The notes under the pieces are model-generated. The model was not told the DNA's origin. It did not search any database and saw only the letters and a list, made by a program, of their open reading frames with translations. Source: Octopus sinensis (lineage: Eukaryota). Taken from it: a stretch of 64,000 nucleotides of DNA. The stretch is taken from the NCBI RefSeq assembly GCF_006345805.1, contig NW_021837031.1, positions 1 through 64,000 on the forward strand, read 5' to 3'. Position 1 is the stretch's first letter, and every line of letters begins with the position of its first letter. Positions 1 to 64,000 of this stretch are shown in pieces. The translations under genes were made by a program, and so were the position numbers.

Positions 1-161
1 AGCAAGATATTTAACCAGACCTACTACCAAACCAGCCTATTCAGCTCTTGGATGGGAGGTGTATCATTCAGTCTTATCATAATGAAGAGGACTAATGGTC
101 AATTTTTTTCCAGACATCACAGACAGACAGACACAAACACACACACACTCACACACACACA

Positions 162-200
<39 letters not shown>

Positions 201-455
201 GCACATTTATGTTGTGGTGTAAAGATACGATTGGAAGTTGCTGTCTGGACACTGAAGATTTGGATGCCTAACTGAACTACCAGCCTGTGCGCACTGTCTA
301 TCTATCTATTCATCTATCGAACAACCTATATATATATATATATTATATATATATATATATATTATATATTATAATATATATATATATAATATATATATAT
401 AATATATATAATATCTCATATATACATATATAATACATATATAACCACACACACA

Positions 456-507
<52 letters not shown>

Positions 508-1099
508 TATATATATAATATATATTAATAATATATATATATTATTATATATAATATATATATATGTATGTATGTATGTATGTATATAACGGATTGCCGT
601 GCCGATATCAGATTCGATATTTTGTACATTCATACATAGATACATAGATACATAGATACATACATGTGTGTGTGTATACATATATTTGTATGTAAGTATG
701 TATGCATTTGTTTATATATGCGTTTGTGTCCTTGTGTGTTTACATATATTTATATATGTATCCAGGGAAACAGACATAATTGCTTAATCCAGCACGGTTG
801 TAATTAACTGTTTTCCCTTCTTCACATATATTCTTTCCTACGATGACACTACAATCTAATATCATTCTAGCCACGGCAGATAGAAAAAGACATGAATGCT
901 ACCGAGTACCTTTTGATATCTCGTCAACTCCACTCTACCAGAAATGACTTTAAACGCTTTTATACATAAAAAAACGCACGCACACACACACACGACCACA
1001 CATACCTACATATATATAAACATAAGTATAGAGAATGGACACATATAACATAATTCTAGTCAAAATTATAATAAAAGATGTTTGCCAATTATTTTAGCG

Positions 1100-1423
1100 G
1101 TATCACTTAATTTATCGTCTCAGAAAGGATGAAAGGTAAAGTCGACTCGGAGGAATTTGAACTCAGAACGTTAAGAGAGACAAAATACCTATTTCTTTAT
1201 TACCTACAAGGGGCTAAACATAGAGGGGACAAACAAGGACAGACATAGGTATTAAGTCGATTTCATCGACTCCAGTGCGTAACTGGTACTTATTTAATCG
1301 ACCCCGAAAGGATGAAAGGCAAAGTCGACCTCGGCGGAATTTGAACTCAGAACGTAGCGGCAGACGAAATACTGCTAAGCATTTCTCCCGGCGTGCTAAC
1401 GATTCTACCAGCTCGCCGCCTTA
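1100..1423 (-). mobile_element. tRNA-derived SINE, group B, dimeric form
   Basis: Reverse complement of the head ggcggcgagctggcagaa.cgttagcac...gagttcaaattcc (A/B-box-like), body and tail, plus a second head-less unit. Confidence 0.85.
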
Positions 1424-2000
1424 GACTTATCCCAATACTATTAGTGAAAATTAAACACGTGCATCATCTAGAATCGTTACAAGGTATCTCAATCTCAAGT
1501 TCGGCAATCATACAGAACAGACTTCCGGTTTTACGTGAAATTGTATCAATTCCGAATATAGTTCTGAACGAATGAAACTACATTTAGTTTTTGTTGTATT
1601 TTAGTCTTATTAAACATTCTGCTGACCTTAAGCTGATGCTTCTCATTGTCTCTGTTACTACAGATGAAATGTCAAATGGATATTTATCATTATTTGACGC
1701 CTGTGAATAATAATTACTACAAGAGATTAGCTGTTAACAAAAAGAAATTAATTTTAGATTTTCTTTCTATTTTAAGTCTTCATTAAATTATAGATTTTCG
1801 TAACAGTGTTTCATGAAGCTAAATCTTACGACTTGGCTTTGGTGTTGTTGCATAGCTAAGTTTGTTTAGATCATAACCATCGATCTTTTCTTTTCATTAT
1901 GCTAAATACTCAAATTATTGCTTTGATATCTTTCTATACTATATTTTTGCAAACGTAACACTCGACGGCTCGAACGCTGTGAATAGCTGGATAATACTGA

Positions 2001-2421
2001 ATTCGAACTTAGTAGAGGGTAAGTTGAATACATCGACCTCAGTGTTCAAATTCTACTTATTTTATCGAACCCAAAGGGACGAAATGCAACATCGATCCTA
2101 CCGGAATTTGAACGAAAAAGGCGGACGAAATACCGTTAAGTATTTTGCCCGGTGCGGTAACGATTCTACAAGCTCGCTGCCTTGACAAGAAGAATATTAA
2201 AAAATATTTCGCAAATCTTGGTTTCAAATTTTGGCACAGAACCAGCAATATCAGTGTATGTCTATTACATCGATCCTAGTTCTCAACTAATAATCATGTT
2301 ATCGACCACACAAGGCAAAGTAAACCTCGGCAGAATTTAAACACAGGACATAAATACGTACGAAATGCCTCACAAAGAAGTTTGTGTGGGGCACTGACGA
2401 TTCTGCCAGTAGGCCGCCTTG
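2001..2421 (-). mobile_element. Two adjacent degraded group-B SINEs (~2001-2183, ~2216-2421)
   Basis: Each ends in a gctcgc(c/t)gccttg-like head and carries a diverged gaatttgaac B-box complement. Confidence 0.7.
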
Positions 2422-3262
2422 ATTAGCAGAATAACATTAAGGATTAATAATACTTTCTTGTGCAATTAATTCTACATATCTCATGAGTCATCCAGCTGCC
2501 ATTTTGTTGTAAAGTCACCGGTAAATCATAGACTCTGTATTATGTATTTTGATTAGAGATTAGAGATTAGAGACATGTTTGTCTTTTACTTGAATGAGTT
2601 TAACTGCGTAGTCGAGTATCAACATAAAGAATTTTCGCTTAACAAGATCTGAAAAATATATCAAAATTAGTTTCTTTTTCTTTTGAAACAAGAATTATTT
2701 ACAGCTTGAAGAACGTCTCAAAAAATATTCTATATTAATAAGTACGTTCCTGGTTACGAAAGACAAGTATGTTTAAAGAAAAATAACGTAACTCAATTCA
2801 GAGTTAATTAAGGGGTTGAAAATGCTAACGAGAATATTCAGGATGAAGGAAACTGTTTTGGATAAAAAAAACAAAAAACAACTGATCAACGGTAACAAAT
2901 GTTGTGTAACGATGTCCAGAATATGTTGGGCGACCATAGTCTTGCTCTCTTCTAGATAAGTTTTGTTTAATTCGGTCTTCAATCGCAGCTTCTCACTATA
3001 ACCACGTATTTATATTCGGATAATTCATTTGAGGAGATACCTAATTATACTTTGGGATTCATATTCCAACTGAGAGGAACTTCCTTCATGAACGTCATTG
3101 ACCAGAATGTTTATTGGATTATCCTTCACCTCCGTCTCAGTGATTTGGAATAATCTCGAATATGGTCAATGTCATTCACAGTTTTCTTCTATTATGCGCA
3201 GGTTCATACTACTTCGTTTCAATATATTTTCCAAAGCGTTGGTATAATTCCAAAGGTATGAG

Positions 3263-3343
<81 letters not shown>

Positions 3344-3637
3344 CTCTCACTCATTCTCTCCTCTCTCTCTCTCTCTCTCTCTATCATCTCTCATTGTAGC
3401 TCGTCCCATTCTCCCTCTCTATATTATGTGGTATACCAATGTCTGGTTAAAACACCAAATTCATATTCTCTGTAATTATTTGATAAAACTATTGGTGATT
3501 TCAACGTTGGAGAATACGATCATTTGTTGGTATCACGAAACTGACACACCTACATTGCACATTTTCGTTATCCTGACAGTAACAACACTTTCTAAATCTC
3601 TTTCTCTTCCCGCCCACACACACAATCACACAGACTC

Positions 3638-3672
<35 letters not shown>

Positions 3673-3809
3673 CGTGTATATGTGTGTGTGCGTGCATATA
3701 TGAATGTGTATATATAATATTACATATAAATATATATATATATATATTATGTGTTCGTGTATGTATGTACTTATTTATATATGTATGTATATATAAATGT
3801 GACCGCGTG

Positions 3810-4002
3810 TGTACCGTTAGCGATTTTTTTTCCTCCTTCTTCCCTTCCTTGGCTCTTTCCTTTTCCTATGTTTCTGTCGAAGAGCTCCGCTCGAAACGTT
3901 AAATTCTCCTTCTTTCCTTCTTTCCTTAGCGTCCAATAATACTATACTTGTTCCACGTCCTCGCGTTGTTGTGTTTACTATTTGTGTTTTCATTGTTGGG
4001 AT

Positions 4003-4008
<6 letters not shown>
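3810..4008 (+). mobile_element. PLE-terminal-repeat-like element with hammerhead-like core (subfamily 1)
   Basis: tttCTGTCGA-a-GAGCtccGCTC-GAAACGTT-aaa at 3874-3898. Flanks are shared with 28262-28450. Confidence 0.55.
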
Positions 4009-4074
<66 letters not shown>

Positions 4075-4378
4075 ATAGACTCTTCCGTCGTCAGACGACG
4101 TATGAGGTTCTGGCGACTTCTCACGGAAAAACCGCACAGATGATTTGTTTATGGTGATTAAATGCTTGTTTACACATAAGTTGACCCACTCCATCAAATG
4201 GACATTACCTGTACAGGTGCACCTTGTGCCACATGTTAGACAGACGACGAAATAATCGCAGAGCAACTTGAAATAAAGTGCTTTGCTCAAGAACACGACG
4301 CAACGCCCGGTCTGAATATCGAAACCTCACTCTCGCAATCGTGAGTGTAGCACCCTAACCACTAAGCCATGCGCCTAC
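4075..4378 (-). mobile_element. tRNA-derived SINE (C/D-type head, distinct tail)
   Basis: aaagtgctttgctcaagaacac...gcccggtctga...ctaaccactaagccatgcgcct. Confidence 0.75.
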
Positions 4379-4606
4379 ACATATTTCTCAGATTAATCAA
4401 ATAATTTTAGTAAAGATTTGCTTTAATATTCTGGTTGCTCTATTTATATCTCAGTGTTTCACTGTTGCGTTATTTCAGTTATAACATTTAATTTTTCCAG
4501 GGAACAACAGCCTGTCATTTCATTTCTCTTTTCTGTATTATTTTCTTGAATATAAAGGGTGCAGAGAAAATACTCTCCTCTTTGCTCGCAACCTAATCCA
4601 CTTTTT

Positions 4607-5035
4607 CGGCTGGCAGAAACGTTGGCACGCCGGGCGAAATGCTTAGTGGTATTTCGTCTGCCGTTACGTTCTGAGTTCAAATTCCGCCGAGGTCGACTTT
4701 GCCTTTCATCCTTTCGGGATCGATAAATTAAGTACCAGTTACGCACTGGGGTCGTTGTAATCGATTTAATCCCTTTGTTTATCCTTGTTTCTCCCCATTA
4801 CGATTAGCCCTTTGTGGCCAATAAAAAAATAAGAAATGTTAGCACGCCGGGCAAAATGCTTAGTAGTATTTCGTCTGTCTTTACGTTCTGAGTTGAAATT
4901 CTGCCGTGGTCGACTTTGCATTTCATCCTATCGGGATCGATAAATTAAATATCAGTTGCCTACTGGGTTCACTCTAATCGACTGGCCCCCGCTCACCAAA
5001 AATATCGGGCCTTGTGTCTAGAGTAGAAAAGAATT
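4607..5035 (+). mobile_element. Two head-to-tail group-B SINEs with different tails
   Basis: ggctggcagaaacgttggcacgccgggcg...gtggccaataaaaaaat, then gttagcacgccgggc...cttgtgtctagagtagaaaagaa. Confidence 0.85.
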
Positions 5036-5577
5036 ACTAGAGAGTCGAGGAAAATTTGAAGCTATTAACTGTTTGAGTTCAAACCCAGCAGAGGTTAACT
5101 TCACCTTTCACTCTTTCTGGGCCGACAAATGAATTAGAATTTAAGTCCTACAAATCATTGTCTTTTGATATTCTCCGTTACACAATATATTGCGCTAGTC
5201 ATTCACTGGTCCATCCTTTTCCTTTACATTATCAAAAGCACGAACTCGCTGTTAGAAATACACGTGTATCCGAAAGTTGCTTCATACTCCGAGTTTTAGG
5301 AGTATGTAGGCAGTTGATTGAACAATCGAATCCTCGTCGTAGAAACCGACGAAGGACCTCCGATACGGTATAAAACCTGCGGCCATTTTTATTAACAGAA
5401 AATGTTTCATAAAAGACTTTTGAATTGAATCACATTTACAAATCCCTGTTGTATGATAACAATTGTTTTTGTAGACATTGAAAATTTAGGTAAATGGATT
5501 TTCTCTTAATGTACTTATATAATATAGGCGAGGCATAACAATCGAATGTAATTATGCAGCCTGTAGGGTTATTATAT

Positions 5578-5635
<58 letters not shown>

Positions 5636-5962
5636 GTGTGTTGTGTGTGGTGTGTGTGTGTGTGTGTATGTGTGGTGTTGTGTGTGTGTGTGCACCTTCG
5701 AGCTTCTATATATGTATATATATATGTATCTACATGTATGTATATATATATATATAGATATATATATATATATACATACATACACATATACATCTATATA
5801 TGCACTATTATATATTACCATATATATATATATAATATATAATATATATATATATATATATATTATGTATATATATACATATACATATTCATCTATATAT
5901 GTATATGTATATACATATATACACGCATGCATCTCTCTCTCTCTATATATATATATAGATAT

Positions 5963-6033
<71 letters not shown>

Positions 6034-6840
6034 TACATATATATGTGTGTGTGTGCGTGCTTGTATCTATGTATATCTACATATAACACGTATAGATATA
6101 CATAATTTGATATATATGTATTTTTATGTATATCGATATAATATATATATATACATATATGCATATAAGTGTGTGTGTGTCTTTACTATTTTATGTACAT
6201 GTGTGTATATATGCATATAGATGTGTTTATATGCGTGTGTGTTTATACGAGAGTCTGTGTTTATGCATATTATTGTCTCTATATATATTGCTGTACTGAT
6301 ATATGTGTTCCGCCCATTACATATGTCATTATATAGATTTCTGAGTTGACAAGACATCATTCATATCCTCCCAAATGGCTCGTCCAATTCATCCGCTACA
6401 AAGACGTATTGGTTTTCTTATCATTTTCAATAAGGACCGGGGAATTATCTCTAACTTAATCCTATATATATATAAACCCTTCTAACACTAATGCGCTGTT
6501 CAACGATACGAAAGAATCGATATCAAACTGGTTAACAGATGTTTCCAGTCGTGCGAAGAAACCTCTTGTCATCAACAAGCGCATTCTGGAATTCACATCC
6601 TTACACTTTCTCTCTCTCACACACACACACACCACACACACACAATCATACACACAGTCACTCACACACAATACACACACGCATTCACGTGTGTATATAT
6701 TCTTATATGTACAAACTCTCACGGACAAATACGCAATTGATATATAAATATATATATACATACACATATATATATATATCTAAATACATATACGTATACA
6801 TATATATATATAACTATATTTACCTGTATATAAACACACT

Positions 6841-6893
<53 letters not shown>

Positions 6894-8194
6894 CGTGCGT
6901 ATATATGGATACGTATATCCATGCTTAAATTTTATACATCGAAGTATATGTACATATAAGTATATATGTATGTGGGGGGGTGTGTGGTGTGTGTGTGCGC
7001 GCGCTTTTCGTCACATTTTGTGCATGTAAGACATTGTGTAGGTCCACTGACTACGCTAACAAGATCATTGTCTTCATGAAATATTCATTTTTGAATCGAA
7101 AGATCTGTTCTTCTTTCACCTCCCATATACTCAATCCTAGATGAATTTTGCCGAGGAAGATGAGAAATCCGTTGCGCAAAAGACAAGACTGCATTTACAT
7201 GTGAGAATTATAAATCCGTTTTTAAATATACTACAGCTTTAGTTACAAATGCCAAGTGAAGATGGTAAACACTGATTTATATCTATAATATTCGACAACT
7301 TCTATGCGTATAATTTAATTAAACTGCTTGAATGTTAAAGATAAAACAGATTATTTAAAAAGGAAAACCGAGACAATTGATAAGTGTTGCCACGACCAAG
7401 AATCTTTATTAAAGCAAAATCAATGGAAACATTAGAACATATAGTGATGCTAGATTTAGGTTATCGTCACACTCAAAATAACTTACGAATAAAAAATCCA
7501 AAACACGATATATTACTAACACTATGACGTCCGACTGAATACGTCATACAAGCCATTTCTAACTAAATAATGCACTTGGGCCTGTTAGGTTAACAGAATG
7601 TCCAACACCAAGTGCTATTATACAAATTAAATGCCCATACAACGCCCACAATATCCATATCTATGTACGCTTGTATATGTTTACAGATGTACATATGTAT
7701 GCATGTTTTAAATATGTACCATATATATATGTATATATATGTGTGTGTGTGTGAGTGTTTGTGTGTATATGTGTATATATATATATTTATATATATATAA
7801 GCATACATATACATGGATTTACAATTATATACATGCCTATATATATACATATATATTCATTTTCCTCAGTTTCAGTCGTAAGACTGCGGCCATGCCGGGA
7901 CACCACTGTTTAATTTGCTACACATTCAATAAACCTTCTCTGATATGTGATATTTGGTGGAGGAGGGAGTTCGACGTTACTGCCCTAATCTGTGCTTCAT
8001 GCCTAGAGGTAGGTTCATCTGGAACTCTTGATATAAGAAAATAGAGTTTTGTTTTGAAGAAGCCTATATCCACGCCATGCAGGTCTCTCAGACATTGTGG
8101 GAGGATTCTGAAGAGCTGTGACCTTTGAAGCCTAAACTGTTGCAGTACATATATATATATATATGATATATATATATATATATATATATATGAT

Positions 8195-8568
8195 CTATTC
8201 TACTTTAGGCACAAGGCCTAGATTACATCGATCCTAGTATGCAACTGTACTTAACTTATCGACTCCGAAAGGATGAAAAGCAAAATCGACCTCGGCAGAA
8301 TTTGAACTCAGAACATAAAGGCGGACGAAATACCTATTTCTTTACTACCACAAGGAGCTAAACACAGAAGAGACAAACAAGGACAGACAAACGGATTAAA
8401 TCGATTATATCGACCCCGGTGCGTAACTGGTACTTATTTAATCGACCCCGAAAAGATGAGAATGCAAAGCCGACCTCGGCAGAATTTGAACTCACAACGT
8501 AAAGGCGGACGAAATATCGCTAAGTGTTCCGCCCGGCGTACTAACGTTTCAACCAGCTCGCCGCCTTA
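8195..8568 (-). mobile_element. Group-B SINE, dimeric form
   Basis: Same internal junction gacgaaatacctatttcttt at ~8324. Head gctcgccgcctta at the right end. Confidence 0.85.
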
Positions 8569-9192
8569 AAATATATACATAATATATGAGAATAATATAT
8601 ATGTGCGCGTGTGTGCGCGTGTGTGCGTGTAGAAGAAGAACGAAATACTTGATATAAGAGACAGCAGATGATACAAATATGAGAAAATGACAGAAGACAC
8701 AGGATCGGTGCACAATCAATTATAATACCAAGCAATCATGCTCTTTGCTCTAAGTAGAAAGGAATATTATTAAAGTGTAGTTATAGTCACTTATTCTGTG
8801 ATGACGTCAATGGTTCTAATCTATAGTCTAAGGGTTTTGTTTCTATAGTAGTTACATAAAGGGAAACGAGTGCTCAATAACTATTGCAGTCTTGTATCGT
8901 TCGTCCTTGCGTCTTTCTCATTTTGTCTCTCTTAAGATTTATGGAAGTAAATCTTAAGAACAGCTACTGTAGTTCCATTTCTATCTCTTCTTCTCTATCT
9001 CATTCTCTCTGGCTTTTAATGTCTGTCTCTGGCTGAGTGTAACTATAACCTAAATCTAGCATCATTGTATGTTTCAATAAAGATCCTTGGTCGTGGCAAC
9101 ACTTGTCAATTATCTCGGTATGTTTGTGTATGTATGTATATTAATCGCCGTTGTTCAGGGCATGTGTATATATATATATATGTCTGTGTGTG

Positions 9193-9223
<31 letters not shown>

Positions 9224-9228
9224 GTATG

Positions 9229-9285
<57 letters not shown>

Positions 9286-9705
9286 TTACACTTAACGTAG
9301 TTACCAGGGACATTCAAACTGAGACTGCGAATGTGACAGGGCTGGCCCATCGAACTGGAGGGGAGCAACGTAAAATAAAGTACCGTGCTCAAAGACAGAT
9401 CGCGACGTCAGGAATCGAACTCATGACTATAAGATCTCCAGCCAAATGCACTAACTACTAAACTACACCTCCACACAATTTCTCTCTGTCTCTCTGTCTC
9501 TCTCTGTCTCTCTCTGTTTGTCTCTCTCTTTCTCCCTCCCTCTCTCTCTCTCTCTTTTTCTAGCACATACACATGTATATCCACAGGGAATATGGATACA
9601 CATGCGTAGGTGGGTGGGAACTATTTTTTAAAATTAAGCGCTCACGCTTCTCTGTCTTTGTCTCTGTCTCCTCTCTCTCTCTCTCTCTCCTCTCTATATT
9701 ATATA

Positions 9706-9755
<50 letters not shown>

Positions 9756-10305
9756 ATATATAGATATATTATATATATATATATATATATCTATGTATAT
9801 ATATATATATATATTATATACATTATATATAGATATTATATATTTACATATGTTGTGTGTGTGTGTATAATGCGTGGTGTCAATTTATGGAAAGAAATCC
9901 CACAAAATTCAAAATTTAGTTAAAACTGGGGAACACAAGTTTTTAAAGTTTCGTTTCGTACATAGATATACAAATAATGCAAATTCGTTATTGAATTAAA
10001 TTAAATTAAATTAATTAAATAAATTATTTAATTATACATCAATGTATTCTTAAGTGCAGGAGGTATAAACAAATTTTTTACAAAGAACTTGAGAACGGAA
10101 ATAGCAGAAGAATAGAATCTTGGAGATTCATATTTCATATGTGTACGTGTGAGTGTGTGTGAGTGTGTGTGAATGTTGTGTGTGTGTGTAAGAAAAAAAT
10201 ATTAACTATGTATATATTTTATACACATATATATATACGTAATATATATATATATATATACATATACATGCATATATATTATATATAATATATTATATAT
10301 ATACA

Positions 10306-10340
<35 letters not shown>

Positions 10341-10346
10341 GCATAT

Positions 10347-10382
<36 letters not shown>

Positions 10383-11324
10383 ATTAAAATAATATAAGAG
10401 TGGTATATTGCTCACTCTAGCATATTAATCCAAATTTCAACACGAAAATACTTGGTGTTGATAAATATACTATTAAATTAGTATCTAATCTCTCACCCTT
10501 ATTAATTAATATATATATATATATATATAATAATAATATATTATATATATATATTACATGCATATATATAATATATATAATATGTTTGTGTGTGTGTATA
10601 TTCTTTTATTGTTTCATTTTTCAGCCTTAAGGATGTGACCATGCTGGGACAGCAGGAAGCGAGAGTTGAATTTGCTTGCTAGAGATTCGTTCGTTCGCCA
10701 CTTAATTCTCCCATCTCAAGAGTGTAATGTATAGAACTTTGCTTGGGAAATGACTTAGGTGGATGCTGTATAGTATGCTGAAGATTATGCTGATAATGAT
10801 GTTGATGATGACGATAATGATTACGGTGGTGGTGGTGGTGGTGATGATGAGGATGATGATGATGATATAGAAATTACAGGGAATATCGGGAAAATCATCA
10901 TCAGCATCATCATCATCTCCAATTATGCCATGTTGACGATGATGATGATGTGAGCGGATGTGTTGAGCGATGATGTGACAAGATATGGTTGGAGGATTTT
11001 AAGAGAGAGACAGAGAGAGAATGATGGGGAGCGAGTGAATGAACGTTTGGAAGAAAGTAGGAGAGAGAAGAGAGAGAGAGAGAGAGAAGAGAGGGATAGA
11101 GAGAGAGAGAGAGAGATATGAGGGATAGAGAAGAGGAGAGAGAGAGAGAAGATGAGAGATAGCGAGAGAGAAGCTGAGAGATAGCGAGAGAGAGGATGAG
11201 AGAGAAGAGAAAGAGAGTGGGTGGGGCAAATGCTGATTTTGGCGTGAGAGACTTAAATTTACTCTGGAACGATGAATAATTTTGAGAAAACAGCTCACGC
11301 AAACACACACACACGTGTGTATTA

Positions 11325-11362
<38 letters not shown>

Positions 11363-12336
11363 TATACGCACATATATGTATACACACCATACATACATGC
11401 ATATATATTTATATAATATATATACATAAATAAACGGAAGGAAGTAATTTTTTTTATATTTTCTTAATGAATTCTAAATAAAAGTGTGAAATATTCTGGA
11501 AAATCATCGGATATGGCAGATTAATAATTTGGTAGGAATGGATGCCAGAGGCATTTAGCCAGGAATTCCAATGAATCTCTACCGTTCCACGTAAGAGAAT
11601 TCTCAGTCAATGACACCTTATATTTAACCGTTTTGTTTAGAATTTTTAAAATTTAGTTTTGTAGATTTTAGTTTTTATTGAAGAGAGAGACAAAGACAGA
11701 GAAGGAGAAAGAAAGAGAGTGAGAGAAAGATAAATAGAGAGAGAGAGAGAAATGTTTCTTGAAAAAATCCCCTCATTTCTTCAAGCAAGAGAATACAACG
11801 GAAGAATAATTTCTAAAGCACAACATTTTGAAGATTATCTGTGCGTTGTTGCTCTTTTTTTCGGTGTAAATTACGGTATTTTTTGTTGTTCTTATTTTGT
11901 TGTAATTCTTATAGTTGTTGCTGTTGTTGTTGTTGATGCTGCTGTCAGTTCTGACCAAGAATATGAATTCCAACTATGACCATCACTTCATTATATCTTT
12001 TGATTTGTCATTTTTTTAAAAGCACAAGTCTATCTAAGATTATATTATCCGTTGTGTATATTCGTTTAAGATGGCCGATTAGTTGTTCTATGGGAAGAGA
12101 ATTTCAAATATTATTTCTGGAAGATACCGAACGTGTCCATTTTAAATTTCCTTTTCATTCACATTAGAGACATACGTAGATGTGCGGTAAGAGGTTTGCT
12201 TCACAGCCACATGGCTTTGGGTGCAGTCCCACTGAGTGGTGTTTTGAGCAACTGCATTTTACTTCAGCCCCAGAAAAAGGGGCTGTAGTAGAAGACACAT
12301 TTGAAACGATTGCTAAACGCAAACTAAAACCTGCCC

Positions 12337-12417
<81 letters not shown>

Positions 12418-12515
12418 TGTGTGGTGTGTGTGTGTGTGTGTGTGTGTGTGCATGTGTATGTATATATGTACAGAATATAAATATTAATATATATATATAT
12501 ACATGCATATACATG

Positions 12516-13010
12516 TTTTTCTTGTGCTTGTGCGAATGTAGACGTATGTATGAACTTTTACGGTGCGCGCGCGTGTATGAGTTTGTATATATATATATGC
12601 ATATGCATGTGGCGAAAAAGGCGAGTGAAGATGTGTACGTTTTCGTAGTGATGCATGTATACGTACGTGTGTGCGCAAGCGCACATGAGTACGTATGGAC
12701 AGGCACGCTTACGTGTTTACTATAAACTTTTAACTTTATCTTATTTAGCGGTCATTCGAATTAGCGCTTTTTATAAGTAGCGGTCTATAACACAGTAATT
12801 TCCCTTTGTATAACGGTCTTTTTTCATAGCGTTTTTGAGAAGGCCAGATAACCGAAGAGATGGTGGTGTGGATTTCCACCTCGGCATCCAGAACTCAGAG
12901 TTTTATCTTGGCTACTAAATAATTGTCACATTATTTTACAGATAAATTCCTCTATTTACATAATATTGAGATCACTTTCTTTATTTTGTTATTTTACCGT
13001 TTTTACCAAT
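12516..13010 (+). repeat. Third copy (solo arm) of the fold-back element
   Basis: Collinear with 34250-34627 over hundreds of bases (e.g. gcggtcattcgaattagcgct, ccagataaccgaagagatggtggtgtggatttccacctcggcatcc, ending ttttaccaata) and retains the ~140 bp missing from the right arm. Confidence 0.9.
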
Positions 13011-13025
13011 ATATATATATATATA

Positions 13026-13413
13026 GGCACAGGAGTGGCTGTGTGGTAAGTAGCTTGCTAACCAACGACATGGTTCCGGGTTCAGTCCCACTGCGTGGCA
13101 TCTTCGGCAAGTGTCTTCTGCTATAGCCCCGGGCCGACCAAAGCCTCGTTAGTGGATTTGGTAGACGGAAACTGAAAGAAGCCTGTCGTATATATGTATA
13201 TATATGTATATGTGTGTGTTTGTGTTTGTCTCCCTAGCATTACTTGACAACCGATGCTGGTGTGTTTACGTCCCCGTCACTTAGCAGTTCGGCAAAAGAG
13301 ACCGATAAAATAAGTACTGGGCTTTCAAAGAATAAGTCCCGGGGTCGATTTGCTCGTCTAAAGGCGGTGCTCCAGCATGGCCGCAGTCAAATGACTGAAA
13401 CAAGTAAAAGAGA
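13026..13413 (+). mobile_element. tRNA-derived SINE, group A (internal microsatellite, (AAAAGAGT)n tail)
   Basis: Head ggc.caggagtggctgtgtggtaag...gggttcagtccc, CORE-like tcgggcaagtgtctt, tail gactgaaacaagtaaaagag. Confidence 0.9.
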
Positions 13414-13421
13414 AAAAAAAG

Positions 13422-13452
<31 letters not shown>

Positions 13453-13624
13453 TCCACTCCAGAGATAACTAAATTTTATGAATTTGTGCTATCTTTCTTC
13501 CTCGATTTGACATGTGTGTAATAATGATAGTGAAGATATTTTATCGTGTTTCGACGATTTAGCGACTATTTTCGGCATATAGGCAAAGAAAACTTTTCTA
13601 CGATCTTATTCATAAACGCATGTG

Positions 13625-13659
<35 letters not shown>

Positions 13660-16600
13660 ATGTGTGTGTGTGTGTGTGTATGTGTGTGTGTGTGGTGTGT
13701 GTGTGTGCGTGTGTGTTTATCCTCCACTGGCTCTGGTGAATTTACATTCCCGTAACTTAGCATTTCGGCAATAGCAACAGATAAAAGAAATACAAGGCTT
13801 AATACAAATAAGTTGTGGAGTCCATTCATTTGACTAAAATCTATTCGAGTCGATGCCCCAGCATGCCTTAACATGACCTAAAGAATTTGAGACCTATAAT
13901 AAAAAGGGCTAGAGTAATATAATATTTTATACGAATATAAAATATGTTCAACCTTCTCATTCTTTGTTTATTTTTTCTTCTGATGTATGACTTCCATCCA
14001 AAACGTCAAGATTCTTTCCACTCTTTATAGTCTTTAGACCTATTCCTTTCTGAAGACTAGACTTCAATTTGTGCTCTTTGACTTCTTATGTATATATTCC
14101 TTTTGTTACGCTTAGTCAAGGACGGATGGGCCATAATGGCATCTATATTTGCTCGCAACTACATAACCATTTAAAATAATTAGAGGAAACTTGACTCAAG
14201 TACCAGGCCAAATTTGTTTGCCATTGACGTCTAGGGTGTTATTTTGGATGGAAGCACCAATAATGTGGCTAAAAAATTGTAATTTTCATTGTGTTTGCTC
14301 ATTCTAGTGAATTAAATTCTAAAAATAATACAAATTTGACCAACTTATAATAATTTAGTCCATTAGTATTTTAATTATATTGTTATGGACTCCGACATCA
14401 ATTTCACTCGTATAAATTAATTACATTTATAAGATGGAATTTTCCTAGAAGTGAATATTCTCTAACAGTCTCACCACTACATAACACCTAGATTTTAATT
14501 AACAATTGAGATTTTGTCTACTTAGTATCTTTGTTTAAATATCTAAGTCTTTCTCCAGCGTTTGGAGAAAAGATACAATCGTGTTACTCATAAGTTACTT
14601 GTAACACACACGCGCAAACACTGATATATAAAAATGCACTTGCTGATATGTGCACATACAGTCCCTCTACCTTCGTCTCAATCTTTCTCTTTCTGTATTC
14701 TTTCTATTTCTACTGTTAGTTTGTATTCTTCCGTCTATCTTGTTTCAGACAAGTGAATAAATATCAAAAGCAACGGAGGTAAACATATTTCCTACACTCA
14801 CATCGTATACAGGACTTCGACTTTAAACATTTACGTATTAAGTACATTTTAACGGTAATTGTTGCTCTCTACGTGTGTCCCGTATACATACACACACCGA
14901 CAGGCACACCCATATAGGAATGTGTGCTTACAGACATATGTATATATATCGAAATTCTATCTTTCACCTAGGTTCGTTAGCACCGCAAGGCACTACAGCA
15001 GCATATGTTTTTTAGCATTTCTCATCTACACGAAATAACTTTTCCGACCGTTTACCGCAGTCTACGGCTTTATAAAAAACACACATCCGAGTAAGCTTGG
15101 ATGTGCTAATTAACATTTGTTACACAGGCTGATTATGTCACTGATAACTAATGTATATAGAGTCAGCAAGCCTCTCGAGCCGTTTTTAGCTGTTTGGTCA
15201 ATATCATTTTATTTAGGTTTGACTTATTTACTGAATAGCATTCGATGTTTGGCTTCCTACACTTGATGATCCGCAATACAATGACATCAGGAGATACAGT
15301 TGCACCATCCACCACTGTTGATGGAAGTGAGTCGACCGATAGAGTTTTCATGCTTTTTAGCGGTTGTCTTCTAAAAAAACGATTCATTTTAAGCATATGT
15401 ATCTGCGCGTGTGTGTATTTAGAGAGTTTACCCCAAGAGAATTAACGCAAAATGTCACCATTTGTAACATGAGCGAAAATCTTTAACCTATTAGAAAAAT
15501 ATAAAATATAAAATAAACGATGATGAAACCTGACATCAAATTGCGTTTATATAATGGTAGTTCATAGATTAATGGCTTAAAACATCAATTTTAACGTTTC
15601 AGAACGCATTTAGCCTCAACACCTAAATTATTCAAATTATTTCTAAGCATTTTTACGGGAATAAAATGTGACAATTATGGCAAGTAAAAAGTGTATGGCG
15701 GATAATAGAAAAATGGCTTTGCATTTTCATAGGGACGAAAATTTACATTCGTAACGATTAACCAATTCCGCTGAAGCAAAACATCTCTGCGTTATGTACA
15801 TCTGCGCTTGCGTTCTCTGACGGTCATTTACAAAATTCTCTGAACGAAAAAGTAATAATAACAATAACTCCAAAAAAGGCAGATGTCACGCCATCTTTTA
15901 TTATCTCTATTTTCTAATATTATTTCCTGAAGCAAGTGGTTGTTTATTCATATATTTATTTAAATGTTATAGAGTTTTGCATGGAATAACGTCCGCTGTG
16001 TTTTTATTTGATAATGCTAAACCGCCATGGTGTAATTCGTCGAACAGATCAAACTCAGTGCTGATTCTCAATTCTAACACTTATTTTATCTGTCACCTTT
16101 GCTGAACCGTTATGCGATGTGGACGTAAACCCATCCTCACCCCAGTTGTCAAGCGGTTATATAGGAGCATCACAAAGGTTTGTGTCTCATACATCTATCT
16201 AATCGGCGGAGTTTCACTCAGTTTCACTCAACTAAATTTACTCACTAAGCATTGATCGAACCGAAACTTTAGTAGAAGGCATTTGGCCGGGGTGTCCTGC
16301 AGTGGGATTGAAACGTAAATAATGTGACTGCAAAGAGAGTTTCGTAACCACACAGCCATGCCAATGATAATTATTGTTATTAAAATTTCTAAAAAAATAT
16401 GGGAATATAAATAATGAAATCATATTGGTCCTTGCAGCAGCATCAGTCGGGTTTCTCCAACTGATAACACAATACTCCGTATATACTTTAATCCCGATTA
16501 AGACAATTATTTTATTCATTCATTTACGAATTTAATTATTCTCGAAAATGTATTCCAAATACAAGTATTATACCTTAGTTAAGTATATCGTTTCTGGAAA

Positions 16601-16927
16601 GTAATACCTACTCCTCTAAACAAGTAGCCCCATCGATATTGTCATTTTCACATTTACCTCCCTTGACTGCACCTGAATGGGGTAGCGATATTTTGGAGAT
16701 ATCAGAAGAGAATCAGTCTGACTTAAATGTATAATTCTCCCTTTTCAACGACCAAAATCAATCCCCTATTCTTTATTTTCGTGTATTTTTATTGACAATG
16801 CATTGTACAGGTTTGTACATGTTGCACATCATAAAATGCATGCATAAATTTATGATTCTTTACTCTCGATTTTAAATTATGCTCAAGCAGCATTAGAGGC
16901 ACCTACGAATAATCTTTGTTTACGAAC

Positions 16928-16969
<42 letters not shown>

Positions 16970-17010
16970 GTATATAAATAGATAGATAGATAGATAGGTA
17001 GATAGATAAG

Positions 17011-17290
17011 TTTCTTTATTGGCCACACAGGGCTGCACACAGATGGGACAAGTTACAAGGTAGAGCTTTTCTTTTGGGGGATGAAAAAAACAAAAAACTA
17101 AAAAAAAAAGGGGGGTGGCGTAGGTTTTCGATCAAGAGGGATCGTAAAAGGGAAGAAAAGAACAAAAAACAAACAAAAAAGAAATAGATAGATATACATA
17201 TGTGTATGTGTATGTGTGCGTGTGTTATATCTTTTGGCACGAATAGATTTACGCAGGGAGCCATGAAAAAGGGTGCAGTACGTTAGCTTA
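17011..17290 (-). mobile_element. Probable LINE 3' UTR end sharing the group-B SINE tail
   Basis: tttctttattggccacacagggctgcacacagatgggacaa aligns to the SINE-B tail complement tttctttattacccacaaggggctaaacacagaggggacaa, but continues into non-SINE sequence. Abuts (GATA)n. The right boundary is uncertain. Confidence 0.5.
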
Positions 17291-17594
17291 TAATGTTAGT
17301 ATTACAATTTCACCCTTTATACATGCAAGTCTAATATATATTTATATTCATTCTGAAATGGGGAAATTAATATTTAATATTGATATGATGCAAGACCTCA
17401 TTACGAAGGCATAACATGGTTCAGATATAATGTGCTTTTTTTATATCTGGTAACAGAATTTCTTAGCTAACAATAAAATGGAAATAACTTTTCTGAATCT
17501 CCATTCATGCACACAACCAGACATATACACTTAGATAGATGCATATACATACATTTATTAATAATCACTCACTCTCTCTTTCTCTCACTCCCTT

Positions 17595-17625
<31 letters not shown>

Positions 17626-17753
17626 AACATACACACAGATAAATAGATAGGTAGGTAGGTAGGTAGATAAATAGATAGATACATACATACATACATACAT
17701 ACATACATACATACATACATACATACATACATACATACATACATACATACATA

Positions 17754-18167
17754 GGCGCAGGAGTGGCTGTGTGGTAAGTAGCTTGCTAACCAACCACATG
17801 GTTCCGGGTTCAGTCCCACTGCGTGGCCTCTCGGGCAAGTGTCTTCTGCTATAGCCCCGGGCCGACCAATGCCTTGTGAGTGGATTTGGTAGACGGAAAC
17901 TGAAAGAAGCCTGTCGTATATATGTATATATATATATATATAAGTATGTGTGTATATGTCTGTGTGTCTGTGTTTGTTCCCCTAGCATTGCTTGACAACC
18001 GATGCTGGTGTGTTTACGTCCCCGTCACTTAGCGGTTCGGCAAAACAGACCGATAGAATAAGTACTGGGCTTATAAAGAATAAGTCCCGGGATCGATTTG
18101 CTCGACTAAAGGCGGTGCTCCAGCATGGCCGCAGTCAAATGACTGAAACAAGTAAAAGAGTAAAAGA
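17754..18167 (+). mobile_element. Group-A SINE, full length
   Basis: Near-identical to the 13026 copy. Confidence 0.9.
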
Positions 18168-18304
18168 CATACATACATACATATGCCTCTGTGTGTGTGT
18201 GCATGCGTATTGATACGTACTGACTTCCATGGAGCTTCAAAGCTGACTGCTAAGATGGCAGTTTTAACGGGGAATTTTGAAGTAAATATTCTCTATTAAT
18301 ACTG

Positions 18305-19062
18305 TTTTCAAATTTTGGCACAAGGCCAGCCATTTCGCAAGAGCAGCTACGTCGATTAAATCGACCCGAATGCTCAAGTAGTACTTATTTTATCGACCTC
18401 GAAACGATCAAAGGGAAAGTCGACATCTGAAGAATTTGAACTCAGAACATATTGACAGATGAAATACCGGTAAGCATTTCGAGCGGGGTGCTAATGATTC
18501 TGCCATCTCACCGCTCTATTTTTATCGTGAGCGCGTAAAGGAAAGTTGGGCATGGTAGCTGCTTTTTTTATTTTGTTTTTGGTTGTTTGTCTGTGTGTTT
18601 GCAAAATTATTGGAGAACCGCTGGACGAATTCTCACCAAATTTGCCAGAAATATTCATTGAGTGCGTGGCTCGAACTCATTAAATTTTGGTTTGGTGAAT
18701 CAATTTTTTTATTTTGTTACATATGCATAAACAATAAGTAGGGGAAAGAACACTTAACGTCATTTTGTTGAAATATGAATTTGTCTGATATCATTAAATT
18801 AAATTTTATTTTATCCTTGTATGCATAAATAATTAACACTAATCGTAATTAGGATGGCGAGATGCCAGAATCGTTAGCACCCCGGTCGAAATACTTAGCG
18901 GCACTTTGCTCGTCTTAATGTTCTGAGTTCAAATTCAGCAGAGGTCGACTTTACCTTTCATCTCTTCAGGAGCCGACTACATGAATAGCATTTCAGTTCT
19001 GGCGTCGATGTAATCGACTAGTACCCTCCCGGTTAACTTCCTAGACTTGTGCCAAAATTTCA
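18305..19062. mobile_element. Inverted pair of degraded group-B SINEs (18305-18515 minus; 18851-19062 plus)
   Basis: Recognisable heads, gagttcaaatt B-box and ttgtgccaaaattt tails in opposite orientation. Confidence 0.7.
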
Positions 19063-19528
19063 AAAACATGTTAAGTATTATTTCGATTCTACGAATAAGT
19101 TTTTGCATCTCCCATTCACTGTATTTTATTTGTTCAAGTTTATCTGTTTAAACAAGTATATTCATGTGTGGTTCTCTGAGTGTGTGTATGTGAGTATGTA
19201 TGTGTGTATGAGACTGTGTGTGTTTGCATGTATTTGTATAAGTGGTATGTATATCACAAATGAAAATGAATGGACAACGACATCCATCTTCATTTGATGT
19301 ATTTCTTCACCGCGTGCGATGTGTAGCTAATGTTGCTACAGAGACTAGAGTCGCGGAATAACAAATATCATTAAAGAATTGTGATTACGTTAATTAATTT
19401 CGTGAGTGAATGATAAAATGAGACTAGTAATTTGATATTATTCCCGCAGTGTACACAGCTAACCAATTACATGCTGGACATTACAGAGCTAATATCCACG
19501 ACCCACATGATACAAACCCACTCATTTC

Positions 19529-19607
<79 letters not shown>

Positions 19608-20186
19608 TGGATAGATACATACATACATAGATACAAATATGTCTGTGTGGGTTGGTGTTGGGAACATATATATATATAAGCACATATGTTCCCATATATA
19701 TACAACATATATATGTACTCATATGTGTATATTTATATATATGTAAATATATATATACACCCACACATATACATACAGACATACATACGTATATTGTACA
19801 TATATATATATATATAACTTTATATTTTAGCGTTGTACAAAACCAACCGAGCAGAAGCTTTGCTAAAATATCCTACAAAACGTAGACTGTACATTATTTT
19901 CAATCATTAAACAATGAAAATAACAATTACAAACAAAATAAAGTTGATGTGAAATGAATAAATTTAAATAAATGAATGACTAATTATCAATAAAAATGGC
20001 CTCCTTCTGCAAGTCCGAACATGAAAAGCAACAAGACAAAAGAAACTATAATTTTAAAATCTTTCGCTTCTTTTCCGAGGACATCTTATTATTATGTTGT
20101 CTTAGCTCATGTTTGGAGTGTTTTAATCTCTCACTCTCTCATTTTACTGTTTATATTTATCTCTCTGTCTATCTCTTTCTGTGTAA

Positions 20187-20234
<48 letters not shown>

Positions 20235-20395
20235 ATTATGCACACAAATATATATGTGCGTGCGTTCGTGTGTAAGTGTAGGTGTGTGAGTGTGTGTATA
20301 TAATATTATATATTTTAAGACAGACACACATATATAGATATACATATACAAATATATGTATGTAGATATATATATATATATATGTGTGTGTGTAT

Positions 20396-20437
<42 letters not shown>

Positions 20438-20910
20438 GTATATATATACATATATATATGTTTATGTGTGTGTGCGTGTATAATATCTATGTGTGCGTTT
20501 ATGTATATATATATGTGTGTGTGTGTGAGTGTATTTGTCTATATACGCACATATTTATACATATACTAGCATACATGTACACACACACACTAAAATATGT
20601 ATTCCCGGATAGATGTATACATGTACATATATGTATGAACATATATAGCTATAGAAGATCATTGCTGAAGTTGTGGAAATGCCTCAATAATCATTTAGAA
20701 ATCAGAGTAGATCTATCGAACCAACTCTAATTTAACTTCACAATATATTGGGAACGTCTCTCTTTTATACTGTATTTACACCAGAATATGAAGATTTAAA
20801 AATCTTCCGTTGATGTTATTGCTGTTGTTTAGCTCAAGCCGGTTTTGATCCAATAACATTCTGATAGAGGCTATTTCAGATTTGTCTATCCCGTATATTC
20901 ATCTATTATT

Positions 20911-21306
20911 CTTTTCTACTCTAGGCACAAGGCCCGAAATTTCTTGGGAAGGAGCCAGTCGATTAGATCGATCCACGTACACAACTGGTACTTAATTTAT
21001 CGACCCCGAGAGGATGAAAGGCAAAGTCGACCTCGGCGGAATTTAAACTCAGAACGTAACCGCAGACGAAATACCTATTTCTTTATTACCCACAAGGGGC
21101 TAAACACAGAGGGGACAAACAAGGACAGACATAGGTATTAAGTCGATTACATCGACCCCAGTGCGTAACTGGTACTTAATTTATCGATCCCGAAAGGATG
21201 AAAGGCAAAGTCGACCTCGGCGGAATTTGAACTCACAACGTAACGCAGACGAAATACCGCTAAGCATTTCGCCCGGCGTGCTAACGTTTCTGCCAGCTCG
21301 CCGCCT
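20911..21306 (-). mobile_element. Group-B SINE dimer with 17-bp target-site duplication
   Basis: TATATTCATCTATTATT occurs identically at 20894-20910 and 21307-21323. Confidence 0.92.
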
Positions 21307-21858
21307 TATATTCATCTATTATTAGCAACAATATCAAACGTGACTTTGCGGCGTCATTTTAAAGCATTTTTAAAACCATTTTCTAAAATCTAAACCTCTG
21401 ATTACTAATTAATTCTGGTGGACCCCTATAGCATTTAGATGTTTAAAAACTAGATGTATAGAATGTTATTTATTAATGTTTTCATCCATTATTTGTGTTA
21501 GTTGAACTATGTAAAATATTACGTTAAGAAATCTAAATGTTCGTTGCAATATATACCAATACATACATCTAAATCAAAATCTTTTCAGGCGCTATTAAAA
21601 TACACCCCGAAATCTTATAAGGACCATCAGGGATCATATGGACCTCAGATGAGAAACACTGATTTAATGTGTTGAAGGTAGAATTTGAAATAGATTGAAT
21701 CCACTTCCTACCAATCATCCTGAGATCGTTTCTGGGTCTATGATCTAAGTTCCCTGTTTGAAAACTATATATATATATATGCATTACGTATGCTTACTTA
21801 CACACATATATGCACACACTGAGAAACGCGCACACACATACACATGCATATATATATA

Positions 21859-21898
<40 letters not shown>

Positions 21899-22034
21899 AC
21901 CTGACACATAGTACTAAACTAAATGACTCATCTTTCACTTTAATATGAAAATGTTTTTATAACTTTATCATTCTTCGTGGCTTTTGTAATAACTTATAAA
22001 ATACGTAAATGTGAATGCATATGTATATCATAAG

Positions 22035-22111
<77 letters not shown>

Positions 22112-22544
22112 TGTATACATAACTAGCACTGTGCTGTCTGTGTGTCAGCGAACGCTTGGTTATCACTTATTCATTTCTAATAATTACATTGCATAACTTA
22201 TCAACCAATTCTCACCGGCGTATTTCTTTTAAATCTGACCTGTCAATATATCTTCAGAATGTTGGCTACAAATGGAAATCAGGTGTTTTTGTCTCACGTG
22301 AGGAAAATTTCTCTTTCATAACAAGATCTTGTGATCTGAAGTTTCCCAACGGGAATTTTTTAAAATGTCTGCACTTGTTGAAAATATTGGATCTGATACT
22401 AACATTTATTATTATGGCTTGAGATATCCCGTAATGGAGATGGGTTTTCTCATCTATGTTGCAATTTCATCGGGTACTATCATTTACAACAATTGCAACA
22501 TTATAAAATAAGGAAATAATAATAATAATATTATCATTATTATT

Positions 22545-22581
<37 letters not shown>

Positions 22582-22641
22582 TTATTTGAGACAGAGAATG
22601 GTTTAGAGCACTGAAGGCTGTATATAGTAAACTTTAGGTGA

Positions 22642-22815
22642 AACAAACAACAGTGCCTAATAATCGACATGGCAGTGCCAGGAGATCAAAATATTATCAC
22701 AACAGAAAGAGAAAGAATTGATAAATATGGTGACTTGCGAACTCAGATTTCCAAGATGTGGCAGCATTCTGAGTCAAACATAAAACACTAAAACTCATTC
22801 TCACTGGAGCAGCAA
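22642..22815 (+). mobile_element. Restriction-like endonuclease (RLE) fragment of an R4/Dong-type non-LTR retrotransposon
   Basis: Frame 1: KQQCLIIDMAVPGDQNIITTERERIDKYGDLRTQISKMW, the CxIIDxAVPxDxN...EKxxKYxDL...RMW signature of RLE-bearing LINEs. Adjacent to (AAT)n/(ATT)n/(GTT)n tracts. Confidence 0.7.
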
Positions 22816-22829
22816 TGCCCATAGAAACC

Positions 22830-23830
22830 TCCAACCCAACTATCACAAAATTAGCGGCACATGCCCTTACCTAATTGAGGGACCAGTATTTAAATTCAAA
22901 GATGGCCAAACCTTCAAGGTTAAATCCAGTTTCACCAGCAATACGGAAAACCTATCACATGCAATGGCTGCCAACATAATTACATAGGTCAGACGGGCAC
23001 CTCATGACGCAACAGAATGATAACCCATCGTCAACAGATCCGAGACAAAACCGCAAGGAAAATTACTTTAAGCAGTCACATTGCAACCTATGCAGGAATT
23101 GACTTATCAAATTTTAAAATATTTCCCCTCTACAAGTGCTCAGATTCTTTCAACCAACAACAAAGACTAAATGAATAAAGGCAATTTATTTACAGGTGTA
23201 AGCCATCATTAATCTAGACCCAACCTCTACCAACCAATAAATAAGTACAGACGATTAAAAAACAATTTTATATATATTATCGTTCTCAAAAATACTTGCC
23301 ATCAATGCTTAAATCTGCTTTCCAATATATATATATACATACACACACACACATACATATATATATATGCCTGTAAACACACACATACACACACATATAT
23401 ACACAAAAAAGGCATTAAAAACATACACACAGAGAAACATATACATATGCACTCACAGACACACATACACACTCACATACAGGTGGACATAAATCCCATT
23501 CAATAAATGCTTTAAAGATACTCTCTTGGCGGAAACTCACAAAGTATTCTTTTAGACAATAGACAACTACACCTCCCTCCCTTGCTCTCTAACACCTTGG
23601 GCTTTATACCAAACTATATATAACAAAATCTTCAATGAAAAACATTCAGACATGTTTTTGACCCCTAGACAGAAAATAAACTGTTTTTACTTCAATTTAA
23701 AAAAAACTTTTTATTGATATTTTATACGATGAGATTCATCATCGAAACCGGTAATATTTTGTTAATATAATTTTAAAATCGCTTTATTAAATTCCTTCTT
23801 AACTCAAAATAACTTAGATTTACTTCTGTG
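22830..23830 (+). mobile_element. Penelope-like element remnant: GIY-YIG endonuclease pseudogene plus terminal-repeat (pLTR)-like region
   Basis: 22856-23217 reads GTCPYLIEGPVFKFKDGQTFKVKSSFT.. /frameshift/ ITCNGCQHNYIGQTGTS*RNRMITHRQQIRD...HI...FKIFPLY...QRLNE*RQFIYRCKPSL. This has the PLE CxxC-YIGxT..R..xH pattern and the C-terminal FI..xKPxL(N). A hammerhead-like motif follows at 23726-23753. Confidence 0.8.
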
Positions 23831-24379
23831 CTATTTCCACCTCCATCTTTTACATATAAAAATTTGATTAGTATAGATCTCTAATCTTTTTTCAACTATA
23901 CATATATATATATATATGAAGCTGACATATTAGCTACACCATATTATAAATTTCATTACACACGCTATACAATAGCAGCATTACTCTAGTTATATTCATA
24001 TTAAACGGTTTTTCACTCGCACAATGAAAGGCAAGGTCATTAAAAGACACTATAAAGCTGATAAAATAAAGCTCATACACTCACTCACATACATACACGG
24101 ACATCTACATGCACACAGGAGCCTACACATACATATATGTATATAGAGAGATGTATATATGTCTGTGTACGTATATGTGAGTGTAGCCGTGAATATACAT
24201 GTATAAATGTGTTTGTATAGATATCCATATCAAAATACATATAATAAACATGTATATAATCACATGTTAACTAAATAGAATTGACAATTACAGCGTAACA
24301 CGTTTGTCAAAATGTCGAACTTCATCTGAGGTATGTGCATTATGTAAGCTGATTACCATGAATTATGTGGTTACACCTC

Positions 24380-24655
24380 AGGCACCACTGAGTCGCTAGC
24401 TATGTTGTACTCACGATTGTCTGATCTGGGTTCGATTTCCAGAAAGGCTCTGCCTTGAGTTCTTAAGCAAAATACTTCGTTCTCTGTGACTCCAGGCCAT
24501 TCAATTGTAAATGGATATCGGTGGTAAGGACTAGCCTCGCGATCAAGGCGACTTTTGGCCTGGTCGCCTCGCCAGCGAAGTGGCACCATTGGAAAGCCTA
24601 AACAGCGATGTACAACCAAAACAGATAGTCTGGTCGATGACGATCACGTGACTTA
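24380..24655 (+). mobile_element. Degraded SINE with RTE-type tail
   Basis: gggttcgatttcc B box, gttcttaagcaaaatactt central domain, tail gatagtctggtcga...gatcacgtga similar to the 39918 copy. Confidence 0.6.
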
Positions 24656-24729
24656 TACCGTTCCGAACAATGATCCGTTATAGAGATATATATATGCCAT
24701 GTTTGACCGCTAAATCTACAGTTTTTTTA

Positions 24730-24885
24730 ATTCTCTCTTTCTATTTATTTTCTCTTACTCCTTTCTGTTGAAGAGCTTAGGTCCGAAACGTAAAAGACTT
24801 TTTCATTTTCCCGAACGTCAAACTAATACGCATGCTTGTTGTTCATACACCTTTCTTCGTCTTTTTTTCTATAAATTTCACCTGT
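24730..24885 (+). mobile_element. PLE-terminal-repeat-like element with hammerhead-like core (subfamily 2)
   Basis: ctttCTGTTGA-agagcttaggtcc-GAAACGTA-aaag at 24765-24790. Flanks are shared with 54030-54188. Confidence 0.5.
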
Positions 24886-24900
24886 ACACACACACACATT

Positions 24901-24941
<41 letters not shown>

Positions 24942-24945
24942 ATGT

Positions 24946-25047
<102 letters not shown>

Positions 25048-25051
25048 TATA

Positions 25052-25121
<70 letters not shown>

Positions 25122-25779
25122 ATGTATACCAATGTTCGTGTGTAAATGTGAATGCCTGTACACAAGCAGCGTGGGACACGCATACGTATAATCGTAAATA
25201 CAAAGACAGCTATTAAATGTTTTATTTACAAATAAATATATACTTCTGTATATTTTTCTCAATACTTAATGAGTTCATGTGTGTAATACTTCACAACAAA
25301 TATATAAATGGAGTTTAAACATATGCACACATACATATGTGTGTGTGTGTGTGTATGTATGTATATGTATATATTGGAAAGTAGATTTAAGCATTGATGG
25401 GAAGTATTTTTCAGAACGTTAATATATATAAAATTGTTTTTTACCGTACAGGTAACAACCAGACATAGGCATGCGTACCCTTAACGTAGTTTAAAGTTAG
25501 GATGTAACATAGGACGTGACAAGCCTGGCCCTTTAAATTACAGGTACTACATAAAAAAGGTGAGTGAACTGGGGCAAAAAAACTTCTTGTGAAAAAAACT
25601 TCTTGTGTAAGGACACAACACACCTACTGGAATCGATCTTACGACCCCACGATTATGAACCGAATACCCAAACTACAAAGATATGCGGTTCTACATGTAT
25701 GTGTGTGTGTGTATATATATATATGTGTGTGTATATGTGTGTGTGTGTATGTGTGTGTGTGCGAAGTGCATTTCTTTAT

Positions 25780-26162
25780 CCTTTTACTTATTTCAGTTAT
25801 TCGTCAGCGGCCATGCTGGAGCACCGCCTTTAGTCGAACTAATCGTCCCCAGGGCTTATTCTTTGTAAGCCTAGTACTTATTCTATCGGTCCCTTTGGCC
25901 GAACTGCGAAGTTATGGGGACGTAAGTACACCAACATGGTGTGGCACAAACACAGACACACAAATACACACACATACACTCACATACACACATATATGTA
26001 TACGACGGGCTTCTTTCTGTTTCCATCTACCAAATCCACTCACAAGGCTTTGGCCAGCCCGAGGCTAAAGTAGATGACACTTGCCCAGGGTGCCACGCAG
26101 TGGGACTGAACACGGCAACAAGTGGTTGGGAAACAAGCTACTTACTACACAGCCACTCCTGC
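25780..26162 (-). mobile_element. Group-A SINE, diverged
   Basis: Reverse complement of tail, body and head (gcggccatgctggagcaccgcc...acagccactcctgc). Confidence 0.85.
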
Positions 26163-26911
26163 ATGTATGCTAAAATGTCGCTGAAGTATCGTTTTTGTTG
26201 TTATTGTTGTTATTTTTTCAGCTTCTTATCGGACCTGATCTAGCAGACCTATGATGGAGCATCATTCATGCCTCGTCAATCGTCACATGAATTATAACCC
26301 AACGAAGATATAGTTCATAAAAAGAAGTATTACACATCGTGTCCATTCACTTTCTTTTTTGTATAGAATTTGGCTACTGCTTCTAGCGGATGTAATAAAA
26401 ACAATGCCCCCACCTGGGACTTCTCTCTTTAGTTTTGCTGTTTTTTGTGTGGTGTAGCTGTAATTTTTTGCAGTTGTTTCCTGTTTTTTTTAATTCCAGA
26501 TTAGTACGGATTTACAAAATACTATGGTCTCGTTATTCTTTTTTAAACTAGCTTATCGTAGTTTTGATTGTCTTCTAAGTATTATCTTAATGTTTTCTTA
26601 AGCCGTAGAAGAAAGCGGTATAATGATATGAAAGAGATGTATTAATTTACTATAGTTTAATAATATTTTCTTGACAAAGTCCTTTGTAAAGTGTTGTTTC
26701 TATTGATGTTGTTGCTGCTACTATAAGTTTTATTGTAGACGTTTTCCATTTCTACTGTTGTTGACGTTGGTGCGATTGTTGTTCATATCAAATCAAATAT
26801 AAAACAAAATTCCCCCCCCCCCAATAAACTACACAGTATGAATTTACTGCGCACCTCTCACAAACATTACACACATAAAACAAAAACAGAATGAAACACA
26901 AAGAATGAAAT

Positions 26912-26979
<68 letters not shown>

Positions 26980-27088
26980 ATATATATTATATATATATAT
27001 ATATAATATATATATATATAATATATACATATATATATATGTCTATATATTTATATACATATATATAAGTATATACATATATATACAT

Positions 27089-27157
<69 letters not shown>

Positions 27158-27497
27158 TATTAAAAAACTTAAGGAGAACATGCGTTGTGAACATTATGAA
27201 AAATAAGAGGTAGATAATATTTACATTTTTTATCAAAATATGCTACCAGTTCCAATTGCTTCAGCCCGTTTAATCATGTCATTATAGAGAAGAAAATAAA
27301 TTAATATAAATTAAATTTATATTTCGTTATATATATATTTTTTTTTTTTAAACTTGATATGTTTTACTTAGAATATATTCAAATGGAGCTGATAAAAATG
27401 TGAATATTCTCATTCATTTTATTCATAACAAAAATTCTCAAAGCAATTTCTCCTTTTATCTTTTAATTTTAATTTACTCAATAAAACTTGTTATATC

Positions 27498-27598
<101 letters not shown>

Positions 27599-27660
27599 AT
27601 ATACATACATACATACATATATATATAGACATGCACATATATATATATGCATATATATAC

Positions 27661-27693
<33 letters not shown>

Positions 27694-27821
27694 TGTATAT
27701 ATATATATACATAAATTCACGATTGTGGATATATAAGTATGAAGAAAATCATGAACCAATCAATGCTGTCCATAACCTTGCAGAATATATCCGTGCTGTG
27801 CGTGATATACGGAATACTGAC

Positions 27822-27929
27822 CGCCTCGATCTCCTTTGGGACCACGTTCACCCGTTTCGCCTTTCGATCCTTTTTCTCCCTTTTGGCCCGGATATCCTGG
27901 CTGGCCTCGAGGTCCAGTGAGACCATAGC
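27822..27929 (-). CDS. Internal exon (108 nt, phase 1-1) of a collagen-domain gene
   Basis: Minus strand reads ...actgaccaactatctactcag|GC TAT GGT CTC ACT GGA CCT CGA GGC CAG CCA GGA TAT CCG GGC CAA AAG GGA GAA AAA GGA TCG AAA GGC GAA ACG GGT GAA CGT GGT CCC AAA GGA GAT CGA GGC G|gtcagt = [36 protein letters not shown]. Eleven perfect Gly-X-Y triplets, AG/GT boundaries, branch-point-like CTGAC upstream, length a multiple of 9 (2 x 54). An in-frame TGA just upstream fixes the acceptor. The ORF track shows this region only in the wrong frames. Confidence 0.93.
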
Positions 27930-28261
27930 CTGAGTAGATAGTTGGTCAGTTCGTACGCGGTGGTGGTTCAAAGCAGGTGGAGAAATTGGAGAGAGTGACG
28001 AAAAAAAAAAGCGGGAAGAGAAGAAAGAGAAAACATGCGTTTGTTAGTAAGTTAGTAGCAATGGAAAGAATATTTATATATACATACAAATATTATATAC
28101 ATGCTGTTAATGCAATTCACATACATGAATAATTTTTTGATGTAAAGAATCTTTACAATTATTTTACATTAGATTATATATATTTATACATACATACATA
28201 CACACACATACACAAACACACACACAAGCATATATATATATATACACCAGCTCAAATATTT

Positions 28262-28450
28262 TATCCTCTGTCTTCCCTCCTTGGGATCTTTCCTTCTCCT
28301 TGTTTCCGACGAAGAGCTCCGCTCGAAACGTTAAAAACCCTCCTTCCCTTCTTTCCTGAGCGTCAATAATACTTTAATTGTTCCACGTCCTGCGTTGCTG
28401 TGTTTTTCTCTTTTTTTCTCTTTTTTTCTGTGTTTTCTTGTTTGGATTAA
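28262..28450 (+). mobile_element. PLE-terminal-repeat-like element with hammerhead-like core (subfamily 1)
   Basis: tttCCGACGA-a-GAGCtccGCTC-GAAACGTT-aaa at 28306-28330. Downstream gagcgtc.ataatact...ttgttccacgtcc matches the 3.9-kb copy. Confidence 0.55.
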
Positions 28451-29277
28451 CTATATATATATATATATATATATATGTTTGTGTGTCTGTGTATAATGAT
28501 ACATATACATATACATATAAACATGCTGTTAATAAATTATACCCACACAGGGACTTTAAAATATACGAAAATTATTTTAAACAATTGTAGAACTTTATTA
28601 AGATATGCAAGGCCGGGACATTCAAAGGTAAATACTTGCCAATTCAAAGGTAGAATGATATATTACCTTGGACTAATTGACGTTTAACTGGGTGGGGGTT
28701 TTTCCCCAGATAATTTGGTCATTGAATGAATTTTCTCTAAAGAGATATATTAAAGAAAATCGTTTTGATTTGCCCCAGATGCAATTCCCTGTCTGGACAC
28801 ATTCTTGCACTTTTGTATAAGTCTTCCTAAGTTTCCAGACGTATCTATATTTTTGTTAATCGGTTGGACTTAATTATAGAAATATTTAATCGTTATTATT
28901 AAAAGATCAAATAAATGCGTATGTGCGGAGGCTTTCTTAAAGAGGCGCAACAATTAAATATATGCCAAATAAAAACCAATGAAGAAATATTGTTATATTT
29001 TTAAGAGATGTTATAAACCATGATGACCGCTTCTCTTTTCATTACCAAAGTTGCAACTAATGATTAATTATACGACAGACGAATCACCTGCCGTTGTCAA
29101 ATATTTAAGTCACTTGTTTGACGTTTGCACGTTTTGGGAAAGTATTTATTATTATTGAATCATGTTCACTTATAGACGATACATACGTGTACATAAAGAG
29201 CAGCTGTTAATGTCACGAGTAGACAGAATGTAAATAAAACTGGTACAATCTAAGGCCTATATCAGCCATTCTATATA

Positions 29278-30170
29278 TTGGGTCGTACCATAAATAATGC
29301 AGTATTTATTATTCTTTTATTCTTCAAAGCTGAGATAAACAAAGTTGTTTTTTTTTTAATCTAAAATATACTCTCCTTCATTTTCTACAATGCTCCTCCA
29401 TTTATCTAGTAGACTTAGAAGACCTCTCTTCCAAAATTCAGTTGTCCGTGACGAAAATTACTTCTCCAGAACTGTTCTGACCTCGAGAAAAGAGTTGATA
29501 TTTTTTCCGTCCAAATGACTCTGAAGACTGCGGAATAAATGATAATCAAATGGGGCGATGTCCGGTGAAATTGGTGGTTGGGGCATCATTTCCTATTCAA
29601 ATTGCTCCAGCCTTTGGAATGTCATCCTCACTGTATGTGGCCGAGTATTATCCTGAAGAACAATTTTCATCTTGAAGCCAACGATGGTCGTTTTTCTTCT
29701 AGCATAGGTGTCGATGAATGGTTGCACGACCAAATCCAAGCTTCTCTGCTAGTTCCGCAACAGTTACAATGGGATTTTGTTCGACCAGGGTTTGCAGGAC
29801 GTCCTCGTTGAGCTCTACATATCTTCCAGGACGAGGTTCGCCTTCTAGGCTGTAGTTTGCGGCTCGGAATTTCTGGAACCACCGTTGAAATTGGTTTATA
29901 CTTACTGTCCGATCTCTATATACTGTGTTAATATCCCTCGCACTTTCCGTTTCTTTGTTGCCTTTATTGAACTCATAAAGCAAAACATGCCGAATATGCT
30001 CCTTTGTCACTTCCATTACAGCCTTGAAAAAATACTTTTAAATTGAACTGCACTCTTCAAACCTTGCACTAAGAATAATGACAAAGTAAAATTACTACCT
30101 GCTTTTATAGCAAGTTGATGCACGTTGTTTATACTTCCCCGCTCCGACTTTTAGTTCATGGAAACCCTTT
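29278..30170 (-). mobile_element. Internally deleted mariner transposon
   Basis: 30016-29699 encodes a Mos1-type HTH N-terminus (HIRHVLLYEFNKG...RWFQKFR...SLEGEPRPGR...AELAEKLG). It is fused directly to C-terminal motifs QDNTRPH, PPISPDIAP and ...EGEYILD* (stop at 29356-29358). Left terminus TA|TTGGGTCGTACCATAAATAATGC at 29276. The right TIR is degenerate, so the end coordinate is approximate. Confidence 0.85.
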
Positions 30171-30871
30171 ATAATTTAGCACAAGACTAGTAAATTTGAG
30201 ATGAGACGTTTGGTCGATAACATCGACTTCAATGCTTGACTTTTACTTTTGTTTTATTGACCACAGAAGCAATGCAAACCAAAGGTGACTTCGGTAAGAT
30301 TTGAAACCACAACATAAAGAAACAGCAGGAAGCAATACTGCATGGTAGTTTCCCGACACTCGAACGTTTTTGCCATCGTGTCGCCTTAGCATAGTAAAAT
30401 AATAACTACTTCAGATATTCTGAAACATAACTAACAATCTTATACCTATAACTCTCCTACAAAACGGTAAATTTTCAGTGCTCCCGCTGTTTACAGCGCT
30501 AATTTCATTCTCTTATCCATTACATCAGTCATTTGTTAATACACGAACGGAGATGCATTTTTGAGGTATAAGTGCCTTTTTTGTAATTTGAATTCAGCCT
30601 TCGTTGAAGTATCTTTACATTTTTCCTGGATCTGTAATATCAGTAAGGTTTTAGAGGAAGTTCAATGTAATTCTGTTGCTGATATCCCGTTCCCTATAAA
30701 TTTCCTTACATCGGGGGCATATTAGGAGGTTAGAAATCATTCACTGCATCTATAGCAGGTAACATTCATAAATAATAATTACACATACATTAGCATACAT
30801 TAATAATTAATACAATCTGAAAATGAATTAAATATTAAGCAAAAAGAAACGAACAAGATTGAAACGGTTTT

Positions 30872-30950
30872 ATGTTAATGAGATGTTAGTATGGTGTTAA
30901 CATATGTTAATGAGATGTTAGTATGGTGTTAACATATGTTAATGAGATGT
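30872..30950. repeat. 32-bp tandem repeat, ~2.5 copies (ATGTTAATGAGATGTTAGTATGGTGTTAACAT)
   Basis: Two exact copies plus a partial third. Confidence 0.9.
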
Positions 30951-31204
30951 GGTTGTTAATGGTTAAGGGGTTAGAGGAGGTTGCTTTTAATGCAAATATA
31001 AATATGTTAATGGAATAACAAATGGAATAATGGAAGAGAAGTCTATAGCTGAGAAAGAAAGAGGAAAATAGGAAGGACAAAAGGCAATACTGAAGAAATC
31101 GGAGAGAGAGAGGGAGAGAGAGAGAGAGAGAGAAACAAAGGGAAAGAAAAGTAGGTTAGAAAAGACAGAGAGAAAAAGGAGATATGGGATGAGCTAAACA
31201 TCGT

Positions 31205-31505
31205 GCCCTTTGAATGATTAGGGCATGCTGTATTTCAAAGGGCCAACCTTGTCACACTCTGTGTCACGCTGAATATCCCCGAGAACTACTTTAATTTTAC
31301 ACGTGTCTGTGGAGTGCTCAGGGACTTGCACGTTAATAAATGAGTTGCGACATCATTAGTGCCAAGCTGTATCGGAATTTGCCTTTCCCTTGGATGACAT
31401 CGGTGGGCGACTGCTGGCCTTCCACAAACAACCTTGCCCGGACTTGTGCCTCGGAAGGTAACTTTCTAGGTGCAATCACATTGTCATTCATGATCTAAGG
31501 GGGTC
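31205..31505 (+). mobile_element. Head-less group-D SINE body and tail
   Basis: gggcgactgctggccttcca...ccttgcccggacttgtgcct...ggtaactttctaggtgcaat shared with 51058-51130. Confidence 0.65.
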
Positions 31506-32662
31506 AAAACACAACAATCAATAATTGTTAATCTTCATACAAGTTCAAATTTGCCTTCCATCCTGTCGGGGTCGATAAATTAAGTACCAGTTGCGTACTG
31601 GGAGCGACCTAATGACTGGACACCCACCCACCCAGAATATCGGGCCTTATGCCTAGAGTAGAAAAGAATAATTGTTAATATTCATAAAGTAGAACCCTAT
31701 ATGACTGTCGTTATGATCTTTTCGGTTCAATTCCACTGCGTGGCACATTGGACAAGTGCCTTCCAGTTTAACCCCGGGCCGACCAATTTTGCGTATGTTA
31801 GTTGTATATGTGTATGTGTATGTGTATTATATGTGTGTGTATGTATTTGTGTTTGTTTCCCTCTACCCCGGCCACCTAATACTTGATAACCGGTGTTGGC
31901 CTTTTTGCATTCCTATAACCAATTGGTTCGGCAGAAGAGGCAGATAGAACAACAATCAGACTCTACAAACGTAAGCAGGGGAGTGGATTTGTTCGACTAA
32001 AACGCTTCGCCTGCCGTATTAACGTTTCCGCCAGCTCGCCACCTTCTCCAGCAGAAAATATTAATATAAAAACGTTGTTTAGGCATTCCAGTCCTGCTGA
32101 GTAATAGGCTACATATTCTTAAAATAGTAAAAATGAGTTATACTGTTTGATAAATATGAAAAATATATCATAGTATATTAAAGAACGTAGAAGGGCGGGT
32201 GTGAGCATTTTCATAATAAATAAATAATATTTCATATTTTATAATTAGTATGAATCAATATTTGGTAACTAAGGATTGACTCTGAGCTCTATAAATAATC
32301 TGCGTAGGCACACACACACAGACAAATAATTATAGACAGGTCGGCATACACACACGCGTGCATATAAGTATATATCATTTCATACATAAACTACCATTCT
32401 ATGCATTTTATAATTTTGCTAATCCTCTTCGGATCCGGCCATAAAGAGTAATGTACATTCATTGAACTGGGGATCAGTAAATTTGACTAGCAAAAATTTC
32501 TGTATTTCACAATATCAATCTATACGCACTGAGACGCGTGTACTGCGGTGATGAATTTGACCACATCGCACGAGGAGTTTAGGCGGGCATTTTAAACTGG
32601 TCGGGTGCATACGTGCATATATATGTATGTATACGTTCGTATATGTAAGTATTCGTATGTTG

Positions 32663-32698
<36 letters not shown>

Positions 32699-32699
32699 A

Positions 32700-32731
<32 letters not shown>

Positions 32732-32948
32732 TTGTATTTATGTACTGTGTATATTCCACTGAAGAGGCAAAGCATTTCTTATGCAGATCCAGAAATCCGG
32801 GATCTGGAATATCCAGTAATTTTTTACTGAATTATTCTCTCTCTCCTGGTGCTGTATGAACTTTTAATGTGGTTTTAGAGTCAAGTTTTGGCTACTATTT
32901 CAAGCGTGGTGGTATGTCTTAGATACCCTAAATTATAATTTTTATTAT

Positions 32949-32991
<43 letters not shown>

Positions 32992-33574
32992 GCATGTATG
33001 TATGTATGTATGTATGTATGTATGTATGTGTATGTATGTATGTGTGTGTGCATTTGTGTATGCGTGTTTGTGTTTGTGTGTGTGTACATAGTAACATACA
33101 TACGTACACACATCAGTATATGGAAAGATATTGCCTGTAAAGAATTTCCCACACTTAAGCTTCTTAGTTGAGTTGCCAATCTGTCAGATATTAATGGTTG
33201 AATATCTTTGGATATTTTGCTTCACTAAACCACACAGTCCTGTATATTTCCATAGATTACTATTCTGCATATTTTTATCGTTTCCTCTGTTTTACGAGAA
33301 ATGTGCTTGTCAAACTTGTAACATTTCATGTCTTGAGATTATCGGAGCTGCAAAGATGCGTGGTTAAGACATTTGTTAGGAACATTTAAGGTACCGGTTG
33401 TGATCCCACGACGAAATATTTTTGTAGATATATGTTCTGCCTTCCAGAACATCGGGTCAAACAATACATTACGTGTGCAATTTGGAAAAAAAATTCTAAG
33501 ACATTTGAAGCAACTCTGCATATCCATCTATCTACCTATCACGTCTCTCTCTCTACACACATACTCACTCATAT

Positions 33575-34627
33575 ATCTGTAAAATAATATGTGACAATTA
33601 TTCAGTAGCCAAGATAAAACTCTGAGTTTTCGATGCCGAGGTGGAAATCCACACCACCATCTCTTCGATTATCTGGTAATCTGAAAAACGCTATGAAAAA
33701 AGACCATTATACAAAGGGAAATTACTATGTTATAGACCACTAATTAAGATAAAGTTAAAAGTTCATAGTAAACTCGTAAGCGTGCCTATTCATACGTACA
33801 CATGCGCGCTCGCGCACCCACGTGCGTACGCATACATCACTATGAAAACGTACACACCTTCACTCACATTTTCGCCAAATGTATATGCATATATATACAA
33901 ACGCATACACACACGCGCGCACCGTAAAAGTTAATATATACGTCTACATACGCACAAGCACAAGAAAAAACAGGGTTAAGGGTAACAATACAGAAAAAAG
34001 GCATAAGGAAGTATACAAAGAGTAAACCACGTTCATATACGGACATACCATTATGCACGCACACACACACGCCCATATATGCACATACCCGCACACGTCT
34101 ATGTACGCATACAGACACACTCACGCACAAAAAGGATTAATACATACGCCCCACCCAAAAAAAATTGTATAGGGTATGTCCGTATATGAACGTGGTTTAC
34201 ACTTTGTATAATTCTTAATGCCTTTTTTCTGTATTGTTACCCTTAACCCTGATTTTTCTTGTGCTTGTGCGCATGTAGACGTATGTATGAACGTTCATAC
34301 ATGTGTACGTATAAACAGGCACGCTTACGTGTTTACTATGAACTTTTAACATTATCTTATTCAGCGGTCATTCGAATTAGCGCTTTGTATAAGTAGCGGT
34401 CTATAACACAGTACTTTCCCTTTGTATAACGGTCTTTTTTCATAGCGTTTTTCAGATTGCCAGATAACCGAAGAGATGGTGGTGTGGATTTCCACCTCGG
34501 CATCCGGAACTCAGAGTTTTATCTTGGCCACTGAATAATTGTCACATTATTTTATAGATAAATTCCTCTATTTACATAATATTGAGGTCTCTTTCTTTCT
34601 TTTGTTATCTCACCGTTTTTACCAATA
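33575..34627. repeat. Fold-back (long inverted repeat) element, arms ~33575-34049 and ~34173-34627
   Basis: Left arm ...gatgccgaggtggaaatccacaccaccatctcttcg...cacaagcacaagaaaa...accacgttcatatacggacatacc is the reverse complement of right arm ggtatgtccgtatatgaacgtggt...ttttcttgtgcttgtg...cgaagagatggtggtgtggatttccacctcggcatc. Spacer ~120 bp. Each arm has its own internal deletion. Confidence 0.9.
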
Positions 34628-34649
34628 TAAATATAATATATATATATAT

Positions 34650-35297
34650 ACGTATATATCACCTTGATCACCCTGACCGACCAGTCCGTCAGGCGTCCAT
34701 TTGGCACCGCTGGTCACAGCACGCTGTCCACTCCCCTCTGGATCGCGCCTTTCTTATCCACATGATCCCAATCGTCCTCCTGAAATCGTAACTCCACCGT
34801 CGTGAAGGTCTTCCAGGTGGTCTTTTCCGCTCGCGCGGGTACCACTCGACACCTGCGTGAGTCCATCGATTATCGGTGAGCCGGGCAACGTGTCCATCCC
34901 ATCTATACTTGCTGCGTGTATACTCTGCGATGACATCTCTCACGCCGGACTTCTTTCTGATGATCTCGCTACTGATGTGCACTCTAAACGAGATACCAAG
35001 CATTGACCTTTCCATGGCTCTTTGAGCCGTTACCAGTCTCTGCTCTTCTCTCTTTGTGGTAGCCCATGTTTCACTACCATATAACATTGCAGGTAGAACT
35101 GCACTGTTAATGAGGTTGGCGCGGGTGGCCCTGTCCAACCTTCCCTTCAGCACATTCCTTATGCCATTAAACGCCTTCCATCCGGCTCTTACTCTCCGTG
35201 AGATCTCCTTTTCGATATCTCGGCACATATTCACTTCCTGTCCCAGGTAGACATATTCCTTTACCTCCTCTATTTCATCACTGCCGATCACCACATC
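34650..35297 (-). mobile_element. 5'-truncated RTE-clade LINE (C-terminal part of ORF2 plus 3' tail)
   Basis: Open frame 34689-35294 with typical RTE C-terminal motifs (YVYLGQ, RRVRAGWKAF, LPAMLYGSETW, QRAMERSMLG, KYRWDGHVAR, RPPGRPSRRW). Ends in a short ggtgatcaaggtgat tail next to (TA)n. Confidence 0.92.
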
Positions 35298-35474
35298 ATG
35301 TATTCATATATGACATGGTTTTAGAGTCTGGTTTTAACTTCTATTTCAAGCATGGTGGTATCTCTTAGACACCCTTAATTATAATTCTAATAAAAATTGT
35401 TACCTATAAGGTTTTTCTTCCCATGCTGGGCATACGATCATTATTTTAAATAACGGTCTTATCATTATTAATAG

Positions 35475-35627
35475 GATTGGCTGTGTGCTAATTACCTTGC
35501 TTATCAACCACATGCATCCGGGTTCAGTCCCACTGCGTGGCACCTTGGGCAAGTGTTTTCTGTTATAGTCTAAGGCCGAACGAATCATTGTGAGTGGATT
35601 TAGTGGACAGAAACTGAAAGAACCCCG

Positions 35628-35706
<79 letters not shown>

Positions 35707-35830
35707 GTTTGTGTGTGTGTGTGTACGTTTGTGTGCCTGTGTTTGGTCCCTCCGGCATCGCTTGACAACCAATGCTGGTATGTTTACGTGTCCGTAACTT
35801 AGCGGTTCGGCAACACAGACCGATAGAAAA
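35475..35830 (+). mobile_element. Group-A SINE, 3'-truncated, expanded internal (TA)n
   Basis: ttggctgtgtgct...gggttcagtcccactgcgtggc...gacagaaactgaaagaa. Confidence 0.8.
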
Positions 35831-36761
35831 TGTGTGTGTGTGTATGTGTGTGTCTGAGTGTGCTTGGGAATGTTTGTGTACAATACACTTTATGTGTGTA
35901 TGCGAATGTGTGGATCCAGATATAAGGAGCGTGCGTATGCCTTTGGTTGTCCATTTGTGTTTATCACTATTTTGGATATGAGAACGTCTATAATTCACGT
36001 GCATATGTTCACATGAAACTATATGCGGGGACACACACACACACGCACACACATAGACACTCACACATACACAGACACTCACACATACACAAACACACAC
36101 ACACACACGTGCAAATACGCTACGGCACACACATATATGAAATCCATTTCTCACAATCAGCTAGTCATATCAGCAATAAAGTATATCTTTACAATTTTGA
36201 AACAAGCCAGTCAGATTGTAATAAATTCTGCACGCTATCCTTTCGCATTTCTATAGAACATAGATTTCCTTTTATTCGTTTATTCTTTTATTCTGTCCAC
36301 TTTTCTTGAATTCGTTCTACGTTCTACTAGCAATGTCCTGAATGAACTAAGGAATACTCAAATGTTGTAAAACGCCTGACAAGACAGACTAAAACTGTTG
36401 CCTAGCAACGTCCTATCATCGTTTGTAGTTTCAAATACGACCGACTTGGCCACGTTTGCATGCCTTCCTTTCACGACTGTGCTTTTGCAGCTAAGGTTGG
36501 TTATGAAGGAGCAAACCTGGGTTGTGGATGTAGTTAATGGGAGAAGGCGAAGCGATCTGCAGCTCCTTATATCTGGATACATGGTAGACATGTTCCTTGT
36601 GTAGTTTCTAAGTAGTGCACTGCATAATTATATGGATATAGAGCAGCAGTTTGATCACGTAGTACATATTGTCACATATAATTCTATATATTTATATATA
36701 TATATATCATATATATATACATGTGTGTGTATATGTATATATATATGTGCATATATATATG

Positions 36762-37147
36762 TGCAGGAGTGGCTGTGTGGTAAGTAGCTTGCTAACCAAC
36801 CACATGGTTCCGGGTTCAGTCCCACTGCGTGGCATCTTGGGCAAGTGTCTTCTGCTATAGTCCCGGGCCGACCAATGCCTTGTGAGTGGATTTGGTAGAC
36901 GGAAACTGAAAGAAGCCAGTCGTATATATGTATATGTGTGTGTGTGTGTTTGCGTGTCTGTGTTTGTCCCCCTAGCATTGCTTGACAGCCGATGCTGGTG
37001 TGTTTACGTCCCCGTCAGCAAAAGAGACCGATAGAATAAGTACTGGACTTACAAAGAATAAGTCCCGGGATCGATTTGCTCGATTAAAGGCGGTGCTCCA
37101 GCATGGCCGCAGTCAAATGACTGAAACAAGTAAAAGAGTAAAAGAGT
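36762..37147 (+). mobile_element. Group-A SINE, full length
   Basis: Near-identical to the 17754 copy with a small internal deletion. Confidence 0.9.
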
Positions 37148-37165
37148 ATATATATATGCACATGC

Positions 37166-37219
<54 letters not shown>

Positions 37220-38255
37220 CATAATACATTTACATGTGTGTGTGTTAATGTGTATGTGTGTGTATGAATGTGTGTATGTGAGTTTGAATATGTGTGTGCA
37301 CGAACATGTGTGTTTGTGTGCGTGTGTGCGTGCGCGCGTGTTCGTGTGTAGATCTATCTCTGTGTCAATGTTAAAACTAAGACGATTAAAGCCAGAATTG
37401 TCTACTGACGTCCCATACTTTAGTGATTCAGCAAAGAGACTTGGTAAAATAAGTTCACAGCGTGGAATCAGGTACCGGAGTCAACAGAACCAAGTTAACC
37501 TTTCATGATGGATATTTCTAACTCTGACTTAAGAGTTATTATTTTTATTATTATATTAATTTATTTTCTTTACTCCGTAACTAAATTCATTTTACCTATG
37601 AAAAAATATTTTTTCCCCAGTAGCTGACATAGCGAAAATAGCGTAACTTTGATAAGCCACAGAGAAATAAAATATATGAATATATAAATATATAAATAGA
37701 TAAACAGACTAATAATTACTACCGCAGCAGAACGTGTTCGTTTTCGATTCTATGGTATACTAGAGGGAACAAAAAATATCGAGAGATGTGAATCGTCTCT
37801 GCATGTGCAAGTTAATTAAAATTTAAATTGCATTTAAATAATTTCAAATAGTTCACAGGTGCAGTACCGCTTCAAGTCAATGAAACTTCTCTGTAGGTAT
37901 CACAACATTTATAAATAACTCGTAGAATGGAAACAAATATTCCAAGCAAGAAAACCAATAATAACCTAAACTTAGAGCTATCGTATATTTTTCCATTAGT
38001 AATCAATATGAATAGTTAGATTTGGTAGTTTCAATGTTTTCGCTTATTTCTTTATATACTAACGTTTTTTTTTTTTAGTATACCAAACAAATAATCAGTG
38101 CAATGCACTAACTTGCTAAGGACAGCTTGAAAGTAATGTTCAGGTGAATGGTTATGTTGAAGAATGGTAAGAATAATGAAAATTGTAGCGCAGCATCGTC
38201 TTTCAAGGAACGATACAGTTTTTCACTTTCAAATTGTAAATGCCGATAGATGGAC

Positions 38256-38730
38256 TATAATTTTAATTCGAATTTTTAATTGAATTTAAAATTAATTGTA
38301 ATTCGAATTGAATTATAGCCATGAAACGTACGTAGTGTTTTTACTTATTATATTAGTAAAATATTATTACTTATTATTACTTTTTTATACTTTTTGGTTA
38401 AAAAAAGTATAAAGTTTCAAGATTTCAAAATTTAAAAACTTAAAAATATAAAAATATAAAAATTTATATATTATGAATTTTAATAATTTAAATTCGAATT
38501 TTTAATTGAATTTAAACTTAATTGTAATTCGAATTGAATTATAGCCATGAAACGTACGCAGTGTTTTTACTTATTAAATTATATTTAACATCTTTATATA
38601 TAGTGGTTAAAAAAGTATAAAGTTTAAAGATTTAAAAATTAAAAAATTTAAAAATTAAAACATATAAGAATATAAAAAATTATAAATATAAATTTTAAAA
38701 TTTCAAATTTTAATAATTTAAATTTAAATT
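38256..38730. repeat. AT-rich tandem duplication, period ~226 bp
   Basis: attcgaatttttaattgaattt...aattcgaattgaattatagccatgaaacgtacg occurs at 38266 and 38492, each followed by ggttaaaaaa.gtataaagttt. Confidence 0.8.
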
Positions 38731-39193
38731 TTTATATTTTATATATATATTTATATTATATTAATTATATTTATTTTTTTATGTTTTGGTTAATGTCTAT
38801 CACTGTTTGAGTTGCCTAATATTGGTTATATCTCTAATTTAATTGATATATATATCACATACAAGCCGAATGCCATCTTTGTGCGACAGCTCTGCTTGTG
38901 ATTATCCAGTATACTTTTATATTGGCTTCATTAATTTTCTGTTTGGAATTCGGCTGAGCTAGCTGCACCTGACGATCCGCAATACAGTGAAATCGCGTGA
39001 AACACTGCTGCCATCCGCCGGTGTGATGTCGAATTTTGTGGACCGATAACAAAATTTTATTGCTTCTTGGCATTTGTGATCTAGACAATGTAGTCTAGGA
39101 CATTGGAGATGTCAAATATGCTGGTTAATATTCATTCTAAAAGCAGCTTCAGTCCCAAATTGCCTACACTCTACTCTCTCTCTTCCTCCCCCA

Positions 39194-39269
<76 letters not shown>

Positions 39270-39309
39270 TATGTATATATGGATATATACACATACATTC
39301 ATATACTCC

Positions 39310-39667
39310 TGTATTCCATTACTTGTTTCAGGGATTTGACGGCGGCCATTCTGCGCATTACTTTGAAGGGTTTTAGCCGGAAAAATCGACTCCAGCCTAG
39401 TTGTTATTCTATCGGACACTTTTGCCGAACCACTAAGTTACGGGGACATAAATACACCAACACCGGTTGTCAAGCGTTGATAGGGAGGTGGACAAACACA
39501 AACACAAAAACGCACACATATTCTCTCAGGCTCCGTCAACCAAATCCATTCACAATGCATTGGTCCGCTCGAGGCAATTGTAGGAGACACCCTCCCAACA
39601 TGGCATGCAGTGGGACGGAACCTGGAAGCATGTGGTTTGGAAGCAAGATTCTTACCACATAGCCACA

Positions 39668-39670
<3 letters not shown>
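39310..39670 (-). mobile_element. Group-A SINE, diverged
   Basis: ttacttgtttcag...gcggccattctg...gcagtgggacggaacc...atagccacacct. Confidence 0.8.
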
Positions 39671-39761
<91 letters not shown>

Positions 39762-39859
39762 ACGTGATCACCACGAATTTTTAATGTTAGATTAAATGTT
39801 GTAAAATGCAGTGTTACATTTGTTATTGGAATGAATTTTGTTTCTATATATAATATATA

Positions 39860-39911
<52 letters not shown>

Positions 39912-39917
39912 ATATAT

Positions 39918-40216
39918 ATCACCGTGACCGACCAGACTATCAGGTGTTGCTACACATCGCTGGTCCCAATACGCTTCGCATTGTTTTAGCCTTCAAATGA
40001 CGCCACCCCGCTGACTGTGCGAGCAGGCCAACAGAAGAAAGAATGAGAGAAAATTGTGGCGAAAGAGTACAGCAGGGATCGCCACCACCCGCTGCCGGAG
40101 TCTCGTGGAGGTTTGGGTGTTTTCGCTCAATAAGCACTCACAACGCCCGGTCTGAGAATCGAAACCGTGATCCTACGACCGCGAGTCCGCTGTTCTAACC
40201 ACTGGGCCATTGCGCT
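39918..40216 (-). mobile_element. tRNA-derived SINE, group C, with RTE-derived tail
   Basis: Head gcgcaatggcccagtggttag...ggtttcgattctc. The 3' ~60 nt match the 3' end of the RTE at 34650. Confidence 0.85.
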
Positions 40217-40217
40217 T

Positions 40218-40266
<49 letters not shown>

Positions 40267-40347
40267 CATATATATATATAATATATATATAATATATATA
40301 TATATATTATATATATATATTATATATATATATATATATGTGTGTGT

Positions 40348-40596
40348 GCAGAATTTAAGCTCAGAACATAAAGACAGACGAAATACCTATTTCTTTACTA
40401 CCCACAAGGGGTTAAACACAGAGAGGACAAACAAGGACAGACAAACGGATTAAGTCGATTATATCGACCCAAGTGCGTAACTGGTACTTATTTAATCGAC
40501 CCCGAAAGGATGAAAGGCACAGTTGAACACGGCGGAATTTGAACTCAGAACGTAACGGCAGACGAAATACCGCTGGGCATTTCGCCCGGCGTGCTA
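40348..40596 (-). mobile_element. Group-B SINE (partial dimer)
   Basis: Contains the gacgaaatacctatttcttt junction and the conserved body. Confidence 0.8.
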
Positions 40597-40641
40597 TGCA
40601 AGATAAATATTTATAAGATGGTGTAAGACTACAAAAGAATA

Positions 40642-40945
40642 TATTAGACTTTACAAGACTTTAAAACACTTTATATGAGGTATTGAAAGTGTCATCCTTC
40701 ATGTTCAATATATAAGTTGACTGTTTTCCACATGTTTTGAAATACATCTTGGAGGGTCTAATGCTGTATGTAATGTGTGAAAGCCATGAATGCCTCTTTT
40801 AGCACATTAATGGTTTTCGGGCAATTCTTGTACACTGATTCTTTACTTGTACACTGATCCCCAGAAAAAAAGTCTGGTGGTGTTTAATCAGGTCATCTTG
40901 GTAGCCGGAGTCCATTCGAAATAATCCGTTCACCGAAATTTTCAC
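40642..40945 (-). mobile_element. IS630/Tc1/mariner-superfamily transposase C-terminal remnant (not the mariner family above)
   Basis: Minus strand, with stops and frameshifts: LPR*PD*TPPDFFL(W)G, then SVYKNCPKTINVLKEA...LQDVFQNM...IEHEG*HFQYLI*. Matches the WPPRSPDLTPxDFFLWG...GxHFEHL C-terminus of Tc1-like/maT-type elements. Confidence 0.65.
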
Positions 40946-40965
40946 TGCGGTGAGACGTTATAACA

Positions 40966-41015
<50 letters not shown>

Positions 41016-41062
41016 GACGGGCTTCTACCAGTTTCCATCTAGCAAATATATTCATAAAGCTT

Positions 41063-41147
<85 letters not shown>
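41063..41147. repeat. Pure (GTA)n trinucleotide microsatellite
   Basis: Directly visible, followed by (GTT)n. Confidence 0.97.
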
Positions 41148-41214
41148 ATTTTGTTGTTGTGGTTGTTGTTGCTGTTGTTGTTTATGATTTGTGTTCGAGA
41201 TCGGCAATTCTGAG

Positions 41215-41788
41215 ACGAGGTGTAAGTCGATTACCTCGGCCCCAATGTTCCCCTGATACTTATTTTATCGCCTCCGAACGGAAGACGAAGAATGGGGAAT
41301 GTAACTCAAGATTTGAACTCAGAACGTAAAAAGCCGAGAGAAATGCCACAGAATACTTTTCCTACGGACTAACTATTCTACCTTCAGCTTCTGCTGAAAT
41401 GCAGAAGGTCAGCAATTTTGATTACGGTATGAGTAGATGCCATCGACCCTTGTACAGAACTGGTACTTTATTTTATTGGCCAAGGAGAAATTTTAAGCGT
41501 ACAGGATTTGAACTCAGAACATAAAGAGGCAGGGAATGCTACTAAACATTTTTCCGACGCGTTACCATTTCTATCAGAATAATCCCTTCTACTGTAGGCA
41601 CAAGGCCTGAAAATATGAGGAAGGGGTTAGTCGATTACATCGACCTCAGTGCGTAACTGGTACTTATTTCATCGATCCTGAAAGGATGAAAGGCAAAGTC
41701 GACCTCAGAATTCAGAACGTAGCGGCAGCCGAAATATCACAAAGCATTTTGCGTGGCGTGCAATCGATTCTGCCAAGCTCGCCGCCTT
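41215..41788 (-). mobile_element. Cluster of three degraded group-B SINE copies
   Basis: Repeated gatttgaactcagaac motifs at ~41310 and ~41507, and a head gctcgccgccttg at ~41777. Confidence 0.65.
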
Positions 41789-41825
41789 GCTTCTGTCCGG
41801 ATAATAGTTACAATAGAGCATAACC

Positions 41826-41920
41826 AGGGAGTTGAAGAGATTATGGGAAGCAAAGGTGACAAACATCAGATGATGGAAACCGGAAGTAATCGGAGCACTA
41901 GGCATGGTTTTAAAAGGTGT
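41826..41920 (+). mobile_element. Second RLE-type LINE fragment
   Basis: RELKRLWEAKVTNIR*WKPEVIGALGMVLKG resembles the ELxRLW..V.PVVIGALGxV motif that follows the RLE catalytic residues. Confidence 0.55.
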
Positions 41921-42105
41921 CTTCAATTTCCAGTGTTGAAATATCTGGAAAATCTTGCACTAACCTAAACAGCGCATAACTTGAGAAAAAATACCTATTG
42001 ATATAACGTAGATATAAATCTTAGCTCTTAGGTAGAGACCTGGCTACTAAGTAGACTGTCCAGAAATCAAGCTAAAATATAAGATATAGTAGTAATTTCC
42101 TGTAG

Positions 42106-42425
42106 AGGCGCAACGGCCCAGTGGTTAAGGTAGCGAACTCGTGGTCGGAGGATCGCGGTTTCAATTCCCAGACCGGGCGTTGTGTGTGGTTTTTGAGCGA
42201 AAACACCTAAAGCCCCACGAGGCACCGGTAGGGGGTGGTGGAGACCCCTGTTGTACTCTTTCGCCCCAATTTTTTTCTCACTCCTTCTTCCTGTTTCTTG
42301 AGTAGCGCTGAGATGGACTGACGCTCCGTCCGGCTGGGAGGAACACATTCGCCATAGAAACCGGGAAACCGGGTCCATGAGCCTGGCTAGGCTTGAAAAG
42401 ATCGCATAAATAAATAAAATAAAAT
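42106..42425 (+). mobile_element. Group-C SINE
   Basis: aggcgcaacggcccagtggttaag...ggtttcaattccc...gagcgaaaacacctaaagc...gaaaccgggaaacc...(AAAT)n. Confidence 0.85.
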
Positions 42426-42479
42426 AATCTTCCGCTGCGACTTTTCGACTTGCAAATGTTTTGACGTCAGAATGATTCA

Positions 42480-42735
42480 TTTCCTCATTTTCTTAAGCCT
42501 CCTTCCTTTCCTTAAAGACATCGTCATCACCTTCACCATCACCACGAACATCATCATCACCAACATAATCAAGACAATGATCATCATCATCATCCTCAAC
42601 ATCATCACAATCATCAACGTCGTCGTCGTCCTCATCATAATAGCCATCGCTGATATCGCCATCGCCATCACCGTCATCGCCAAGACCATCACCATTATAA
42701 TCATCATCGTAGTCATCGTGACAACGATTATGTCT
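42480..42735. repeat. Degenerate (CAT)n/(CAC)n low-complexity tract
   Basis: Directly visible. Produces spurious poly-Asp, poly-Met and poly-Ile ORFs. Confidence 0.85.
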
Positions 42736-42886
42736 GCGCACACTCGTTAGTCGCTAATGTCTATAGTCGCTCTCACAATGGTTGTAATTCTTCCTCCATC
42801 TGATGACGCCAATCACCATTTAGTCTATTATTAGTCTATTAGATTATTAGATTATTAGATTTTTGGTCATCATTTGAAATTCGATC

Positions 42887-42976
<90 letters not shown>

Positions 42977-43098
42977 GTGTGTGTACATATATATATATGT
43001 ACATATATATATATATGTGTGTGTGTGTGTGGTGTGTGTGTATCTACGTATAAAGATATGTGTGTATACATGTAAATGTATATATGTGGATTTATATT

Positions 43099-43131
<33 letters not shown>

Positions 43132-43281
43132 TATATATATATATATATCTATATATATATATATATATTATATATATATATGTATGTATGTATATATGTA
43201 TGTAAGTATGTAGGTATGTATGCACGCATATAGATATGTATATATACATACATATATATATATATATACATATAAATGTAA

Positions 43282-43325
<44 letters not shown>

Positions 43326-43367
43326 TATATTATAAATGTAAATATGTATGTGTCTATATAGTACATA

Positions 43368-43401
<34 letters not shown>

Positions 43402-44043
43402 ATATATGTATGTAATCCAAATGTTAGGTTAGCTTCCGGTGAAATATCATTACGGTTCCGTCCTGGTTCTCCTGCTCAGATGATATGTCTATAGATTTCG
43501 TGATTGTAATATCAATAACTACTTTCTTATTGTTGAACTTCATTGATTCGATATTGCTATTCTAAGACAGACGATGAAATCTGGGGATAATAATTTTAAT
43601 ATTTCTATAGTAGCACTTGTATAGATTCCTTTCTTTAATTCGTAATTCTTTCTTTTTTTCTGTTGGCGGTGGAGAGGGAAGGAAAATATTCTTACGTGGG
43701 TTGACACTAAGATCCGTGTAAGCGAAAATCTTATATTTACGGTGTAGCGAGTATTTTGATCTTTGCATAGTATGTCTTCGTTATAATTTCGAAATAGTGG
43801 TTTGAATGTTCTTTGTAGTTCTTGTACTTAGTGGCTGTTGAACCGTTGTATAGTTCTGCGAAGAAGAGAACTTGAGCAGAAAATGAAAGAAAACTGGACA
43901 TCCGATCGATATATACACAGATATCTCAAAACTCAACAGACACAATAATTTTTTAAAGAATTTTGTCTAGAAACAAGATGATGTGTTTTAATGTTTATAA
44001 ATACTTAATCTAGTGCTTAGTAGAACTGCCTTGTGTATAATAT

Positions 44044-44253
44044 GGAGCTGCGTGGTTAATGGTTAGGGGGTTTGGTCATGATTGAATGATAGTGGTTTCG
44101 ATTCCAAAACTAGACGATCCGTTGGGTTCTTGAGCAAAACACTTCATTTCACGTTGCTACAGTCCCCTCAGCTGGCAAAAACTAGTATTCCTGTGACGAA
44201 TATATACATTAGGAATCCGGCCAAACCGACCTCATGAGTCATATAAATGACTC
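44044..44253 (+). mobile_element. Degraded group-C-type SINE directly preceding the 22-bp minisatellite
   Basis: gcgtggttaatggttag (A box), ggtttcgattcc (B box), gttcttgagcaaaacactt central domain, 3' stem-loop gagtcat-ataa-atgactc. Confidence 0.7.
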
Positions 44254-45340
44254 GAGAATGAATTTTATATGACTCGGGAATGATGTTTATATGACTCGGA
44301 AATGAAGTTTATATGACTCGGGAATGAAGTTTATATGACTTGGGAATGAAGTTTATATGATTCAGGAATAAATTTTATATGACTCGGGAATGAAGTTTAT
44401 ATGACTCGAAGATGATGTTTATATGACTCGGGAATAAAGTTTGTATGACTCGGGAATGAAGTTTATATGACTCGGGAATGAAGTTTGTATGACTTGGGAA
44501 TGAAGTTTATATGACTCGGGAATGAAGTTTATATGACTCGGGAATGATGTTTATATGACTCGGGAATGAAGTTTGTATGACTCGGGAATGAAGTTTATAT
44601 GACTCGGGAATGAAGTTTATATGACTCGGGAATGAAGTTTATATGACTCGAGGATGATGTTTATATGACTCGGGAATGAAGTTTATATGACTCGGGAATG
44701 AAGTTTATATGACTCTGGAATGAAGTTTATATGACTTGGGAATGAAGTTTATATGACTCGGGAATGAAGTTTATATGACTTGGGAATGAAGTTTATATGA
44801 CTCGGGAATGAAGTTTATATGATTTGAGAATGAAGTTTATATGACTCGGGAATGAAGTTTGTATGACTCGGGAATGAAGTTTATATGACTCGGGAATGAA
44901 GTTTATATGACTCGGGAATGAAGTTTATATGACTCGAGAATTAAGTTTATATGATTCAGGAATAAAGTTTATATAACTCGAGAATGATGTTTATATGACT
45001 CGGGAATAAAGTTTATATGACTCGGGAATGAAGTTTGTATGACTCGGGAATGAAGTTTATATGACTCGGGAATGAAGTTTATATGACTCGGGAATGAAGT
45101 TTATATGATTCCGGAATAAAGTTTATATGACTCGGGAATGAAGTTTATATGACTCGGGAATTAAGTTTATATGACTCGGGAATGAAGTTTATATGACTCG
45201 GGAATGATGTTTATATGACTCGGGAATGATGTTTATATGACTCGGGAATGAAGTTTATATGACTTGGGAATGATGTTTATATGACTCGGGAATAAAGTTT
45301 TTATAACTCGGGAATGAAGTTTTTATGACTCGAGAATGAT
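44247..45340 (+). repeat. 22-bp minisatellite, ~50 copies, consensus ATGACTCGGGAATGAAGTTTAT
   Basis: Directly visible contiguous array with point variants and no spacers. Confidence 0.97.
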
Positions 45341-46584
45341 CTAGTGTATAATACATTAACAAGTCTGAAGTACCCAGTAGCTTTCTGCACAGATAATGAG
45401 AGACATCAATTTACCTTTGAGATAGTTGTTGTGTATATTGGGATATCAGATAAATAAGTTCGTTTTCTTTTTCCCATTTATTATAATTCTTTCCACATTT
45501 ATTTGAATTAACACGAAAACTATTTTTCTTTATCGTAATTTTTTTTTCTTTTTATATTTCATTTCATCCTCTACAAATTTAATTTATCATTTTCAAAATT
45601 GAAATAAATTTTACCTTTTTTTTCAGACATATGACAACGGATTGCCAAGTAGTAGAAATTTATCGAACAAACCATTGGATCTATCTGTTTATATTTCGAA
45701 TACTATCGCATTTAGCCATTGCATTCTATCGCGCAACATGAGATTACCTTATAGATTTACGTTGCTTTGGTTTAGGAATAGGAAGTAATACTAAAATGAT
45801 TTCTATGATAATTACAAAACAAATCCATGGCCTTAAAATAATAATGCACCTGTGAACTATTTGAAATTAATTAAACACGTATAAAATTGTAATTAGCTCA
45901 CATACGCAGGGACAGCTCACATCTGTAGATACCCCCACCCCTTCCGATATTATGTTATTGTATTGTTGAATGGACGGGATCTTAGTGAAGTAGCAAGCCT
46001 TTATTCAGATACTTTCACGAGACAAGCTATAGGATAAAAACAAAAGCGGATTCCAAACCGGGAGAGACATTACGTTCGGAAAACCGGATATAAATTACCT
46101 AAGAACTTAGAGATAATAACTAACCAGTAAATGATATCGAAGGACTAATCCGTTTCTCGATAATTATTAATCAGAAATTCATTAACTGTTAGCTATTAAC
46201 AATTGGCTGCCTAAGAGTTATTACCTAGTCAAGAATTCATTAGCTAGCTAATAGGGAGTTATTAGTCATAAGCCCTTTATTAATTATCTGTTTTCCCAGT
46301 TAATCGCTATTCCCTAGCATTACATATATTACATTTGTTTACTTTATGTTTGGGTGTATGTATAAAAGTACAATTTCAGACATATAATAAACAAAGTGTG
46401 TGTATGTGTGTGTGAGACATATACGTGCATACATATATTTCTGCATGCGTATGTCTGTGTATATATATATGTATTTATGCTAGTATGTATGCCTATTTGT
46501 ATCTATCTACCGTTAGTCTGTTTGCCTATACGCCTATCTGACAACACACGCAAACGGACACACACACACACACATCTATATATG

Positions 46585-46637
<53 letters not shown>

Positions 46638-46798
46638 AATATATATATATATATATACATATATAAATATATATGTATGTTGTATCTATCTATCTATCAA
46701 TCCATCTAGCTATCTATCTCTCTCTATATATATACATATATAAATATATATGTATGTATGTATGTATGTATCTATCTACCTATCTATCAATCAATCCA

Positions 46799-46866
<68 letters not shown>

Positions 46867-46893
46867 ATATATGTATGTATGAATGTATGTATT

Positions 46894-46936
<43 letters not shown>

Positions 46937-46993
46937 CGTATACGTAGCACTCATGGATATATGCATGCATATATGTATGCATGTATGTATGTA

Positions 46994-47028
<35 letters not shown>

Positions 47029-47416
47029 GTTTGTATGTGTGCATCTATGTATGTATCTATGTACGTATGTACGCGTGTACTTACGTATGTATATATAAAA
47101 TCTTAAAATCTTATAAACATCATGCTTCTCATTAGTGTGTTCGATATTGTTTATTAACGAGAAAGCTCCTTCATTAATGATTTACGAACTTGTCCAGTTG
47201 GTTCTCTATTGTTGGCCATTCTAGCTTCATAGAAAATCACGTTGCCCAAAGGATTTCGAATCAACGTGGTTGATATTTGCAAACAGTTTCCTTGATTGAA
47301 GTATTAAAGAGGATGAGCATATGCGAAGGAGATCTGACTTTATTATTCAATATTTAAGATAAACACGATTACACGATTGGCTGGGTGTTTGAATCTATGT
47401 TTACGCGCTCGCGTAA

Positions 47417-47448
<32 letters not shown>

Positions 47449-47615
47449 ACATACACACTCAGAGGCACACGCCCACACACGTATATTCTTATGTATGCGT
47501 CTATGTACATGTATATATACGTGTATATATGTATATGTGTACTTATATGTACGCATATGCATGCAGACACACACACACACATATATTTATTTATTTATCT
47601 ATCTATATATACTGT

Positions 47616-47657
<42 letters not shown>

Positions 47658-48839
47658 TGTGTGTGTGTGTGTGTGTTTCTGCTGTTCTAGCTGAGATTTT
47701 CTGAGATCAATTACAGATGAAAGTCATCTAATTACCGTGAATGTTTGTTATATTTCTCCTAACGCCTGAGTAATCTTTATCGTTACACGCTATTCTTCAT
47801 ACCGTTTTACCCTCACATCAGAAGACATCAATGCTTCGTGCAGTATTTCTATAGTCCTCGGAGACATTCTCAAACTACAGTATGCTCTTGTCCAGCGAAG
47901 TTACATGATGGAGATATCTTTAAAGTTGCTTTTATTCCCTGGCAGCGCACTTTTAAGTTATGTTAGAGCATGATTTTCCATAGAATTATTTATTTGATTC
48001 CCAATACAAAGTCACCATTTCCATTCGTAGATTTGCTTCATATTCTAATCTAAATAGAGGTTTTCATATAAAAAGATTTTGAATGAGTAGTTCTAGAAAA
48101 TTGATTCCTTAAACGTCTTTTGCCTTTTTCTAACGTTTATTCTTACAATTTATCTGAATTCACATAGTCTCATTCTTGAAAGATAACTTTTAATACTACT
48201 TGTTAACATTTTATGAAAGCGAGTTGATTATCACAAAATTATATTCATGTTTTTACTGATATAAAGATTTTTAACTATGTATGAATATCCATTCTGTTTG
48301 TATATTGAATCTTGCTCTGCAAGCGTCTGTTAACCACATGGTTTCCATTCCAAGGACATCTAAACCAAATACAGGTTTTATCATAAAGATGATGTTCAAC
48401 GTGTATTCATACTGTTTATATCGGTTACTTCCGTACAGAAGGTTTGCACATCAGGCACCAAGATGTCTCCAATCATCATGGTTTGAGCTTAATTGCTTGA
48501 ATCTTCCCCGGTGACGTTAAGTTGCTTTAGAGCTTCTTCGAAAGTAATGCACCATGTCTTTTTGTGAATTCCTTTCTGCTGTCGTGTTTCTGGTGTTTAC
48601 CCATTCTGTAGCTGTCTTAAGTATTCATTCTTCAAGCAGTCGGAAAATATGGTCTGCTAGTCTCACAATTATTTTCTCCACAATATACTATATGTTGCGC
48701 CGATTGACTCTTCTCTTATATTTCAAATAGAATATATCCAGGTCTACAGTGGGCTTTTTAAAACTATAGGGCGTCATGGAATGTGTTTTGCCGTGGTAAT
48801 GATAGATGTTTTCCTTGCTATGATGTGCATCAAACAACA

Positions 48840-49090
48840 TTAAAATACAACTTGGCACATCATTGCCCAACCCTCTAAAGACATCCTTACAACAGTAAAG
48901 AAAAGAAACCTGACGCGGTATAGTCATATAAAACGATGCAGTGGCCTTGCAACAACCATTCTTCAAAGAACTATATTAGTGGAAAGACGAAAAAATGGAC
49001 GAAGGATATATGCACAAACAACGTCAAGGAATGGTCAGCCCAAAACACCTGAAAACCTGAGCGTCACAGACGGAATAAATGTGACCCTCG
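48840..49090 (+). mobile_element. Degraded RTE-clade LINE 3' fragment
   Basis: Translation ...DILTTVKKRNLTRYSHIKRCSGLATTILQRTILVERR... then NNVKEWS after a frameshift. Resembles the RTE C-terminal pattern KxRKLxWYGHxxRxxGLAKTILQG...WxDNxKEW. Confidence 0.6.
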
Positions 49091-49556
49091 GCTCAAACGG
49101 AAGTTGAGAGTTCAAGAGATGAGCTACATTTCACTTTACAGATATTTGGTTGTTAGTCAGTAACAGGTTTAGTTATCGCGTAGACTTTCGTTCTTCGATC
49201 AAAATCATGTATCAATATTATATGGAACTAAATCTTAGTTCAAGTAGTTCTATATTATATACGTATTGACTACTTATTGATTACTCGGTAGATAATCTTA
49301 ATTCCTCAACTGTGATTTTCTCAGTTCAGCTGTTCTTCACCGTGCACAGTTGGCGTACGATACACACTTAACGGTAAAATGTCTAGCACTAAGAGGATTA
49401 GTAACAAATCACCTACTTTAGAATGAGGAGACATAAAGCTAGTCTACAGCTGCTAACTTTCCCATAACCATAGAGTGTCCACTGTAGAATCGACATTGAA
49501 ACTGAAGCGCGACGTGAATAAAATATTACTTCTCTCGGACGATGAGATATAAATAT

Positions 49557-49890
49557 GCGCAGGAGTGGGTGTGGTAAGTAGCTGGGTTACCAGCCATATG
49601 GTTCCGGGTTCAGTCCCACTGCGTGGGACATTGAGCAAGTGTCTTCGGGCCGACCAAAGCCTTGTGGGTGGATTTAGTAGCCGGAAACTGAAAGAAGACT
49701 ATCGTATTCGTATATGTTTGTGTGTACGTGTTTGTCACCCCAACATCACTTGACAGCCGATGTTGGTGTATTTACGTTCCCGTAATATAGCGATTCGGCA
49801 AAAACTCTCGCTAGAATAAGTACTAGGCTTACAAAGAATAAGTCCTGTGGTCGATTTGCTTGACTAAAGGCGATGCACCAGCATGGCAGA
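49557..49890 (+). mobile_element. Group-A SINE, diverged
   Basis: gcgcaggagtgggtgtggtaagtagc...gactaaaggcgatgcaccagcatggc. Confidence 0.8.
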
Positions 49891-49999
49891 AAACCAACAA
49901 TTCCAGGGAATTGAGAACATCCCTTTCTTAGTGGTAAGACCATAGCAGATCTTCTTCTAGCATAATGGATGTCTACTTACAGGCCATGCCTCTTATGTG

Positions 50000-50052
<53 letters not shown>

Positions 50053-50090
50053 TATAGTTTATTATGTATATGCATGTATATATATATATA

Positions 50091-50136
<46 letters not shown>

Positions 50137-50161
50137 GTATATATATATATGTATATATCTG

Positions 50162-50194
<33 letters not shown>

Positions 50195-50864
50195 GTCTAT
50201 ATATATATGTATTATATATATATATGTATATATATATGTTCTGCACTCACAGGTCATTCTTCGACACCCATCCCTCTCCTCTCTGATTCCTTCTTTTCTC
50301 TCTTCTCTTCTCTTTGTTGCGTTTTGTCCCCCTTTTCTCTCTCTCTCTTTCTTTTCTTTTCCCTCTTCTCTGTCACGTGACTGTTGGCCGAAATCTGCCT
50401 TTCAGCTCCTGACCCTCGTCGTGTTAACATCGTTGTTCTTCGTCCGCCGCTATAAAGGCTTTTTCCAATGCGCCAGAGAAAAAATTTGGTTGCTTGTTAT
50501 CAGTCGTAAGACACTTGTTGTTTTCACCGTTAATGCTTCTGTATTTCATGTTTCTGTATTCCATTGGTGTTTTTTTTTTTTTTATATCTGTCCCTTTGCT
50601 GTCCTGGTGTTCGTATGCATTCGATCCTTCTTCCAGGAAATCTACGCTTCCAGCTTAGTTTTTCTTGGAGGGCTGGCCGTGATCTAGTAATCTCAAGATT
50701 AATCAGCCGAAATTACTACGATGATCCGGTTCTTGACTGAAGACTGAGGGGTTCGAATGTCCTGTCCATGTTTATTGTATCGTCTTCTATGAGTTATACG
50801 TTCTTGTCCATGTTGTATTTTTCTACATACCTTAATATATATATATATATGTATATATATACAC

Positions 50865-51170
50865 GAGCATGGCTCAGTGGTTAAAGCGTCGAGCTTACGA
50901 TCGTCAGGTTGTGAGCTCGAATCCCAGACCGGGCTGCGTGTTGTGTTCTTGAGCAAGGCACTTTATTTCACGTTGCTCCAGTTCACTCAACTGTAGAAAT
51001 GAGTTGCGACATCCCTTGGATAACATCAGTGGTGTGGAGAGGGGAGGCTGGTATGCTTGGGCGACTGCTGGTCTTCCATAAACTACCTTGCCCGGACTTG
51101 TGCCTGGGAGGGTAACTTTCTAGGTGCAATTCCATGGTCATTCATGACCGAAGGGGGTCTTTACCCTTTA
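50865..51170 (+). mobile_element. tRNA-derived SINE with a different 3' half (group D)
   Basis: gcatggctcagtggttaaag...gctcgaatccc...gttcttgagcaaggcacttt. The 3' half matches 31340-31505. Confidence 0.8.
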
Positions 51171-51399
51171 TACACGAGCAAAATGGTCCCCCGTCCAATG
51201 GACGGTGCTCAATCATATCTGCTGAATAAAAAACAATCAGTGTTCTCTTTTCATTAAAAATAATTAAGTATGCCTTTATTTCAATAAAATTTTTGGTTTT
51301 GTTAAAAGAAGTTAAGGCAAAAAAAAATAATAACTTCTTGAGAAACCAAATAGTCTTTCCTTCCTTCATGCCAAGTTTGAAGAAAATATCTCTTTTGCA

Positions 51400-51730
51400 T
51401 CTCACTTTTTGGTTCTCTTAAATATACTGCATTTTGTGGCATTATTTCAAGCCAGCCACCTATTTTGCGCAAGCTGCACGTGAATTTTTCTCGCGTACGC
51501 ATAGTATCAATCGCAACAGATGATGTACTTGCACGTACAAATGCACGTTCCCGCGGCTTTATGGATCGCATTCTCACATGGAATCGATTTTTGTAATTTC
51601 TTCAAGACTTATACATGCCCTGATACCGTCGGTATCTACATATCAAATTTGAGCGCAATCGGATGGATGATACCCGAGATCCTAGAAAACACAGACAGGC
51701 AGACAGAACGGATTTTATTTAACATATATA
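51400..51730 (+). mobile_element. Possible non-autonomous Helitron/Helentron-associated element
   Basis: aaatttgagcgcaatcggatgg...gagatcctag...(CAGA)-type microsatellite...ggattttattt then (TA)n, a layout resembling DINE-1/HINE-like elements. Assignment is by pattern recall only. Confidence 0.4.
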
Positions 51731-51812
51731 TATATATATGTATATAAAGATATATATGTAATTTTCACCTTCTGAGTTCTGCCTCTGGCGTGGTGTTATA
51801 GTAAAAAATACA

Positions 51813-52220
51813 TAAGGCGAACTGGCAGAATCGTTAGCACGCCAAGCGAAATGCTTACTGGTATTTCGTCTGCCGCTACGTTCTGAGTTCAAATTCCGCC
51901 GAGGTCGACTTTGCCTTTCATCCTTTCGGGATCGATTAAATAAGTACCAGTTACGCACTGGGGTCGATATAATCCACTTAATCCGTTTGTCTGTCCTTGT
52001 TTGTCCCCTCTGTGTTTAGCCCCTTTTGGGTAGTAAAGAAATAGGTATTTCGTCTGCCGCTACGTTCTGACTTCATATTCTGCCGAGGTCGACTTTGCCT
52101 TTCATCCTTTCGGGGTCGATTAAATAAGTACCAGTTTCGCACTGGGGTCCATGTAATTGACTTAGTCCCTTTGTCCTTGTTTGTCCCCTCCATGATTCGC
52201 CCCTTGTGGGCAATAAAGAA
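51813..52220 (+). mobile_element. Group-B SINE, dimeric form
   Basis: Head at 51813. Second unit starts ggtatttcgtc at 52044 and ends gtgggcaataaagaa. Confidence 0.9.
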
Positions 52221-53191
52221 TTAAATATATAAGAAGGAACATGCACATAAAATATATATTGTCTGTATATAGTATAACATTAATCTGGGCAGTAACATGT
52301 GTATATGCAAAGGCATATTCATGTCTATCTGCGTTCATATATGCGTTACTCTGGTCGAGACGTGACACAGATCGAAGAAAAGAAATGAAACAGAGATGGG
52401 AACTTTGAAACCGTGGTTGAGCCTGACAGCGTGTTTTCCCAACAATCAGGAGCACTAATATTACGACCATCAACATTATCCCCACCATTATCACCTCTGC
52501 CACCACCACACCATCACAGCATTTACCATACTTTGGTTCCTTTTTTTTTTTCTGTCAGGTGTCCTTTGATAGGTTTTTAAAGGTGATGTTACACCATAAA
52601 ATTGTGATTAGACGGAAGTCCGAAGAGGAAATTAAAACTGCGACCCCGGGAGCTGACCTCTATTTCACAAATAATGAAAGAAAATAGGAAACAAACGCTA
52701 ATCGATTTAATCACTCTGGTTATCATATGCAATGTTCAGGCTGTTTATTGCTTTCATTCTGTTGTTTTTTTTTTTTTTTTGTATTTTTGCTTTTGTGGTT
52801 TAGTGATTTTGTATTTTGTTTTCCAGTAGAATATATAATGGTGCTAGGAATGATTGCTAGAAAATTAGAAGTATCCGCATAAAATACAACTTAAACACAC
52901 ATACACACACACGTACACACACATGTAAAAGTATGCACACACACCTACATATACAGACGCACGCACATGTACACGGATGTGCAGACACATACAAACACAC
53001 ACAAGCATGCGCACACAGCACTCATTAGAGTGTATAGACGACGAACAGTTATCTCATTCTCTATCTATATGCATATGTGTACACATAGACACACTCATGC
53101 ATAAGTACATCATTGTGTATGTACATATATGTATATATCGCTCTCCCTTTTTCTCCCCTCTCTCTATTTCTCTATATATTCATACATGTAT

Positions 53192-53258
<67 letters not shown>

Positions 53259-53386
53259 CAACTTAAACGCGCACACACACGCGCGACCCCACTGGCATAT
53301 ATATATATGAGGTTGTCCATAAAGCTAAGCACTTTATGAGCGTAAAACAATTGGTCACTCTATGACCGGTCATATATTGGGTCATC

Positions 53387-53619
53387 TAAGGCGGCGAGCT
53401 GGCAGAAACGTTAGCACGCCTGGTGAGATACGTTGCCGTATTTCGTCTGTCGTTACGTTCCGAGTTCAAATTCCGCCAAGATCGACTTTGCCTTTCATCC
53501 TTTCGGGGTCGATAAATTAAGTACCAGTTACGCACTGGGGTCGATGTAATCGACTTAATCCCTTTGTCTGTCCTTGTTTGTCCCCTCTGTGTTTAGCCCC
53601 TTGTGGGTAGTAAAGAAAT
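53387..53619 (+). mobile_element. Monomeric group-B SINE with 15-bp TSD, inserted at a mariner terminus
   Basis: ATATATTGGGTCATC occurs identically at 53372-53386 and 53620-53634. Confidence 0.92.
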
Positions 53620-53621
53620 AT

Positions 53622-53925
53622 ATATTGGGTCATCCCATAAATACTGCGGGGTTTTTTTTTGGGGGGGGGGGTAATTCATTAATTTTTCAAAATTAAGATA
53701 AACAAAGTTCTTTTTAAGCCTAAAATATAATGTCCTTCATTCCCTGCAATGCTCTCCCATTTATATGTTAGACATGCAACGATCCTCTTTCAAAATTCAC
53801 TTGTCCGTGATGAAAAAGACCCCTCCAGTACTGTTCTGACCCCGTCTACAAAATTCATATTTTTTCCATCCAAGTGATTTTGAAGAAAGCGAAATAAATG
53901 ATAATCAGATGGGGCAATATCCGAG
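53622..53925 (-). mobile_element. Mariner 3'-end fragment (same family as 29278-30170)
   Basis: Terminus TA|TTGGGTCATCCCATAAATACTGCGG. Minus-strand translation SDIAPSDYHLFRFLQNHLDGKN...VRTVLE...KW...NEGHYIL parallels the 29.3-29.6 kb copy. Confidence 0.8.
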
Positions 53926-54029
53926 GCTATAGTAGAAGACACTTGCCCAAGCTGCCACGCAATGGAAATGAACCCGGAACCATGTAGTTGGTAAGCAATC
54001 TACTTACCACAGCCATGTACACAAGATTT

Positions 54030-54188
54030 TGTATTCTCACTCTGTTTATTTTCTCTTATTCCTTTCTGTTGAAGAGCGTATGCTCGAAACGTAAAAGACT
54101 TTCTCACTTTCCCGAGCGTCAGACCAATACACCTGCTCGTTGTTCATACACTTGTCATCGTCTTTTGTTTTTTCTGTAAATTTCAACT
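54030..54188 (+). mobile_element. PLE-terminal-repeat-like element with hammerhead-like core (subfamily 2)
   Basis: ctttCTGTTGA-a-GAGCgtatGCTC-GAAACGTA-aaag at 54066-54091. Confidence 0.55.
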
Positions 54189-54198
54189 ATATATACCT

Positions 54199-54217
54199 AT
54201 GTATGTATGTATGTATG

Positions 54218-54248
<31 letters not shown>

Positions 54249-55190
54249 GTATGTATGTATGTATGTATGTACTTATGTATGTATGTATGTATGTATGTGT
54301 GTATGTATGTATGTATGTATGTATGTGGGTATGTATGTAGCTAGGTATGTATTATGTATGTATGTATGTATGTATGTATGTATATATGTATGAATGCATG
54401 TATGTATATATGTATGAATGCATGTATGTATATATGTATGAATGCATGTATGTATGCATGTATGTATATGTGTATGTCTCATAGCCGGCCGCCAACACTT
54501 TTTTCTGCAAAATAGTGGTAGCTTATCCTGTTCAGTTTATATTATTAGCATTATCCCGCTTTTGAGAATTTAAAATCGCTTCTTTACCTTTCTAAGACAT
54601 TTCAACACTTCTAAATCAAACTTCGTTTGCTTGTTTACCTTCATCGTAATTTGACTTTAACGTATGTATGTATTTATGTATGTATGTATGTATGTATGTA
54701 TGTATGTATGTATGTATGTATGTATGTATGTATGTATGTATGTATGTATGTATGTATGTATGTAGGCATGTATGCATGTATGTATGTATGTATGTATATA
54801 TGTATGTATGTATGTATGTACGTATGTATGTATGTACGTATATATGTACGTATGTATGCATGTACGTACGTATGCATGTATGTACGTATATATGTACGTA
54901 TGTATGTATGTACGTATATATGTATGTATGTACGTATGTACGTATATATGTATGTATGTACGTATATATGTATGTATGTACGTATGTACGTATATATGTA
55001 TGTATGTACTTATATACGTATCTATGTATGTATGTATGTATATATGTATGTATGCATGTATGTATGTACGTACGTATGTACATATATATGTATGTATGTA
55101 TGTATGCAGGTATGTATGTAGGTATGTATGTATGTATGTATGTATGTATGTATGTATGTATGTATGTATGTATGTATGTATGTATGTATG
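54199..55190. repeat. Two long (ATGT)n-type arrays (54199-54475; 54660-55190)
   Basis: Directly visible. Confidence 0.95.
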
Positions 55191-55640
55191 TATTCTTGCT
55201 GGTCTCCTAACGATTCTACCAGCTAACCACTCTGGAAATGGTTGCTTATATATACATATTGCTTCAACTTACCGATTCTGGAGGGATAAAACAGACACAG
55301 TTGATCTCATTGGGACTTGAATTTATTTCATATAGAGTTAGATAGAATGCCATGAATTATTGTCACCGACGCTTTAATCCACGTCTAGACACATAAAAAA
55401 AGGATATCACTTTTTTATGGAGATTAAGATTTTAAAAGCATATCCTGGTGGAAGTGATCTCAGCTTACCTCAAGTGAGTATCTCTCATCTTCCCTTAAGC
55501 ACTGCATACAGTATGGAATACTAAGGGAAGAAGAGTGATCTCCCTTGCGTCTTCCACTATTTTTGTTTGTTTTTTTGGATATAAATTATAGGTATCGTAT
55601 TGAGTCATTCAAGTCGATCTGGATTAAATTAGTTCAAAGT

Positions 55641-55950
55641 GAAGGCGCATGGCTTAGTGGTTAGAGCAGCGGACTCACGGTCGAGGGATCGCGGGTTCGA
55701 ATCTCAGACCGGGCGATGTGCGTGTTTTTATGAGAGAAACACCTAAGCTCCACGCAGCTCCGGCAGAAGGTAATGGCGAAACTTCTGCTGACACTTTCGC
55801 CACAACTTTCTCTCACTCTTTCATCCTGCATCTTGCAGCTAACCTGCGACGGACGGGTGTCCTGTCCAGGCAGGAAACCTATACGCCAAGGAAACCGGGA
55901 AACCGGCCCCTATGAGCCAGGCATGGCTCGAGAAGGAACAAAACAACAAA
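55641..55950 (+). mobile_element. Group-C SINE
   Basis: gaaggcgcatggcttagtggttag...gggttcgaatctc...3' stem-loop gagccaggcatggctc and (AAC)-type tail. Confidence 0.85.
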
Positions 55951-56519
55951 ATTACTTCAAGCAAGCAACCAGATTTACTTATGGGGTTGCATGAATGCAT
56001 GTGTGAATGTCTATGGGTCTATGTGTGTGCGTGTGTTTATGTGCGTCTTTGTGTGTCTGCGCATGTGTGTGTGATTGTATTTGGGTAAAGACACAGGCAG
56101 AGATTATTACTAGGTGACTGGATTCAAACATCACATGCAGTTATGGGGGAGAAGCATATTGCCGGGCTGATACCGCGATGCAGTCAACAGATGTACGGAG
56201 ACAACGGCTAAAAAGAGACATTTTTAACTAAGGGAAGTGCTAATAAATTGTCGTAGTCAATTGAATTTAAGCATTTCAGGAATGTAGTCAAAAATAAATA
56301 ATAAAATAAAGAAAAGAATTGACGTTTGAATTATTGAAAACATTTTTAGTTCCAACCCCACGTTAAATATAAACGCCCTTAAAATCGTCTTTCGTTAGTG
56401 CGTTGAGAGTTATCTCCCTTACACGCAGCCATATTTTTGCTCGCTAGTGTAGAAACTTACGAGTCACTAATATATACACACATACACACGAACACAAAGA
56501 AACTCGCGCGCGTTGGTGT

Positions 56520-56687
56520 ATACATACATACATGCATACATACATACATACATACATACATACATACATACATACATACATACATACATACATACATGGT
56601 GGCTGCCACCTCGTTATCGAGTATGGCCATTGCTCGAAGCTACATATATACAAGCATACATACATACACACATATATACATACATAA

Positions 56688-56718
<31 letters not shown>

Positions 56719-56795
56719 CATACATACATACACACATATATACATACATACATACATACATACATACATACATACACACATATATACATACATAA

Positions 56796-56826
<31 letters not shown>

Positions 56827-56932
56827 CATACATACATACATACATACATACATACATACAGACGTACATACATACATACATACATACATACATTCATACA
56901 TACATACATACATACATACATACATACATACA

Positions 56933-56965
<33 letters not shown>

Positions 56966-56970
56966 TCATG
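56520..56970. repeat. (TACA)n array interrupted by a ~45-bp unique island
   Basis: Directly visible. Confidence 0.95.
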
Positions 56971-57474
56971 TATGCATGAAAGCATTGCATGTACGGAATT
57001 AGTTACGTGTTCGAGATTACGTAATTCCTTAGTATCCAATTGGAATAGCTATCAATGTATCATACCTAATATATACAGAGATTGATAGGCCAGTTGCTGC
57101 ATTATTTGCCATGAGATAACAACTCATATGGATTTGTTGTATTCTAGATTTTAACAAACACGTTGTTGTGTGCTTTAGACCAAGTTTAACATAGAGGATA
57201 TTCCATATGTATCTATTTCGTCCTTTTCATGATCACGCAACGTGTCTCCTTGTAAAAACAGGGAACGTCCATAAAAGAATATATTCTCTGTGGTTTCTAT
57301 GCGATGCGTAACCCGTATATATCTTCTCACGTTGCTAAGGATTGCTTGAGATGTGTGATTTGAGTATTTCAATCTACAGTTCAGCGTTTTCTTTCTTTTC
57401 TTTTTTTTGCCTTCCGTTTTCTACTAGACTGTGCTCTCATCGCCTTTAAAGTTTCTCTTAGAGTGGTGAGATTG

Positions 57475-57868
57475 ATAACGCTACTAAGCACATGGTACAG
57501 GTTTCAGTCCCACTGCGTGGCATCTTGGGCAAGTGTCTTCTACTATAGGCTTGGGCCGACCGAAGCCTTGTGAGTGGAGTTGGTAGACGGAAACTGAAAC
57601 AAGCCCGTCGTATATATGTATATATATTATATATATATATATATAATATATAATATATATATATGTATGTGTGTTTGTTCCCTCGCCAACATCGCTTGAC
57701 AATCGATGTTGGTGTGTTTTCGTCCCCGTAACTTAGTGGTTCGGCAAAAGAGACCGATAGAATAAGTACTAAGCTTACAAAGAATAAGCCCTTGGGTCGA
57801 TTTGCTCGACTAAAGGCGGTGCTCCAGCATGGCCACAGCCAAATTACTGAAACAAGTAAAAGAGTAAA
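57475..57868 (+). mobile_element. Group-A SINE, 5'-degraded
   Basis: tttcagtcccactgcgtggcatcttgggcaag...gaaacaagtaaaagagtaaa. Confidence 0.85.
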
Positions 57869-58180
57869 ATAGGGAAAGCTGGGAATATGGCAGACCAAGA
57901 AATGTATTTAGAAGAAAAAAATAAGCTAAATAGAAAAGAAAAATAAAGGAGAAGTACAGATATAAAGAAGTTCTCTCATTATATAATTATGTTGCCTTCT
58001 TGAAATGGAGGATCTACAAAATTAGTAGCCTTTTATAATATATGCTGTAAATATTTAGCAGAAGTATTGAATTGTCAAAAATGATTGGTTGCTATACTGA
58101 GTTATGTCCCTTGAAGTTGTCTCCCTTTACAATTTCGTTCCACACCTTTCAAATGTTTATACAATATTTTTAAATGCTCG

Positions 58181-58215
<35 letters not shown>

Positions 58216-58495
58216 ATATTCAACGGTTAACGTCTCACGGGCATCAATTAAACATATACCAGTAATAAACTGGGTTAGAAAGATGTAGTCCATTGTCGTA
58301 AATCTTTAACCTGTGCTAAAATTACTATCATTATTCCATTACTTTTGACGGAAAATCTTTTTAGACAGCGAGTAAGGTTAACAAATAATTGGTCGGCTTT
58401 CATTTAGTTATAATCCATTGAAGTTTAGATTATCGCATACAGGTTGTGTAAAATCACCATCAATCACTTCTGGGGACCATTCGAAAACACTCTCT

Positions 58496-58912
58496 TTACT
58501 CTCTTTTACTCTCTTTTACTTGTTTCAGTCATTTGACTGCGGCCATGCTGGAGCACCGCCTTTAGTCGTGCAAATCGACCCCGGGACTTATTCTTTGTAA
58601 GCTCAGTACTTATTCTATCGGTCTCTTTTGCCGAACCGCTATGAGACGGTGACGTAAACACACCAGCATCGGTTGTCAGGCAATGCTAGGGGGACAAACA
58701 CAGACACACAAACACACACACACATATACATATATATATTTATACATATATACGACAGGCTTCTTTCAGTTTCCGTCTACCAAATCCACTCACAAGGCAT
58801 TGGTCGGCCCGGGGCTATAGCAGAAGACACTTGCCCAAGATGCCACGCAGTGGGACTGAACCCGGAACCATGTGGTTGGTTAGCGAGCTACTTACCACAC
58901 AGCCACTCCTGC
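58496..58912 (-). mobile_element. Group-A SINE, full length
   Basis: Reverse complement of the consensus from tail to head. Confidence 0.9.
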
Positions 58913-60655
58913 AACACTATGGTGTTATTTGTTCCGATGCAATATTAAACTGTCCGAGGAAGAGGGCGTTTCTGAACTCGTCTTTAAAATACCACCCAAT
59001 TGCGAGATTTGATATATTTCCAACGATCCATTTATTACAAATTGGAATTTCCAATCTTTAGACTTTCCTATATTCTTATAGTTTACCAGCTTTACACAAG
59101 CGATTAAATAAATCATAACAAAATGAAATGTTTTGGATACAATGATGTTTTTTCAGTTAACGACGCAGTGCTATGGCTTCAGTACACACATCATTCTATT
59201 AAATAATTAACTAATTTATATATTTAATTATTTAATTATTTATTTGATTATCTATTTAATTGTTGTATCGATGGGCTATTGTGAGCACAAGTCATATCGC
59301 AAACATTCTATTATTAAATATTTCAATATAATAATTAATAATAATTAGGCTTTGTTTAGTTTTATATTTTGACTTCCTGAAAATACACTGCATCGCCGTT
59401 TACAGTTACTTTTTCTTACAAAGTTTGAATTACATAACAATGCACTTATACAAAGGATGTGGCGAGAGCAAGACTTAAGGATCAAGCCCATTGCTCCTGC
59501 TGCTGCCAATATAGATACATCGACACTATTCTTAGGGGGGGAATGCCTAGAGTAAAAAAGTTGCCTTTCTTCTGTTTGCCCGGCACTTATATCTCAATGA
59601 TGTAGAATTGCACAATAGTGATAGGTCTATACTATAGGTCTGATTCTATACAGAAAATGGAAGGTCAGAGACTACGAGTTGTAGACTCAGTCTTTTATCG
59701 ATGTCAAATAATATGGACTGGAAAAGTTCAGGAAATGTTAACGTGGCGGTTGTGTTTGTGGGGGGGGGACAGACAAACAGACAGACGGGCAGAGAAAGAC
59801 AGAGACAAAGAGAGAACGGGTGGAGAGACAGTGGCGGGGAAGGAAATGAAAGAAAGACGAAAGAATGAACATAGTCAACTGAAAAGTGAATGGAATAGTA
59901 GCCCCGTGAAAAGAACCCATGTACATTACAGTCCATAATAGGGAGACCCTTGGCATATCATTGTATTGAGAACAAAACAAACAAAATATTGATTGGGGAT
60001 GTTACAAGGAAAGATCACGAGTTGCCCTGGAAGATAGACAATTTGAAGACTGGTTCAAAAATCGGTTGACAGCGAGAGGAGCACAGCTGAGCGGATGTGG
60101 GTCCTGGCATGATGCAGCGAAATCTGCAAGATTGTCGCGAGTATTTCCGGAACTGAATTTAAAGGAGATGGGAAAAGCAAATCTAATATGATTCGGGGAG
60201 CGTTTAAATTCGGTTCTAGCGCTAATTAAATTGGATGGGAGGGCAACTCAGCTCATGAAGAATTGTGGCCCTTCGTTGATTACCTATTTTAATTCTACAA
60301 TGGAAATTTGTGTTAATGTGGTGCATTACATATTTACTTCACTCTATAATTATAAATGTGCATGTGTATGCGTCCGTTCGTGTAAGTGTAAGTGTGTGCA
60401 TGTGTACGTGTGTGTGTTTCTGTGCATGAGAGCGTAATTGCTTTTCTTGCAGTCTGTGTTTCTGTCGTAAAAGAAACGCAGATTTTCAAGTATGATGGAA
60501 GGAAGAAAATACACGGTCGAGACGTGAATAAGATTATAGATACGAAACAACCAATCACAAGGATACAGGAATGGCGATTATGCGTGTTTTGCTCTAAGCA
60601 GGAATGATAATTGATATATCAACAAAGAACACAATAGAAGGAAATGTTATCTTAC

Positions 60656-60682
60656 CAGGTTCTCCGCGGGGACCTTGGCTGC
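60656..60682 (-). CDS. Collagen microexon (27 nt, phase 1-1, split Gly codons)
   Basis: Minus strand: tctttctttctctttaaacag|GC AGC CAA GGT CCC CGC GGA GAA CCT G|gtaagat = (G)SQ-GPR-GEP-(G). Strong polypyrimidine tract and consensus donor, exactly three triplets, GC-rich island in AT-rich DNA, same strand as the 108-nt exon. Confidence 0.88.
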
Positions 60683-61274
60683 CTGTTTAAAGAGAAAGAA
60701 AGATGGAATTAGCGATAACATTAACGGTTATTAAAGAGGATTATGCGTTGGTACTGAAGAGTAGAAAGGAAGAATGAATAATGAAGTATTTTAGATGAAA
60801 GATAACATAATTTAAATTGGTTTGGGATATCACAAGGCGGTTTCAAGTATATTAAGTAAGGAGCAGAAGGCAGTTGTAAGCTAACCCATTCAAACATATT
60901 AATATATATATATGTATATATATACATATATATATAGTTATATATATATATATATATATATATATTTTATATATATATATGTTGTGTATGGGTGTGTACT
61001 TGTATATTTATGTATGTATGTGTGTATATAAATAGATAGATGGATACATACATACATATACATACATACGTATACATACATACATACATACATACATACG
61101 TACACATATATATACATACATTCATGCATACATACATATGCGTGTGTGTGTATACATATATACATACACACATGTTTATACATATACGTATATATATGTA
61201 TGTATGTATGTATTTACGTATGTATGTATGTGTATCTATGTATATAAGTATGTATTTGCTTGCGAAAGATTACA

Positions 61275-61320
<46 letters not shown>

Positions 61321-62169
61321 TATATGCGTGTGTATGCATGTGCATATCTGTGCGCGCGCATGTGTGTACGAGTGTGTCACAGTCGGTATCTATATCCTAA
61401 CAGGTATGACAACTCGTACATAGGTACACATTTGCATTTCACAAAAAGATCTCAAATTACGTATTCTAAGTACGTACTCATTTAAAGACACGACGATAGA
61501 AGCGCAGTGGGATACACTAAATATTATGAGAAATTACTTACGCATCGCTTAATAGCATTTTGCAAAGTGAGAACTCAAAATTTTGCGATAATTTTTTTAT
61601 AGCATGCAGAACCAGAATATGGATGGCAGAAATTTAATGTCAACATGTAGAATTGAGCAAGGTTAATTGTTAAGCAGAATATTAGGATTATGTTAGTAGA
61701 GAAAAAAGATTTTCCTGCAAACGACCTATATAACGGTATCCATGTATGAAATTGAACTCACAAATAATTGTACCCACAAAAATTTGCAGGGCACAATACA
61801 AAGACACGGAGGGAAATTGAAACCTTATTCATGTACCTGAGGAAAAAAGTGTTTTATCACAAAACTATGTTTGGGCTTATTAAATATTAAAAAATATCCA
61901 TTACAAAAAAGCAGTACTTTTATATAATAGAAGCATGCTATTTGTACTTGTATGTGCGCATGTTTGTGTAGGTACGTGTGAAAGTATGTGTGTGTATGCC
62001 AGTGTGTGAGTGTATATGTTGTTATATAGACAAAAGTGTCCGTATAAAGCAAACGGTTCATAGTTGTTTAAAGCTATAATACCTCTACAGTTGCGTCCCT
62101 TGCACTAAATAAACAGTAATTTCCCTTGAAAGATCTAGCGTGTCAAGTTGGCAAAATGTTACATATATT

Positions 62170-62372
62170 CTCTTTACTCTTACTCTTTTACTTGTTTCAG
62201 TCATTTGACTGCGGCCATGCTGGAGCACCGCCTTTAGTCGAGCAAATCGACCCCGGGACTTATTCTTTGTAAGCCTACTCATTCTATCGGTCTCTTTTGC
62301 CGAACCGCTAAGTAACGGGGACGTAAACACACACCAGCATCGGTTGTCAAGCAATGCTAGGGGGACACACAA

Positions 62373-62405
<33 letters not shown>

Positions 62406-62562
62406 CGACAGGCTTCTTTCAGTTTCCGTCTACCAAATCCACTCACAAGGCATTGGTCGGCCCGGGGCTATAGCAGAAGACACTTGCCCAACATGCCACG
62501 CAGTGGGATTGAACCCAGAACCATGTGGTTGGTTAGCAAGCTACTTACCACACAGCCACTCC
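62170..62562 (-). mobile_element. Group-A SINE, nearly full length
   Basis: Reverse complement of the consensus, very similar to the 58496 copy. Confidence 0.9.
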
Positions 62563-63025
62563 AAAGACAATGGGTCCCTAATACTTCTATTTCAAGCGTA
62601 ATTTCTTCATAGTATCACTGATGTATTTGATTAGGCCGTTGTGTGAATATCGACAGATGATGTCGAAGGTGCTGCAAGTTACGACATAACATTTATGTGG
62701 TATTCGAGTTACGACATAACATTGTTTCATCTACTAAACACACACAGACACAGGTGGTGCCCTATTTAGCAGTGTCGTTTGAGCATCGGATACATAACTT
62801 CGCGGCCATTGCTTTGAAACTCTGTAGTGTGAGTTCCATTTCTACCCAGACCATCTTATAATTCCACTCTTCGATAAATAGATTATAAGTGCTGTAGAAT
62901 CATTTCTTTGACTCATTCGCTTTGTGTCTGATTATTTCTCTCAAAATGCGAAACGATATTTATCAAGGAGTTGAGGCCCAATATATAAACACACTCACCA
63001 CACACACACACACACATACACACAC

Positions 63026-63058
<33 letters not shown>

Positions 63059-63119
63059 CCCACACATACACACACATACAAACCCACATACACGCGTACA
63101 GCCTTCGCGCCATATATGT

Positions 63120-63122
63120 ATG

Positions 63123-63206
<84 letters not shown>

Positions 63207-63321
63207 TAGATAGATAGATGGATAGACAGAAGACAAACAGACAGACAGACAGATTGATAGATAGACAGACATATGGTGAGGTGACAGACAGACAGGCAGA
63301 CAGACAGATAGACAGACAGAC

Positions 63322-63395
<74 letters not shown>
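63120..63395. repeat. Compound (GATA)n/(GA)n/(GACA)n microsatellite
   Basis: Directly visible. Confidence 0.95.
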
Positions 63396-63396
<1 letters not shown>

Positions 63397-64000
63397 AAAC
63401 GAAAGGGAAAATATGAATAGAATTTATGTAAATAGAAAATTTGTATGAAAGGACAGGGATACCAGCTAGAAAATCTGTTCTGTGGTTAGAAGGAAAACTA
63501 GTCCGTATAAATAGGAATGAGTAATACAATGATTTAGTCATATTGTTTCTAGAAATGTAAGTGGTTGGTTATATAAGCAAGTAAAAGAGTTTAATATACG
63601 TATAAACCTTTTAGTATTTCCATATAGAGATATATTTTATCGGTTACCGCTTTGAACTTACAGTCAATTTTAAGAGGTAATTACCAAATTAGTATTTGGG
63701 TAAAGATTACTAAATTCTTGCGTTTGAACAATTTCGGAATTATATAGATAACCTGGTTCTTGTATATAACAAGAGTATGTTAGTTGCCGTCTTTGGATGT
63801 AAGCATGCCATTATTCCTAAATATATGCCTATTCTCGTAAAATTCTTACTTCATCTATCTGAAATATATGAGGGGTCTTCAACGCGTGTGTCAGCTCAGT
63901 CAATAGGCATTATATAGACGACACAAAGCGTCGTGGAACCGATGTAATGTTCTCCTAAAATTTCTACGAACTAAAATATTTAAAATTGTAGTTAAGTGGA

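What the first reader, a model, noticed from the sequence alone, without database searches (positions are those of the whole stretch)
27822..60682. Hidden giant-intron collagen gene: a 27-nt microexon and a 108-nt exon 32.7 kb apart
Seen: two minus-strand Gly-X-Y exons with canonical splice sites, neither in the ORF track; only 135 coding nt were recognised in 64 kb. Spliced directly they read [17 protein letters not shown]...GDR-G, which has a Gly-X-Gly imperfection at the junction. Established: split-codon (phase-1) exons and such imperfections are typical of non-fibrillar collagens (e.g. type IV, multiplexin, MACIT), whereas fibrillar triple-helix exons start on an intact Gly codon. Inference: a non-fibrillar or collagen-domain gene whose microexon is easily missed by annotation. 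Both exons are symmetric and a multiple of 9 nt, so either can be skipped without breaking frame or Gly-X-Y register.
Basis: partly seen in the sequence, partly recalled or inferred. Interest (0 to 1): 0.75.

Follow-up and report, generated by a model that had tools for sequence, protein, structure and literature searches.

The report
Two collagen exons, 32.7-kb intron
Two short minus-strand exons that encode collagen-type Gly-X-Y repeats really are there, 32.7 kb apart in repeat-filled octopus-like DNA, and they look like an ordinary piece of a long-intron, probably non-fibrillar collagen gene.

Summary
Exon A (60682..60656, 27 nt) and exon B (27929..27822, 108 nt) lie on the minus strand. 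Both have AG/GT splice sites and start and end in phase 1. Together they read [45 protein letters not shown]. Exon B's 11 uninterrupted Gly-X-Y triplets are far beyond chance, since shuffled sequence never gives more than 4. A microexon of exon A's pattern is expected only 0.01 times per window. Both peptides pass the Pfam Collagen cut-off. Both acceptors have pyrimidine tracts, branch-point motifs and long AG-free zones. Both exons are GC-rich islands outside every repeat.

The rest of the window is microsatellites, SINEs, a mariner remnant and an RTE LINE fragment. The SINE families also occur in Octopus sinensis. The split Gly codons and the 27-nt exon argue against a fibrillar collagen, but the family cannot be named because no other exon lies in the window.

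No near-identical protein or DNA was found in any collection. So "unannotated" is plausible but unproven, and direct A-B splicing and exon skipping are untested.

This is an ordinary finding of low interest.

The parts
60656..60682 (-). Exon A, a 27-nt microexon in phase 1-1. It encodes (G)SQ-GPR-GEP-(G). GC is 0.70 against flanks of 0.33-0.36.
   Evidence: Sequence, translation. The pattern is expected 0.01 times per window in shuffles. GC values. No overlap with tandem or dispersed repeats.
60683..60753 (-). 3' splice region of exon A. It contains the acceptor cag, a 95% pyrimidine 20-mer ending near -6, a CTAAT branch-like motif at -30, and an AG-free zone of 69 nt. An in-frame TAA at 60689-60687 closes the frame.
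60650..60655 (-). Donor of exon A: CTG|GTAAGA.
27930..60655 (-). Putative intron of 32,726 nt. About 19% is tandem repeats. It also holds SINE copies, a mariner remnant, an RTE LINE fragment and a 22-nt x 50 minisatellite. No further Gly-X-Y exon candidate was found in it.
27822..27929 (-). Exon B, 108 nt, phase 1-1. It encodes (G)[35 protein letters not shown]-(G..). That is 11 uninterrupted triplets, including KGE twice and KGD once. GC is 0.57.
   Evidence: Sequence, translation. Longest run in 200 shuffles was 3-4 triplets. Pfam Collagen 28.5 bits, above the 27.2 cut-off. Unique in the window.
27930..28103 (-). 3' splice region of exon B. It contains the acceptor cag, an AG-free zone of 172 nt, two tandem TACTAAC boxes (28057-28051 and 28049-28043), a 100% pyrimidine 20-mer (28033-28014) and a proximal CTGAC (27949-27945). 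An in-frame TGA at 27948-27946 closes the frame.
   Evidence: AG gaps of 120 nt or more make up 1.6% of all AG gaps in the window.
27816..27821 (-). Donor of exon B: GCG|GTCAGT. The C at +3 is unusual. Weaker alternative GT sites lie 4 and 11 nt downstream.

Best explanation
The window is an internal stretch of a collagen-type gene transcribed from the minus strand of an octopod genome. Two small exons, of 27 nt and 108 nt, encode 14 Gly-X-Y triplets of a triple-helical domain. They are separated by a 32.7-kb intron filled with microsatellites, SINEs and transposon debris, and further long introns lie on either side.

Both exons are phase 1-1 cassettes. In exon A the split codon is the Gly of the triplet, as in collagen IV and other non-fibrillar collagen genes. 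Exon B is offset by one residue. Splicing it directly to exon A gives a G1G interruption (GEP-GY-GLT). Splicing it to a similar exon downstream would add one extra Gly.

The product would be part of a flexible, interrupted triple helix. That fits a non-fibrillar collagen (type IV-like, multiplexin, FACIT or MACIT-like) or a protein with a collagen stalk.

Shown: both exons, their frames, their splice signals, their collagen character, and the octopod repeat context.
Inferred: that they belong to one transcript, that they are adjacent in the mRNA, and that the gene is non-fibrillar.
For: - Sequence and frames.
- Exon B's 11-triplet run compares with a maximum of 3-4 in 200 shuffles. Exon A's pattern is expected 0.01 times per window and is found once, on the same strand and in the same phase.
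- Pfam PF01391 scores are above the gathering cut-off for exon B alone and for the spliced peptide.
- The composition is typical of collagen: Pro makes up 6 of 29 non-Gly residues, Glu and Asp sit in X, Lys and Arg sit in Y, and there are three KGE/KGD salt-bridge triplets (PMC11923368).
- Both acceptors have pyrimidine tracts, branch-point motifs and AG-free zones of 69 and 172 nt. In-frame stops lie just upstream of each.
- The exons are GC islands (0.70 and 0.57) in DNA of GC 0.26-0.36, and they lie outside all repeats.
- Octopod context: both SINE families recur in Octopus sinensis DNA at the same identity as between copies within the window.
- Literature: intact-Gly exons in fibrillar genes; split Gly codons and G1G interruptions in collagen IV.
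Against: - There is no transcript evidence.
- No orthologous or identical protein was found among 5.8 billion clustered proteins. Among 1.84 billion representatives the best matches are 45-61% identical, which is generic Gly-X-Y similarity, and many are bacterial or phage proteins.
- Back-translated exon-B patterns found no DNA match in the metagenome or viral collections.
- Only two exons fall in 64 kb, so no defining non-collagenous domain is available.
- The microexon rests on 4 glycines plus splice sites, with p of about 0.01. That is good but not overwhelming.
- Exon B's donor has a C at +3.
- Tiny exons under about 18 nt, or non-collagenous exons between A and B, cannot be excluded.
Confidence: 0.7

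Rival explanations
1. Exon B is a real collagen exon, but the 27-nt 'microexon' is a chance Gly-period match flanked by chance AG and GT. The true upstream partner of exon B lies elsewhere, either beyond the window or as an undetected small exon.
For: Exon A has only three triplets. Four other 3-triplet runs occur by chance in the window, and shuffles give about 2.2 such runs. Exon A and exon B have different registers relative to their phase, so the direct junction is imperfect.
Against: With splice sites and phase required, the pattern is expected 0.01 times per window, and the one instance is on the correct strand and upstream side. It has a 95% pyrimidine tract, a GTAAG donor, 70% GC in a 33-36% background, and Pro, Glu and Arg placed as in collagen. 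G1G junctions are normal in non-fibrillar collagens.
Confidence: 0.15
2. Both exons belong to the gene, but they are not adjacent in the mRNA. One or more very small or non-collagenous exons in the 32.7 kb lie between them. In that case G-Y-G need not be an interruption: a 12-nt exon ending GGN-G would give a perfect GGY triplet.
For: Exon B starts and ends in the X codon, as if its natural partners end in GGN+G. Exons under 18 nt, or without Gly periodicity, are invisible to the scans used. The Pfam scan covered only ORFs of 58 residues or more.
Against: No candidate was found on either strand. Nothing in the intron other than transposon ORFs matches a protein family.
Confidence: 0.25
3. The exons are relics of a decayed collagen gene, or are not expressed, rather than parts of a working gene.
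For: No protein in the collections contains them. The surroundings are saturated with repeats. Coding density is very low.
Against: Both frames are intact. All four splice sites, the pyrimidine tracts and the AG-free zones are intact. Gly codon usage is varied (GGC 6, GGA 6, GGT 4), so this is not a simple repeat. The 36 codons of exon B carry no stop and no lost Gly.
Confidence: 0.08
4. The exons belong to a fibrillar collagen gene of type I/II/III/V/XI.
For: 108 bp is a classical fibrillar exon size (PMC2852846).
Against: Fibrillar triple-helix exons begin with an intact Gly codon and end with an intact Y codon. Both exons here have split codons. 27 nt is not in the 45/54/99/108/162 series. 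The A-B junction breaks the register.
Confidence: 0.04
5. The collagen-like stretch is bacterial or viral sequence, either a contaminant or a horizontal transfer, rather than an animal exon.
For: Many of the best-scoring library proteins look like bacterial or phage collagen-like proteins.
Against: Those matches are only 45-61% identical and are built from many repeated stretches, which is generic Gly-X-Y similarity. There is no start-to-stop ORF in the exon's frame. The stretch is bounded by splice sites and an in-frame stop and is embedded in octopus SINEs. No viral or metagenome DNA matches the back-translated patterns.
Confidence: 0.01

Closest known systems
Collagen IV genes (COL4A1-6 and invertebrate orthologues)
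   Same: Collagenous exons start inside a split Gly codon, in phase 1. Exon sizes are variable multiples of 9. The helix carries natural G1G and G4G interruptions (PMC5395295; PMC3382641). From memory, human COL4A1 also has a Gly-aromatic-Gly interruption (GFG).
   Different: The defining NC1 (C4) domain, the 7S region and the head-to-head gene pair are outside the window and untested. Exon B's boundaries fall in the X codon rather than the Gly codon.
Other non-fibrillar collagens with many tiny exons and very long introns (MACIT types XIII/XXIII/XXV, multiplexins XV/XVIII, FACITs, type VI)
   Same: From memory, not tested here: these genes have 27-, 36- and 45-nt collagenous exons, interrupted helices and, in vertebrates, genes spanning hundreds of kb. 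Cassette exons that are multiples of 9 nt are alternatively spliced in type XIII.
   Different: No transmembrane, TSPN, VWA or endostatin exon is visible. My literature search for their exon sizes found nothing. Similarity of the helix sequence cannot discriminate between families.
Fibrillar collagen genes (54-bp exon family)
   Same: The 108-nt exon size, the Gly-X-Y coding and the Pro content.
   Different: Fibrillar exons begin on an intact Gly codon and end on an intact Y codon (PMC2852846). Here both exons have split codons, one exon is 27 nt, and there is a register break.
Collagen-stalk proteins (collectins, C1q-domain proteins, colmedins, scavenger receptors)
   Same: They have a short charged Gly-X-Y stretch encoded by one or a few exons. 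The collectin collagen exons were likened to non-fibrillar collagen genes (PMC2189467).
   Different: No C1q, lectin or olfactomedin exon is detectable in 64 kb. Such genes are usually compact.

Membership tests
Collagen triple-helix repeat (Pfam PF01391) | Profile score above the curated gathering cut-off of 27.2 bits | tested here: met
   The spliced 45-residue peptide scores 31.0 bits (E 2.2e-7). Exon B alone scores 28.5 bits (E 1.3e-6).
Collagen triple-helix repeat (Pfam PF01391) | Gly at every third residue over a run far longer than chance, with collagen-like X/Y preferences | tested here: met
   11 consecutive triplets against a maximum of 3-4 in 200 shuffles. Pro is 6 of 29 non-Gly residues, Glu and Asp sit in X, Lys and Arg sit in Y, and KGE/KGD occurs three times.
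Fibrillar collagen gene | Triple-helix exons of 54/45/108/99/162 bp that begin with an intact Gly codon and end with an intact Y codon | tested here: not met
   Both exons begin with the 2nd base of a codon and end with the 1st base of a codon. One exon is 27 nt. Criterion taken from PMC2852846.
Fibrillar collagen gene | C-propeptide (COLFI) and an uninterrupted helix of about 1000 residues | not testable with these tools
   The rest of the gene lies outside the window and no homologous full-length protein was retrieved.
Collagen IV gene | Split glycine codons at the boundaries of collagenous exons | tested here: met
   Exon A is G|GC...CCT G| at both ends, and exon B is G|GC at its 5' end. 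Criterion taken from PMC5395295.
Collagen IV gene | Natural interruptions of the Gly-X-Y repeat | tested here: inconclusive
   GEP-GY-GLT (a G1G interruption) arises only if A and B are spliced directly, and no transcript data are available.
Collagen IV gene | C-terminal NC1 (C4) domains, 7S domain, paired head-to-head genes | not testable with these tools
   None lies in the window. The Pfam scan of 150 ORFs found only a mariner HTH domain.
Neuronal (eMIC/Srrm-dependent) microexon | Exon of 27 nt or less with a UGC motif close upstream of the 3' splice site | tested here: not met
   The length criterion is met at 27 nt, but there is no TGC in the 60 nt upstream of exon A. The motif criterion is from memory. 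PMC8797185 was only listed and was not read.

The most novel reading that the evidence does not exclude
These could be exons of an octopus collagen gene that no current protein prediction contains. Exon B would then be a regulated cassette: it has a distant tandem TACTAAC branch site and a 172-nt AG-free zone. Because its triplets are one residue out of step with the exon phase, including it would insert a 33-residue helical segment bracketed by a one-residue deletion and a one-residue insertion. That would be a splice-controlled kink or flexible module in the triple helix.
Probability: 0.08. Interest if true: 0.4.

Novelty: new member of a known kind. Interest (0 to 1): 0.2.

Why it matters
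If confirmed, the finding adds one or two exons to the collagen gene set of an octopod. It also shows that start-to-stop ORF tracks, and possibly gene predictors, miss tiny Gly-X-Y exons lost in repeat-rich introns tens of kb long. That is useful for annotation quality. It does not change what is known about collagen genes: small phase-1 exons in multiples of 9 nt, interrupted helices and very long introns are standard for non-fibrillar collagens in large genomes.

Tried and rejected
- A word-indexed search of 5.8 billion proteins with the spliced peptide gave 23 candidates, none with E<=10.
- A full HMMER search of 1.84 billion representatives with exon B gave 3599 hits, but the best 150 are only 45-61% identical. 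Re-alignment showed no orthologue and no shared G-Y-G. Helix similarity therefore cannot assign a family.
- Back-translated exon-B patterns gave 0 hits in metagenome contigs in two scans and 0 hits in viral contigs.
- A Pfam scan of the 150 longest non-low-complexity stop-to-stop ORFs found only the mariner HTH domain, so no non-collagenous domain exon was seen.
- Rfam and tRNA scans found nothing.
- I tested for a recent duplication between exon A and part of exon B. DNA identity is about 15/28, which is not significant.
- The RTE LINE ORF did not identify the organism: its named hits are fish, turtles and a nematode.
- The mariner ORF gave one named Octopus sinensis hit at 64% plus unnamed JGI contigs. 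The organism question was then settled at family level by comparing SINEs with an O. sinensis locus.
- Paper searches for MACIT exon sizes and for the JGI sample identifiers found nothing.
- I considered the terminal-exon reading, in which exon B runs on to [21 protein letters not shown]. It cannot be excluded, but it is less economical than the symmetric 108-nt exon with the GTCAGT donor.


Full report
**1. What is in the sequence**

Read on the minus strand, 60682..60656 is cag|GC AGC CAA GGT CCC CGC GGA GAA CCT G|gtaaga. Likewise 27929..27822 is cag|GC TAT GGT CTC ACT GGA ... GGA GAT CGA GGC G|gtcagt. The lengths are 27 and 108 nt, and both exons are phase 1 at both ends. With one G supplied by an upstream exon, the two spliced together translate to [45 protein letters not shown], with one G left over. 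The interval between them, 27930..60655, is 32,726 nt.

**2. Is it more than chance?**

- A six-frame scan finds only six Gly-X-Y runs of three or more triplets in 64 kb. Exon B has 11, exon A has 3, and four other runs have 3 each.
- In 200 dinucleotide-preserving shuffles the longest run was 3 triplets in 162 shuffles and 4 in 14. About 2.2 three-triplet runs appear per shuffle. Exon B is far beyond chance. Exon A is not, on periodicity alone.
- When the flanking AG and GT, the phase-1 layout and an open frame are also required, the expected count falls to 0.01 per window on both strands. The only real instance outside exon B is exon A. It lies on the same strand, upstream, and in the same phase.
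- A broader scan found nothing else on either strand. It took every AG...GT interval of 15-400 nt in every phase and required at least 3 Gly with at least 80% periodicity.
- Tandem Repeats Finder reports no array over either exon. Gly codon usage is mixed: GGC 6, GGA 6, GGT 4. So this is not a simple 9-nt repeat.

**3. Coding and splicing quality**

- Pfam's Collagen model (PF01391, cut-off 27.2 bits) gives 31.0 bits for the spliced peptide and 28.5 bits for exon B alone.
- The composition is that of a genuine triple helix. Pro is 6 of 29 non-Gly residues. Glu and Asp sit in X, and Lys and Arg sit in Y. Three Y-Gly-X triplets are the salt-bridge types KGE or KGD. PMC11923368 reports salt-bridge-forming triplets as over-represented.
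- In-frame stops lie two codons upstream of acceptor A (TAA, 60689-60687) and six codons upstream of acceptor B (TGA, 27948-27946). Each exon must therefore begin at its AG.
- Acceptor A has a 95% pyrimidine 20-mer, a CTAAT at -30 and 69 nt free of AG.
- Acceptor B has 172 nt free of AG. Only 1.6% of AG-to-AG gaps in the window reach 120 nt. It also has two tandem TACTAAC boxes (28057-28051 and 28049-28043), a 100% pyrimidine 20-mer (28033-28014) and a proximal CTGAC.
- Donor A is CTG|GTAAGA. Donor B is GCG|GTCAGT, which is acceptable apart from the C at +3. Weaker GT sites 4 and 11 nt downstream would break the symmetry.
- The exons are GC islands of 0.70 and 0.57 in flanks of 0.26-0.36.
- They are unique in the window and lie outside all dispersed repeats.

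**4.

The tripeptide G-Y-G is written inside exon B as split G|GC, then TAT, then GGT. It is present whatever the upstream partner, provided that partner ends in G. Whether it is an interruption depends on the partner's register. After exon A, which ends ...GAA CCT G|, it gives GEP-GY-GLT. That is a one-residue deletion, called G1G in the nomenclature of PMC11923368.

Exon B's 3' end is ...GAT CGA GGC G|. A complete Gly codon is followed by the first base of the next codon. That next codon therefore occupies the X position and must encode Gly, Ala, Val, Asp or Glu.

Exon B thus consists of 2 nt, then Tyr, then 11 triplets, then Gly, then 1 nt. Its triplets run one residue out of step with its phase-1 boundaries. 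Two consequences follow:
- With neighbours of the exon-A type, including exon B gives a one-residue deletion at its 5' junction and one extra Gly at its 3' junction.
- With neighbours that end GGN+G, exon B would be a perfect 12-triplet unit starting GGY. No such partner exists in the window.

The arithmetic that either exon can be skipped without a frameshift is right, but nothing here shows that skipping occurs.

**5. Surroundings and organism**

- The window has GC 0.35 and is 18% tandem repeats.
- It carries two SINE-like families with roughly 10 and 14 copies.
- It also holds a Mos1-type mariner remnant at 29706-30163(-), matching HTH_48 at E 1e-19.
- An RTE-type LINE ORF2 fragment lies at 34692-35303(-).
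- A 22-nt x 50 minisatellite lies at 44247-45339.
- No Rfam family or tRNA was found. No other protein family was found among the 150 longest informative ORFs.
- The mariner ORF's only named relative is a SETMAR-like protein of Octopus sinensis, at 64% identity.
- A 21-kb piece of O. sinensis chromosome CM016864.1 was fetched around that gene. It contains full-length copies of both SINE families at 74-86% identity. Copies within the window are about as similar to each other, with medians of 80% and 87%.
- The window therefore comes from an octopod that shares these SINE families with O. sinensis. The species itself was not determined. In such a genome a 33-kb repeat-filled intron is unremarkable. 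That last judgement rests on my general knowledge of cephalopod genome size.

**6. Which collagen?**

External searches could not answer this.
- The word-indexed search of 5.8 billion clustered proteins returned nothing at E<=10. An identical 36-45 residue stretch would have scored far better than that. So no predicted protein in that collection, which does include O. sinensis RefSeq entries, contains these exons in near-identical form.
- The exhaustive HMMER search of 1.84 billion representatives returned 3599 hits. The best 150 are 45-61% identical and accumulate score over many repeated stretches. On inspection many are bacterial or phage collagen-like proteins. That is generic Gly-X-Y similarity, not orthology.
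- Back-translated patterns found no DNA in the metagenome or viral collections.

What remains is gene-structure logic.
- Fibrillar collagen exons start on an intact Gly codon and end on an intact Y codon, and follow the 54-bp family of sizes (PMC2852846). That criterion is tested here and not met.
- Split Gly codons are described as a defining feature of collagen IV genes (PMC5395295), and G1G interruptions occur naturally in collagen IV (PMC3382641). Those criteria are met or compatible.
- Other non-fibrillar collagens share such features, as far as I recall. The family-defining non-collagenous domains are outside the window.

My estimate is about 0.75 for non-fibrillar collagen or collagen-stalk protein taken together. 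Collagen IV-like is the single most likely class, but it is under 0.5.

**7. Verdict**

- Exon B is very likely real (about 0.9).
- The microexon probably belongs to the same gene (about 0.75).
- Direct A-B splicing is plausible but unproven (about 0.55).
- The non-fibrillar call is reasonable.
- 'Hidden' is plausible only in the sense that no collected protein contains the exons.
- Exon skipping is untested.

The feature is an ordinary fragment of a known kind of gene. Its value is for annotation.

**8. Limits**

There were no transcript data, no eukaryotic genome or transcriptome search, and no splice-site models trained on cephalopods. Exons shorter than about 18 nt, or without Gly periodicity, would have been missed.

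Noticed in passing
window 27930-28103 (minus strand, upstream of exon B): There is an unusually long AG-free zone of 172 nt, with two tandem perfect TACTAAC boxes about 120-128 nt from the acceptor, followed by a pure pyrimidine run. From memory, this layout of a distant branch point is associated with regulated exons.
   Followed up: partly
window 34692-35303 (-): This is an RTE-type LINE ORF2 fragment. Its closest proteins are from a fish (Scleropages formosus, 76%), turtles (Chelydra and others, 55-66%) and a nematode, with no mollusc among the named hits. The cross-phylum similarity is reminiscent of horizontally spread RTE elements.
   Followed up: no
window 29706-30163 (-); L001 1891-2350; L003 10886-11343: This Mos1-type mariner remnant (HTH_48) is 86% identical in DNA to a contig of JGI metagenome 3300007188 and 81% identical to a copy in Octopus sinensis. 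Several unnamed JGI contigs of up to 58 kb carry relatives at 72-75% protein identity, which suggests animal DNA in those metagenomes.
   Followed up: partly
window, e.g. 13009-13434, 17739-18167, 58501-58912 (family A); 1105-1423, 20908-21311, 51816-52223 (family B): Two SINE-like dispersed repeat families have about 10 and about 14 copies in 64 kb. Both are also present in a random 21-kb piece of O. sinensis chromosome CM016864.1 at similar divergence. No tRNA-like head was detected by ARAGORN or Rfam.
   Followed up: partly
window 44247-45339: A minisatellite of about 50 copies of a 22-nt unit (ATGACTCGGGAATGAAGTTTAT, 91% matches) lies inside the putative intron.
   Followed up: no
window 54198-55193 and 56520-56962: A 1-kb (TATG)n array and a 0.44-kb (ATAC)n array lie 1.3 kb apart. 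Their units are reverse complements of each other, so together they form a long imperfect inverted repeat. A perfect (GTA)28 lies at 41063-41147. Tandem repeats make up 18% of the window.
   Followed up: no
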